From Saccharolobus solfataricus (GTDB lineage: Archaea; Thermoproteota; Thermoprotei_A; Sulfolobales; Sulfolobaceae): a DNA stretch of 32,000 nucleotides. Positions within the stretch are counted from its first letter, which is position 1. Each line of letters starts with the position of its first letter. The position numbers and the translations under genes are program-made. Where the stretch lies: NCBI RefSeq assembly GCF_900079115.1, contig NZ_LT549890.1, positions 1,080,001 to 1,112,000 on the forward strand. The letters are read 5' to 3'. Of the stretch, positions 1 to 32,000 are shown piece by piece. A model generated the notes under the pieces. That model was given only the letters and a program-made list of their open reading frames with translations, searched no databases and had not been told where the DNA came from.

Positions 1-307
1 GCTCTATATATACATGAACAATTCCTCCATGGCAAGTATTTAAGCTTAAATATTTAATTTGACCGTTTTCTATGGCTTCTAACGAATATCTTATTATATC
101 ATCCCTAGTACAAAATCCCCCTATCCATCCCTCAAAGTTTCCATCACTCTTAACAATTATTTTATTTCCGGGCTTTAAAGAGCTTGGTCCTTCAGTGCTA
201 ATTACTTCAACAATAGCGAATTCTTCATCATTTTCAATTAATTCCCTAACTCTATTTATAAACTCATAAGAATGGCCAAAGTAGCTAATCTTCTCTTCAT
301 ACATCAT
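1..307 (-). CDS. XdhC/CoxI-family accessory protein, N-terminal part (gene runs off the left window edge)
   Basis: Absent from the ORF track because no stop lies in the window. The reverse strand from ATG at 307 is open to position 1: MMYEEKISYFGHSYEFINRVRELIENDEEFAIVEVISTEGPSSLKPGNKIIVKSDGNFEGWIGGFCTRDDIIRYSLEAIENGQIKYLSLNTCHGGIVHVYIE. The AIVEV..TEG(P)S..KPG.K..V..DG...G.IGG.C pattern matches the XdhC N-domain as I remember it. The listed + ORF 72..269 is its antisense shadow. Confidence 0.6.
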   Translation of the reverse strand, partial: MMYEEKISYFGHSYEFINRVRELIENDEEFAIVEVISTEGPSSLKPGNKIIVKSDGNFEGWIGGFCTRDDIIRYSLEAIENGQIKYLSLNTCHGGIVHVYIE

Positions 308-385
308 TACAAATTAATATGAAAATGAGACTATTTAAACTTAATCTCACTATATTTGAAAAACACTAAAGAGAGTTTTAATATT

Positions 386-1207
386 TTAGCTAGTCATAGT
401 CAAGTATACTCCCAATAGCGTTATTGCAGAACCAATAATTTGCAATGGTGTAGGGATCTCTCTAAAGAACGCATAAGACAATACGTAAGCCATTATCGGA
501 ACTAACAATGAACCAGATCCAGCCTTAACACTTCCCAAATGCTTAACCGCATTAAACCAGAAATAGAATCCTCCAACTTGCGAAATCAACCCTAAAGCTA
601 ATAGCAATCCAATATTCATTACGTTAACCACGAAATGATATCCAATTGGTGTTAAGAGTAATAGGATTGGCAGTGACGTTATTCCCATGAATCCGTTTAA
701 CTTCACTAAGTCTTCCTTAACTAAATTTCTCTTGTAATATACTGTACCAATAGCCCATACTAAACCTCCTACTAGACCAAACAAAAGCCCTAAATCAAAT
801 GATAGGAAAGCCGATGCTGTAACTCCTATTACACCTAAAATTATTCCAATAATTCCTTTCGCCTTAACTTTGGTTCCTAAGATCGTCTCTATAATAAGGA
901 TAAATAGTGGCTGAGTATATATCATAACTGCTACTAAACCGGGATTAGAGGAAAAATAGACGCCTAAGTTTAAAAACGTTAACAATCCCACAAAATTAAA
1001 CAAACCGTTAATAAATTGTTTCAAACCAACTGAAAGACCTCTGCCTAGTATAATGAAAAACACACTAGCTATTGCCACTCTAACAACGCTCACTATCATA
1101 GGCGACGAGTAGTACGTAATGAGTTTAGTTAAAGGATACGAAAGGCCCCAAACTATTGCCACTGGAATCATCCATTTTACAAATAGATATGAGGTACTGG
1201 ATGACAT
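386..1207 (-). CDS. EamA/DMT-superfamily permease
   Basis: 273-aa ORF that is almost entirely hydrophobic, with about 10 helices in two similar halves. This is typical of drug/metabolite-transporter (EamA) proteins. Confidence 0.7.
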   Translation of the reverse strand: MSSSTSYLFVKWMIPVAIVWGLSYPLTKLITYYSSPMIVSVVRVAIASVFFIILGRGLSVGLKQFINGLFNFVGLLTFLNLGVYFSSNPGLVAVMIYTQPLFILIIETILGTKVKAKGIIGIILGVIGVTASAFLSFDLGLLFGLVGGLVWAIGTVYYKRNLVKEDLVKLNGFMGITSLPILLLLTPIGYHFVVNVMNIGLLLALGLISQVGGFYFWFNAVKHLGSVKAGSGSLLVPIMAYVLSYAFFREIPTPLQIIGSAITLLGVYLTMTS

Positions 1208-1282
1208 AGTGTAAGATTACATGAGTAAGTAAAAAAGTTTACTGTTAACTATTGAACAACTTTATGAAAGCTATAAGAAAAA

Positions 1283-2506
<1,224 letters not shown>

Positions 2507-2793
2507 AATAATGAATTCGTAAAGGATGATTATAAACCTTAAATTTATACTTGCTTTGTGTTGAATTCTCACAAAGAGAGAGATAAGAGGGACTATAAAC
2601 CTAAATTGTACACTTGGAGGTAAATTGATAAGGAAGATAATATAGTAGTTCAGTGGAAAAATATTCAATATATCAACAAAGCAATTCAGAGTACTTATCT
2701 TCCTCCTTTTGTAAAAGCTTTCTGCAACCATTATTGCGAGATGCTGAAAGTATTTTGGGAAAGTTTTATTATTTAACAATCCTTCGTTATTAT

Positions 2794-3195
2794 ATGCAAG
2801 ATCCTGTTTGCAAGATGGAAGTTGAGAACACTACACCACATAGGATAAACTATAAAGGTATAACGTACTATTTCTGCTCTAAAGGGTGTTTAGACGAGTT
2901 TAAGAAAAATCCAGCAAAATACGTCTCCCCAACTGATTTGAATAAGAAAATTAACGTTAAGATCGTTTACTGTAGACCTTGTAAGTATATGGATAGGGCG
3001 TTAAATCTAGCTAGAGACATTTTATCCTATTTTGAGGAGGCTAATGTTGAGCTAGTCCAGGGTGATAGGGGAATTATGGACATATATGTTAACGATGAAT
3101 TAGTATTTTCTAGGTATATAGAAAAAAGGTTTCCAGAAAGTGATGAGATTCTAAAAAGTATAGGTCAAAAATTACAACTTGCCAGACAGTCTTAG
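2794..3195 (+). CDS. YHS/TRASH metal-binding domain fused to an Rdx (SelW/SelT-like, CxxC) thioredoxin-fold domain
   Basis: The N-terminal half DPVCKMEV...[24 protein letters not shown] is a YHS/TRASH motif. The C-terminal half [66 protein letters not shown] matches the bacterial Rdx/SelW-like pattern (I.YC..C....RA......F......L..G..G.F.V.V...L..SR.....FPE). Start set at ATG 2794 (MQDPVC), with a T/A-rich box at about 2763-2775. Confidence 0.65.
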
Positions 3196-3432
3196 GATAT
3201 CCTCTACAATACTCTCAATTTCTTCAATGTTACTGTAATTCTTTTTTATATCCTCTATTGTCATCTTCTTCTCTGTAAGGTGTTTAACTAGAACGTCAGT
3301 AGCTATTTTAGTTAAGGTCTCTACGTCAACCTTATATTTATCTTTCAGTTGCATTACTGCATCATCTACTGTACAACTCTTAACGTTAGTAGGGGCTGAT
3401 AACCCTTTAAGGTCTTTTAATTTCCAACTCAT
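3172..3432 (-). CDS. small hypothetical protein (about 86 aa, charged and helical)
   Basis: Open frame with host-like codon usage. ATG at 3432 ([10 protein letters not shown]...) is preferred over 3474. No recognisable motif. The 3' end overlaps the convergent YHS-Rdx gene by 24 nt. Confidence 0.4.
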
Positions 3433-3560
3433 AATTAATGAATAATTGTACAAGCTAAAAATCCTTTTCTTCAAGAGGCATATAACCTTTTATTCTCTTG
3501 ATAAAATAATCATAAGCAAGTTGGACTAAGTTTTTATTCATGAACAGAGATAGATAATTT

Positions 3561-4439
3561 ATGATAAGAGGGATAGACGGTATAATTAAAGGGAGAAATA
3601 CTATGGATGGTGCTGGGGTTAAACTTTACAGAGTGTTCGGTGGGCCAGATACAGTGGATCTGACAGATCCCTTCCTTTTGCTGGACTTCTTCGGTTCGAA
3701 TAAGGTTGAGGAGTACATTAATGGGTTTCCGTGGCATCCACATAGAGGAATTGAGACTGTGACATTATTATTTGAGGGAAAAGTAGAACATCAAGATAGT
3801 TTAGGCAATAAGGGTACAATATATCCCGGTCAAGTTCAATGGATGACCGCAGGGAGTGGGATATTTCACCAAGAAATGCCAAAACCATTAGAGGGTACAG
3901 AAATACCTAAGTATAATCAAGATCCCTTCCTAGTAAGAGGATTACAATTGTGGGTAAACCTACCATCTTACAAGAAGATGACGCAACCAGTATATAGAGA
4001 TGTCAAAAGTATTCCAAGAGAGAGGTTTGAGTTTGGAGAGGTATCGGTATTGGCTGGAGAGTTTGCTGGAATTGAGGGACCAGTTAAGGTTAAGAGCGAT
4101 GTCGATCCCTCATATATTCATGTGAAATTAAATGGAGACATGAGACTAAAGGTAAAAGAAGGATATACAGTATTGGCCTACGTGGTTGATGGTACTGCTA
4201 GGTTTGCTCCTAATTCTCCAGAAATAGGAAAGGGTAATTTAGTGATCTTCACTAGGGAAGGAGATGAAATTAAAATTAGTGGGAACGCTAGCTTTATAGT
4301 ACTGTCTGGAAGGCCTCTAAATGAACCAGTAGCGTGGTATGGACCAATAGTTATGAATACTGAAGATCAGATAATTGAAGCCTTCGAAGATTTGAGGAAG
4401 GGTACGTTCATAAGACATAGGGAAGTATTATATGAGTAA
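3561..4439 (+). CDS. pirin-family protein (bicupin; quercetin 2,3-dioxygenase-like)
   Basis: Carries the pirin signature FPWHPHRGIETVTLLFEGKVEHQDSLGN, then GQVQWMTAGSGIFHQE, in a two-cupin layout. Size is 292 aa. Confidence 0.85.
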   Translation: MIRGIDGIIKGRNTMDGAGVKLYRVFGGPDTVDLTDPFLLLDFFGSNKVEEYINGFPWHPHRGIETVTLLFEGKVEHQDSLGNKGTIYPGQVQWMTAGSGIFHQEMPKPLEGTEIPKYNQDPFLVRGLQLWVNLPSYKKMTQPVYRDVKSIPRERFEFGEVSVLAGEFAGIEGPVKVKSDVDPSYIHVKLNGDMRLKVKEGYTVLAYVVDGTARFAPNSPEIGKGNLVIFTREGDEIKISGNASFIVLSGRPLNEPVAWYGPIVMNTEDQIIEAFEDLRKGTFIRHREVLYE

Positions 4440-4861
4440 TACCACGGGTAGGACTTAGTTTAGTTTTATTATTTTTCCTGAATAAATTAATGGGATATTC
4501 TTTCAAAATTTAGGGAATACGAAGAGTATTACGCTAGTTAAAAAAGATTCCTCTATTTCTATATGGGATTAAAGTTTAGTGATCTCGAAATACAAAATCT
4601 CTCAAAAGAAGACATTATAGAGAAGTTAAAGAATATGCAGAAAGTTAGAGGAGTTGAATTAGATCTTGAAGTTCAAAAAGGGAAGATAGGCGGTATAGAG
4701 ATTTCACACTACTATTTCCATTAAGTTTATAGTCTAGTATTACTATGTAAAAACAATATGAAAATTACGTCTATTGCAATGACCTACGAAAGCATATGGA
4801 TCCTACAACTAATCTCTCAATTTTCTTTATTAATCTAAGCTTATAAGTAACTTATTGATGG

Positions 4862-5111
4862 ATGATGAGGTATAATAATTTTCTGGAAACACTAACGTCG
4901 ATGACTTGTGCTAGATGCGGATACGTCAGGGAAGATTTAACTCTCTTCGACCGCGTGTTTGTTTGTCCTAAATGCGGTTGGATAGTAGACCGTGACTATA
5001 ATGCTTCTCTCAACATCCTACACAGATCGGGGTCGGAACGACCCCTAGTGTGGAGCTCTGCCCTCTACCGCTGGCAAGGTGGGGGTATGAAGCAGGAAGC
5101 CCTGTCCGTTA
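4862..5111 (+). pseudogene. tnpB: IS200/IS605-family TnpB (OrfB) 3' fragment, 5'-truncated and split by an IS insertion (tail continues at 6337..about 6365)
   Basis: Zinc-ribbon/RuvC-III end of TnpB: [11 protein letters not shown]...[26 protein letters not shown]. It is followed by a GC-rich structured tail (ggggtcggaacgacccc...). The tail resumes after the IS as gtgcaaggtagttcactag. No N-terminal TnpB sequence lies upstream. Confidence 0.7.
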
Positions 5112-6336
5112 CGGTAGACCCAAAATCACCTCCATAAAAATAAATCTATAGTATTAATAAGTGTTTCCTCAAGATTAAATATAAAATCCTTTAGATCAGA
5201 TAAATCGTCTAGAAAGCAGAGGATGAGCAGCAATCTAAACTCCTCTCTTGTCATGACGTTCTTAAACACGGTGTAAAGCGAGTAGAAGATCATGGCCAGC
5301 ACGAAGATCAACTCGCGGAAGATGAACTTGGTGGAGCTCGTGAAGGGAAGGAAGGCCTTGATGTTCCTGTAAGACGTCTCAATGGGACTCCTAACCTTGT
5401 TGTACAACTTCAGCACTTCCCTCTTGGGTAGGTCGAGGTTGGTCGCCCTCGCGAAGTACACCACGGTCTTCTTCCTCTTCTTAACGATTTCCTTACCATA
5501 CACCAGGAGTCTGAACTTGACCTGCTCTTCCTTCTTATGCCTCTTACTGTTTGTCGTGTACTCTCCGTCGAACTCCTCGTAGATCTTCACGTCCCCCACA
5601 GGGACTCCTATCACGAACTTGAACTGCGATATGAACTTGAGGACTTCCACGGTGTAGAATCCCGCGTCCAAGGTTACGAGCCCCACCTTGAAGCCCATTC
5701 CCACAATTTGCTCCATGAGAAGCTTCACGATCTCATCCTTGCTCATCCCGTTAACTTGGGGAACGAAAGCTAGGAGGAGCACCATATTCTGATACTTCGT
5801 GGTCGCGGTAGCGTAGTTCCACGAGTTCCCCTTGGCTGAACTACCCAGTCCCTCCACCGGCTTACCATACCACGTCTTGGTTGTCCAGTCTATGGAGATG
5901 TCGACTTCCTTCACTCCCTTGAGTATCTCCATGGAAATCCTCCTCATGGACTCTAATAGCTTCTCGATCACCTCAGTTCCCTGCTCCTCCACGTAGTTCC
6001 TCACGGTCTGTGGTGACACGTTATACCCTTTGGACTTGCTTTCCACGGAGTCGTTCCACAAGCACGCGGAGACCAGAACTCTCGATACCTCCTCCGCCTT
6101 TCTTCCCTTGAAGCTCAACATGGAAAGTAATTTATACCCTACTTGTTGTAGATTATTTTGGTGAGGAAGACCAGGTGTTATCACCTTGTCTTCACCACGT
6201 GATAATACCGGCTTCCTCACCTTAAATCTTTCTTCAATTAATTGCGTTCTTGTCAAAGCTATAAATTCTATTATTTTTCAGAATCTGATATTACCCAACC
6301 AAAATTATTTTTTGTAAAATGATTTTGGGTCTACCG
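5112..6336 (-). mobile_element. Insertion sequence, 1225 bp, IS4-superfamily DDE type (ISC1225-like by length)
   Basis: Perfect 17-bp terminal inverted repeats: cggtagacccaaaatca at 5112-5128 and its reverse complement at 6320-6336. Flanked by the 4-bp direct repeat GTTA (5108-5111 and 6337-6340). Carries a single transposase ORF. Confidence 0.85.
5126..6256 (-). CDS. DDE transposase (IS4/ISH-type)
   Basis: 376-aa ORF filling the IS. Contains LVTLDAGFY (DDE Asp) and [16 protein letters not shown], a Y-R-E-K-like C-terminal signature. It is GC-richer than its flanks. Confidence 0.8.
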
Positions 6337-6499
6337 GTTAGTGCAAGGTAGTTCACTAGTGCTTTCAGAAAGTTTATAGCTTTAGGCAAAGGATATACCA
6401 CTAGATTATAGTCTAAGAACTTTTCCAAAATACTAACGTAGGTTATGGAAATAATGAGATATTACATAACATAAGTCTAGAAATAGCGGAAAAAGGAGT

Positions 6500-7739
6500 T
6501 TACGTGAGAGTGTCCGGAATGTAATTATCTGAACGAATAGATAAACAGAATGATAAATATTAATATTGCCAGAAGGGTAGGACCTGGATCACCGAGAAAA
6601 ACTTTATAATGGAAAAATATCAAGACGAGAGGATTTACCTATCGCGCATAGCGTTGCTTGATCGCGAGGAGGCGCGTCTCAGAGCTGAACGGCTCTACGT
6701 CCTGGAGGAGTCCTCCGTTGGATCGCGAGGAACATCTTGATGTTGTAGATCACTCCCAGGACGTGAAGGAAGACGTCGTTCCTCCAGGTCGTGGTCCCGT
6801 AGGGCCTCCAGAACGCGTTCAGGTAGGTGCCGAAGAACTCCACGTGGGCCCTCAGGGTAGTGAAGGGCTTCTCCCGCGCTATGAGCTGTGTCGGGGAGGG
6901 AGAGAATCCCCTGTCCGCGATCTTAATCCCCTTGAGCGGTGACTTGAACCTCTTGTCCGAGAAGTTGGCCGGCTTCACCGTGATGGACCTCACGAAGAGG
7001 GAGACGGAGATCACGGCTATGGCCTTGAGCCCGTAGTGCGAGACCCCTCTCTTCTTGGTCCACCTTCCCTCGAACCTCCTCTTGGTTCTCCCCAGGGAGA
7101 GCAGCTTCCTGGCCCTCTCCAGGTTACCTTCCCTCCTCTCCAGCTCCGCCTTCTCCCGAAAGGTCTCCACGCTCCTCTTCCCAGGAGGTAAGTCCAGTAG
7201 GAAGGAGTCCACTAGCCACGCCATGAAGTCCACGAGATGCGCGCTCGCAGGGAGGTAACTGGGTAGGCACTTCTCCTCAAGCTTGAAGGAAATCTCCAAC
7301 AACTTCTTCCTCACCCCGTACAACCTGCCCACGAAGTCGTGCAGCGTGCTCTTCCCCACCTTCCTCCCCACGAACCAGGCCACGACCACGTTCACGTTAA
7401 CCATTTTCACCGCGTCCCTATAGGAGCAAGAGTAGAGCACCATGACGATTAACAACTTCAAGTAAACCAGCGCGCCCTCGCCCAGAACCCTCTCCAAATC
7501 CATGGCGTCCAGCACGGGCTTGATCTCCGTTAACCATTTTTCCCTCCACGGCATATCCTCTATTGGGGGAAGAGGGTAGTACATCAGGTTTGGTATGTGT
7601 CTTAATGTTCTTGCCATGGTACTACCCTCTACTCCCATAACTTAAGTGTTACTCCAATTTAATCCAAGATAATGCTAAAAACCAATTTATTCTTGCCAAT
7701 AAAAATTCAATTTTTTACATTCCGGACACTCTCACGTAA
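6500..7739 (-). mobile_element. Insertion sequence, IS5 family (ISC1234-like by size), GC-rich
   Basis: Perfect 25-bp terminal inverted repeats: ttacgtgagagtgtccggaatgtaa at 6500-6524 and its reverse complement at 7715-7739. The core cgtgag...ctcacg spans exactly 1234 bp (6503-7736). The element interrupts the ABC ATPase just upstream of Walker A. Confidence 0.85.
6679..7638 (-). CDS. IS5-family transposase
   Basis: The InsH-type N-domain pattern (LKLLIVMVLYSCSYRDAVKMVNVNVVVAWFVG) and IADRGF motifs are typical of IS5. A hand count gives 38/60 G+C at 6661-6720, against 17/60 in a host line. An alternative start is ATG 7617 (MARTLRH). Confidence 0.75.
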   Translation of the reverse strand: MGVEGSTMARTLRHIPNLMYYPLPPIEDMPWREKWLTEIKPVLDAMDLERVLGEGALVYLKLLIVMVLYSCSYRDAVKMVNVNVVVAWFVGRKVGKSTLHDFVGRLYGVRKKLLEISFKLEEKCLPSYLPASAHLVDFMAWLVDSFLLDLPPGKRSVETFREKAELERREGNLERARKLLSLGRTKRRFEGRWTKKRGVSHYGLKAIAVISVSLFVRSITVKPANFSDKRFKSPLKGIKIADRGFSPSPTQLIAREKPFTTLRAHVEFFGTYLNAFWRPYGTTTWRNDVFLHVLGVIYNIKMFLAIQRRTPPGRRAVQL

Positions 7740-8046
7740 TACTGGGAAAAACGGTGCGGGAAAAACTACCTTACTAAGGACAATAGCCGGAATTCTGAAA
7801 CCGATTAGGGGAGAGATTAAGGTTAACGGAAAAGTGGCTTATATTTCTCACTCTTATGGATTGCCTTAAGAGATGAAAGTTAGGGAGACGCTGGAGTTTT
7901 TCAGAAAGATATTACTGGGTGGAGACATAGAAAAAGTAATTAACGAATTAAATTTACAGGATATTCTGGATAATAGGATTAGTGACTTATCTGAAGGGCA
8001 GAAAGGAAGGATTTCGTTAGCTAAAGTATTCATGAGGGGAGGATAA

Positions 8047-8243
8047 ATACGATTAGTAGTTTTAGGAAATTCCCTTATTATAAAAAGTCAAAATATTTAT
8101 CCATGTATTTATAAATATCTTTCATTGTACTTCTTAATATTATAGCTTATCAATAAACATTTCTCATCTAACCAGGAAAGATTCGTTATATATTTTTAAC
8201 GTAACGTAAAAGTGTAACGATTTTCCTATAAATGCTATACGAT
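8047..8243. mobile_element. MITE-like insertion (about 183 bp) inside the ABC ATPase pseudogene
   Basis: A non-coding AT-rich block interrupts the reading frame between the ABC signature and Walker B. It is bounded by the 7-bp direct repeat ATACGAT (8047-8053 and 8237-8243). The ends form an imperfect inverted repeat: agtagTTTtAGGAAAtTC versus the reverse complement of gaTTTTCCTaTAAAtgct. Confidence 0.5.
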
Positions 8244-8649
8244 ATATTCTTGTTAGACTAGCCTACTTCTGCATTAGATCCTATAATTTCCAGTGAAATT
8301 AGAAAGAAGATTGTGGACATTTCTAGGCAATAGTCCTATATGCTTCACACAATTTATATGAAGCTAAGGATATTGGAAACTATGTCATACTAATAGATAA
8401 TGGTAAAGTCGTAAGATACAGTAAGATTATTGACATTAAGGTGAGGGAATACTTGATCGGAATAAGGTCTCCTCAAAACCTATCGGATATTTTAGACGGA
8501 TATTATGAAGGTGAATATTTTATGATTAAACTTAATGACCCTTCGGAACTAAATAATATTTTGAAGAGAATACTAGAGAGGGGGATAGTTGTATATGAAG
8601 TTAAAGAACTGAAAAATCCTTTGGAAGATCTACTTAGGTGAGAGGCTTA

Positions 8650-9310
8650 ATGATCTATGAATTCTTGAAAAGAGTATTAAGAGAAATAGGGGTACCACAG
8701 CGTATTATTTCGTGCTAGCCTTTCTTCTCTTTGGACTAGACATCTACATTTCAATAAGAATAGCTAAACTATACTTCTCTCCGTCTCTTTTAATGAACTA
8801 TACAATTTCGCCACTAATTCTAGGGCTAGGACTATCTACACTAATAATATCCATGTTTAATGATGATAGACAGAGCGGATTAGTAGAATATCTTATTGCG
8901 GAGGGGTTTAAACCAAGCACTCTTTTCATTACCTACCTATATTACAATATTCCTTATCTTAGCCTTACCCATAGAATTCGTAATATCAGTTATATTAGGC
9001 GCTTGTTAAGTAACGTATACTATTCAATTTAATATTGATAAACGCTTTAGGAATAAGTTGGTTTGTAATTCCGACTTCTCTCTACATAACTTATTTTCAG
9101 AGGACTACTACTTCAAGTAGATACACATTAGGAACGTTTATCGGATATGGAATATTCTTCGTCTATCTTTTCTCACTTCAATTTATAACAAATAATTTGA
9201 GGGAGATAACTTCAGTCATGTTTTATATAGGATTAGCGTTTGTAATGTTATCAGCCATATTAACCTTCTCACTTCTCAATAAAATTCGTTCAGAAAAGTT
9301 ATTACCTTAG
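8650..9310 (+). pseudogene. ABC-2-type transporter permease, fragmented
   Basis: ATG at 8650 lies 8 nt after the ATPase stop (MIYEFLKRVLREIGVPQRIISC, then TAG at 8716). The frame shifts to ORF 8712..9032, which ends in a stop, then continues in ORF 9035..9310. All pieces are hydrophobic membrane segments. Confidence 0.6.
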
Positions 9311-9370
9311 TCACTAATTTCTAACCTTTTTATTAGCCAATACCGAAGTCCACCTTTGAGATAAAGAAGA

Positions 9371-10444
<1,074 letters not shown>

Positions 10445-10482
10445 AATATATTTCCTTGAGGAGCATATTAAAGCTATCCATG

Positions 10483-10690
10483 TCCAAGTGAACTACCCCA
10501 CCCTCACGGACAAGGTATCCTCACCTCGCGATTTCCTGCTTCTCTGAGCAACCTCTATCCCCCATAGTGGAGGTCCCATCGAACGAAACCGTTCTGTAAT
10601 GCCCCGTATGAAGGAGGGGTTACGGAGGGTTTGCTCTCCACAAGCACTGAGGCAGTCCCGATCCCGCACTAGATCTTTCAGCCAAGGTCA
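10483..10690 (-). pseudogene. IS200/IS605 right-end / TnpB 3' remnant
   Basis: GC-rich block whose reverse complement ends in ggtggggtagttcacttggac. It shares the GGTAGTTCACT terminus with the other TnpB remnant at 6347-6358. No intact ORF remains. Confidence 0.45.
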
Positions 10691-10898
10691 GATTCATTTT
10701 ATCACTTTTTTCACTAATAAACGCTTCTAGGGGCTATCCATCCCCACGGAAGGGTACTTTCCTCCTTAACCTATTTAGGTTAATTAGCTGGGGAGAGTAA
10801 TATTCTCCTCAGCTGGGGAAACGTGGTCGACGGGATAAATGAAGCCAAGTCTTCGGGTACGGGCGTGACGAGCCCCTACAGTCAGACTGAACATTTGC

Positions 10899-10973
10899 AG
10901 GAAGTTGTATACTGCCTTAGCTAGAAAGTTGGCTAGGATAGTGTGGAGTGTTTGGTATAATAATGCGAGGTGA
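10899..10973 (+). pseudogene. IS110-family transposase C-terminal remnant
   Basis: Translates to RKLYTALARKLARIVWSVWYNNAR followed by a stop. This is the characteristic IS110 C-terminal helix (A.ARKL..I.W..). The upstream frame is broken. Confidence 0.45.
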
Positions 10974-11141
10974 AGTGACCCTCCCCTTAATTACGCGGAT
11001 TGAAAGAGTCGCGTGGCAATAGTAGCTTACACTATGCTCAAAATTCAACCGAAAGATTTATTACTAAACGCCCCCAACTGCTGTAATTTAGTTTTATTCG
11101 TTCTATAGTTTTACGTGAATCGGTGCAGGAGTATCAAATAT

Positions 11142-11150
11142 TTTTAAATA
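11142..11150 (+). promoter_or_regulatory. TATA box for the TPP-enzyme gene
   Basis: TTTTAAATA is centred about 24 nt upstream of ATG 11170. This is consistent with a leaderless Sulfolobales transcript. Confidence 0.45.
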
Positions 11151-11169
11151 TCTGGAATCATTAATATTT

Positions 11170-12819
11170 ATGAATGGTTCAAGACTTCTCTTGTCCCTTC
11201 TAAAGGATTACGATGTTGAACACATATTTGGTTTGCCTGGCGAATCATCAATATCGTTATATGATCAACTTAAGGAGGGGGAGATTCAGCATATAGTAAC
11301 CAGAGATGAGAGGAATGCAGTATACATGGCAGACGCCTATGCCAAACTAACTTATAAACCTGGAATAGTAGAGGGACCCAGTGTAGGCTCCGTGTATATG
11401 CTGCCTGGCGTAGCCGAGGCATATAAGTCATCTACACCATTAATAGTAATAACTACCGATACACCATTATACGGAGAGAAGGAGAATTACTTGACAGCAT
11501 TAGATCAGACTTCTCTTTTTAGACCGATAACTAAGGAGACTATAACAGTCTATAAGGTTGAGGAATTACCTCATGCTATAAGGAGGGCATTTAGATTAAG
11601 CACCAGTGGAAAACTAGGGCCAGTTCACCTAAGAATACCCTTAGAAGTTTTAGAGAGTGAATTAGAGGGTAATGTTAAAATTAAAGCCCAAAAGGAGTTC
11701 TCAAAATATCCAGCTCAAAGGCCTTTAGCGGATCGTGAAATGATCAAGAAAGCAGTAAAAATAATTTTGAAGAGTGAATTCCCAGTAATAATTTGCGGTC
11801 AAGGTGCCCTATACTCAATGGCGTGGGATGAGATAATCGAGTTAGCTGAATTACTTGGAATTCCAGTAGGGACTACAATAACTGGTAAGGGTTGTATGCA
11901 AGAAACACATCCCCTGTCGATCGGTGTAGTTGGTGGTAGGGGAGGGACAAGTTTTTCGAACAGTGTTGTAGACAAGTCAGATCTTATAATTCTCGTAGGA
12001 AGTAATACGGATTCAGCAAATACTTATAACTGGACTATACCATCTAGAGATAAAACCATAATCCATATTGACATTAGTGAGGAAGAGGCTGGGAATAATT
12101 ACGAGAGCTTAAACCTAATAGGTGATGCTAAAGCTACATTAAGGGAAATAATTAATGAAATTAAAGGTAGTGGAGAAATTAGGAAAAAGAATATTGTTTT
12201 AGATAGAAGTGCGTTCGAAGAAAGGCTTAGTGAGGAGCGGAGAAATGTAGTAAACCCGCTACGTTTCATAAAGGAGCTTTGGAATTTGTCACAGGGAGAG
12301 GCAGTGTTGATAGCAGACCCCGGAGTTAGCTCAATTTATACTGCTGCTTTCTATAAGGCCAAGAGAGCCGGTAGGTATTTCGTTTTTAACTATGGTCTAG
12401 GTGGTCTTGGCTATTCAATTCCAGCATCCGTAGGTGCTTATTTTGCAAGGCCTAACTCTTTAATTTTCTCTCTTTCTGGAGATGGGAGTTTCGGCTTCTC
12501 AGCTGGTGAGCTAGAGACCATTAAGAGAGTTAGTGCTAACGTAGTTGTTATTCTCTTTAATAATGGAAGTTACGGTTGGATAAGGGCTGAGATGAGGGCT
12601 AGGGGTAAGGATATTGTTGGAACTGATTTTTCAAGTCCAGATTACGTCAAGATTGCGGAAGGGTATGGGCTATCAGGATATAGGATAACCACTGATGATG
12701 TGATATCCGATACGTTAAAGAGGGCGATAAAGAATACTCCTTCTTTAGTTGAGGTTATTGTTGAGCCGGAGGATAAGTTCGTTCCACCAGTTATGCCTTG
12801 GAGTAAGAGATTTATTTAA
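11170..12819 (+). CDS. thiamine-pyrophosphate-dependent enzyme (acetolactate synthase large-subunit family)
   Basis: 549 aa with three domains. The N-terminal PYR domain includes IFGLPGES...RDERNAVYMADAYAK. The C-terminal TPP motif is GDGSFGFSAGELETIKRVSANVVVILFNNGSYG (GDG...NN). Confidence 0.85.
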   Translation: MNGSRLLLSLLKDYDVEHIFGLPGESSISLYDQLKEGEIQHIVTRDERNAVYMADAYAKLTYKPGIVEGPSVGSVYMLPGVAEAYKSSTPLIVITTDTPLYGEKENYLTALDQTSLFRPITKETITVYKVEELPHAIRRAFRLSTSGKLGPVHLRIPLEVLESELEGNVKIKAQKEFSKYPAQRPLADREMIKKAVKIILKSEFPVIICGQGALYSMAWDEIIELAELLGIPVGTTITGKGCMQETHPLSIGVVGGRGGTSFSNSVVDKSDLIILVGSNTDSANTYNWTIPSRDKTIIHIDISEEEAGNNYESLNLIGDAKATLREIINEIKGSGEIRKKNIVLDRSAFEERLSEERRNVVNPLRFIKELWNLSQGEAVLIADPGVSSIYTAAFYKAKRAGRYFVFNYGLGGLGYSIPASVGAYFARPNSLIFSLSGDGSFGFSAGELETIKRVSANVVVILFNNGSYGWIRAEMRARGKDIVGTDFSSPDYVKIAEGYGLSGYRITTDDVISDTLKRAIKNTPSLVEVIVEPEDKFVPPVMPWSKRFI

Positions 12820-12960
12820 ATTACATAAAATAAACGCTAAGAATTTTATAGCTGATTTTCTACAATTTGGTTCAAAATTTTTCTATTAGCAATATAAAAA
12901 AGATTTGGTTCATTTAGGCAAAAAGGAGTCAGATATGATCTTGGACCTTAAGGTATTTAA

Positions 12961-13221
12961 CTTCACTAGGGGAGAGTGTTCTCATGCAGTCATCTTATTC
13001 GATATCATATAGTAAAACTATATCAAGTTTTCTCTGATATACTGTACTCCCTTCAAGTAAGCCTCATTTAAAGGGAGTTATCTCCCTTGAGAACACGTGA
13101 GAATACATGACATTCAACAAGGCCAAACAGTACCCCACATCCTCTCACTTCTACGGTGGCAGAAAATCACTGCCACGGTCCACTTTGTTAGAGGCGAGGC
13201 ATGTGGTGCCTCTTCACTAGG
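12961..13221. mobile_element. MITE-like / IS-end-derived element (241 bp) flanked by a 10-bp direct repeat
   Basis: CTTCACTAGG occurs at 12961-12970 and again at 13212-13221. The left terminus of the element (GGGAGAGTGTTCTCATGCAGTCATCTTATT, from about 12969) is homologous over about 50 nt to the terminus at 14517. The right third is GC-rich with hairpins. Confidence 0.5.
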
Positions 13222-13305
13222 CTGTAGACCGTAGTCAATGGCTTTCCCCAAATTTTATTCACCATTTAGCAAATCTCTTATTTTGCAGAACTGCTTTCTT
13301 CGTGT

Positions 13306-14367
13306 TTATCTATATTTTTTCGTAAATTTTTCTAACGTAGACTTATATATTAGATACGATGTTAGCCAAGTTATAGCAAATGTTCCTATGATTATGAATC
13401 CAATATTTTCCCAGTATATATTGCTAAGGAAGTTCACTTGATCCCAGAATGGTCCGGATAAGTTAAATTGACTTGTCACTAACCCTAATAACTCTATAGT
13501 ACCAACAAGATACGATACAATAATCGATATTAAAGTCATTGTTAGATTATACCATAACTTCCTGACTGGATCAGTGAACGCCCAGCCATAAGCTCCATTC
13601 ATGAAGAGACCATCAGTTGTATCTATTAATGTCATTCCTACTGTAAATAAGAATGGAAATACTAATAACGTATATAGCGGAACTTTTAGAAATATTCCAG
13701 CGGCTGCTGCAGAGATCGCAAGTAGTGCTGTTTCTGAAGCAGTATCAAATCCTAAACCGAATAGAAGACCAATTAAGTATAAATAATATTGGTTATTAAC
13801 AATCTTAAATAACTTACTGAAGTACTTATTCATAAAGCCTCTCTGCATCAGAACCTCCTCAAGTTTTCCCTTATCCACTTCCCTTTTCTTCAAATAAGCC
13901 TTGTATAAACGATATATTTCTAAAAGAACCAGGAAATTAAGAAAACCTATAATATATAGGAAACTACCACTTACTAAAGTCCCTATAATACTACCAAGCT
14001 TCTCTAGAAATGGGAGTTGTGATACTATATACCTAGTAGAAACTATTAAACCCAATGATAATAATATTACAATAGTTGAATGCCCAAGCGAGAAGAATAG
14101 ACCAGTAAATTGTGGGGGTTTACCCTCTTGTATTAACTTTCTGATCGAATTGTCTATTGCTGCCAAATGGTCAGCATCAACTGCATGTCTTAAACCCAGA
14201 AGGTATGACAAGATACCTAGGGTTAGGAAAGTTCCCACTATATGCTCCTCCTCTAAGCTCACTTTTACATTACTAACAACCCTTCCAGTGGTAAATAGCC
14301 AATAAAATAGTAATCCAGTTATAATGGCCTCCAATAAATAAAATATAACATACTTATTCCGATTCAT
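13306..14367 (-). CDS. NiCoT-family nickel/cobalt transporter (HoxN/HupN/NixA type)
   Basis: Carries the NiCoT signature RHAVDADHLAAIDN in TM2 and LGFDTASE in a later helix. 353 aa with 8 predicted TM helices. Confidence 0.85.
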   Translation of the reverse strand: MNRNKYVIFYLLEAIITGLLFYWLFTTGRVVSNVKVSLEEEHIVGTFLTLGILSYLLGLRHAVDADHLAAIDNSIRKLIQEGKPPQFTGLFFSLGHSTIVILLSLGLIVSTRYIVSQLPFLEKLGSIIGTLVSGSFLYIIGFLNFLVLLEIYRLYKAYLKKREVDKGKLEEVLMQRGFMNKYFSKLFKIVNNQYYLYLIGLLFGLGFDTASETALLAISAAAAGIFLKVPLYTLLVFPFLFTVGMTLIDTTDGLFMNGAYGWAFTDPVRKLWYNLTMTLISIIVSYLVGTIELLGLVTSQFNLSGPFWDQVNFLSNIYWENIGFIIIGTFAITWLTSYLIYKSTLEKFTKKYR

Positions 14368-14387
14368 GTATATAGATAGCTCTCTGC

Positions 14388-14397
14388 TTATTTAAAC
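14388..14397 (-). promoter_or_regulatory. TATA box for the NiCoT gene
   Basis: On the minus strand GTTTAAATAA sits 21-30 nt upstream of ATG 14367. Confidence 0.4.
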
Positions 14398-14516
14398 TTT
14401 ACTACTTATTTCGTTACGGATTCATACCAAAAATTAACTTTTACTTAGTTATATATATATTAATATATATTAAAAAATATAGTATTGATTAGCCATATTG
14501 TCTTATCCATTCTGCA

Positions 14517-15235
14517 GGGAGTGTTCTCATGCAGTCATCTTATTTGAGAAGTATTAGTAAAAATGTATCAGACTAGAGGTTTTTATAATTAGCCGTTTGA
14601 TCTGAAGATAGTTACGGGATTAGAAAGTGAAAGACTGACAGAAAAACTCATGTGCGAGGTTTTTGTGAGGGTTAGCAAGATGGACCTCTTAACCTATATA
14701 TAGAACGCCCCTCGCACAATTAATACTTATGATTCTAAGAAATTTAAATCTTAAGCCAAGAAAGTACGAGCTAAAGGATATTGCACTAGCATTAGCAGCC
14801 TACTCCTTGGGAGTTCAAATCACGAAAACAAGAATCCCACCATCAACCCTATCTTGAGGAAAATAGGGATAAGGAGGAGAAGAGATCAGCATGACCATCA
14901 TGTAACTCTAATAGAGTAGTGGAGAACGGTTCATCTAGAGGGAAAACTAAGTACAAGTACAAGACGTGTGGAAGGATATTTTACGACGCACTGGAGCACA
15001 GAATGGATAGGGAACAGAGGGAGAGAATCTTAAAGGAGTACTTAAACAAGATGAGCATGAGGGCAATATCCAGGGTTGAAGGTAAGTCATTAACTACGGA
15101 AGAGGTATACCACATAGGCCCTCGTTTTAACCAAGGCGTCTCGGTGACGCTTACTATGTTAATAACTATCATCAAGATACAAATGAATTGTGTTGTTTTT
15201 AATTCTATAAGGGGCTATTCATCCTCGCAGTAGGA
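14517..15235 (+). mobile_element. Degenerate, truncated IS remnant containing an IS1-type (InsA-like) zinc-finger/HTH transposase N-terminus
   Basis: The terminus GGGAGTGTTCTCATGCAGTCATCTTATT at 14517 is homologous to 12969-12999. The broken frames read ...PSCNSNRVVENGSSRGKTKYKYKTCGRIFYDALEHRMDREQRERILKEYLNKMSMRAISRVEGKSLTT, an IS1-like N-terminus. No catalytic domain follows. ORF 14919..15233 is a fragment of this remnant. Confidence 0.5.
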
Positions 15236-15361
15236 GTCTTCTGTCCCTTACCTCTTAATATAAATTTTTCAATGTAAAATTAACCCTATTAGTTATTAAA
15301 TATAGATCATTTGTTTAAACTCCTCTGTCTTCTAATGAGTATTTAGTCTAATATCAAAAAA

Positions 15362-15371
15362 GCTTTATTTG
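15362..15371 (+). promoter_or_regulatory. TATA box for hypA / Mrp-type hypB
   Basis: GCTTTATTTG is centred about 27 nt upstream of ATG 15393. Confidence 0.4.
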
Positions 15372-15392
15372 TGCAGAAAACAATTTAATACT

Positions 15393-15824
15393 ATGCATGA
15401 ATGGTCTATTGCCTACTCAATAGTTAAAACACTAACTGATAATTTTAACAAGAAAGTACTAAAAACTACATTAGTAATACCACATTTCTCATTTCTTGAC
15501 TTAGAAATACTTAAGGATGCATTTAATGAATTAAAGAAAGAAAATGGAATTACTCAAGATGCTGAGCTCGAAATTAAAATAGCTAAGCCTAGGTTTAGAT
15601 GTATGAATTGTAATAGGGAGTTCAGTCTGTCAGATGTTGAAAATCAACTAAGTAATGTTAGAAATCAATACGGTGAGGAATATCCTTTACACTTAATGCC
15701 AGAACTCTTCCCAACATTTTTAAAGTGCCCATATTGTGGTTCCCATGATATTGAAGCTAAGGGTCAAGAGATTTACATAGAGAATGTGGTGGAGGAAAGT
15801 GGATCCGTTGCGAGAACTAGCTAA
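15393..15824 (+). CDS. hypA: hydrogenase nickel-insertion protein HypA
   Basis: Has the N-terminal MHEWS motif (Ni site) and a zinc site from C70-x2-C73 (CMNC) and C112-x2-C115 (CPYC). Start set at the MHE methionine. The ORF track begins at an upstream TTG. Confidence 0.85.
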   Translation: MHEWSIAYSIVKTLTDNFNKKVLKTTLVIPHFSFLDLEILKDAFNELKKENGITQDAELEIKIAKPRFRCMNCNREFSLSDVENQLSNVRNQYGEEYPLHLMPELFPTFLKCPYCGSHDIEAKGQEIYIENVVEESGSVARTS

Positions 15825-16503
15825 GAGTAAGCTAAAAGGTAAGAAAGTTATTACGATAATGAGTAGTAAAGGCGGTGTCGGAAAAAGTGTAGTATCGGCC
15901 TTACTTTCACTTTCCTTAATATCATCTGTTACACTAATAGACATGGATATACATAGCATGGGAATAGCTAAGCTCTTTGGTATTGAGAATAGGAATCTAG
16001 AAGTATCAAAGGAGGGGATTGTACCAATAAAAATAAGAAACGTTAATCTAATCTCGCTTGCAAGTATTGTTAGAGATAGATATGTTATACTACCTGGTAG
16101 AAACCAAAGTAACGTTATGAGGGAATTGATAGCGTATTCGATAATAAATAGTGATTATGTCGTATTTGACTTACCACCAGGGTTGGGGGACGAGGTTCTA
16201 GTGTTGGAAGAGTTAACAGATTTTAAGCCAGTAGTAGTTACAACACCATCAAAGGTCTCAGTAAAGGTAGTTAAGAATTTGATAGAGTACATGAACGAGA
16301 GGGGAAAGAAATCATTGGTTGTAGTTAACATGTCTTACTTTAATTGTCATGGTGAAAGAGTATACCCATTTGGTTATTACGATGGCGAGGTAAACTTACC
16401 AATAGATCCTAACATAGAGGAATATATAGGTAAGATTCATGAATATTATGGAGAGGTGAAAAAGGTAATTGAGAAGGAGCTAATTCCTAAACTCGTTTTT
16501 TAA
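15784..16503 (+). CDS. Mrp/MinD-family P-loop ATPase, probable HypB functional equivalent
   Basis: Deviant Walker A VITIMSSKGGVGKSVVSA, plus DLPPGLGDE (Walker B/switch). The gene immediately follows hypA and overlaps it by 41 nt. Thermococcales use an Mrp/MinD-type ATPase with HypA. An alternative GTG start is at 15799. Confidence 0.7.
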   Translation: MWWRKVDPLRELAKSKLKGKKVITIMSSKGGVGKSVVSALLSLSLISSVTLIDMDIHSMGIAKLFGIENRNLEVSKEGIVPIKIRNVNLISLASIVRDRYVILPGRNQSNVMRELIAYSIINSDYVVFDLPPGLGDEVLVLEELTDFKPVVVTTPSKVSVKVVKNLIEYMNERGKKSLVVVNMSYFNCHGERVYPFGYYDGEVNLPIDPNIEEYIGKIHEYYGEVKKVIEKELIPKLVF

Positions 16504-17109
16504 AAACTCCCTTATTTTCTCATAAGCCTCCACTTCAACGTTTGTAGCGTTTTTGAAAAGGCTTACATAAAAATCAATTGATAGATTTAAATTTAGATGT
16601 TTATTATAGCCTAATTTCTCTGCTTCAGATTTATATAGTACCAATGGAATGGACATATTTCTAAACCTCACTTTAGTATAAACGAAATCTACTATGTGAT
16701 CTGTACCGCATTCTGCTATCAATTTCTTTTGGAATAGTTTAGAGGAAATATCATAGGGATTAATACCTATTACCTTCTCCTCACATAGATTATTAGTAAT
16801 AGTTACGATAAGCTGTTCATTGACTACCTTCTCACTATGTACTATTAAATCCCACTCCTTTAAGGTCTTTATGACATAATAAGGTGCGATCGCAACACTT
16901 GGTTTTACTATTGAAATAATAAGATTACCAAATTTTATTTTACCATTAAATATCTGTGATAAGATTACCTCTGATGGTAAATTCTCGATTAGATATCTTG
17001 CGGTTGGAATACTGCTAATCAAAGATATTAATCTGTCATTTATAACCCAAAAATTGTAGTTCTCGATGACAAGTAAGTTATAGGGAATTTCACCAATGAG
17101 ATTGACCAT
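16480..17109 (-). CDS. hypothetical protein, last gene of the hydrogenase operon
   Basis: 209-aa ORF, 22 nt downstream of the endopeptidase gene on the same strand. No motif recognised. Confidence 0.5.
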   Translation of the reverse strand: MVNLIGEIPYNLLVIENYNFWVINDRLISLISSIPTARYLIENLPSEVILSQIFNGKIKFGNLIISIVKPSVAIAPYYVIKTLKEWDLIVHSEKVVNEQLIVTITNNLCEEKVIGINPYDISSKLFQKKLIAECGTDHIVDFVYTKVRFRNMSIPLVLYKSEAEKLGYNKHLNLNLSIDFYVSLFKNATNVEVEAYEKIREFLKNEFRN

Positions 17110-17131
17110 CTTGTCATCTTCACTGGTTAAG

Positions 17132-17656
17132 TCAATTATTATTCACCACCCCGTAAAGCTTTTTAATTGTATCGTCTACGGTGACTTCGATCCCAAAATT
17201 CTTTTTCAAAAATTCGGTCAATGATAAAACTATTTGATCTAGTTTTCTTCTCAACTCCTCTGATAGTCCTAGCTTTACATCTAAGACATAAGGCTTACAG
17301 CCCACTAAGTATACTTCTGGAGCATAGCCCATGATCTTAAGAGTTGTTAAAATACTTTGTATCCCTACACCATGTGACCCTGAATACTCAAAATCTAATA
17401 CTGTAGAGGTCACCTCATCACTATCTATGTTAATGTCAATTCTACTTATATCGAAATCTTTATCCATCGCTACCGCATCAATTAAAATGATTATATCATA
17501 ATCTTTAAGTACTTCCATAGCTGATGCTCCAGCTGCTCCAAGATCTATAACATCACATCCCTTGACATTTCCGTATAGGGCTTCTGCCATATATGATCCA
17601 AATCCATCATCACCCATTAGCCTATTTCCAACTCCTACTATTGCTATCCTTTTCAT
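17132..17656 (-). CDS. hoxM: [NiFe]-hydrogenase maturation endopeptidase (HoxM/HybD/HyaD family)
   Basis: IAIVGVGNRLMGDDGFG (GxGNxxxxDDGxG), ILIDAV (Asp ligand) and SGSHGVG (His ligand). 174 aa. Confidence 0.85.
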   Translation of the reverse strand: MKRIAIVGVGNRLMGDDGFGSYMAEALYGNVKGCDVIDLGAAGASAMEVLKDYDIIILIDAVAMDKDFDISRIDINIDSDEVTSTVLDFEYSGSHGVGIQSILTTLKIMGYAPEVYLVGCKPYVLDVKLGLSEELRRKLDQIVLSLTEFLKKNFGIEVTVDDTIKKLYGVVNNN

Positions 17657-18424
17657 TTAAAAATCCCTCCAATACTTCTCACCTTCTGGAATAGGCTTCC
17701 AACTGGGCTTCTTTTGGGAATTCATTATCCTTCCGTGAAGTCTTACGAGCCTTGAGATCACTGGCATTAACTCCTCCCTCTCCTTAACTTGGTCTGTAAT
17801 CAATCTACCTACTAAATCCCTCGCCTTCAGCAAGTTGTCTGTAACGTCCTTCCATAATCCCCAGTCAGCTGAAGTGAGTTCTATAATTTTATTCCCCTCA
17901 ATATCGTATTTTAATAATAATGAGATCACATCTGATAAGTGTTTATCTAAAGCGAAATGAATCTGAAGCTTTGATAGTAATAAATCTTCCTCATTTAATG
18001 TAAACTCTGAGTTCCAATTAACTGGGATTACGTGGCTAAATCTCATTTCGTTGAAGTAATAAGCTCTTACCACTTTCTCTTCCTTGAAGAACATACTTAC
18101 AATATTTCCTAGTGTTTTCTCGAGGTGAAAGTATGGAGTGTAATCTAGATTGTACATAACTTGTTTAAACTTTTCCCTATCTTCAGTTCTTACTATGAAA
18201 TTAATGTCTTGAGGACCACTTCTTCTATACAACTTCATTATATCTGACGATAGTTTGTTATCCTTGACCTTATAGTAAACTGCGATGGATCCATAAAGTA
18301 AAGCAACTATCCCTTTCTCTTTACATTTCTCATATATTTTTTCAGCATCACTCAAATAATCATTAAACATCTTATTAACATCAATCTTTCTAAGTTGTGC
18401 ATCAAATGGGGAAATTCCAGACAT
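17657..18424 (-). CDS. hypothetical protein, possible nucleotidyltransferase-fold (NTP_transf_5 / KNTase-like) with helical C-domain
   Basis: 255 aa. LLYGSIAV...YRRSGPQDINFIV resembles the G[GS]...R...D.D.hh motif, but with Asn in place of the second Asp. The C-terminal helical part contains RLVRLH (an Rx4H-like string). The stop abuts the hoxM start. This is a weak by-eye call. Confidence 0.5.
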   Translation of the reverse strand: MSGISPFDAQLRKIDVNKMFNDYLSDAEKIYEKCKEKGIVALLYGSIAVYYKVKDNKLSSDIMKLYRRSGPQDINFIVRTEDREKFKQVMYNLDYTPYFHLEKTLGNIVSMFFKEEKVVRAYYFNEMRFSHVIPVNWNSEFTLNEEDLLLSKLQIHFALDKHLSDVISLLLKYDIEGNKIIELTSADWGLWKDVTDNLLKARDLVGRLITDQVKEREELMPVISRLVRLHGRIMNSQKKPSWKPIPEGEKYWRDF

Positions 18425-18471
18425 TATATTTACATATTATCTTAGTGATATATATTTTTACCTATATTTCT
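18425..18471 (-). promoter_or_regulatory. possible internal promoter within the hydrogenase operon
   Basis: This is the only sizeable spacer inside the 11-gene block (47 nt) and it is very AT-rich. On the minus strand AAAAATATATAT is centred about 29 nt upstream of ATG 18424. Confidence 0.3.
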
Positions 18472-18975
18472 TTATGTTTTTACTTTATCTAATAATTTTT
18501 CTAATTCGTTTAATAAACTTATAATATCAATAAAATTCTGTGATCTCTTTATAATCCTTATATACTTGTCTATTTGGATAGTCGTGAAATTCCTATTCAT
18601 CATTTTAAAATCTGGATCATTTGTAATTACAATTCCACAATTAGTGACACTACCAATTAATGGTAAAACGGAAGGTATCTGAAGTACTTTAGCAATATTA
18701 AAATCTCCCTCAACCTCTATATAAACCTCATAACTCCACACTATTTCATCCAATCTTAAAGAGTATCTAGCTTTAAGAAAATTTAATAGATCATTAACTA
18801 GTTTCTGAGACTCATCTCCAATAAACATGATCTGCTTTACGAAATTGCCACCTCTTTCATCTAATATTAGGTTAATCTTAACACCCCTAAAACTAAACTC
18901 TAAGGAACTTGTGTAAAAAAACGAATTAATAATTTCTCTAGGAATTGGTCTTAAAAAGGAAATTGTATAGACCAT
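18472..18975 (-). CDS. hypothetical protein (167 aa from ATG 18975; 185 aa if 19029 is used)
   Basis: ORF in the operon. ATG 18975 lies 5 nt after the upstream stop, whereas 19029 would overlap the upstream gene by 49 nt. No motif recognised. Confidence 0.5.
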   Translation of the reverse strand: MVYTISFLRPIPREIINSFFYTSSLEFSFRGVKINLILDERGGNFVKQIMFIGDESQKLVNDLLNFLKARYSLRLDEIVWSYEVYIEVEGDFNIAKVLQIPSVLPLIGSVTNCGIVITNDPDFKMMNRNFTTIQIDKYIRIIKRSQNFIDIISLLNELEKLLDKVKT

Positions 18976-18980
18976 TTCCC

Positions 18981-19427
18981 TTATTTTCCTAGCCTTCTTA
19001 ACACTTCCCTTTTCATCATTTCCTTGCATGTTTTACCCCACTTACTAATTTCTCCATCATTGTTCACAACTTCACATTCAATTACTATTAAATCTGGAGG
19101 TAAACTACCCATTACTCTAGCCATTTTAATAAAAGTATCAACATCCATGAAGTAAGCTTTCATTCCGCTATGAATTTCTAAAAAATCTGAAAAGGTGCTA
19201 CCATTAAACTCTGGTCTATATACTCTTAACTCCTCCTTCCCTCTCTTTTCACTTGCTAATAGAATAAGATTATCTAGATTAAGTTGAAATAAAAAAGTAG
19301 ATGCCTTAATTGCACCCAAACTTAAATCAATTACCTCAATACCCTCTAGTCTCATTTCTTCCATAACTAGCAATGGAATTTGATAATCTCCTTTATACCA
19401 ATAACCTATTGCTGCGATTTTTGGCAT
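18981..19427 (-). CDS. degenerate hydrogenase-endopeptidase paralogue (HybD-fold, metal ligands partly replaced)
   Basis: By-eye alignment to the adjacent HoxM. IAAIGYWYKGDYQIP aligns with IAIVGVGNRLMGDDGFG. IEVIDLSLGA aligns with CDVIDLGAAG. NLILLASE aligns with IIILIDAV (Asp to Ala). EIHSG aligns with SGSHG (His kept). PDLIVIECEV aligns with PEVYLVGCKP. Confidence 0.6.
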   Translation of the reverse strand: MPKIAAIGYWYKGDYQIPLLVMEEMRLEGIEVIDLSLGAIKASTFLFQLNLDNLILLASEKRGKEELRVYRPEFNGSTFSDFLEIHSGMKAYFMDVDTFIKMARVMGSLPPDLIVIECEVVNNDGEISKWGKTCKEMMKREVLRRLGK

Positions 19428-19750
19428 TTATTGGCACCTTTAGGTTTTATTGTTTCTGCTAGCTTCCATAATATATTTTCTGGGTTTTCAATATTTAAGG
19501 GAGTCACATTGCACGCTAATGCTGCTAACCTTCTTGATTCGCTTATCCTAATGTTCCTATTCTCTTTTATTTCTAAATTGAGGTTATACTCCCTTAAAAT
19601 CTCCTTTAGAATTGAAATTGAATCTTCTCTTTCCCTAATAACTGGGTAAATGAGTTCCTTAACACTTTGTTTAACATCTTCATCTAAAACTTTGGTTATA
19701 TCACTAATCATCTTGTCGAATCCTAAAATACGAAGTAGAAAACCACTCAT
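19406..19750 (-). CDS. hypothetical small protein (114 aa, helical and charged)
   Basis: The start codon overlaps the isp2 stop (ATGA at 19747-19750), which suggests translational coupling. No motif recognised. Confidence 0.5.
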   Translation of the reverse strand: MSGFLLRILGFDKMISDITKVLDEDVKQSVKELIYPVIREREDSISILKEILREYNLNLEIKENRNIRISESRRLAALACNVTPLNIENPENILWKLAETIKPKGANKCQKSQQ

Positions 19751-21018
19751 ATCTTTATCCCCCTATCCAGTAGCTCAGTAAAGTAGATCACTTTGAAATC
19801 GGCTTGTTTATCCTTTACTGCATTCTCTAGTGACAACATACAGTTAGGATCAAATACTATTACGCTCTTCCCTCCCCATTTGGTTAGCTGAGAAACGACG
19901 TAATTTCTAACTCTCTTCAGAATATCCTTTTTCTCACCTATCAATTCTACATGATGAGTACACGTGTATAATTTATCTGAAGATGGCTTCTCCTTAGGCT
20001 CAATGAATTGCGGAGCTGTTAGCCTTAATATCTCTCTAGGTGGCTCCTCAATACCACCCAGTCTACTGAGGAATTCTGAGTAGTGGACACTAGTAGGCGC
20101 TACTATATCAGCCTTTTCTAACTTTACTTTACCTTGCTTATACATGTCATACACAGTTTTGGTTAAATGTTCAACTTCTATTGGAGGAGTCTCCTTAATG
20201 CTCTTTGGACCTTGCCATCTTAGCCAGAAATACCCCATACCATCTGTGGTGATTATCTTTTTAACATTTAGTTTCATAGCAGTTTCATAAATTCTAACTA
20301 ATATACCTCTGGCAGTCTCAAAGTCACCCATAAGATATGCGTAATATCCTGGATCACTAATTTCAGAGCTTACAGTTACGCTGAGTTTTAGTTTACTTAA
20401 AACGCTTACGGTATTAGCCAAAACGTTAGTGTTTTGAATCTCCAAGGGTGAAGGAACATATAGTATTTCACTGTCCTTTTTATCTATATTAAAGCCTACC
20501 TTACTTGCTACTTCACCCCAATTTTCTATTCCAAATGCGTTTCCTTTTTCTTTAGAATTAATAATTAACTTCTCTGCACTTTCATAATTAAATCCAGAAT
20601 AGTGAAGAATCCTCCTCATTATTATAGCAGTATACCAATTTGGTACCTCCATTGGAGATGTATATGTACACGCTCCACATGCAGTACAATCATATGCAGA
20701 TTCAGTCCAATGTTTAAATTCATTTCCACTTATTCTTCTAAGCCTTAAATATCTAGCAACAATGCCATAACCAGTGTAAAACATTGAATATATTTTATTA
20801 ATTTCATACGTTCTCCAGGCTGGCACATCATAAAATTTCTTAGTTTCCTGCCAAAATGGGCATGAATAACTACAAATCCCACATCTCATACAATTCTCTA
20901 TTCCCATTACATCTGATGGAGTAAACTCATCAAAAGTCTTAGATGCTAATTTTCTATTTATTTCAACCTTTCCCTTACTCAACCTAAATCCCCCACATTT
21001 AAACTCTTCTTTTACCAT
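19747..21018 (-). CDS. isp2: Isp2-like Fe-S subunit (HdrD/DsrK-related) of the hydrogenase membrane module
   Basis: First ferredoxin motif CMRCGICSYSCP (C43, C46, C49, C53). Second motif CTACGACTYTSP (C111, C114, C117, with Ser121 where Cys is expected). The large C-terminal domain has no CC(G) motif. Start set at ATG 21018 (MVKEEF), a 20-nt overlap with isp1. The ORF track start is 21048. Confidence 0.7.
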   Translation of the reverse strand: MVKEEFKCGGFRLSKGKVEINRKLASKTFDEFTPSDVMGIENCMRCGICSYSCPFWQETKKFYDVPAWRTYEINKIYSMFYTGYGIVARYLRLRRISGNEFKHWTESAYDCTACGACTYTSPMEVPNWYTAIIMRRILHYSGFNYESAEKLIINSKEKGNAFGIENWGEVASKVGFNIDKKDSEILYVPSPLEIQNTNVLANTVSVLSKLKLSVTVSSEISDPGYYAYLMGDFETARGILVRIYETAMKLNVKKIITTDGMGYFWLRWQGPKSIKETPPIEVEHLTKTVYDMYKQGKVKLEKADIVAPTSVHYSEFLSRLGGIEEPPREILRLTAPQFIEPKEKPSSDKLYTCTHHVELIGEKKDILKRVRNYVVSQLTKWGGKSVIVFDPNCMLSLENAVKDKQADFKVIYFTELLDRGIKI

Positions 21019-21886
21019 ATACACTACCTGCAAATCCCTTCTGCACATAATACCAGAACATATGGAATGCCTTACTAAATGGCGTATATCCTATGAATAT
21101 TCCAATTAACGCTATGTGTAAACCATACCAGTTGGCTTGATTAGGTATACCTAGATATGGAAATCCCCAATCATATGCTGCCCCTAGACCAGTGATCATT
21201 ATGGCTGCTAATAATATTAAGAAAACGTAATCACCAACACTGCTAATCATTCTATGTCTGGTAGTATCATCAACTATTCTAGTAGCTAAATAACCTACTA
21301 AACCCGCTAATGCTAGCAAGGTCATAAAACTTCCATTAACTATTACTGATAATACACCCCATGGCGAAATTGTATTCGTTGCTACTTGAGCGGAATTCCA
21401 GGCTCCAACTGGATTCATTATTCCTCCTTGAGAATATGAATTTGGACCAAGTATTCCTATCTGATACCCTGAGGTAAATGACTCTGGTACTGATGCAGGC
21501 ATCAACCAACCAAGAATATTCTGAAGTCCGGTAAGTTCGCTATATATGTAGTTCCACGCTATAATGTGAATACCTACAACTATGATTAGACCTAATATGA
21601 AGATGTGGTTAAATATTGTCTCTAAGATCAATAATGGATCATTTTTAGCGGCTCTACCGAATGGTCTAGGAATCGCACTAACCGCTTCCTTAAATTCAGT
21701 AGCAAATCCAGCTTGTCCCTTTGTCGCGGCTCTTGAAAATAAAAATTCCCTAGCTATCCTATAAATAGCACCGAAAACAAAAAATATAATACCTATAGGG
21801 AAAATGACATCTAAGCCCCACCAATACAGACTTAATGGAGTCGCTGGACCACCATTTGCTCCTATTGCAGCATGGACTACTATCAA
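20999..21886 (-). CDS. isp1: Isp1-like integral-membrane di-haem b-type cytochrome (NarI/HdrE/DsrM family)
   Basis: Five or more TM helices. His pairs are H94/H107 in one helix (NHIFILGLIIVVGIH) and H257/H275, 18 residues apart, in the last helix. The last helix also carries the PFSKAFH motif typical of NarI-like proteins. The gene directly abuts the hynL stop. Confidence 0.7.
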   Translation of the reverse strand: MIVVHAAIGANGGPATPLSLYWWGLDVIFPIGIIFFVFGAIYRIAREFLFSRAATKGQAGFATEFKEAVSAIPRPFGRAAKNDPLLILETIFNHIFILGLIIVVGIHIIAWNYIYSELTGLQNILGWLMPASVPESFTSGYQIGILGPNSYSQGGIMNPVGAWNSAQVATNTISPWGVLSVIVNGSFMTLLALAGLVGYLATRIVDDTTRHRMISSVGDYVFLILLAAIMITGLGAAYDWGFPYLGIPNQANWYGLHIALIGIFIGYTPFSKAFHMFWYYVQKGFAGSVYGKRRV

Positions 21887-24145
21887 TTACTTCACCCTCA
21901 TTGCAAACTTATAGAATGCCTTTATGGATTCACTTAAATCTATAGGAGCTCCTAAGGTGATATATCTAACTTTACCGTTTGGCAAAACTACGTGAACCCC
22001 ACAAACGAAGCATGGGTCGAATGATCTTAGTGTTGCTGCAAATTCAAACCCATCCCATTGCTCTAATGGTGTTACTGTTAATTTTGGTATACCATTAATG
22101 TTATACCCTTGATTTCCTTGGATAACTTCCTCAAAAGTTCCAGCACCTCCATTTTTAGCCAATAATGAAAATGGTTGTATTTCCCCTATAACATCTTGAT
22201 AAGAGTTAACAACCCTAGGACCAGCATTTACTGTTGTTGGTTGTTGCTGCTGCGGGTTTATTGTAGGAACTGTGGGACCACTGCCTAAGGCTATAACTTC
22301 TGAGTGCCACTGTGCTCCTCTAGGTGCCTCTTTAAGGCCAACTCCTAGTGCAACATCCGTATTAGTATTCTTCTTATAGGTCCAATCATACTGGTTACCT
22401 CTACTAACTGCAGTTTGTCCTTGAGTCAGATACTTTACTGCAGCAAACCAAGCTATCCATCCACCAGCACCTTCTAAAGCCACAGCGTGAGCTCTAGCTC
22501 TCATTCTTTCCACAGCATTGGTAGTCACATTTATAGTACCGTTAGATAGCTTAGATGATAAGGCCCATGGTGAAACATACTTTATGTCTATCTCACCTTG
22601 TAGTTCTGGCGGTAATATTATCCTAGAAGAAACGGTTTGCGGTAAGTTCCATATTACTGATTGCTCATTACTATTATAATTGATTTCTATACCCGCAACT
22701 GAATATGTTGAAGTGTAAATTGGATCCGGACCTTGTGGCTGCAATACTTGAACCCACATAACAGCTTGCGGATCTGCCTCAACATTGAAGAAGGAGTTCA
22801 TAGTAGGTTTATGCCCAGAATATGGTACTATTCTCGGCGATACTGCCCAGCTATACTTATTCTGTGAATTTCCGCTTCCAAATGGATAGCCCCTAGCTAA
22901 TGGCATTGGTATTGTCCATTTCTTCCATGGATGATAATTACTTACTGGATTTCCTATTGGATCTTGCGAGATTCCAGAAACCTCTGACGGAACTTGAGGG
23001 TTGTTTACCCAATCCTCATAAAACGAAGACTCGATAAATTGTCTCATTCCTAGATTTATATCAATTAGACTATTAGTTACCAGTTGTGGGGGTGAATTTG
23101 GGCTTGTTTGTATTACCAGTCCAGGTTTAACTACTCTAGCCCTTCCCCATGCTCCCATGTTTTCATATGTAGCGTCATATTCCATAACTGAAGTTGATGA
23201 GGGGGTCACTGAGGGAGGTTCAGCTACATCACTTTGGCCATAGCATAAATAATTTCCTGGCCTATTACCCATTTCAGCAAAGCCTAAATTATTATATTTG
23301 TCGTAATACGCTTGTACACCGAAAGCGTTACCATAATCGGTTAAGAATAGATTTAACACTTCCCAATACGCTACTTGCTTCTTTAAGTATGCTGTTCCAT
23401 CTACTAATCTTTGTAAGTACTGTTGTAGGTTTTCTACAGTAGCAGGGACTCCTATCCCACCTGGAACCATGGTTATAGGATGCGGGACTCTTAAATAGTA
23501 TAATAGCTCAGCTTCATGAAATATTCTCCACACATATGCACCTTCCAACCATATCGCACCGATGATTGGAACTAGACCATCCATTATATCAGCCACTGTT
23601 CTCATGGTTACTCCGCTAAACTTTAGCTCGCTAGGAGCTCCATTTGGAAATGCTTCAGAATACTCTAAAACCTTGCTTATTGGTGTTTGTTGTGCTAATT
23701 GGTAAATTTCTGGTGGATAATAGCCTGCAATCTTAAAGAATAGTGAACTCCAATCTGGTCCACCTAAAGCTGTTAAATGTGCAGTGTGATCATACATCAT
23801 TGCAGCATCATTAGCTAACATGATAGTCTCTAGTCCTAACGGTGGTGGAGCATAACCGCCCATTGCCATTTCTTGCGCTATTCTCTCTATGAACTGATGA
23901 TGTTCTCCACATATTCCACACTCTCTGGATGATAACATTATGACATCTGGTGCTGGTTTATTCCTCATGAAGATCTCGAATCCTCTAAACATTCCTGCTC
24001 CAGCATATGCTTCTACAGCCCTGACTTGATTTTGACCTTCTATATTTACGCTTACTTGAATCCCTAACTCTGGCTTTATTCTAACTATGGGCTCTATTAC
24101 AACTGGCTTTGTCCAATCATATTTAAATAGGTATGAAGAGGCCAT
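21887..24145 (-). CDS. hynL: [NiFe]-hydrogenase large subunit (membrane-bound uptake type), unusually long at 752 aa
   Basis: N-terminal Ni-Fe ligand motif SRECGICGEHH (C76, C79). Also EAPRGAQWH. C-terminal motif DPCFVCGVH (C712, C715, H718) is followed by a 34-aa extension that would be removed by the endopeptidase. Confidence 0.9.
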   Translation of the reverse strand: MASSYLFKYDWTKPVVIEPIVRIKPELGIQVSVNIEGQNQVRAVEAYAGAGMFRGFEIFMRNKPAPDVIMLSSRECGICGEHHQFIERIAQEMAMGGYAPPPLGLETIMLANDAAMMYDHTAHLTALGGPDWSSLFFKIAGYYPPEIYQLAQQTPISKVLEYSEAFPNGAPSELKFSGVTMRTVADIMDGLVPIIGAIWLEGAYVWRIFHEAELLYYLRVPHPITMVPGGIGVPATVENLQQYLQRLVDGTAYLKKQVAYWEVLNLFLTDYGNAFGVQAYYDKYNNLGFAEMGNRPGNYLCYGQSDVAEPPSVTPSSTSVMEYDATYENMGAWGRARVVKPGLVIQTSPNSPPQLVTNSLIDINLGMRQFIESSFYEDWVNNPQVPSEVSGISQDPIGNPVSNYHPWKKWTIPMPLARGYPFGSGNSQNKYSWAVSPRIVPYSGHKPTMNSFFNVEADPQAVMWVQVLQPQGPDPIYTSTYSVAGIEINYNSNEQSVIWNLPQTVSSRIILPPELQGEIDIKYVSPWALSSKLSNGTINVTTNAVERMRARAHAVALEGAGGWIAWFAAVKYLTQGQTAVSRGNQYDWTYKKNTNTDVALGVGLKEAPRGAQWHSEVIALGSGPTVPTINPQQQQPTTVNAGPRVVNSYQDVIGEIQPFSLLAKNGGAGTFEEVIQGNQGYNINGIPKLTVTPLEQWDGFEFAATLRSFDPCFVCGVHVVLPNGKVRYITLGAPIDLSESIKAFYKFAMRVK

Positions 24146-24146
24146 T

Positions 24147-25496
24147 TTAACTCACCTCCTTAGCTTTTGGAATTATGGGTTTACCTCTTCTCCTAGATAA
24201 ATAATAAGAACCTACACCCACCACTATTCCGGCACCTACAGCTGCAGCTAGTAATGTTGTTGAAGGTAGAGTTGGTGCATTTGGTGGTGCATAGAATGGT
24301 TCATATAAATCTGGAAACCCTGGGGCAGTACAAGCGATACATACTCCACCTCTAGTGCATCCTCCTACACCACCGACCCAACCTAAAAGTGGGGCGGGAC
24401 TATTAGCTTCAGTACCCTTACATCCTAGGCTATAAGTACATTGAGGGTCTCCGAAATTCTTAGCAAATATGCCTTGTGCGAAGAATCCAGCTCTTGGACA
24501 ATTCTGATGGGTTTCATTTCCGTAAAAGTATTTTGGTCTATTGAAAACATCTAGAGATTCTGACGGTGCGGGACCTAATCCTCTGGCATATAGTACTCCA
24601 GCTACTAATGTTCTCATAATCCAATCCCCGGCAGGTGGATCAGCTGCGATTGCAACAATTGGTTGTTTTAACGTACTTAACCAATGATAACTTGGTCCGG
24701 GATATGCCGTATTATATGGCGAATTGGTAACAGCATATATATCTTCATCAATTACTTGCTCTCCTCTGAAGTAACCTAAACCTTTCTGATATACTTCATG
24801 TATATATGCAGGGAAACCTAAAATTCCCCTATAGGGATCATCTAGCATTCCCATAGTATATGTGGGACTTCTCTGTCCTAATCCATTTGTAGTGGAAGGT
24901 ATTCCCCCATATGTTGCACAAGCACCGGTAGCATAAACTAGAGCTGCTCTCTTCATTAGATTAAATACGAACTCGTCACATAATAGTACATGACCGCTAG
25001 GTGTTCTGCCGGCAGAACACCAGAAGGAGTCCTTGGGTTTTTGATAATATAGTCCAAATTCATCAAACATCGTACCCTCAACAACTAATACATAGGGGTC
25101 GAAAACCCCAGCTAATGCAGCCTCCATAGTAGGATAGGCCATATCATCTTGTGGCATAAGTATTGGGTGATAAACTAGATTTACGTTCCCTAGATTTGCT
25201 ATTGACGGAGCTCTTAATGTTATTGGTTGTAGATTTATTGTTACTTGCGTTATCACATCTTCTACAGCAGGGTTCATTGCATCTATAAACGCTATTGTGT
25301 TTCCTCCACACCATCCGTTCCCTGTCCATATCACGTTTATTGGATCTGCTAAAGAATCGCTAGCCATATTAAATAGATCTTTCCAAGTTAATCCCTTCTC
25401 CATCATCCAAGCTGTTAATCCTGTAATACCCGCTAGTTTCATGAAATCTCGTCTGCTTATTCCCACCTTTATTTGTCTAGGTTTAGGATCTTTCAC
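24147..25496 (-). CDS. hynS: [NiFe]-hydrogenase small subunit with Tat signal and C-terminal membrane anchor
   Basis: GTG start at 25496. Twin-arginine motif SRRDFMKLAG. Small-subunit motifs GACATYGG, HQNCPR, CTYSLGCKG and CIAC. C-terminal TM segment TLLAAAVGAGIVVGVGSYYL followed by RRRGK. Several canonical Cys positions are substituted (see findings). Confidence 0.9.
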   Translation of the reverse strand: MKDPKPRQIKVGISRRDFMKLAGITGLTAWMMEKGLTWKDLFNMASDSLADPINVIWTGNGWCGGNTIAFIDAMNPAVEDVITQVTINLQPITLRAPSIANLGNVNLVYHPILMPQDDMAYPTMEAALAGVFDPYVLVVEGTMFDEFGLYYQKPKDSFWCSAGRTPSGHVLLCDEFVFNLMKRAALVYATGACATYGGIPSTTNGLGQRSPTYTMGMLDDPYRGILGFPAYIHEVYQKGLGYFRGEQVIDEDIYAVTNSPYNTAYPGPSYHWLSTLKQPIVAIAADPPAGDWIMRTLVAGVLYARGLGPAPSESLDVFNRPKYFYGNETHQNCPRAGFFAQGIFAKNFGDPQCTYSLGCKGTEANSPAPLLGWVGGVGGCTRGGVCIACTAPGFPDLYEPFYAPPNAPTLPSTTLLAAAVGAGIVVGVGSYYLSRRRGKPIIPKAKEVS

Positions 25497-25499
25497 TCT

Positions 25500-25545
25500 A
25501 CTCCCCTTTATTAGGTATATTAAAGTATACCATGTTTATAAATTT
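25500..25545 (-). promoter_or_regulatory. hynS promoter region: TATA-like boxes plus SD-like AGGGGAG
   Basis: On the minus strand TTTATAAAC (25534-25542) and TTTAATATA (25516-25524) precede AGGGGAG (25500-25506) and GTG 25496. Confidence 0.35.
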
Positions 25546-25585
25546 TTCTTATAAACTTGCTACATCATATTGTTTTATTTTTTAT

Positions 25586-26584
25586 TCACGATCTATGAGA
25601 ATAATAATAGAAGATCGGAAACAACGAAACGAAAAAGGGTGTAAGTGATAGTACCATAACTGCTGAGATTACATTGTAAAAATAAGCTACTGATGCTCCG
25701 AAGAGTAACTCTGAAACGGCTGGGAGTAAGGACAAGTAGGGAACTATTCTTACATTCACTTCTTTCCTACTCATATCTACATAATAAAACATCATTGATG
25801 TCATTAAAAGTGTTGCAATTGCGTATGGAATTTGATTGATTGTTAGGGAATAATAAAATTCTGTTGAAGAAAGGGAAAGACTGGATATGGCGAATAGTAG
25901 ATAATAGAACGTATTAATCCTTCCGCTAATATATTTATAAGAAAAATAAATTGTGAAGATTACTGAGAGAAGTAGTTCAAGTATGGAAGACTCTTTAATG
26001 GGATCGTACGGTAATGGAAGTATTGAATGCGTCATCTCCGAGGCTATGTTTGGTCCTGCAAATATTAGGGAAGAAAGAAGAAGCGAATAAATGTTTCTAT
26101 ATTTAAAACTTAAGTAAGCTATTTCTGGAAACACCATGAGGAAGAACATGAACGAGTTAACAACTTCTAGAATTGCTGGAATTATAATTTGGGATATCGA
26201 TAACGAGAAGCTTGGAATATCCGTTGCATAAAAGTATAGGCTATATAGAGATTTTGTTAAATTACCCCTTAGTATTACGTAATATAGTAAGCTCATTAGA
26301 ATCTCTTGTATAACTAAGGAGGACACTATGGCAAATTTGTATTTTCCGAGATTATAACTTATCTGCATTATTAGCCAGAAATAAACAACAATTATTAATG
26401 ACAACATAAAGTCCGATAGGGAGAATAGTACGAAATATACCGCAGTTGATATATAACTTATGAGAAGAAAAAGGTATCCTAGTTTGTTCTTTAACGCGAA
26501 TTTATATGACATAGTGACTAATATGGTCATCGCGGATATGTAAAATATATAGAATAGTACTAACAAGTGGGTTTCACTGTTCAT
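25586..26584 (-). CDS. polytopic membrane protein of unknown function (about 332 aa, about 10 TM)
   Basis: Extremely hydrophobic and rich in Y/F/S/L/I. Start moved to ATG 26584 (MNSETH) because a TTTATAA box is centred 27 nt upstream, and the track's ATG 26623 lies upstream of that TATA box, outside the predicted transcript. Same strand as hynS and 89 nt upstream of it. Confidence 0.6.
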   Translation of the reverse strand: MNSETHLLVLFYIFYISAMTILVTMSYKFALKNKLGYLFLLISYISTAVYFVLFSLSDFMLSLIIVVYFWLIMQISYNLGKYKFAIVSSLVIQEILMSLLYYVILRGNLTKSLYSLYFYATDIPSFSLSISQIIIPAILEVVNSFMFFLMVFPEIAYLSFKYRNIYSLLLSSLIFAGPNIASEMTHSILPLPYDPIKESSILELLLSVIFTIYFSYKYISGRINTFYYLLFAISSLSLSSTEFYYSLTINQIPYAIATLLMTSMMFYYVDMSRKEVNVRIVPYLSLLPAVSELLFGASVAYFYNVISAVMVLSLTPFFVSLFPIFYYYSHRS

Positions 26585-26670
26585 ATGTTTACTCTTCTCA
26601 AAAATAATTATAAAGTTTACCATAATATACCTAGTATAGCTTATTAACTACTAAAGTAATTAGAATTTAT
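26585..26670. promoter_or_regulatory. divergent promoter region
   Basis: 86-bp AT-rich spacer between divergent genes. TTTATAA (reverse complement of 26608-26614) serves the minus gene. CTTATTAA (about 26639-26646) lies about 27 nt before ATG 26671. Confidence 0.35.
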
Positions 26671-27927
26671 ATGAAATTTCTATCATGGAGGGAAGCAGTT
26701 AATGAAAATAAGAAGCTGATAGTGTTATTTATGACTACTAGTTGGTGCGAAAGTTGTGAAGAGCAAGAAAAGGAATTACTTGAAATCGAGGATGAAAGAG
26801 TTTCCCTAGTTAAGGAAGATGCTGATGAAAGGTTGGATTTAGCTGTAAGATATACACCCCAAATTTACCCAACAATTAGTCTAATATCTAAAAATTCTGT
26901 CATTGGGGGAACTTACGGCTTAGTAAAAAGGGGCAAATTGATAGAAATGATAAGTGAGGCCTTAAAGCTAATAGAGGGAAAGGGTAAGTTTATAGTTCCC
27001 CCTAAACTGTCTTCCCAAAAAATTGATAAATTCCCACCAGATTACGCATTTAACCATATCTTAAGGGTTTGTGAGGGATATTTTGATTGGAAAGAGGGAG
27101 GATTTGAGAGGGAACCAAAGCATGTTTCTCCAGAAGTATTACAGCTATTCTTGCATTTTAATGATTATTATCATAAGATAATGGTGGAAGTAACGTTAGA
27201 TAACGCTATAGAATATTTATGGGAAAATGGATTTTGTATGTTTTCCAAGTCAGGAGATTGGAAGGAACCCTATAAGGCTAAATTATTAGACTATAATGCT
27301 GAAATGGTTAAGACGCTTGTTAAGGCGTACCAAGTTTTGAAAAAGGAGATCTACCTAGATTACGCAATTGCTACTACTGACTGGTTATTGAGTAAGAGGG
27401 ACAATAGGGGTTACTTCATCAATGGTGAATTTCTTGGAGTAGAGGATAAGAGACCATTTCTCAACGTTAATGCTAATGTTGGAGACGCCTTCATGGAAGT
27501 TTATAGGATTACCAATGACAAGAAATATCTGGAGATTGCAAAAGACTTAGAACAGAGATTAGTATTAGCACATAGAATGGATGTACTTTCTCCTCCATAC
27601 TTGATAGATTTAGCCTCATACTTAAATTTCCTCTCTAAACTTAATCCAGATAAAGCTAGAAATTTATTGCATATACTTGACGATTATAAAGGAAGTGAGG
27701 CTTATTACGACACGACATTAGGGTTTGCTACGGAGAACAAGATAGGTAGGTTTTACTTCCTTTACGATAATGTTTTGCTAGCAAACGCATTGATTAACCT
27801 TAATATTTTTGAAGAAGCCAAAAGAATTGTAGATATGTTTCTCTCCTCATATAGCATTTACGTATATTTTAACCAAGCTAAGTATGCTCTAGTTTTGGGT
27901 GAAATTTATGGTCTCTTTACTCACTAA
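26671..27927 (+). CDS. thioredoxin-fold + alpha/alpha-toroid protein (short YyaL/DUF255-like)
   Basis: N-terminal thioredoxin-like segment KKLIVLFMTTSWCESCEEQEKEL (CxxC). A central GGFEREPKHVSPEVLQLFLHF resembles the GGFG.APKFP...L.FLL motif of YyaL-type proteins. The C-terminus is repeat-helical. Confidence 0.55.
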   Translation: MKFLSWREAVNENKKLIVLFMTTSWCESCEEQEKELLEIEDERVSLVKEDADERLDLAVRYTPQIYPTISLISKNSVIGGTYGLVKRGKLIEMISEALKLIEGKGKFIVPPKLSSQKIDKFPPDYAFNHILRVCEGYFDWKEGGFEREPKHVSPEVLQLFLHFNDYYHKIMVEVTLDNAIEYLWENGFCMFSKSGDWKEPYKAKLLDYNAEMVKTLVKAYQVLKKEIYLDYAIATTDWLLSKRDNRGYFINGEFLGVEDKRPFLNVNANVGDAFMEVYRITNDKKYLEIAKDLEQRLVLAHRMDVLSPPYLIDLASYLNFLSKLNPDKARNLLHILDDYKGSEAYYDTTLGFATENKIGRFYFLYDNVLLANALINLNIFEEAKRIVDMFLSSYSIYVYFNQAKYALVLGEIYGLFTH

Positions 27928-28384
27928 ACTATATTTTCTTCTGATAGGTTTAAGCCAATTACCATTTTTATATGAAATTACAGTTCTGCTTCATTCTACG
28001 ACATCTTTTCCACTTATATACATAAATTATAGCCTAGGGATAATAATTATAGTTACCCTCATTTGTAACCTATTCATGTTATTAGATGGTTATACTAAAT
28101 ACGCTTCTGTCCTCCTTCTTGTTCCAGTTATAAATGTATTTATTATACCTTTTATCTCGTATAAGTTAACATCATCTAAACTATTAACCGGAATTACCTT
28201 TTCCCTATGGTTTTCTAACTTAGTCTTCACATTAATCTCCAATGTACCTACAACAATCTATTATGGAAGTGGTAAGTATTTTCTAGATAAATTTATGGTC
28301 TTAGATTTTCTCTCAGTTGCGTCTCTTATAATTATTGGATATTGTGTTATTTATAAGGAAAAGAAGATTTCCAAAAATAGGTAA
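27899..28384 (+). CDS. small membrane protein (161 aa, about 5 TM)
   Basis: Hydrophobic ORF overlapping the upstream gene by 29 nt, which suggests co-transcription. Confidence 0.5.
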   Translation: MKFMVSLLTKLYFLLIGLSQLPFLYEITVLLHSTTSFPLIYINYSLGIIIIVTLICNLFMLLDGYTKYASVLLLVPVINVFIIPFISYKLTSSKLLTGITFSLWFSNLVFTLISNVPTTIYYGSGKYFLDKFMVLDFLSVASLIIIGYCVIYKEKKISKNR

Positions 28385-28422
28385 CATTATTAACAAAAAG
28401 TTTTTATAAAGAAGAGAGAAGA

Positions 28423-29382
28423 GTGCATGTGAAACTAAAAATAGTGTGTTCGATGTATATGTTTTTATTAGCGCTAATCCCTTCTACAGCTTTCTCCTTT
28501 GTAAATCAAGTAGGAGATTCTATTTTAATTGTAAATGAGCACAACTTAACAATATCTGGGCTCAACATATTTGAAGGAAATATAACAATTGTCAACTCAA
28601 GTAACATTGTCATAGAAAACAATAATATCTTAAATAGTTTTTATTTTGGTATTTTCGTATATAACTCTATAAATGTCACAATCTCAAATAATATAATTAA
28701 AAATTCCTATTATGACGGAATTTCCATAAGGAACTCCAAATACGTGGAGATTAAATATAATATTATTACAAATAATACCAATGGGAATGGGATTTCAGTT
28801 TGGGATGATAGCAAGTATATAAACATAAACAACAATAAATTATTGTATAACCTATACGGAATTTTTGTACTATCCAGCTCAAATGTTAGTATCTTCAATA
28901 ACAGTTTATCTAACATATACCATTATGGAGTATATCTCTATAACTCTAGTTTAACTAAAGTTCCTAATAATTCGATACGTAACTCCGATGTGGGGATAGA
29001 AATTATCATGGGAAATCTCATATCGATACAATCTAACGCTATACTAAATAATCTTGTTGGCATTTACATAGGAGAAAATATAGGAAACCTTACTATAATA
29101 GGTAATTTAATCCAAAACTCCAAGTATTTTGGGGTATTAATTTATAATTATCCTACCACTTTCATCTTCAAAACAAATGCCTTTATGAACAACGTCTTGA
29201 ACGTCTTTTATGCGTATAATTCAACAATTCCTAAGATAAGTGTTTCGAATTCAACTATATTAACAACGATAAAACAAAGCGATAGCCATCTCGTGAAACT
29301 TTCTCCCATTATACCATTGTTACTATTGATAATGATAGTATTCCTTGTCTACTTATTTCTATTTAGAAAAGGCAGAAGATAA
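28423..29382 (+). CDS. secreted/anchored right-handed parallel beta-helix repeat protein (NosD/CASH-like)
   Basis: Signal-like N-terminus (KLKIVCSMYMFLLALIPSTAFS). About 10 tandem repeats of roughly 22 aa of the form N-I-x-I-x-N-N-x-I (for example NVTISNNIIKNSYYDGISIRNS and KYVEIKYNIITNNTNGNGISVWDD). At least ten N-x-S/T sequons. C-terminal TM anchor followed by RKGRR. The true start may be GTG 28429 or ATG 28453. Confidence 0.7.
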   Translation: MHVKLKIVCSMYMFLLALIPSTAFSFVNQVGDSILIVNEHNLTISGLNIFEGNITIVNSSNIVIENNNILNSFYFGIFVYNSINVTISNNIIKNSYYDGISIRNSKYVEIKYNIITNNTNGNGISVWDDSKYININNNKLLYNLYGIFVLSSSNVSIFNNSLSNIYHYGVYLYNSSLTKVPNNSIRNSDVGIEIIMGNLISIQSNAILNNLVGIYIGENIGNLTIIGNLIQNSKYFGVLIYNYPTTFIFKTNAFMNNVLNVFYAYNSTIPKISVSNSTILTTIKQSDSHLVKLSPIIPLLLLIMIVFLVYLFLFRKGRR

Positions 29383-29607
29383 TGAATTTTCAAGTAAACT
29401 TCTCATTTCCTTTTCGTAATTTAACATTTCGATGTATTCTTCATTAGAAATCTTACTCACTATCATACCGTAACTCACAACAACGTAGTCCCCTTCTTTG
29501 ACATCATCAACATTATTTATAACAGGTTCGACCAATCCATTACCGTAATCTACGAAGGCTACTATTCCATTAATTTGAACAACTTTTGCAGGTAAACTTA
29601 TACACAT
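29359..29607 (-). CDS. hypC: hydrogenase assembly chaperone HypC/HupF family
   Basis: Essential N-terminal MCISLPAKVV (MC[LI][GAS][LIV]P) motif. 82 aa in an OB-fold-like pattern with GDYVVVSYGMIVSKI. Confidence 0.85.
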   Translation of the reverse strand: MCISLPAKVVQINGIVAFVDYGNGLVEPVINNVDDVKEGDYVVVSYGMIVSKISNEEYIEMLNYEKEMRSLLENSLSSAFSK

Positions 29608-29954
29608 AAGATAACAATGTTTTTAATACTTTTAAATCTTTATAACTCTTATGAGCTTATATGATTTAGAAATAATCGACCTAGACGTCAATATAAGGGA
29701 TGGGAAAGTAGTTAGTGCTAAGTGCTCTGGAAACAAGGTAAGAGGATTTGAAAAAGCATTTACGGGGAAAGATGCTAAAACGTTATATGAAGTTTTACCT
29801 AGAGTCTTAGCTACATGCAGCCAATCTCACCTTTACGTATATGTTAAACCTCATATCCAAACTTCAATAACTGAACTACTTATGTTTCTAGAAATCATTG
29901 ACAGTCATATGAAACACCCTTATGCTTACTGGTTTCCACATATAATTAAAGACG

Positions 29955-31395
29955 ACAGTGGTGTTTCACCAAATTATTTCATTTGAAAGATATAATATTA
30001 GCACTTTCAAAAAGAGATTGATATAGAGAAAAACAATAAAATTATTATGAAACATAACATGTTAAAATAATTTGCAAAAAATATAGCGTACAATTCTAAT
30101 AATAAGAGGAGAATTCTGAATTTTTCTCACGTGGTGAAAACGACGTGCATAGTCTCCTCTGAACACCGAGAAAGTTAGAGAAGCTTGACGAATGAATCGA
30201 AGGACAAAACCTTCTTACACGTGGACTTGAAGTTAAAGAGAAGATGATTCACTAGATTCCACGCAGAATCCAGAACCGTATAATAGAGGAACAAGAAGAT
30301 CTTATTACTCAACTTCCTAACATACCTTATCCTTGCCTTCCTAACCTTAAAACCCTCCTCAACCTGCCACCTCAACCTATAGAGTTCAGCCAGTTCATAG
30401 GGATCTCCCTCGAAGTTCGTTACGAACATGAAGTGCCTCGGCTTTCCCTTAACGTAAACCACATCGTAATAATAAAGCCCTTCAAATTCCAAGACCCTAT
30501 ACGCAACGTAAACCTTGTCCTTAACCTCGTATCTCTTCTCAACTAATGGAACGTTAGATAGTTCCTTGAATCCCTTCAAGTTCGACTTTCCTCTCACAAT
30601 GGTCTTCACGGGCATTTCCTTGATGACCCCTAGGTTCAAGAATCCGGCGTCAGCTACAACGTAATCTATTTCCATGTATTGGCTTACTTCCCTCACGCTC
30701 CTGAGTAGGAACTGTGATGGACTGTCGCTTCTCAAATCTGCTACCTCCACTAGGAGGGGTAACCTTAAGGGATATACGAGGTCCAAGGATCTCATCTTTA
30801 CTCCTTTTCTCTTCCAGTTGTAGAGTAGAAAGCCCTCTGCTTTTTCTTGTTCCTTTTCTCCCACGGTTAATCCGGTCTCATCTACAGCGACTACGTTGAT
30901 CTCTCCCTTTACTTCTCTGTAGATTGGGTAGAACTTGAAGGTTCTCTGACCTTTACTAATTACTTTCTCGCCTCGTCTTACTACCTTCAAGTAGTATTTT
31001 CCTCTGTTTCCGGTTAGCAAGGATGGTGCTGCTTTCACTATTTCCGGGTCTAGATCTTGAGAGATAACGTTAATATTGTTTGTTGCTAAAGTTATAGCGA
31101 GGGACTTCAGCTCCGTTTTGGATACTTGTATGGTTTGCATAACGGAGTTATGGAGTCCCTCGCTTTAACCTTTTCTTGTTCATCTCGTCCTTCCACCTAC
31201 TTTCCTCTATTGATAATACTAGACAAATGGTATTACTCTTTATATATAAACTCGTTTTCTGTTAGTTTCTTCAACAAATATGAAAATTTTTTGCTTCTTG
31301 TGTTGAAATAAGCCGATTTTTCTAACTCCGCTCTGATATTTTTCTCTTCCATAGAAATTGTATCATTTTGAGTAAAATTGGTGAAACACCACTGT
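29955..31395 (-). mobile_element. Insertion sequence, 1441 bp (ISC1439-like by size), DDE type
   Basis: Perfect 18-bp terminal inverted repeats: acagtggtgtttcaccaa at 29955-29972 and its reverse complement at 31378-31395. Perfect 7-bp target-site duplication AAAGACG (29948-29954 and 31396-31402). Confidence 0.9.
30175..31140 (-). CDS. DDE transposase (IS4-superfamily-like)
   Basis: 321-aa ORF inside the IS. Contains YVVADAGF (DDE Asp) and LYRLRWQVEEGFKVRK (the Y..RW.vE..Fk..K C-terminal signature). Confidence 0.8.
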   Translation of the reverse strand: MQTIQVSKTELKSLAITLATNNINVISQDLDPEIVKAAPSLLTGNRGKYYLKVVRRGEKVISKGQRTFKFYPIYREVKGEINVVAVDETGLTVGEKEQEKAEGFLLYNWKRKGVKMRSLDLVYPLRLPLLVEVADLRSDSPSQFLLRSVREVSQYMEIDYVVADAGFLNLGVIKEMPVKTIVRGKSNLKGFKELSNVPLVEKRYEVKDKVYVAYRVLEFEGLYYYDVVYVKGKPRHFMFVTNFEGDPYELAELYRLRWQVEEGFKVRKARIRYVRKLSNKIFLFLYYTVLDSAWNLVNHLLFNFKSTCKKVLSFDSFVKLL

Positions 31396-32000
31396 AAAGA
31401 CGAGAAGTACTCTTTCCCCTCAGGAGAAAAATTTAGAAAAGTGAGTTTAGTATCTAGAAAAATAAAAGAGATTATGGAGAAAATTGGAGGAAAGTGGCCT
31501 CATGTGGATTATTTAAAAGGTGAGAAAATTGTGAAAATTACAAAAGGAGAACTAAGAGATATAACAAGTTTTATGGAAAGTGAGTTACTTGGAATGTCAA
31601 TAGAGGACTTTCTTAACGTAAAAAGGTTGGAGGAATTATCTGGTGATCTAAAACTAATGGTGGAGAAAAGTATTGATTCGTTGAACTGGAATTTCGGGTT
31701 AAGGAATTATCTAGTAGTTGGATTTCCTTTTAAAAATACTGAATTTGATTGCAATTACATTAAGGATGAGGGACTAGAGGTAAGTTATAAGGGTAAAAAG
31801 GTTGAAGTTGGACCATTGGCTCAAGCTTTAACTTTTGATAAATTAGTCAAAAGCTATTTTAATAAATATGGTCCTTCACCACTACTTAGGGAAATATCTA
31901 GGATTAAAGTTGCTGTGAAACTAATAAGCGAGATTAACGATTTAGATATAAGTAGTGAAAGATTTTCGATTTCAGATGGCAATTACGTTTCTTTTGCCGA

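Follow-up and report, generated by a model that had tools for sequence, protein, structure and literature searches.

A SUL2-type uptake [NiFe]-hydrogenase operon in a strain-variable, IS-scarred region of Saccharolobus solfataricus

Described relatives of the enzyme

The SUL2 (Hsu2) hydrogenase of Acidianus brierleyi and Metallosphaera sedula is defined by the gene order hsuS2-hsuL2-isp1-isp2, shares less than 30% identity with groups 1h and 1g, and forms a clade with 100% support into which A. brierleyi DFR85_RS30060 and M. sedula fall (Leung et al. 2024, PMC11018855). In A. brierleyi it predominates among aerobic membrane hydrogenases, where it accounts for 92-99.9% of hydrogenase protein and is present in the active membrane bands (PMC11018855). 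The group 1g 'Crenarchaeota Isp-type' enzyme of Acidianus ambivalens is likewise membrane-bound, Tat-exported and anchored, with an Isp1 cytochrome b, an Isp2 Fe-S protein and hoxM in the operon. In this enzyme, the isp genes lie between hynS and hynL, HynL has 628 aa, Isp2 carries an HdrB-like non-cubane cluster, the operon includes hynYZ and hypDCE, and the role is anaerobic sulfur respiration (Laska et al. 2003). The bacterial group 1e Isp-type enzymes (Hyn of Allochromatium and Thiocapsa) have the Isp1/Isp2 electron-transfer module in common with these systems, in the order hynS-isp1-isp2-hynL. The actinobacterial-type, high-affinity group 1h is exemplified by Ralstonia eutropha HofKG (5AA5); group 1h enzymes are not known to have a Tat signal, membrane anchor, cytochrome b or Isp partners. 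According to one review, hydrogenase genes are not known in S. solfataricus or S. islandicus.

Catalytic subunits and membrane module

The window analysed here, 32,000 nucleotides of S. solfataricus contig NZ_LT549890.1, contains a block whose proteins are identical to S. solfataricus LT549890 proteins. Very probably, this block represents the SUL2 (Hsu2) uptake [NiFe]-hydrogenase system, which is specific to the Sulfolobales, as it occurs in S. solfataricus (LT549890), together with the accessory genes dedicated to it. The hydrogenase operon in it is intact and of the membrane-bound, outward-facing SUL2 type, which was described in 2024; it is therefore real but already known. Gene content, motifs, topology signals, clade membership and synteny were all observed directly. 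The large-subunit gene hynL (hsuL2; 21887-24145, minus strand) encodes 752 aa, and its product has the same sequence as NZ_LT549890.1_1268, placed in the SUL2 clade with 100% support in the published tree (Leung et al. 2024, PMC11018855). HynL belongs to none of groups 1e, 1g and 1h, against which the initial annotation had proposed to classify it. The order hynS-hynL-isp1-isp2 fits the SUL2 definition and is kept in RB850M, M. yellowstonensis and Ca. A. copahuensis. Like the A. brierleyi and M. sedula enzymes, the system combines a Tat signal and C-terminal anchor on HynS, an Isp2 with two cubane clusters only, less than 30% identity to group 1h and an aerobic Sulfolobales host. Unlike them, it lies in an IS-scarred variable region, with a split neighbouring paralogue and an apparently damaged partner group 2e enzyme.

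HynL carries the motifs RECGICGEHH and DPCFVCGVH, the latter followed by a 34-aa tail, and its four Ni-Fe cysteines are all invariant. Identities of 55-97% were found to Sulfolobaceae proteins only, and the next relatives were group 1h enzymes at about 30%. The top PDB match was 5AA5 (6e-49), whereas the group 1e Allochromatium large subunit (3myr) reached only 4e-10. The small-subunit gene hynS (hsuS2; 24147-25496, minus strand) matched PF14720 (6e-23), PF01058 (2e-10) and, at its cut-off, TIGR01409, and its top PDB match was HofK of 5AA5 (8e-38). Group 1h thus supplied the nearest solved relative and the best-scoring database relative of both subunits; group 1h enzymes have about 600 aa. The second Cys of the proximal-cluster CxxC is replaced in both small subunits, giving C-G-G-N in HynS and C-D-G-D in HofK. 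HynS also bears a Tat motif, RRDFMK, and a single C-terminal transmembrane (TM) helix (residues 410-428), which bear out the earlier prediction of an outward-facing, Tat-exported enzyme. All genes listed in the initial annotation were present at the positions given there, with match scores far beyond chance; no frameshifts were found, and the same proteins occurred in 30-66 independent assemblies.

The gene isp1 (20999-21886, minus strand) encodes an integral-membrane cytochrome b-type anchor of the NarI/HmcE/TmcC superfamily (TmcC 2.5e-11, HmcE 2e-7, QmoC 2e-5) with at least four strong TM segments and five invariant histidines (94, 107, 211, 257 and 275). The predicted Isp-type membrane module, with a quinone link through a NarI/HmcE-like cytochrome b, was therefore upheld. 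The product of isp2 (19747-21018, minus strand) is a cytoplasmic, DsrK/HmcF/TmcB-like Fe-S subunit (NF045796, the DsrK model, 8e-31) with invariant cysteines at 18, 53/56/59/63, 121/124/127, 363 and 403, and carries two ferredoxin-type cysteine clusters only. Because CCG motifs and the CCG domain are absent from Isp2, in which Pfam matched Fer4 domains only even at E up to 10, the HdrD-like, thiol-linked option raised earlier was rejected. This agrees with the Supplementary Note of Leung et al., where SUL2 Isp2 has two Cys clusters and lacks CCG (PMC11018855).

Accessory genes, maturation and the split paralogue

At the left of the block we found an intact NiCoT (HoxN/NixA-type) nickel permease, NicO (13306-14367, minus strand; PF03824 4e-100; TIGR00802 331 bits), with at least six hydrophobic segments by hydropathy; its DNA is only 67% identical to NicO near S. 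islandicus-type clusters. The nickel metallochaperone gene hypA (15393-15824, plus strand; PF01155 7.6e-21; NF003008 9e-24) is paired, as the initial annotation had it, with a gene for an Mrp/MinD-family (Mrp/ParA) P-loop ATPase (15799-16503, plus strand; PF10609 7.8e-37), which is likely the HypB-type partner of HypA. This adjacency is kept in loci L083-L086.

The minus-strand operon ends with orf209 (16480-17109), a conserved accessory gene with no family match and with homologues in the vicinity of SUL2 genes in RB850M (49% identity) and in Metallosphaera and Acidianus (24-27%). It is preceded by hoxM (17132-17656; PF01750 1e-12; TIGR00072 6.5e-25), encoding a canonical large-subunit C-terminal endopeptidase, and by orf255 (17657-18424), a conserved accessory gene that had no significant Pfam match, is named 'nucleotidyltransferase family' by sources, and has homologues (42-60% identical) beside SUL2 in three other genera. 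The conserved accessory gene orf185 (18472-19029; orf167 in the initial annotation) had no family match and comes after isp2 and orf114 in RB850M, M. yellowstonensis and Ca. A. copahuensis; orf114 itself (19406-19750) is small and conserved, with same-position homologues in RB850M and Ca. A. copahuensis. Between them, orf148 (18981-19427) encodes a second, divergent protein with a HybD/HycI endopeptidase fold. Its links to endopeptidases are weak at the sequence level, and the fold was recognized from an AlphaFold model (pLDDT 91.6), for which the top 11 Foldseek PDB matches were all hydrogenase maturation peptidases (5ttx, 1cfz, 5zby; E 1e-7 to 7e-5; TM 0.54-0.68).

Upstream of hynS, probably as the first gene of the operon, lies a gene for a 345-aa polytopic membrane protein (25586-26623, minus strand) with at least six TM segments and no family match; homologues 41-46% identical occur near SUL2 in RB850M and Ca. 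A. copahuensis. Divergently transcribed from it is a gene whose product combines a thioredoxin fold at the N terminus with an (alpha/alpha)6-like domain (26671-27927, plus strand; PF00085 3e-8; PF07944 1e-6), homologues of which (39-52% identical) adjoin SUL2 genes in all four lineages examined. This is followed by genes for a small protein (27908-28384, plus strand; about 158 aa, five TM segments), conserved in RB850M, and for a NosD-like right-handed beta-helix protein (28429-29382, plus strand; PF13229 1e-25; PF05048 1e-19) with an N-terminal signal, a C-terminal anchor and TM segments at both ends. A hypC/hupF-family chaperone gene (29359-29607, minus strand; PF01455 1.5e-14) comes next. 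As reported initially, hypD, hypE and hypF are absent from the window; the start of hypF lies only about 262 bp beyond its right end, and hypD and hypE were found in none of the loci retrieved.

By analogy with A. brierleyi, from which subunit assembly, aerobic role and electron path are taken (Leung et al. 2024, PMC11018855), the system might work as follows. The NiCoT permease would bring in nickel, and HypA with the Mrp-type ATPase would place it in pre-HynL already holding the Fe(CN)2CO group, delivered via HypC, with hypF just beyond the window and hypD and hypE presumably elsewhere. HoxM would then cleave off the 34-residue HynL tail, the HynSL dimer would be exported by Tat under the direction of the HynS signal, and the HynS C-terminal helix would keep it tethered at the outer membrane face. 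H2 would be oxidised extracellularly, its electrons passing from the three HynS Fe-S clusters through the Isp1 haems into the quinone pool and on to terminal oxidases; Isp2, which would face the cytoplasm and carry two [4Fe-4S] clusters, may hand some electrons to a cytoplasmic acceptor.

A large-subunit paralogue adjoins hypC and hypF. It belongs to a conserved Sulfolobaceae family and is intact at 388 aa in IS-free assemblies; in this genome ISC1439 has split it. Residues 1-101 (29651-29955, plus strand) match the intact gene of L001 and L003 at 100% identity as far as 29955, and residues 102-300 (31404-32000, plus strand), with a translation that fits the intact protein from residue 103, continue past the window end. 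The element (29956-31394, minus strand; 1439 bp), the 'live-looking IS' of the initial annotation, has an intact 321-aa transposase (30175-31140) identical to AAK42944.1 'Transposase ISC1439', 20/21-nt inverted ends and a 9-bp duplication, TAAAGACGA, at 29947-29955 and 31395-31403; the site is empty in L001 and L003-L005. In transposase, in the length implied by its name, in inverted ends and in duplication, no difference was seen from the ISC1439 (ISH3-like) of S. solfataricus, making this a standard copy at a new site. The paralogue retains two of the four Ni-Fe cysteines and, as a split, non-canonical protein, is not a second catalytic subunit. By analogy, the 388-aa protein may act like HupK/HoxV, the scaffolds of aerobic Pseudomonadota: both are LSU-like proteins of about 37-44 kDa, unable to bind the metal centre in the canonical way and encoded beside a HypC-family gene in hosts making hydrogenase in air. 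Unlike HupK/HoxV, it has an archaeal host, one Cys left per motif, an invariant C-terminal KRIGGFC and group 2 large subunits as nearest relatives.

Borders, strain distribution and origin

The left 'debris', initially drawn as one tract (12961-15235), is indeed of IS character but consists of two ISC1173-like patches flanking the intact NicO. The first (12971-13247), between a TPP-enzyme gene and NicO, is an end fragment of this IS1-family element or a MITE, 90-92% identical to the first ~183 bp of ISC1173 copies in CP050869 (L008) and containing a 39-bp internal match at 13209-13247. The second (14516-15097) is a truncated, diverged element with one inverted end and the transposase 5' half (81-85% identical to L008 ISC1173). 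This patch marks the left end of the conserved hydrogenase block: from 15258 on, the DNA is 92-93% identical to S. islandicus-type clusters, and short-read contigs L001 and L002 break at 15014-15126. Of the claim that the island is IS-bounded, the left edge thus stood; the right border lies outside the window, past which the cluster runs on for 18 kb or more and includes hypF, an ABC transporter and a hydrogenase of group 2e.

Could this be a group 1g (A. ambivalens-type) Isp hydrogenase feeding the sulfur reductase SreABC in anaerobic H2/S0 respiration? The Isp1/Isp2 module is present, sreABC clusters are reported for S. solfataricus and S. islandicus, and the HydDB enzyme that HynL matches best belongs to group 1g, with an identity of only 29.3% (Leung et al. 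2024, PMC11018855). We consider this very improbable: against the group 1g definition (isp1-isp2 between hynS and hynL, a 628-aa HynL, hynYZ-hypDCE in the operon), the order here is S-L-isp1-isp2, HynL has 752 aa, the operon lacks hynY, hypD and hypE, and Isp2 lacks the non-cubane cluster of its 1g counterpart; SUL2 is also separate from 1g in the published tree (PMC11018855). It is possible, if doubtful, that the SUL2 locus is a decaying relic in the source strain, retaining its genes but yielding no active enzyme, since maturation would be impaired and insertion sequences would be dismantling the locus. The region is strain-variable, IS-rich and undergoing erosion, ISC1439 having split the paralogue in this genome. 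In favour of a relic, this insertion hit a conserved gene next to hypC and hypF, the large subunit of the neighbouring group 2e enzyme has 394 aa in the LT549890 annotation versus 503 aa elsewhere, hypD and hypE were not located in the loci retrieved, all DNA rightward of window position 13759, where ISC1173 truncates NicO, is missing from the sister S. solfataricus genome CP050869, and only remnants persist in S. islandicus L.S.2.15, L.D.8.5 and LAL14/1. Yet all SUL2 operon genes, hypA, mrp and hypC are full length and identical across dozens of assemblies, with intact metal-ligand motifs, and the ISC1439 insertion, with its perfect duplication, is recent and absent from all contig contexts read around hypC but one (L007), which stops before the site.

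The framing of the initial annotation, in which insertion sequences bound a mobile genomic island of recent acquisition, now appears unlikely. ISC1173-like debris does coincide exactly with the conserved block's left edge, the hydrogenase genes of S. islandicus HVE10/4 lie in 'clusters of atypical genes' called strain-specific, and the cluster is patchy within species, in line with the strain-specific distribution within Saccharolobus noted earlier. However, an integrase, a tRNA and flanking direct repeats are all absent from the window (the right edge being outside it), GC content is genome-typical, and CP050869 differs through replacement rather than clean excision. In the SUL2 tree, sequences cluster by genus, and gene order is kept across Sulfolobaceae; the partial remnants at the same locus in other strains indicate loss. 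Within-species patchiness together with the S. islandicus remnants thus favours differential loss over a mobile island, and these remnants, taken with the synteny seen throughout Sulfolobaceae, argue for a vertically inherited locus that has been lost repeatedly.

Classification of the hydrogenase and its operon

The proteins encoded in the window were identical to the S. solfataricus entries SAI84822–SAI84854 of LT549890, which we take to be the genome of strain P1. Profile searches bore out every gene named in the initial annotation, including a NiCoT permease (4e-100), hypA, an Mrp/ParA ATPase, the hynS-hynL operon, hypC, a large-subunit (LSU)-like N-terminus and a DDE transposase. The minus-strand operon was ordered membrane protein, hynS, hynL, isp1, isp2, orf114, orf148, orf185, orf255, hoxM, orf209, with abutting or overlapping junctions. 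Those joining hynS (25496–24147), hynL (24145–21887), isp1 (21886–20999) and isp2 (21018–19747), all on the minus strand, were gaps of 0–1 bp or overlaps. The motifs read earlier from the sequence proved free of frameshifts, and identical proteins were found in 30–66 independent assemblies. HynL begins with MASSYLFKYDW and carries RECGICGEHH and DPCFVCGVH, with 34 residues beyond the second motif. Its relatives share all four of the metal cysteines without exception. HynS carries the Tat motif RRDFMK and one transmembrane helix at its C-terminus.

A homologue search showed that the relatives of HynL at 55–97% identity were all from Sulfolobaceae (Sulfurisphaera 90%, Sulfolobus sp. A20 79%, Acidianus 68%, lowest Sulfolobaceae 55%). 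Below 55%, identity fell to about 30%, to actinobacterial-type group 1h enzymes, in a word-index search that possibly missed distant group 1g sequences. HynL corresponds to NZ_LT549890.1_1268 (GCF_900079115.1), a supplementary sequence of Leung et al. 2024 (PMC11018855), the match covering the approximately first 400 residues printed there. In their published Newick tree this protein lies inside SUL2, a Sulfolobales [NiFe]-hydrogenase clade, with 100% support, together with A. brierleyi DFR85_RS30060, A. infernus, M. sedula, M. yellowstonensis, A. copahuensis and Sulfurisphaera (PMC11018855); our clade assignment rests on this tree, which contains the exact HynL sequence and places it with A. 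brierleyi HsuL2. The SUL2 gene order, hsuS2-hsuL2-isp1-isp2, was present here, with hynS and hynL as hsuS2 and hsuL2, and also in three other loci (L016–L018). SUL2 is confined to Sulfolobales and has less than 30% identity to 1h (PMC11018855). In A. brierleyi it makes up 92–99.9% of hydrogenase protein and is present in active membrane bands (PMC11018855). SUL2 enzymes are membrane-associated, aerobically expressed H2-oxidising complexes, a putative likeness that was assessed at this locus through its topology signals.

Three other hydrogenase groups were weighed against SUL2. The best HydDB match of HynL is a group 1g enzyme at 29.3% identity (PMC11018855), and since 1h enzymes stand at about 30%, SUL2 is roughly equidistant from 1g and 1h. 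An A. ambivalens-type 1g hydrogenase was ruled out by the order of the genes, the size of HynL, the motifs in Isp2 and the published phylogeny: group 1g has isp1 and isp2 between hynS and hynL, whereas the order here is S-L-isp1-isp2, and its large subunits group with the A. ambivalens and Vulcanisaeta enzymes, whereas HynL lies in a separate clade. The bacterial Isp-type enzymes of group 1e likewise have the order hynS-isp1-isp2-hynL and a bacterial LSU clade, neither of which was found here, and the Allochromatium group 1e structure 3myr matched HynL at 4e-10 compared with 6e-49 for 5AA5, the group 1h enzyme of Ralstonia eutropha. The best solved relatives were both from 5AA5, HofG for HynL (6e-49) and HofK for HynS (8e-38), while HynL matched all other solved hydrogenases at about 1e-12 or worse. 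To our knowledge, however, the group 1h small subunit has no Tat signal, membrane anchor or cytochrome b partner, whereas RRDFMK, the C-terminal helix and isp1 are all present in this locus. HynL also falls outside the 1h clade, at about 30% identity, and SUL2 is placed outside 1h by Leung et al. (PMC11018855). The hydrogenase system is thus SUL2, a kind already described, with this very protein in a published phylogeny, and its classification adds nothing new. The observation of a hydrogenase system with an Isp-type membrane module was correct, and its interpretation largely right.

We also observed that HynS residues 63–66 (window 24147–25496) read C-G-G-N at the canonical proximal-cluster CxxC in 4/4 SUL2 orthologues, aligned to C-D-G-D in group 1h HofK, suggesting that the HynS proximal Fe–S cluster is probably non-standard.

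Membrane module and accessory genes

Isp1 matched the membrane-anchor models TmcC, HmcE and QmoC, and NarI weakly. It has at least four strong transmembrane segments and five invariant histidines, which would be enough for two b-haems. Isp2 matched DsrK, HmcF and TmcB (8e-31), and the only domains found in it were of ferredoxin type. Its cysteines comprise one CxxCxxCxxxCP and one CxxCxxC, and otherwise C18, C363 (CxHH) and C403; no CCG domain was found in it at E values up to 10. This agrees with the modelling of Isp2-2 by Leung et al., in which two [4Fe-4S] clusters are present and the HdrB-like non-cubane cluster of the 1g protein is absent (PMC11018855). The complex had been proposed to be quinone- or thiol-linked. 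The cysteine pattern, the missing CCG domain and the published modelling leave the thiol alternative unsupported, and a thiol/heterodisulfide link through Isp2 was rejected, the conserved cysteines being too few. The quinone link is the best current model, in which Isp1 would reduce quinone and some electrons would branch off into the cytoplasm via Isp2. Separately, the C-terminal half of Isp2 (window 19747–21018) contains an invariant C-x-H-H at residues 363–366 and a single invariant cysteine at 403, which might make up an additional site for a metal or a substrate.

The arrangement of the accessory genes was compared among Sulfolobaceae, with limited sampling: the HynL-alignment search of genome contigs gave only four loci of SUL2 type, the rest being numerous weak N-terminal matches in bacteria. 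In Sulfolobaceae archaeon RB850M the entire 20-kb arrangement was collinear with the window. In M. yellowstonensis and Ca. A. copahuensis, hynS-hynL-isp1-isp2 was followed by orf114 (A. copahuensis) and orf185, and homologues of orf255, orf148, orf209 and the Trx-like and 345-aa membrane proteins were located within 10 kb. This conserved placement indicated that the unnamed accessory genes are conserved SUL2 companions. The predicted fold of orf148 (pLDDT 91.6) had HybD/HycI-type maturation endopeptidases as all of its best 11 PDB matches. At the sequence level its similarity to HoxM was marginal, and a profile–profile comparison of the two with shallow alignments was not significant, so that the link to endopeptidases comes from the predicted fold. 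Besides HoxM as its canonical protease, the operon would thus encode a divergent protein that shares the protease fold. Window 26671–29382 contains a divergent trio. Its first gene, whose product combines a Trx fold with an (alpha/alpha)6 domain, is kept beside SUL2 genes in four genera; the other two encode a protein with five TM segments and a NosD-like beta-helix protein anchored in the membrane.

ISC1439 and the split large-subunit paralogue

The IS-free assemblies (L001, L003–L005) were 100% identical to window 15126–29955 and 31395–32000. The extra 1439 bp at 29956–31394 had inverted ends of 20/21 nt and was flanked by a perfect duplication of 9 bp, and its transposase was identical to AAK42944.1, "Transposase ISC1439". 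The live-looking IS noticed inside the island is therefore ISC1439, with transposase, terminal inverted repeats and target-site duplication all in place. It splits a plus-strand LSU-like gene (29651–29955 and 31404–32000) encoding 388 aa when intact, of which only fragments are annotated in LT549890.

Intact members of this paralogue family, of 379–393 aa, occur in Saccharolobus, Sulfurisphaera, Acidianus and Metallosphaera. In all of them RxCGxCxxxH is replaced by PRVL(A/S)TCxQSH and DPCxxCxxH by SLD(T/S)CF, so that one cysteine per pair is retained (two of the four Ni–Fe cysteines, n=25 sequences), and the C-terminus is an invariant KR(I/V)GGFC. The paralogue is unable to bind a canonical Ni–Fe centre. 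Its model showed a compact LSU fold (pLDDT 92.6; best match the Huc LSU 7utd_A, TMq 0.75), and an NCBIfam scan returned large-subunit models only. The family's motif strings had no match in the accessible part of the supplementary sequences of Leung et al. (PMC11018855).

HupK and HoxV resemble LSUs and have no catalytic activity; they carry Fe(CN)2CO and act with HypC paralogues in bacteria making hydrogenase under O2. The paralogue shares with them an LSU-like fold with incomplete Ni–Fe cysteines, and its gene lies next to hypC and hypF in aerobic hosts, a setting that brings these bacterial proteins to mind as an analogy. It is conceivable, if rather unlikely, that the 388-aa protein is an undescribed archaeal counterpart of the HupK/HoxV scaffold, used to assemble [NiFe] sites at high temperature in the presence of air. 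If so, ISC1439 would make the source strain a natural knock-out, comparable with IS-free sister stocks. New here are the detailed layout of this S. solfataricus locus, its disruption by ISC1439 and the membership of the disrupted gene in a conserved non-canonical LSU-like family, a candidate maturation scaffold that deserves testing.

Borders, distribution and neighbouring elements

On the left, 92–93% DNA identity to S. islandicus-type clusters began at 15258, directly after a truncated ISC1173-like element (14516–15097), which places the left edge at IS debris. A second ISC1173-like fragment was found at 12971–13247, and between the two lies an intact NicO, 67% identical to that of S. islandicus; thus the boundary annotated as IS debris holds, while its range also took in this nickel transporter gene. 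In an S. islandicus-type cluster (L084, 13183–17361), a hypA–NicO gap of about 3 kb contains a 4HBT thioesterase, an HpcH/HpaI aldolase and a GntR regulator, a stretch replaced by ISC1173-like debris in window 14368–15368.

On the right, the IS-free contigs revealed the rest of the paralogue, hypF (window-equivalent 32262–34490, minus strand), a DUF1641 protein that may represent the HucM-like subunit, a regulator of the HxlR type, a second hydrogenase (large subunit 503 aa, small subunit 325 aa; best PDB match Huc, 2e-104), and an FmdE-like gene. Also part of this variable block, at 11299–17760 of locus L087, are another ATPase, of the ParA/CbiA type, and an SBP_bac_5 ABC transporter of five genes that may import nickel or peptides; these fit the 'hydrogenases and ABC transporter' cluster published for HVE10/4. 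The S. islandicus orthologue of the second hydrogenase is labelled group 2e in the tree of Leung et al. (PMC11018855). We found that this large subunit (L003, 2075–3586) has 503 aa in IS-free assemblies compared with 394 aa in the LT549890 annotation (SAI84849.1), suggesting that a second island gene is damaged in the reference genome. Signature motifs of hypD and hypE were absent from the nine loci examined (SUL2 synteny, S. islandicus-type, right-flank contigs and CP050869). The intact operon speaks for H2 oxidation by the source strain; the damage to neighbouring genes, together with hypD and hypE not having been located, calls for caution.

In 90% clusters, LT549890 was the only named S. 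solfataricus genome carrying these proteins, and no P2 (AAK) or 98/2-derived (AKA, AZF) accession was found. The sister genome CP050869 was identical up to window 13759, where NicO is cut short by ISC1173 copies and the sequence continues with unrelated genes. A simple IS-mediated deletion linking the two genomes was rejected, as genes right of the ISC1173 pair have no counterpart of at least 90% identity in LT549890. In S. islandicus, hydrogenase genes have been published as HVE10/4-specific "atypical" clusters. Strain L.S.2.15 (L083, CP001399, 6343–13032) contains a remnant of an operon deletion with its breakpoint at window 22202. It retains a 64-aa ORF of the HynL C-terminus, isp1 and isp2, a disrupted orf114 and the stretch from orf148 to hypA, and has lost hynS, most of hynL and the upstream genes. 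Strains L.D.8.5 and LAL14/1 keep fragments. No integrase, tRNA or compositional anomaly was found in the window, tRNA and Rfam scans being empty. The patchy distribution, the remnants and the genus-congruent tree favour the view that the trait is ancestral in Sulfolobaceae and is being lost repeatedly, in association with IS elements.

Genetic work on thermoacidophilic archaea relies mainly on S. solfataricus and S. islandicus, two species that are usually presented as devoid of hydrogenases. Some strains of these species natively possess SUL2 together with the group 2e enzyme, the pair that in Acidianus and Metallosphaera has been proposed to drive the aerobic oxidation of H2, possibly including atmospheric H2. 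Heterologous expression in Sulfolobus was proposed by Leung et al. for separating the enzyme roles (PMC11018855), and these strains are tractable hosts for the question of what each enzyme does. The IS-split paralogue, the truncated group 2e subunit, the island-less strains and the L.S.2.15 deletion remnant provide a ready-made allelic series.

Two further elements lie in the left part of the window. A Cas12f/TnpB C-terminal fragment (4862–5137) abuts a DUF4322 and DDE transposase gene (5126–6256); this region (4862–6256) has a GC content of 45–49% and is common to both S. solfataricus genomes, LT549890 and CP050869. An IS of 1228 bp occupies 6506–7733; its inverted ends (GAGAGTGTCCGGAATGTAA) match perfectly over 19 bp, its duplication is 4 bp long (ACGT), and it encodes a DUF772-type transposase of 319 aa. 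This IS is missing from the otherwise identical CP050869 and explains part of the high-GC patch.

Follow-up and report, generated by a model that had tools for sequence, protein, structure and literature searches.

Small cytoplasmic genes that lie directly 3' of the structural and cytochrome-b genes are a feature of proteobacterial membrane-bound hydrogenases, such as hyaDEF in E. coli and hoxMLOQRTV in Cupriavidus necator; these hydrogenase-specific accessory genes include a specific endopeptidase and serve a single uptake hydrogenase that is exported by Tat and exposed to O2. The locus described here, in a window of 32,000 nucleotides of Saccharolobus solfataricus (the whole stretch that was analysed), resembles them in all these respects but differs in content: HyaE/HoxO, HyaF/HoxQ, the HoxR rubredoxin, HoxT, HoxL/HypC and HoxV/HupK are not detectable in its ORFs with Pfam or NCBIfam, and the endopeptidase is instead accompanied by an endopeptidase paralogue, a nucleotidyltransferase-like protein, a protein of predicted PBP2 fold and two orphans.

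A second comparison, made by description only, is offered by the group 1g hyn cluster of Acidianus ambivalens, in which hynZ, hypY and hypZ (201, 70 and 143 aa) are found beside hoxM (Laska et al. 2003, in a table of PMC5461723). These are lineage-specific hypotheticals of sizes similar to the ORFs here and likewise adjoin the endopeptidase gene of an Isp-type hydrogenase from Sulfolobales, although that enzyme belongs to another clade (1g, anaerobic) and has its isp genes between S and L.

The hydrogenase upstream of the block is a recently recognised, oxygen-using, membrane-bound [NiFe]-hydrogenase from Sulfolobales, and both the order and the phylogeny of its structural genes (hynS-hynL-isp1-isp2) place it in SUL2, a clade of Leung et al. 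2024: in the tree file for Fig. 3 of PMC11018855, HynL of the window is leaf NZ_LT549890.1_1268 and groups with A. brierleyi DFR85_RS30060 and with M. sedula in a clade of 100% support. On balance, and with moderate confidence, we read the six ORFs downstream as a dedicated cytoplasmic accessory set of this SUL2-type hydrogenase, arranged in two units.

Gene order and junctions of the block

The features of the window are listed below, from hynS onwards.

24147-25496, minus strand: hynS, with Tat motif RRDFMK
21887-24145, minus strand: hynL
21890-21991, minus strand: HynL C-terminal extension, 34 codons after DPCFVCGVH
20999-21886, minus strand: isp1
19747-21048, minus strand: isp2
19406-19750, minus strand: orf114, small basic soluble protein
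18981-19427, minus strand: orf148, HycI/HybD-fold paralogue
18472-19029, minus strand: orf185, soluble alpha/beta protein (167 aa if started at 18975)
18448-18459, minus strand: AAAAATATATAT box, candidate archaeal TATA box inside the spacer 18425-18471
17657-18424, minus strand: orf255, nucleotidyltransferase-fold candidate
17132-17656, minus strand: pep174, canonical hydrogenase maturation endopeptidase (PF01750, TIGR00072)
16480-17109, minus strand: orf209, ModA- or LysR effector-domain-like, predicted type-II periplasmic-binding-protein fold
15784-16503, plus strand: Mrp/MinD-type P-loop ATPase, its 3' end overlapping that of orf209
15369-15824, plus strand: hypA
13306-14367, minus strand: NicO nickel transporter

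On the minus strand of the S. solfataricus window the order is thus hynS-hynL-isp1-isp2, orf114, orf148, orf185 (or 167), orf255, pep174 and orf209, with all six ORFs on that strand and their coordinates agreeing with those of the initial annotation. The neighbours NicO, hypA and the Mrp/MinD-type ATPase gene belong to nickel handling, a setting that supports a link of the ORFs with maturation, and elsewhere the cluster has hypF and hypCDE as neighbours. The initial annotation had described six tightly coupled ORFs with operon-like junctions, and a base-by-base check reproduced all five of these: an ATGA in which isp2 ends and orf114 begins (19747-19750), a 22-nt overlap of orf114 and orf148 (19406-19427), 5 nt (GGGAA) from the stop codon of orf148 to the second ATG of orf185 (18975), a TAA-ATG abutment of orf255 and pep174 (17657/17656) and a 22-nt spacer from pep174 to orf209. 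It had passed over a sixth junction, between orf185 and orf255, where 47 nt (18425-18471) separate the two genes, and because this spacer carries a conserved TATA-like box, an arrangement of three plus three is likelier than one string of six.

The AAAAATATATAT box lies 24-35 nt 5' of the orf255 ATG, and a similar (A/G)ATATATAT box is found at equal distance from orf255 in five related loci (L011, L001, L014, L004 and L006), being kept even where orf255 stands alone. As a candidate TATA box it is also a candidate internal promoter for orf255-pep174-orf209. The block would therefore probably consist of two units, isp2-orf114-orf148-orf185 and orf255-pep174-orf209, the three ORFs of the first (unit A) being translationally coupled to isp2 and the second (unit B) probably having its own promoter. 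The start of orf185 may be either ATG 19029 (185 aa, with a 49-nt overlap with orf148) or ATG 18975 (167 aa), since a purine-rich stretch precedes both.

The endopeptidase and its paralogue

The 34-residue C-terminal extension of HynL is present in all full-length SUL2 HynL sequences recovered (74-100% identical) and is the expected substrate of the endopeptidase. A regular member of the HybD/HycI/HoxM family is encoded by pep174 (48.5 bits against PF01750, cut-off 23; 87.8 bits against TIGR00072, cut-off 47.45), and D16, D17, D60 and H95 are invariant in the pep174 family. The metal ligands of such endopeptidases are E/D16, D62 and H93 in E. coli HybD numbering (Fritsche et al. 1999, cited in PMC12134894).

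The fold-level sequence profile of this family is shared by orf148: its family aligns with the endopeptidase family from end to end (hhalign, 94%, E=1.5e-7, 145 columns), seven of nine members match TIGR00072 (best E=1.8e-10) and BLASTP relates it to pep174 itself with E=0.005, although the orf148 of the window, taken alone, falls below every Pfam and NCBIfam family threshold, which counts against our reading. At the metal-ligand positions, D17, D60 and H95 of pep174 align to Y15, S59 (A58 in the BLAST register) and Y92, and the residues invariant across the orf148 family are D14, E117-C118-E119 and C134. Judged by these alignments, orf148 is related to the [NiFe]-hydrogenase maturation endopeptidase as a diverged paralogue, has lost all three metal-ligand residues and is probably a non-catalytic 'pseudo-protease'; a paralogue of this kind, devoid of ligands, was not described in the literature searched. 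The UniRef automatic label of orf148 already reads 'Hydrogenase maturation protease'.

Two suggestions of the initial annotation have to be amended at this point. That classical accessory motifs are lacking holds for HyaE, HyaF, HoxO/Q/R/T and rubredoxin signatures (Pfam, NCBIfam) but not for orf148, which sits in the classical endopeptidase family; that the ORFs may be non-homologous analogues is likewise wrong for orf148, and doubtful for orf255 and orf209 given their nucleotidyltransferase-like character and PBP2 fold, respectively.

From these relationships we infer an order of events and a set of protein-protein contacts in which the Hyp proteins and HypA/Mrp would first supply pre-HynL with Fe(CN)2CO and Ni and pep174 would then remove the conserved extension. 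With its endopeptidase fold and without the three nickel-sensing residues, orf148 would bind pre-HynL in that same region but leave it uncut, acting as a chaperone that holds or proofreads the precursor up to the completion of cofactor insertion or HynS pairing.

Alternatively, orf148 could be an active, non-canonical enzyme and the true SUL2-specific protease, with its site relocated to D14, E117-C118-E119 and C134, and pep174 would then serve a different hydrogenase, for example SUL1 or 2e. The invariance of these acidic residues and cysteines, which lie where the sheet has its C-terminal edge, would suit this explanation, as would the closer position of unit B to a second, SUL1-like hydrogenase in L007 and L009. 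Metallosphaera-type loci, which have orf148, orf209 and orf255 and keep the HynL extension although no canonical endopeptidase is encoded within 20 kb, likewise speak for it and make it less certain how pep174 and orf148 share the work. We consider an active orf148 rather unlikely all the same, as the family-defining metal-site residues are replaced at all three positions, pep174 lies within a SUL2-only cluster in the window, L001, L004, L011 and L014, and the Metallosphaera protease may be encoded by a distal gene.

Folds and possible roles of the remaining proteins

The orf255 family (n=20) repeatedly matches the catalytic-core region of polymerase-beta-type nucleotidyltransferase models (PF14907 in 13 members, DUF6036 in six, ANT(2'') in two), always below the Pfam gathering score (best 23.8 bits against a cut-off of 31.2), a point against the reading preferred here. 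Its degenerate motif, G45-S46 ... D73-I-N75, retains G-S and the first aspartate, the third acidic position being variable, and the second catalytic aspartate is Asn (D-[IV]-N) in 15/15 close relatives (>=42% identity) as against D-x-D in 5/5 remote ones (alignment A1); the one remote relative whose surroundings were examined has no adjoining hydrogenase. This makes a nucleotidyltransferase fold probable for orf255, with D-x-N replacing D-x-D.

The structure comparison that the initial annotation proposed was productive for orf209, for which Foldseek gave 55 PDB matches with E<1e-3, nearly all of the best 50 of 55 having the PBP2 fold (TM 0.45-0.50), including the ModA-like 4kd5 and 7tav and the regulators CynR, NtcB and BenM. 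SBP_bac_11 is weakly matched by two of eight family members (E=0.014), and a ModA-like 'V-L-Y-K-S-E-A' segment is present. The AF2 model (pLDDT 62, pTM 0.61) reaches 75-89 in its C-terminal half and is poor over the N-terminal 90 residues, which weakens the case. The protein models as a cytoplasmic PBP2 binding domain of the ModA or LysR-effector type; it is shorter than ModA-type oxyanion-binding proteins and LysR-type effector-binding domains and lacks a signal peptide (none found in the sequence), lipobox and DNA-binding domain. The gene orf209 always adjoins an endopeptidase-fold gene, either as pep174 then orf209 or as orf209 then orf148 with abutting codons.

For orf185 (AF2 pLDDT 69, residues 20-100 near 90) the same search returned no match below 1e-3, and for orf114 no match was found in Pfam, NCBIfam, PDB, PHROG or PADLOC. 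Both are left without a fold assignment, which also counts against our explanation. The UniRef name of orf114, 'RNase L inhibitor', is backed by none of the searches run. Three of the five uncharacterised ORFs thus appear to be modified versions of known folds, and this makes the five good but unproven candidate assembly helpers; orf209, as a ligand-binding PBP2 domain, and orf255, with its crippled D-x-D, may take part in the same step as orf148, as partners that are non-catalytic or gated by a ligand.

These likenesses could also point to a device that regulates or senses hydrogenase expression and is made up of some of the ORFs, with orf209 as a stand-alone LysR-type effector-binding domain (its top matches include NtcB, CynR, BenM and OxyR effector domains), orf185 as a TBP-like DNA binder (its best matches are TATA-binding proteins) and orf255 as a signalling nucleotidyltransferase. 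This is unlikely: the resemblance of orf185 to TBP falls short of significance (E=2.4e-3, TM 0.39) and its sequence shows no sign of an internal repeat; orf209 has no DNA-binding domain and is equally ModA-like, as its weak SBP_bac_11 match suggests; the motif of orf255 is degenerate; and genes that are translationally coupled to isp2 and the protease would typically be associated with an enzyme and not be regulators.

All six products are soluble and have no signal or Tat motif, which places them in the cytoplasm, where maturation takes place. Each has one or two cysteines, which argues against Fe-S proteins; of the roles suggested in the initial annotation, neither Tat proofreading nor Fe-S remodelling nor O2/acid protection found direct support. 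The low cysteine content, with no Fe-S, flavin or nucleotide-binding signatures in Pfam or NCBIfam, also makes it quite improbable that the ORFs encode additional, loosely attached subunits or partners that take up electrons from Isp2 or pass them to it in the cytoplasm, an idea that draws on the coupling of unit A to isp2 and on the fact that the cytoplasmic acceptor of Isp2 is still unknown (PMC11018855). In native gels of A. brierleyi the active SUL2 complex, of about 211 kDa, consists of the four structural subunits only (PMC11018855), which argues that the neighbouring genes do not encode stoichiometric subunits, and orf148 is a protease paralogue.

Association with SUL2 genes across loci

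Wherever a related locus is long enough (about 15, counted as loci with enough flank; partial loci agree), the five ORFs other than pep174 recur beside its SUL2 genes, and this association, which the initial annotation had proposed to check, survives rearrangement into three different gene orders. All five are found no more than 10 kb from the SUL2 hynSL genes in the window, L001, L002, L004, L005, L009, L011, L012, L014 and L016. The contigs of close orf255 relatives that were examined (L004-L009) all have adjoining SUL2 genes, as do 10/10 metagenome loci found with the orf148 profile; one metagenome contig, L017, is without orf255 where its relatives carry it, which counts against the favoured explanation. 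Database-wide searches gave 13-20 clusters per ORF, all named ones being from Sulfolobales except, for close relatives of orf255, a single MAG that carries the label Methanomethylicia, and the lineage-specific character proposed for the block was thus borne out.

Against the closest locus, dN/dS is 0.12 for orf209, 0.14 for orf255, 0.18 for orf114, 0.19 for orf148 and 0.27 for orf185, a range similar to that of isp2 (0.12) and pep174 (0.23). The five ORFs are under purifying selection and, their proteins being conserved in about 15 loci, are genuine genes and not chance frames. IS elements do flank the island, but that the ORFs are unrelated mobile, viral or spurious passengers in the operon is extremely improbable given this selection, their conservation with SUL2 across genera and through rearrangements, their presence in orthologous clusters, and the lack of viral, IS or defence homologues in PHROG and PADLOC. 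The least conserved member of the block is orf114, homologues of which follow isp2 in L001, L002, L004, L005 (in a 75-aa form), L009, L011-L016 and L020.

A SUL2 hydrogenase and the genes that accompany it

In this Saccharolobus solfataricus window, the gene at 21887-24145 encodes the large subunit HynL, which Leung et al. 2024 (PMC11018855) list as NZ_LT549890.1_1268; in the tree file of that study it is placed in a 100%-supported clade together with A. brierleyi DFR85_RS30060, M. sedula and M. yellowstonensis. This clade was taken to be SUL2 because M. sedula is reported to have only SUL2 and group 2e hydrogenases (PMC11018855). The gene order hynS (with the Tat motif RRDFMK)-hynL-isp1-isp2 in the window agrees with the description of SUL2 in the same paper, and by both HynL placement and gene order the structural genes are therefore those of a SUL2 clade [NiFe]-hydrogenase. 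SUL2 itself has been recognised since 2024 only; among the hydrogenases of A. brierleyi it dominates under oxic conditions, and M. sedula has it too. Its uptake of atmospheric H2 was left as a question, and its neighbouring genes were drawn only as 'hypothetical cytosolic proteins' (PMC11018855).

In the window, isp2 is followed by orf114, orf148, orf185, orf255, the endopeptidase gene pep174 and orf209, whose products are identical to proteins SAI84828-SAI84833 and are all soluble, with 1-2 cysteines each and without export signals. About 15 usable related loci were collected by a genome scan, by looking up the contigs of orf255 relatives and by scanning metagenomes with a profile of orf148; they come from Sulfurisphaera, Stygiolobus, Metallosphaera, a Sulfolobaceae archaeon and hot-spring metagenomes. 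A search of genome contigs with HynL returned three loci only, the source genome not being among them, and scanning metagenomes with P0052, a remote relative of orf148, gave no hits. Wherever a locus has sufficient flank, the five ORFs other than pep174 all lie at most 10 kb from SUL2 hynSL, the sole exception noticed being metagenome contig L017, where synteny ends before the expected place of orf255. Three gene orders were found: one colinear as in the window, one with orf255-pep174-orf209 detached, and a Metallosphaera-type order (L002, L006 and L016-L019) where the abutting genes orf209 and orf148 are divergent from hynS, isp2 is followed by orf114 and orf185, and orf255 is located a few kb away.

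Searches across the protein database yielded 13-20 clusters per ORF, the named ones all from Sulfolobales except for one MAG labelled Methanomethylicia. An exception to the hydrogenase link is provided by five remote orf255 relatives (24-28% identity), for which one contig was read and had no hydrogenase adjoining. The initial annotation, which proposed a lineage-specific assembly module, would have been contradicted by viral homologues or by loss from orthologous clusters; neither was seen, as no ORF matches phage or defence families and the ORFs accompany SUL2 in all sufficiently flanked loci. With L011, the closest locus, as reference, the six ORFs have dN/dS values of 0.12-0.27, to be compared with 0.03 for hynL and 0.12 for isp2. 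The analysis as a whole shows these candidate genes to be inseparable from SUL2 in different genera.

Signs of decay of the cluster are seen in some strains. The orf209 homologue of S. javensis (L004 11318-11938) apparently contains an in-frame stop, with a called length of 144 aa. In S. islandicus L.D.8.5 and L.S.2.15 HynL is present as 64-aa fragments only, but orf255 and the protease gene are intact; orf209 is intact in L.D.8.5 and fragmented in LAL14/1.

Junctions and division of the gene string

The initial annotation described six tightly coupled ORFs as a single string; all six are present on the minus strand and every junction it quoted is exact, whereas the single string is better read as two units. 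The ORF then called orf167 could also begin 54 nt further upstream and would then be 185 aa long (orf185), both starts being plausible. The junction between orf185 and orf255, absent from that annotation, consists of a 47-nt spacer in which, at 24-35 nt before the start codon of orf255, there is a AAAAATATATAT box:

18448-18459, upstream of the orf255 ATG: AAAAATATATAT box, predicted internal promoter

A like box is found at equal distance in five other loci, in one of which orf255 stands apart from the operon, and in other genomes the orf255-protease-orf209 block moves separately from isp2-orf114-orf148-orf185. The conserved spacer box and the independent movement of the block therefore argue for two units rather than one string of six, with the box as the putative promoter of orf255-pep174-orf209. 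The promoter and terminator scan of the window used bacterial sigma-70 models, which are uninformative for an archaeon, and neither Rfam families nor tRNAs were found in the window. Compared with L011, dS is 0.05-0.18 for orf255-pep174-orf209 (16480-18424) and 0.23-0.43 for the structural genes with orf114-orf185 (18472-25496), a contrast which hints at different recombination histories of the two units.

Relationships of the encoded proteins

The pep174 product is a regular hydrogenase maturation endopeptidase, scoring 48.5 bits against PF01750 (cut-off 23) and 87.8 bits against TIGR00072 (cut-off 47.45), with the metal ligands D17 (the acidic residue of the GDDG loop), D60 (the Asp after strand 3) and H95 invariant in 6 orthologues. 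The large subunit has the C-terminal extension expected of a cognate substrate: HynL continues after DPCFVCGVH for a further 34 residues (21890-21991), an extension that is kept across the clade. At 74-100% identity it is conserved at least as well as the whole protein (69-89%), uncommonly so for a peptide that is as a rule cut off and lost.

When searched alone against Pfam and NCBIfam, orf148 of the window had no family match, and its pairwise alignment with pep174 gave E=0.005. Comparison of the two family profiles (hhalign) resulted in an end-to-end alignment of 145 columns with 94% probability and E=1.5e-7, and TIGR00072 was matched by seven of the nine orf148 family members (best E=1.8e-10). 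These matches identify orf148 as an endopeptidase paralogue. The metal ligands of E. coli HybD are E16, D62 and H93. At the three ligand positions of the family orf148 has Tyr15, Ser59 (Ala58 in the BLAST register) and Tyr92; neither a carboxylate nor a His is conserved there, and because these ligands are replaced orf148 is regarded as a homologue of the endopeptidase fold and not as a functional member. It has invariant residues of its own: D14, E117-C118-E119 and C134. From the exhaustive HMMER search only P0048 and P0052 were accepted as true relatives; long multi-stretch matches were discounted, P0049, the one inspected, being a low-complexity repeat artefact. PDB sequences searched with the family profiles of orf148, orf209, orf255, orf185 and orf114 gave no significant match.

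For orf255 and its relatives, repeated matches to the catalytic core of three nucleotidyltransferase families were obtained, all below threshold; for PF14907 (gathering threshold 31.2 bits) the best family member reached 23.8 bits and orf255 of the window 14.7 (E=0.024). G45-S46 and D73 are retained in orf255, and the catalytic pair reads D73-I-N75, thereby departing from [DE]-x-[DE]. The second catalytic Asp is replaced by Asn in all 15 close relatives and is kept, as D-x-D, in all five remote ones. Wherever pep174 is present, orf255 lies directly upstream of it.

The predicted model of orf209 is of moderate confidence: its pLDDT is 62, with 75-89 in the C-terminal half and below 50 in the N-terminal lobe. 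Foldseek against the PDB returned 55 matches at E<1e-3, and the best 50 of these almost all have the type-II periplasmic-binding-protein (PBP2) fold (TM 0.45-0.50), being ModA-like proteins or LysR effector domains; SBP_bac_11 (PF13531) was weakly matched by two of eight family members (E=0.014). Unlike transport SBPs, orf209 has neither a hydrophobic N-terminus nor a twin-arginine motif as export signal. In all cases its gene adjoins one or the other of the two genes with the endopeptidase fold. In S. javensis, a PF11485 (STK_08120-like) label is carried by an additional gene nearby and not by the orf209 homologue.

In the predicted model of orf185 an N-terminal alpha/beta domain is confident, and the best structural matches are TATA-binding proteins, which are not significant (E=2.4e-3, TM 0.39); no internal repeat of the kind of the TBP pseudo-dimer was detected (hhalign of N- versus C-terminal half, E=0.18). 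The small basic protein orf114, which is cut down to 75 aa in Stygiolobus, showed nothing recognisable in Pfam, NCBIfam or the PDB-sequence profile search.

In general arrangement the genes resemble the hyaDEF and hoxMLOQRTV strings of proteobacterial membrane-bound hydrogenases, but without any of those families save the endopeptidase. The absence of classical accessory motifs proposed initially holds for the five other ORFs, in which HyaE/HoxO, HyaF/HoxQ, HoxR rubredoxin, HoxT and HypC/HoxL gave no match at E<=1 in Pfam and NCBIfam. The group 1g cluster of A. ambivalens carries unassigned ORFs of its own, hynZ, hypY and hypZ (PMC5461723). Since UniRef already labels orf148 automatically as 'Hydrogenase maturation protease' and orf255 as 'Nucleotidyltransferase', the bare fold hints for these two are not new; as far as our literature searches show, novelty lies in the strict linkage to SUL2, the division into two units, the absence of all three ligands from orf148, the D-x-N of orf255 and the tentative PBP2 assignment of orf209.

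Candidate roles and surroundings of the cluster

By what means [NiFe] enzymes can be put together under air, heat and acid when the bacterial helpers HoxO/Q/R/T/V and HypX are missing is an open question (review PMC12134894), for which the result is a well-defined candidate list rather than a demonstrated new mechanism. What was an anonymous row of genes can now be given as a few testable candidates whose folds, and the residues they lack, are defined. The cluster is adjoined in the window by genes for a NicO nickel transporter, hypA and a Mrp/MinD-type P-loop ATPase (13306-16503), which converge on the operon, and in other genomes by hypF and hypCDE. This cytoplasmic maturation context, comprising the hyp neighbours, the HynL extension and the native active SUL2 complexes of A. 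brierleyi with their four structural subunits only (PMC11018855), favours a dedicated accessory set for SUL2, which in this general form we consider somewhat probable.

The individual steps are put forward tentatively: pep174 would possibly cut the C-terminal extension of HynL, orf148 might bind the same region without nickel sensing or cutting, as a holding or proofreading chaperone, and orf209 and orf255 may each perhaps be partners in this step. Should orf148 prove to be such a chaperone, binding without cleavage, then hydrogenase maturation factors of this type would, as far as our searches show, be new, and orf148 would be required for heterologous expression of the heat- and oxygen-compatible SUL2 enzyme. 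A bolder version, which we regard as rather unlikely, would have SUL2, as an aerobic and possibly atmospheric-H2-oxidising enzyme, matured largely by pseudo-enzymes, with a nickel-blind endopeptidase paralogue (orf148), a catalytically crippled nucleotidyltransferase (orf255) and a cytoplasmic PBP2 protein that binds a small ligand (orf209) jointly holding and gating the HynL extension, either as a checkpoint or as a novel step in which a ligand or metal is delivered, without counterpart in the bacterial Hyp, Hox and Hya systems.

One rival is that orf148 is an active, non-canonical protease, which is favoured by the Metallosphaera-type loci L002, L006 and L016-L019, where no canonical endopeptidase gene was found within about 20 kb of SUL2 though the HynL extension is kept; the replaced ligands speak for a non-cleaving protein. 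No second protease was found near SUL1 in the further neighbours of related loci. A regulatory role of orf209 and orf185 may be set beside the LysR effector domains and TATA-binding proteins among their structural matches, the latter not significant. Loosely bound subunits are a further rival, against which the four-subunit native complex argues. That the ORFs are passenger genes is contradicted by the conservation and selection data.

Beyond the dedicated accessory set favoured here, further genes of the window were recorded:

25586-26623, minus strand: 345-aa polytopic membrane protein with no family match, conserved alongside SUL2 in almost every related locus
26671-27927, plus strand, divergent: 418-aa thioredoxin and six-hairpin (GH127/C5-epimerase-like) protein, likewise conserved alongside SUL2 in almost every related locus
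27899-28384, plus strand: 161-aa ORF with no family match, overlapping the 3' end of the thioredoxin-like gene
2653-3195, plus strand: fused YHS-Rdx domain protein, with no relation to the hydrogenase finding as far as seen
28423-29382, plus strand: NosD-like right-handed beta-helix protein, with no relation to the hydrogenase finding as far as seen

The first two may belong to the same accessory set. Genes for proteins of similar size (157-166 aa) occupy the place of the 161-aa ORF in L004, L005 and L006. The 3' end of the Mrp/MinD-type ATPase gene, whose product is the archaeal stand-in for HypB, overlaps that of orf209 by 24 nt (16480-16503). The hydrogenase island is flanked by transposase ORFs at 5126-6256 (DDE_Tnp_1/DUF4322), 6679-7638 (DUF772) and 30175-31140 (DDE_Tnp_1), and GC is 0.45-0.49 in the 5-8 kb stretch of the window, compared with about 0.34 elsewhere. 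In other genomes, hypC of L009 has as its neighbour a gene (5042-6220) for a truncated protein of 392 aa that is large-subunit-like and possibly a scaffold of the HupK/HoxV type, a class-II aldolase/adducin-family gene adjoins hypD without exception (L005, L006 and L007), and hypE and hypC have a zinc-ribbon-like gene of 83-84 aa between them.

Follow-up and report, generated by a model that had tools for sequence, protein, structure and literature searches.

Asn, Asp and Ser at three usual Fe-S ligand positions in the small subunit of a predicted SUL2-type [NiFe]-hydrogenase of Saccharolobus solfataricus

The hydrogenase locus and its relatives

The window analysed here is the whole stretch of 32,000 nucleotides taken from the Saccharolobus solfataricus contig NZ_LT549890.1, and all coordinates below are positions within it. 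On its minus strand lies an open reading frame (24147..25496) whose 449-aa product carries the Pfam domains PF14720 (E 6e-23) and PF01058 (E 2e-10), each above its cut-off, and is read as the small subunit of a [NiFe]-hydrogenase (HynS, the HsuS2 orthologue of the SUL2 clade). The best solved relative by sequence is 5aa5_A (HofK; E 8e-38), and the same chain was the best fold match of the AlphaFold2 model of HynS (mean pLDDT 85.9), with about 50 further small subunits matched. The gene for the large subunit HynL/HsuL2 (752 aa, PF00374; 21887..24145, minus strand) adjoins that of HynS with a 1-nt gap, and its product keeps the Ni-Fe ligands C76, C79, C712 and C715. HynL is most similar among solved proteins to 5aa5_C (HofG; E 6e-49), which ends at CGVH, whereas HynL runs 34 aa past this motif. 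On the same strand follow an Isp1-like membrane anchor of the cytochrome b type (295 aa; 20999..21886), with weak matches to the anchors TmcC, HmcE and QmoC, and an Isp2-like (HdrD/DsrK-like) Fe-S protein (433 aa; 19747..21048), with Fer4 domains and similarity to DsrK, TmcB and HmcF. A hydrogenase maturation endopeptidase of the HycI family (17132..17656, minus strand; PF01750, E 1e-12) and a gene for HypC also lie in the window. The NCBIfam scores of both subunits were far under every curated cut-off.

The N-terminal part of HynS reads as a Tat motif, S14-R-R-D-F-M-K20 (25437..25457, minus strand), with a TIGR01409 TAT_signal score equal to the cut-off, and the Tat domain PF10518 is present in the HynS orthologue P0009. 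Near the C-terminus, residues 412-436 (24189..24263, minus strand) combine a hydrophobic stretch with an AlphaFold2 helix, followed by RRRGK, and are predicted to form a transmembrane anchor; an orthologue of HynS has been modelled as membrane-anchored (PMC11018855). These predicted features mark HynS as a small subunit of [NiFe]-hydrogenase that is exported by Tat and held by a C-terminal anchor.

The gene order small subunit, large subunit, isp1, isp2 is shared by the window and four other loci (L001, L003, L004 and L013), with the Isp1-like gene at the same position in all four, and HynL is 69-87% identical to the large subunits at L001, L003 and L004. A small and a large subunit gene followed directly by isp1 and isp2 have been reported for SUL2 only (PMC11018855). 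In the dataset of that study, the entry next to A. brierleyi HsuL2 is an A. copahuensis large subunit, and L003 is found on the contig that encodes it; the large subunit at L003 has group 1h as top HydDB match (29% identity), and that of the window is 69% identical to it. This gene order, together with the orthologues in Acidianus and Metallosphaera, places the locus in the SUL2 (Hsu2) clade. Judged by gene order and large-subunit identity, the enzyme of the window is a SUL2/Hsu2-type uptake [NiFe]-hydrogenase of Sulfolobaceae, and this assignment replaces the generic 'Hyn' naming of an earlier sequence-only reading.

The likeness to Hsu2 of A. brierleyi is close. Its genes have the same order and encode a Tat signal, a C-terminal anchor and a large subunit of ~750 aa whose closest classified group is 1h at <30% identity, as here (PMC11018855). 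Chain A of its model contains 10 Cys, its motif positions match those of HynS, and it has the identical Asn, Asp and Ser; it comes from another species, and its cofactors were placed by homology (PMC11018855). The Isp-type groups 1e (bacterial) and 1g (crenarchaeal) share with the window enzyme the Isp1 and Isp2 partners, a Tat signal and the outward orientation, and differ in gene order: in the window no gene separates those for the small and the large subunit. The published 1g model has 9 Cys in chain A. HofK, of group 1h from Ralstonia eutropha (PDB 5aa5), shows in its aligned sequence neither a Tat signal nor the ~52-residue insertion described below and has no Isp partners; HynS departs from group 1h by its Tat motif, its C-terminal transmembrane helix and its ligand motifs.

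Ligand positions of the three cluster sites

The translation of HynS contains ten Cys in total (C63, C160, C173, C193, C333, C353, C359, C380, C386 and C389), and the full canonical ligand set of small subunits is missing from it, with non-Cys residues at N66, D286 and S366/A368. On the aligned sequences, three of the twelve usual Fe-S ligands are exchanged for Asn, Asp and Ser, encoded by the unambiguous codons AAC, GAT and AGT. The sequence-only reading, which had aligned HynS by eye and reported missing canonical ligands, was borne out here: the translation holds exactly the claimed residues, 10/10 clade members agree, and profile and multiple alignments concurred with its register, with C160 and C173 away from ligand positions.

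All ten full-length clade members (70-92% identity) share the substitutions, with position 66 shared by 9/10. The SUL2 clade is described as confined to Sulfolobales that are aerobic or facultatively so (PMC11018855). Named close homologues all belong to Sulfolobaceae (Acidianus, Metallosphaera, a Saccharolobus MAG and Sulfolobaceae RB850M); HynS is ~72% identical to the A. brierleyi-numbered P0006 and 92% identical to the best database sequence, and the clade forms one 50%-identity cluster among 1.84 billion representatives. A genome scan by exact peptide patterns recovered four Sulfolobales loci, and the same residues were found in Ca. Acidianus copahuensis, Metallosphaera yellowstonensis and two other Sulfolobales genomes. 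The same residues throughout the clade rule out chance and sequencing error.

At the proximal site, the motif expected to be CxxC reads W62-C63-G-G-N66 (25299..25313, minus strand), as had been noted from the sequence. Position 66 is Asn in 9/10 full-length clade members and Asp in P0004; the 98 non-clade homologues have Cys (40), Asp (35), Glu (17) or Asn (3) there. The third ligand motif, G191-A-C193-A-T-Y-G-G198 (24903..24926, minus strand), is an intact GxCxxxGG, again as claimed, and C193 is invariant across the 109 aligned sequences. The fourth proximal ligand is the Asp of A285-D286-P-P288 (24633..24644, minus strand), where GCPP is expected. This reading of the motif also held: position 286 is Asp in 10/10 full-length clade members and Cys in 98/98 non-clade homologues. 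P0010, a partial sequence of ~50% identity, keeps Cys at 286, a state that would fit an exchange at 366 before the one at 286. Asp at 286 occurred in none of the intact sequences among 149 further 50%-cluster representatives. We know of no earlier report of Asp at proximal position 4. The precedent earlier invoked for Asp, from an actinobacterial-type enzyme, does exist in HofK (C-D-G-D), although it sits at position 66 and not at 286. HofK is thus also non-Cys at proximal position 2 and, like HynS, has a GGC fourth medial Cys, with its first medial Cys in the S366 register; it differs in having C-D-G-D and in retaining G-C-P and Q-C-N-V-P, against C-G-G-N, A-D-P-P and N-S-P in HynS.

The medial loop N365-S366-P367-A368-P369 (24390..24404, minus strand) is without Cys, and S366 stands in place of the first medial ligand. 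Both S366 and A368 occur in 11/11 clade members, whereas one or other position is Cys in 98/98 non-clade homologues (366 in 57, 368 in 41), and the loop 360-372 contains Cys in 142/146 of further 50%-cluster representatives. A368 corresponds to the register of the medial Cys in standard group-1 and NiFeSe enzymes. Group 1h and the Isp-type outgroup P0011 (motif H-C-P) map the lost Cys to S366-P367, and by this register of the nearest relatives S366, not A368, stands for the lost Cys. The first reading was therefore right that no Cys remains in the loop, and its placement of the loss at A368-P369 shifts to S366. Among the full-length clade members, 10/10 lack an ordinary Cys at both 286 and 366.

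The other medial ligands, C380, C386 and C389 (24330..24359, minus strand), align with their usual positions. C386 and C389 are invariant, and position 380 is Cys in 87/98 non-clade homologues and Pro in the other 11, which identifies C380 as the 4Fe-type medial position and canonical fourth ligand, not as the extra Cys it had been taken for. The distal ligands H330, C333, C353 and C359 (24420..24509, minus strand) and the C386/C389 pair are intact in translation and alignment, as first stated.

Distances were read from the SUL2 model published for A. brierleyi (chain A), in which these residues have pLDDT 87-93. The equivalents of C63, N66, C193 and D286 surround a common centre at 3.0-3.7 Å, with Asn ND2 at 3.7 Å and Asp OD2 at 3.2 Å from the proximal pocket centre, and Glu140 OE1 is separated from Asn ND2 by 2.8 Å and from Cys63 SG by 5.0 Å. 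A large-subunit His, H220, is also close to the proximal site. At the medial site, the Ser OG is 6.1, 6.6 and 6.7 Å from the three Cys SG and occupies the fourth vertex of a tetrahedron with edges of 5.8-6.7 Å; the proximal and medial pocket centres are 12.7 Å apart. All three cluster pockets thus appear to be retained, with Asn, Asp and Ser modelled on ligand vertices. AlphaFold gives homologous residues holo-like geometry regardless of chemistry, and the model therefore speaks for position and not for ligation. Across the sequences compared, the Asp286/Ser366 ligand set is fixed in the clade and essentially unique to it.

The C160/C173 pair and the clade insertion

C160 and C173 (24978..25019, minus strand) are invariant within the clade, and in the AlphaFold2 model the loop that holds them follows strand beta3 and lies on the face of the sheet where the clusters sit. 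The SG atoms of their equivalents in the A. brierleyi model, C158 and C171, are 2.03 Å apart, and 12-14 Å separate the pair from the proximal ligands. Position 160 is also Cys in 45/98 non-clade homologues, including C88 of the MBH protein HoxK, which points to C160 as ancestral, and C173 is also found in P0011, an outgroup with 1g-like gene order whose ligand set is complete (C-T-G-D, GCP, HCP and GGC). The C160 equivalent is a known non-ligand in enzymes of the MBH/Hyd-1 type. We therefore predict a structural disulfide between C160 and C173 that binds no metal. The model, which puts Asn, Asp and Ser on the cluster vertices, leaves this pair far from the pocket, and the suggestion that the two Cys might be spare ligands does not survive.

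C193 and D286 are 93 residues apart, and the median spacing in other homologues is 41, which makes an insertion of ~52 residues real and agrees with the ~55 residues first estimated. This clade-specific insertion (about residues 205-270; 24687..24884, minus strand) is predicted to be structured, with pLDDT 92-98 for most of its length in the AlphaFold2 model. It was considered as a source of ligands and set aside: it contains no Cys, and His233 is not conserved in the clade. His271 is nearly clade-wide, missing from the partial P0010 alone. HynL C301 was likewise rejected as a ligand, as it is not conserved among orthologues.

A candidate relay for H2 oxidation in air and its alternatives

The relay of SUL2 enzymes evidently works, given that the orthologue of A. 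brierleyi is its dominant, active, membrane-bound aerobic hydrogenase, abundant in gels and proteomes (PMC11018855). Missing Cys ligands or a disulfide are not mentioned in the main text or Supplementary Note 1 of that study, and the substitutions appear not to have been described before; the literature searched yielded no spectroscopic or structural data on any SUL2 enzyme.

We consider it somewhat probable that HynS is a SUL2-type relay subunit with non-canonical ligand shells, a disulfide and raised cluster potentials. HynS would be exported by Tat along with the large subunit and fixed by its C-terminal helix to the outer membrane face. Its three Fe-S sites would carry electrons from H2 to Isp1, a cytochrome b, from which quinone or Isp2 would receive them. 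The proximal shell would consist of Cys63, Asn66, Cys193 and Asp286, the medial shell of Ser366, Cys380, Cys386 and Cys389, and the distal shell of His330, Cys333, Cys353 and Cys359. Ligation, cluster nuclearity and potentials are steps that we infer: with just two thiolates at the proximal site and three at the medial site, [3Fe-4S]-type or O/N-ligated [4Fe-4S] clusters of higher potential would be expected. Raised potentials would fit H2 oxidation in air at an external pH of 2-3. From the Nernst equation, the H+/H2 couple is at about -0.15 to -0.2 V at 70 °C and this pH, and with a couple that high, ordinary low-potential [4Fe-4S] relays would be uphill. These organisms also have an anaerobic group 1g enzyme that likewise faces outward, which keeps the acid-pH rationale tentative.

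In other [NiFe]-hydrogenases, catalytic bias, overpotential and O2 behaviour depend on which relay clusters are present and on their potential, as exemplified by Huc, described below, and by the O2-tolerant group 1d (Hyd-1/MBH), which has a six-Cys proximal [4Fe-3S] cluster with supernumerary Cys19 and Cys120. HynS has glycines (G64/G65 and G197/G198) at the supernumerary Cys positions. We know of no citable precedent for a [3Fe-4S] or [4Fe-4S] cluster on just two Cys and an Asp. A mechanistic analogue is Huc of Mycobacterium smegmatis (group 2a; PDB 7utd/7uus), an O2-insensitive aerobic uptake enzyme in which three [3Fe-4S] clusters and a raised operating potential go together with the absence of Cys from fourth-ligand positions (PMC10017518). 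Huc is distant in sequence (E 1e-19 against the clade profile) and, unlike the HynS enzyme, cytoplasmic and stalk-bound, reducing menaquinone directly; its clusters keep three Cys each, against two at the proximal site of HynS. The sequences compared are consistent with the earlier suggestion of an altered cluster type or potential in a hot, acidic and oxic setting, and we conclude that the ligand changes of SUL2 probably alter the relay clusters. As a tentative possibility, the relay may be of an undescribed kind, in which the proximal cluster would be held by two Cys and Asp286, with Asn66 capping or a corner vacant, the medial cluster would have a vacant or O-ligated corner at Ser366, and the potential would be up by a few hundred mV; together with a stabilising disulfide, this would be an adaptation for H2 oxidation in air outside the cell at pH 2-3 and 70-80 °C. 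The Ser366 vertex would in that case differ from the classical Pro-type [3Fe-4S] vertex.

We judge it rather unlikely that the substitutions are conservative and nearly neutral, with three ordinary [4Fe-4S] clusters that have Asp286, Asn66 (or Glu140) and Ser366 as fourth ligands and with potentials and behaviour like those of group 1h. Asp already occupies position 2 in group 1h, and in the model potentially ligating side chains stand on all four vertices of both pockets, with Glu140 near the Asn. Cys-to-Asp exchange at most ligand positions leaves [NiFe]-hydrogenase active, and HupS of Nostoc punctiforme, which has Asn at the second proximal position as HynS does, is reported to keep 4Fe clusters (PMC4070099 and its Table 1). 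The other proximal ligands of this HupS are Cys, and it is a group 2a protein that is not exported and comes from a non-acidophile. Against near-neutrality, the substitutions are fixed under obvious purifying selection among orthologues of 70-92% identity and absent from ~250 other homologues, a pattern that suggests selection for some property and not drift. Ligation by oxygen normally shifts cluster potentials and leaves the unique Fe labile. With a non-Cys residue as the fourth, the cluster can also be 3Fe, as in Huc (PMC10017518). On Asn at position 2 the precedents conflict, Nostoc HupS being 4Fe (PMC4070099) and Huc 3Fe (PMC10017518).

Far less probable is that the register misleads and that C160, C173, insertion residues or the large subunit restore normal thiolate ligation. 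The clade invariance of the two Cys, their loop on the cluster side of the sheet and the clade-specific insertion would suit this view, but it is largely refuted by the concurring alignments, the ancestry of C160, the presence of C173 in the fully liganded P0011, the predicted disulfide away from the pocket, an insertion devoid of Cys and the lack of conservation of C301, the sole extra Cys of the large subunit. That HynS is a decaying, non-functional paralogue, or has lost its proximal cluster with electrons leaving by another route, is hardly credible despite two non-Cys proximal ligands and the low NCBIfam scores, given the intact reading frame and operon, the four Ni-Fe ligands, the maturation protease and HypC, the strong clade conservation and the distance rule: with no proximal cluster, active site and medial cluster would be further apart than physiological electron transfer allows. 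The orthologous enzyme is also active in gels (PMC11018855).

The relay reading with altered ligand shells bears on an enzyme, SUL2, that is reported to be the chief aerobic hydrogenase of Sulfolobales and that may take up atmospheric H2 in archaea (PMC11018855). Natural Ser ligation of Fe-S clusters was unknown as of 2014 (PMC4070099), a point against Ser366 as a ligand. At the medial site, Cys would here be naturally exchanged for Ser. An acid- and heat-stable, O2-compatible hydrogenase would be of interest for biocatalysis. The three clade-wide ligand changes offer a testable handle on how SUL2 tolerates O2, heat and acid, and its ligand set may represent a third natural route to H2 oxidation in air.

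The SUL2 operon and its surroundings

The small-subunit gene (24147-25496, minus strand), named HynS here, is the first gene of a minus-strand operon, followed by the large subunit HynL (21887-24145, minus strand), a 295-aa membrane protein with weak matches to the cytochrome-b anchors TmcC, HmcE, and QmoC, and a 433-aa DsrK/HdrD-like Fe-S protein. The S-L-isp1-isp2 order recurs in a Sulfolobaceae genome (L001), Ca. Acidianus copahuensis (L003), Metallosphaera yellowstonensis (L004), and a metagenomic contig (L013), and it is the hallmark of the new Sulfolobales clade SUL2 (Hsu2) of Leung et al. 2024 (PMC11018855). In the dataset of that study, the A. copahuensis entry next to A. brierleyi HsuL2 is the large subunit of L003, to which HynL is 69% identical. 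Based on gene order, the link of L003 to HsuL2, and this identity, we filed the locus as a SUL2 orthologue, and HynS is almost certainly the SUL2 small subunit; assignments of the enzyme to group 1h, 1g/1e, or 1d were rejected by membership tests. Leung et al. have already described the clade along with its operon and physiological role: the best HydDB match of SUL2 is group 1h (~29% identity), and proteomics and activity staining identify SUL2, which is membrane-bound, as the predominant aerobic hydrogenase of A. brierleyi (PMC11018855). HynS is a new member, 92% identical to its nearest database protein, and its exact sequence was not among the 108 homologues returned from 5.8 billion proteins.

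HynL has 752 residues, against 579 in HofG, the group 1h large subunit of Ralstonia eutropha, with several long insertions (e.g., around residues 440-540 and 620-700). It carries the four Ni-Fe cysteines (C76, C79, C712, C715), and its C-terminus extends 34 residues beyond DPCFVCGVH718. Matches to Pfam and NCBIfam models are confined to its N-terminal 100-270 residues, with scores far under the NCBIfam cut-offs. A HycI-type maturation protease gene lies further downstream of the operon, and a HypC gene is nearby. Between isp2 and the protease are four small ORFs (17657-19750, minus strand; 114, 148, 185, and 255 aa) without Pfam or NCBIfam matches. After isp2, L013 likewise carries ORFs of 114 and 173 aa; some or all of this set may therefore be conserved accessory genes of SUL2 operons. 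L013 additionally has a SUL1-like small and large subunit pair downstream of its SUL2 operon.

Divergent from the operon is a gene (26671-27927, plus strand) whose 418-aa product combines a thioredoxin fold at its N-terminus (WCESC motif) with a C-terminal part resembling six-hairpin glycosidases. This protein may take part in redox maturation of the exported enzyme or in the handling of its disulfides. Its counterpart in L013 (4943-6217) has the same thioredoxin Pfam match, and ORFs resembling it in size and position occur in L003 (2989-4236) and L004 (1766-3028). A 111-aa ORF (29651-29986, plus strand) with a degenerate L1 motif, RVLATCSQSH, is weakly similar to roughly the N-terminal 60 residues of [NiFe] large subunits (NCBIfam E 7e-7) and adjoins a DDE transposase gene (30175-31140, minus strand); it may be the remnant of a second hydrogenase broken by an insertion element. 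G+C is 0.42-0.47 at 4001-8000 and ~0.32-0.37 over most of the window.

Substituted ligands in the small subunit

Translation of HynS (449 residues) reproduced every residue named in the sequence-only reading: W62-C63-G-G-N66, C160, C173, G-A-C193-A-T-Y-G-G, A285-D286-P-P, the ligands H330, C333, C353, and C359, N365-S366-P367-A368-P369, and C380, C386, and C389. Both small-subunit domains were matched by Pfam, and the protein has an N-terminal twin-arginine motif (SRRDFMK) and a predicted C-terminal transmembrane helix (412-436) followed by RRRGK. The ORF begins at a GTG (25467-25496, minus strand) ten codons before a second GTG (V11). Several orthologues begin at the V11 position (MGLTRRDF...), whereas the longer N-terminus (K-D/E-P-K-P-R/K-Q) is retained in the two nearest relatives, which leaves the true start uncertain. 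With 109 sequences as input, AlphaFold2 gave a model (mean pLDDT 85.9) whose closest solved fold is 5aa5_A, the group 1h small subunit HofK, also the closest sequence match (E 8e-38).

Ten of the 108 homologues were 50-92% identical to HynS and form the SUL2-like set; the remainder were at ≤35%. Ligand columns were counted in the 109-sequence alignment, comparing the clade with the 98 others. Position 286 is Asp in 10/10 full-length clade members and Cys in 98/98 others. Positions 366/368 are Ser/Ala in 11/11 clade members, whereas each of the 98 others has a Cys at one of the two, 57 of them at 366 (group 1h-like) and 41 at 368 (standard or NiFeSe-like). At position 66, nine of ten clade members have Asn and one, P0004 from a Saccharolobus MAG, has Asp; elsewhere the residue is Cys (40), Asp (35), Glu (17), or Asn (3). 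When 1.84 billion 50%-identity representatives were searched with a profile, SUL2 was represented by one cluster, with fragments besides. Of the 149 next-best representatives, none that was intact had Asp at 286, the exceptions at this position looking like fragments or mis-translations, and 142/146 had a Cys in the medial loop. The HynS codons (AAC for N66, GAT for D286, AGT for S366) lie two base changes from a Cys codon for Asn and Asp and one for Ser.

The partial sequence P0010 (~50% identity) suggests that the medial Cys was lost before the Cys at 286, because it has Ser366 yet retains Cys286. The metagenomic P0010/P0110 lineage (Ser366 with Cys286) and P0004 (Asp at both 66 and 286) are natural intermediates, useful as comparators for the effect of each substitution.

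The non-canonical ligand pattern was thus confirmed, with some corrections of register and labelling. The lost medial Cys had been placed at A368, the register of standard enzymes. In the closest relatives the Cys lies two residues earlier (Q-C-N-V-P in HofK, H-C-P-W in the outgroup P0011), which makes N-S366-P of HynS an N-C-P motif with Cys replaced by Ser; the loop lacks a thiol in either register. C380, counted as an extra cysteine, is Cys in 87/98 homologues (Pro in 11) and aligns with the GGC or NWC cysteine that makes the medial cluster of HofK and NiFeSe enzymes a four-ligand site. C160, likewise counted as extra, is ancestral, being Cys in 45/98 homologues and aligned with C88 of the group 1d small subunit MBH HoxK, a residue not known to act as a ligand in structures of MBH and Hyd-1. 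The clade shares C173 with outgroups including P0011 and P0122, both of which have Cys at 286 and in the medial loop. The proposed insertion of roughly 55 residues between C193 and D286 was borne out: the spacing is 93 residues versus a median of 41 in the others, giving ~52 residues, confidently structured in the HynS model and containing no Cys. The actinobacterial-type Asp precedent exists in group 1h (C-D-G-D), but at the second proximal position, equivalent to N66 rather than D286. Asn at that position has a precedent in Nostoc HupS (PMC4070099 Table 1).

Cluster pockets in an orthologue model

Distances come from the A. brierleyi Hsu2 model that Leung et al. published, made with AlphaFold-multimer, and are given in window numbering; chain A is HsuS2 (10 Cys, numbered identically to homologue P0006), with pLDDT of 87-93 at the measured equivalents. 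AlphaFold gives holo-like backbone geometry at homologous positions, so the model shows residue location rather than iron binding. In the proximal pocket, C63 SG, N66 ND2, C193 SG, and D286 OD2 lie 3.0-3.7 Å from a common centre, with edges of 4.4-6.4 Å; Glu140 approaches the Asn amide to 2.8 Å with its OE1, which lies 5.6 Å from this centre. In the medial pocket, S366 OG is 6.1, 6.6, and 6.7 Å from the SG atoms of C380, C386, and C389, which are 5.8-6.4 Å from one another, forming a regular tetrahedron, and A368 CB is off-vertex. The proximal-medial centre distance is 12.7 Å. In the model, the three pockets are thus kept at normal spacing, and eight thiolates and a His are left for three clusters, with Asn, Asp, and Ser on the other vertices.

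The two further cysteines pair away from the clusters in the model: C160 and C173 (24978-25019, minus strand) form a disulfide (SG-SG 2.03 Å) 12-14 Å from the proximal ligands. Both are invariant across the clade, and such a disulfide would be unusual in a hydrogenase small subunit and would fit an extracellular, acid-exposed enzyme.

The main text and Supplementary Note 1 of PMC11018855 mention neither the ligand pattern nor the disulfide, and we found no other paper on SUL2 in the literature searched. The 2014 survey of natural ligand variants (PMC4070099) lists neither Asp as the fourth proximal ligand nor Ser as the first medial one.

A possible high-potential relay

The suggestion that these substitutions alter the clusters is partly supported. 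The orthologous SUL2 enzyme is active. In the main rival explanation, supported by the Asp tolerance and HupS data of PMC4070099, every site would still be an ordinary cubane, ligated by O or N, and function would change little. Sequence alone does not separate this from altered clusters of higher potential, which we consider plausible, with about an even chance. An analogue is Huc, the Mycobacterium smegmatis group 2a hydrogenase. There, non-Cys fourth residues accompany three [3Fe-4S] clusters that are ~250 mV more positive, a relay thought to set the overpotential and support O2-insensitive catalysis (PMC10017518); Huc supplies the principle for a raised potential in SUL2.

On the reading that we favour, the proximal site (Cys2 Asp, close to Asn or Glu) and the medial site (Cys3 and Ser) would each hold either a [3Fe-4S] cluster or an oxygen-ligated cubane, at a higher potential than an all-Cys [4Fe-4S] cluster has. 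The catalytic dimer would be Tat-exported and lie outside a cell growing at pH 2-3, where, by our own Nernst calculation, the H+/H2 couple at 70 °C would be about -0.15 to -0.2 V, versus about -0.47 V at pH 7. With a relay of high potential, electrons would not have to move uphill on their way to Isp1 and quinone. Both the disulfide and the large structured insertions of the two subunits are plausible stabilisers of a protein exposed to acid and heat.

Follow-up and report, generated by a model that had tools for sequence, protein, structure and literature searches.

The stretch of Saccharolobus solfataricus DNA analysed here (the window, 32,000 bp) carries on its reverse strand a SUL2/Hsu2-type membrane-bound [NiFe] hydrogenase operon (19747..25496), with genes for the small subunit (24147-25496), a large subunit of 752 aa (21887-24145), Isp1 (20999-21886) and Isp2 (19747-21048); small-large-isp1-isp2 is the gene order that defines SUL2 (PMC11018855). 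Near the end of the window, also on the reverse strand, lies the gene of a dedicated HypC paralogue of 82 aa that starts MCISLP (29359..29607; PF01455, E=1.5e-14). Divergent from this hypC gene, across an AT-rich intergenic region of 43 bp (29608..29650) that may contain a promoter, a HupK-like paralogue of the hydrogenase large subunit is encoded on the forward strand in two separated parts. The 5' part (29651..29955) starts with an ATG at 29651 and comprises codons 1-101 plus 2 nt, while the continuation (31404..32000) picks up the frame at the third base of codon 102 and runs to codon 300, where the window stops; the predicted stop ends at about 32265, a position taken from the sibling locus L019. 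The initial annotation had correctly placed the gene start at 29651, opposite hypC, and its N-terminal motif P50-R-V-L53-A-T-C56-S-Q-S-H60 is also present as claimed, with the C56 codon of PRVLATCSQSH at 29816-29818.

The two parts are separated by an insertion sequence of 1439 bp on the reverse strand (29956..31394), which is bounded by 17-bp terminal inverted repeats (29956-29972 and 31378-31394), encodes a 321-aa transposase with a DDE domain (30175..31140, reverse strand; PF01609, E=6.2e-19) and is flanked by two copies of a 9-bp target-site duplication, TAAAGACGA (29947..29955 and 31395..31403). Against NCBIfam, the transposase gave IS4, ISH3 and IS1634 matches, all below threshold. The element had previously been parsed from the sequence as 1441 bp (29955-31395) with perfect 18-bp inverted repeats and a 7-bp duplication, AAAGACG, at 29948-54 and 31396-402. 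The perfect repeats and the duplication are real, but the size was one base too long at each end and the duplication too short, as became apparent from other copies of the element: ten of them (98.8-100% identity) have a common 1439-bp core, CAGTGG...CCACTG, which was read at nine other loci, and their duplications, where visible, are of 9 bp (cattaacaa, aagaaaata and aattccccc; L010, L013 and L016, in addition to the window). The longer parse arises because the target has, by coincidence, a T and an A beside the duplication, and the reconstructed gene is identical under either parse.

The same element is widely distributed among related genomes. Thirty-three sequence blocks were listed for the identical transposase protein, and 23 contigs were examined, S. 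solfataricus genomes included. Across 1440 aligned bases, the window copy shows no difference (100% identity) from one in S. solfataricus POZ149 (L014; CP050869.1); its identity to the copy in S. solfataricus P2 (L011; AE006641.1) is 99.65%, and near-identical copies (98.8-100%) are also found in other Saccharolobus genomes; plasmid and phage collections contained no match. By size and host, rather than by an ISfinder comparison, the element fits ISC1439, which is known to be mobile and mutagenic (PMC2797409, PMC7820114). The insertion is not a chance resemblance, since a multicopy element encoding a DDE transposase is involved and sibling assemblies preserve the site as it was before insertion, and the event itself is ordinary, routine S. 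solfataricus biology.

Removal of the element and of one repeat restores the reading ...HIIKD101-E102-KYSF... in frame, confirming the split at codon 101-102, and the reconstruction has no stop in its 300 codons up to the end of the window; the absence of any further lesion had been noted at the outset. All of its 300 residues (300/300) are identical to those of an intact 388-aa ORF in L019, and the 5' part matches the intact genes of L019, L028, L029 and L030 at 100%. Intact ORFs of constant length, 44-99% identical to the reconstruction, were found in Saccharolobus, Sulfurisphaera, Acidianus and Metallosphaera. The family forms 24 clusters at 90% identity, all of 379-393 aa, and collapses to one representative at 50% identity among 1.84 billion proteins, and all members with a named source are Sulfolobales. 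A profile search of genome contigs with the family alignment recovered five loci only, the window's genome and S. shibatae not being among them.

The family alignment contains 77 invariant columns, which include C56, C365, C388 and the ESIRGSLIH and QPT motifs. At the N-terminal metal motif, RxCGxCxxxH, the first cysteine is lost and the second, C56, is invariant in the 24 family members; at the C-terminal motif, DPCxxCxxH, the first cysteine is kept and the second lost, the family reading SSLD[TS]C365F[VI][TS], and the protein ends on a conserved tail, KR[IV]GG[FL]C, that carries the invariant C388 (KRIGGFC). The C365 region of the window copy lies beyond position 32000 and was observed in the 100%-identical sibling L019. 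Only C56 and C365 of the four Ni-Fe cysteines are thus kept, L53 and T368 replacing the others, and the protein lacks both the four cysteines (two CxxC) of a catalytic large subunit and an adjoining small-subunit gene. Large-subunit homology, on which the initial annotation had staked its reading, is nevertheless clear. A Pfam search with the 300-aa reconstruction returned no match at E<=0.01; the NCBIfam NiFe(Se) large-subunit model aligned locally to residues 11-61 at E=6e-10, with 38.5 bits against a cut-off of 600, and PF00374 is present in the precomputed Pfam annotation of most full-length homologues. Furthermore, the family profile matched the Huc large subunit at E=1.4e-24, and an AF2 model (pLDDT 92.6, pTM 0.92) found its best structural match in Huc chain 7utd_A (TMq 0.74). 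Judging from these sequence and model comparisons, the protein is best explained as a non-catalytic paralogue of the [NiFe]-hydrogenase large subunit.

The gene also has a characteristic neighbourhood across Sulfolobales. A hypC gene adjoins it divergently in seven of eight loci (L001, L002, L004, L005, L006, L008 and L019) and lies 3.3 kb away in the eighth (L007), the neighbour on the other side being hypF or hoxM. A second HypC is encoded between hypD and hypE in three of these loci (L001, L004 and L008), and a SUL2 hydrogenase, a 2e-like hydrogenase or both lie beside the HupK-like gene in the loci compared. An extra HypC in a cluster with an aerobic hydrogenase, as is typical of HupK/HoxV, is therefore found here too, the aerobic role of SUL2 being taken from its description as the dominant aerobic hydrogenase of Acidianus brierleyi (PMC11018855). 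No A. brierleyi homologue was found, by sequence words or annotation terms, in the accessible part of the supplements to that work. Two HypCs together with a HupK-like gene form a parallel to the HupF, HypC and HupK triad of aerobic H2-oxidising Proteobacteria (PMC3534401).

Retention of a single N-terminal cysteine had been proposed as a hallmark of HupK/HoxV proteins, and so it proved. HoxV reads PRLFALCGEAH and YDPCVPYTV at the two metal motifs, and in 116 HoxV/HupK proteins C52 and C366 (HoxV numbering) are 100% conserved, the latter within DPC366[VI]x[YF], with no cysteine kept at the remaining two. The Sulfolobales family shows this cysteine pattern at both motifs and, with 388 aa against about 360-400 aa, has the size and fold of HupK/HoxV. 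The profile scores, however, point elsewhere. With hhalign, the family scored 459 against catalytic subunits and 234 against HupK/HoxV; its HMM gave catalytic subunits 120-157 bits and betaproteobacterial HoxV 35 bits or less, and in a representative library the top score was 155 bits for catalytic proteins, with HupK-type proteins scoring 70-86 bits. Nor does the family have the APTEWNFHP signature of HupK/HoxV, which lack a GGxWPH segment: it reads QPTTFIASP and contains GGKWPH and RGFE. The label "HupK/HoxV-like" given initially thus describes a resemblance, and probably an analogy, but not membership, and because the profiles lie closer to catalytic subunits we regard the protein as a functional analogue rather than a demonstrated member of HupK/HoxV. 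Since RGFE and GGKWPH are kept and the deletion boundaries are others, the resemblance may have arisen by convergence, and the protein could serve another function.

These scores would also fit a degenerate large-subunit pseudo-enzyme with a role other than scaffolding, such as a placeholder or chaperone for the small subunit or Isp proteins, or a regulatory or sensor module derived from a group-2 hydrogenase. Similarity is highest to catalytic subunits of group-2 type, with Huc (2a) as best PDB match and HMM scores of 120 bits to the 503-aa Sulfolobales 2e-like subunit and 91 bits to HoxC (2b), and more large-subunit surface motifs are kept than in HupK. We nonetheless consider such a role unlikely, although it is the alternative to be taken most seriously. 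The invariant gene partner is hypC, with no small-subunit gene alongside, the cysteines kept are the same two as in HoxV/HupK, and the RG..H and PT motifs are invariant. In catalytic subunits, RG..H and PT contact the cyanide ligands. The hypC pairing, the two cysteines and these motifs together make it more likely that the protein binds the Fe moiety than that it simply mimics another protein.

Less probable still is that the family is truly orthologous to proteobacterial HupK/HoxV, with a single origin, vertical or lateral, and faster evolution of the bacterial branch. Identical cysteine retention and similar length (383 versus 388 aa) would fit this scenario, as would the hhalign alignment of the family with a HupK-type profile, which is full-length and collinear over 346 columns (probability 99.9%, E=3e-32), and a neighbour-joining tree in which no catalytic clade falls between the two families. 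However, the split of the Sulfolobales family plus HupK/HoxV from catalytic subunits has a bootstrap of 30% only, even though long-branch attraction would favour precisely this grouping; both families score higher against catalytic subunits than against each other, and their deletion boundaries and retained motifs differ. That the gene is a decaying, functionless relic, for which the insertion would be irrelevant, can be rejected as highly improbable: the same cluster was indeed lost or struck by other insertion sequences in sibling S. solfataricus strains, but the constant-length intact ORFs in four genera, the invariant columns, the kept KR[IV]GG[FL]C tail, the high-confidence predicted fold and the conserved hypC synteny all speak against it. 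In view of the insertions and losses in siblings, selection on the gene may have been relaxed even before this event, and the repeated insertions in the cluster hint at a hydrogenase system that the strains can do without under the conditions in which they are maintained.

The age of the insertion was assessed in 23 public contigs with a hypC gene identical to that of the window. All 23 have an empty site and an intact gene, with flanks 100% identical to those of the window. In L019, for instance, two flanks of 14,830 bp and 606 bp match at 100.000%, with 0 mismatches. At this site, L019, L028-L030 and L002 have a single TAAAGACGA copy, L001 reads TAAAGATGA instead, and S. shibatae and a metagenome relative also have empty sites. 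The insertion is strain-private and very recent, in agreement with the initial annotation; it is neither fixed nor old, as additional decay in all relatives would have indicated. Misassembly, or an insertion fixed long ago, is rejected as most improbable. We found no point in favour of either beyond the 111-aa truncated ORF being on record in no other assembly, which is uninformative because short-read contigs break at copies of the element. A perfect 9-bp duplication of IS-typical size surrounds an element with intact ends, misassembly across a repeat makes no target-site duplication, and an old event is excluded because the flanks do not differ at any position from those of empty-site siblings.

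Taken together, we favour, with some reserve, the reading that the gene encodes a HupK/HoxV-like scaffold, in the functional sense, that is confined to Sulfolobales and was recently nulled by ISC1439 in the window strain. In such a scheme, the protein would serve as a nickel-free intermediate scaffold that receives Fe(CN)2CO from HypC/HypD, with the adjoining dedicated HypC taking part, holds or protects this moiety under oxic conditions and then passes it to the apo-large subunit of neighbouring aerobic hydrogenases, SUL2 and/or group-2e-like; the adjoining SUL2 operon is a probable client. In the window strain, a copy of the active ISC1439 has jumped into codon 102 and generated the 9-bp duplication, and the truncated product of 111 aa makes this a null allele. 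As to origin, we tentatively entertain, at rather less than even chances, that a scaffold of HupK/HoxV type arose independently in Sulfolobales from a group-2-like subunit, converging on the same two cysteines and adding a third, invariant one on the KRIGGFC tail. In that case this tail, which resembles the C-terminal cysteine arm of HypE, could act as a swinging thiolate to receive or hand off Fe(CN)2CO.

According to a 2025 review (PMC12134894), ancillary proteins of HoxV/HupK type are known from Pseudomonadota and their precise role is unresolved; HoxV is reported there to carry Fe(CN)2CO without Ni. In the literature searched, no paper connected HupK/HoxV with Sulfolobales or with Metallosphaera. 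A census of Sulfolobales hydrogenases was filtered on both CxxC motifs (PMC11018855), and this filter would have discarded the present family. If the proposed function is true, the idea of an oxygen-protective scaffold extends to archaea, probably by convergence; if the origin was independent, [NiFe] maturation acquired an O2-protective scaffold step on two or more occasions. Moreover, the window strain offers a natural null allele, to which siblings that are essentially isogenic and have been sequenced supply the intact counterpart. With such a natural knockout/wild-type pair, the requirement for the protein is testable without genetic engineering.

Among the known systems to which the locus can be compared, ISC1439 corresponds to the window element in length (1439 bp), ends, 9-bp duplications and 321-aa DDE transposase, without structural difference, and the insertion site alone is new. 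Catalytic group-2 subunits (Huc 2a, 7utd; Sulfolobales 2e-like; HoxC 2b) share the fold of the Sulfolobales protein and are its best sequence matches, and the family retains their N-terminal beta-hairpin, GGxWPH, EVGPLA and RGxLxH. It differs from them in the replacement of two metal cysteines (L53 and T368), in the missing proximal His after the C-terminal motif, in the deletion of about 90-100 middle residues and in the lack of an adjoining partner small-subunit gene.

HoxV of Cupriavidus necator H16 and HupK of Rhizobium leguminosarum, Fe(CN)2CO scaffolds for the O2-tolerant membrane-bound [NiFe] hydrogenase, are less similar to the family than these catalytic subunits are. They are bacterial, whereas the present family is archaeal; they lack the RGFE and GGKWPH that it keeps, carry an APTEWNFHP signature absent from it, and have other internal deletion boundaries and no counterpart of the invariant C-terminal cysteine of KRIGGFC. 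Furthermore, the hupK gene lies between hupF and hypC, while the Sulfolobales gene pairs divergently with hypC. In spite of these differences, both are large-subunit homologues of about 380 aa in which the same two cysteines are invariant and the other two lost, both conserve the (E)xxRGxLxH and PT motifs, and the genes of both lie in hydrogenase/hyp clusters that encode an additional HypC paralogue, in organisms producing their hydrogenase in air.

The AT-rich window (36.8% GC) carries, 43 bp from a divergent gene for an 82-aa HypC (29359-29607, minus strand; beginning MCISLP; PF01455, E=1.5e-14), a HupK-like ORF that starts at 29651 and whose product contains the motif P50-R-V-L53-A-T-C56-S-Q-S-H60. 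Its frame enters a mobile element after codon 101 and stops ten codons on, leaving a 111-aa ORF. Perfect terminal inverted repeats bound the element, within which lies a minus-strand gene for a 321-aa DDE transposase (30175-31140; PF01609, E=6e-19); in silico excision of the element with one flanking repeat restored ...HIIKD-EKYSF... and 300 open codons up to the window end. The gene split by an insertion sequence (IS) described in the initial annotation is thus present in all its parts, whereas the proposed dimensions (1441 bp, 18-bp repeats, 7-bp duplication) placed the junction correctly but reflect an off-by-one parse. Ten other copies, found via the identical transposase protein, are 98.8-100% identical to the window copy; nine of these loci share an identical 1439-bp core (CAGTGG...CCACTG), and the visible target duplications elsewhere are 9 bp long (cattaacaa, aagaaaata, and aattccccc in loci L010, L013, and L016, respectively). 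The IS therefore spans 29956-31394 (1439 bp, 17-bp inverted repeats), and the 9-bp duplication TAAAGACGA occupies 29947-29955 and 31395-31403. We take the element to be ISC1439 of S. solfataricus, with which its size, host, and activity agree. ISC1439 has been cited as a mobile, mutagenic IS (PMC2797409, PMC7820114), and the insertion event itself is ordinary.

The uninterrupted allele, which the initial annotation had proposed to seek in relatives, was found. Intact 388-aa proteins are encoded by S. shibatae CP077713.1 (99% identical to the reconstruction) and by a metagenome contig (92%), in both of which the target sequence is single-copy, although around it the cluster matches the window at only about 93-94% identity. 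On either side of the IS, over 14,830 bp upstream and 606 bp downstream, the window matches a Logan contig from SRR10574308 (L019) at 100.000% identity; this contig contains a single TAAAGACGA and an uninterrupted 388-aa ORF that agrees with the reconstruction at 300/300 residues. When the window hypC product was used as a probe for sibling contigs, the 388-aa gene was intact in every contig examined that carries this product (23/23, in three context classes), and three retrieved contigs, one per class, displayed an empty site with flanks 100% identical to the window. Given intact alleles or empty sites at three levels of relatedness, the insertion is, as judged from these alignments, confined to the window's genome within the public data reachable. 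Zero substitutions have accumulated since the insertion, in agreement with the recent origin first suspected. The HupK-like gene is a null allele in this strain, and no polar effect is expected because the downstream gene (hypF in L019) is convergent.

A homologue search with the reconstruction returned 24 clusters at 90% identity, every one 379-393 aa long, and all source-named members are Sulfolobales (Saccharolobus, Sulfurisphaera, Sulfolobus, Acidianus, and Metallosphaera). The next matches, past a large score gap, are catalytic large subunits; among 1.84 billion representative proteins clustered at 50% identity, a single representative plus fragments covers the whole family. Its alignment shows a mean column identity of 62% and 77 invariant columns, including C56 (PRVLATCSQSH), C365 (SSLD[TS]CF), and C388 (KR[IV]GG[FL]C, the very last residue), with ESIRGSLIH and QPT likewise invariant. 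Relative to the canonical RxCGxCxxxH/DPCxxCxxH motifs, the first N-terminal cysteine has become L53 and the second C-terminal cysteine T368. The large-subunit homology claimed for the reconstructed protein holds: the AF2 model (pLDDT 92.6, pTM 0.92) matches the Huc large subunit best (7utd_A, TMq 0.74), with other [NiFe] and [NiFeSe] large subunits next, and a search with the family profile recovers these PDB chains as well (Huc, E=1.4e-24). Relative to group-2 enzymes, the protein lacks about 90-100 residues from its middle. The terminal cysteine lies ~23 residues past the degenerate DPC motif (L019 3329-3352; alignment columns 401-407), on a tail predicted as a beta-hairpin of lower pLDDT (about 80). 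This tail is reminiscent of the C-terminal cysteine arm of HypE.

The window holds a complete SUL2/Hsu2-type cluster, comprising nicO (13306-14367), hypA (15369-15824), a ParA/Mrp-type HypB-like ATPase (15784-16503), a HycI-type protease (17132-17656), the hydrogenase operon (isp2, isp1, and the genes for a large subunit of 752 aa and a small subunit with a Tat signal; 19747-25496), the four genes at 25586-29382 described below, hypC, and the interrupted gene. The order small-large-isp1-isp2 defines SUL2, which is reported as the dominant aerobic hydrogenase of Acidianus brierleyi (PMC11018855). Between isp2 and the protease lie four consecutive small minus-strand ORFs (17657-19750; 255, 185, 148, and 114 aa) that are conserved in L019 and in a second sibling contig, L020, and gave no match in a Pfam search. 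Four conserved genes fill the stretch between the SUL2 operon and hypC (25586-29382) and may encode factors specific to the maturation or export of SUL2. Their products are a 345-aa protein without a Pfam match (25586-26623, minus strand), a 418-aa protein with thioredoxin and GH127-like domains, a 161-aa protein with no family match whose hydrophobicity points to a membrane protein, and a NosD-like beta-helix protein of 319 aa. The complete set is also found in Sulfolobaceae RB850M, and the 345-aa gene additionally in the Acidianus and Metallosphaera loci. In S. shibatae (CP077713.1 locus, 8244-9732), the region corresponding to the 161-aa and NosD-like genes holds a single 350-aa ORF and no separate 158-161-aa gene call, where the window and the metagenome relative each carry two genes; a frameshift or a different start site may be responsible.

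Eight loci from five genera were compared: the divergent short hypC adjoins the HupK-like gene in seven and lies at a distance of 3.3 kb in the remaining one. The HupK-like gene is flanked by SUL2 and/or a group-2e-like hydrogenase, and a second HypC is encoded between hypD and hypE in three of the eight. One contig (JAVYPJ010000005.1), assigned to a Candidatus Aenigmatarchaeota MAG, bears the Sulfolobales-type hypC/HupK-like pair and 2e-like hydrogenase genes, which are 55-73% identical to the references, and is probably a mis-binned Sulfolobales contig. Since the hydrogenases of M. sedula are SUL2 and 2e only (PMC11018855) and the homologue search recovered the family in Metallosphaera, these aerobic enzymes are the likely clients of the HupK-like protein.

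Sibling strains revealed further IS activity around the cluster. CP050869.1, the genome of S. solfataricus POZ149 (PMC7347861), matches the window at 100% identity over positions 1-6505 and at 99.98% over 7734-13759, and lacks the 1228-bp element at 6506-7733, another strain-specific IS insertion. This segment holds a 319-aa transposase-like ORF (6679-7638) with a weak DUF772 match; a nearby transposase ORF (5126-6256; DUF4322 and DDE_Tnp_1) is common to both genomes. In POZ149, nicO (L027 12137-14641) is truncated at about window position 13759 by two IS1-family elements followed by unrelated genes, and the exact 752-aa SUL2 large subunit was found in no contig >1 Mb, so the hydrogenase cluster appears to have been lost or rearranged there. 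Segments 12970-13153 and 14516-15097, which flank nicO in the window, are 82-92% identical to the POZ149 IS1-family elements and represent IS fragments or MITE-like repeats; assembly of the short-read contigs L019 and L020 breaks off around 15014-15126, in keeping with a repeat at that point. Contig L020, which recurs in at least 20 sequencing samples, matches window 15014-25800 at 100% identity and at its end (1-27) carries 27 nt of ISC1439 terminal sequence. A different ISC1439 insertion is therefore present in sibling strains, at 25792-25800 within the conserved 345-aa gene that lies just upstream of the gene for the SUL2 small subunit. This site is empty in the window and L019. Judging from these several independent events, the cluster is repeatedly struck or lost in the S. 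solfataricus lineage. Either aerobic hydrogenase maturation is impaired in the window strain, or the system is not needed under its growth conditions; we favour the latter because of the other IS insertions and the cluster loss in siblings. The main value of this allele is that the window strain and its empty-site siblings form a natural, essentially isogenic knockout/wild-type pair.

In bacteria, HoxV carries Fe(CN)2CO without Ni and works with HypC-type chaperones (PMC12134894). By analogy, the HupK-like protein could take the Fe(CN)2CO unit from HypC/HypD via the adjacent HypC, bind it through C56 and C365, perhaps assisted by C388 as a mobile third thiolate, and then pass it to the apo-large subunit while shielding it from O2. 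The cyanide ligands of catalytic subunits are in contact with the RGxLxH arginine and the PT motif; both are invariant in the family, which fits putative cofactor binding. The arrangement of two HypC and a HupK-like gene, seen in three of the eight loci, mirrors the proteobacterial HupF, HypC, and HupK triad, found only in Proteobacteria making hydrogenase in air (PMC3534401). No description of the family as an archaeal HupK/HoxV counterpart was found in the searchable literature, and the CxxC filter of a recent Sulfolobales census (PMC11018855) would exclude it.

The name HupK/HoxV-like was weighed against the C. necator pHG1 HoxV (motifs PRLFALCGEAH and YDPCVPYTV) and 116 HoxV/HupK homologues. 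C52 and C366 of HoxV are 100% conserved in these proteins and the other two canonical positions are non-Cys, so the single N-terminal cysteine named as their hallmark is real. The Sulfolobales family shares this cysteine pattern at both motifs and the length class (388 vs 383 aa), and aligns full-length and collinearly with HoxV alone (hhalign, E=2.9e-5) and over 346 columns with a broader HupK-type profile (probability 99.9%, E=3e-32). HupK-type proteins (xC/Cx pattern, 360-404 aa) score 70-86 bits in an unbiased representative search. At the level of these profiles, homology is not in doubt. Membership in the HupK/HoxV family is another matter, and is not supported. With the Sulfolobales HMM, catalytic subunits reach 120-157 bits but betaproteobacterial HoxV-type proteins ≤35 bits, and hhalign scores are 459 for family-catalytic, 391 for HupK-catalytic, and 234 for family-HupK comparisons. 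Moreover, the family retains RGFE and GGKWPH, which HupK/HoxV lack, but is devoid of their APTEWNFHP signature; the boundaries of the internal deletions differ, HupK/HoxV have no counterpart of the invariant C-terminal cysteine, and the neighbor-joining split uniting both degenerate families has 30% support only. The name therefore stands for cysteine pattern, length, and collinear homology, but not for family membership. The Sulfolobales proteins were probably derived independently from a group-2-like large subunit, and we conclude that they are a structural and putative functional analogue of HupK/HoxV rather than a demonstrated member.
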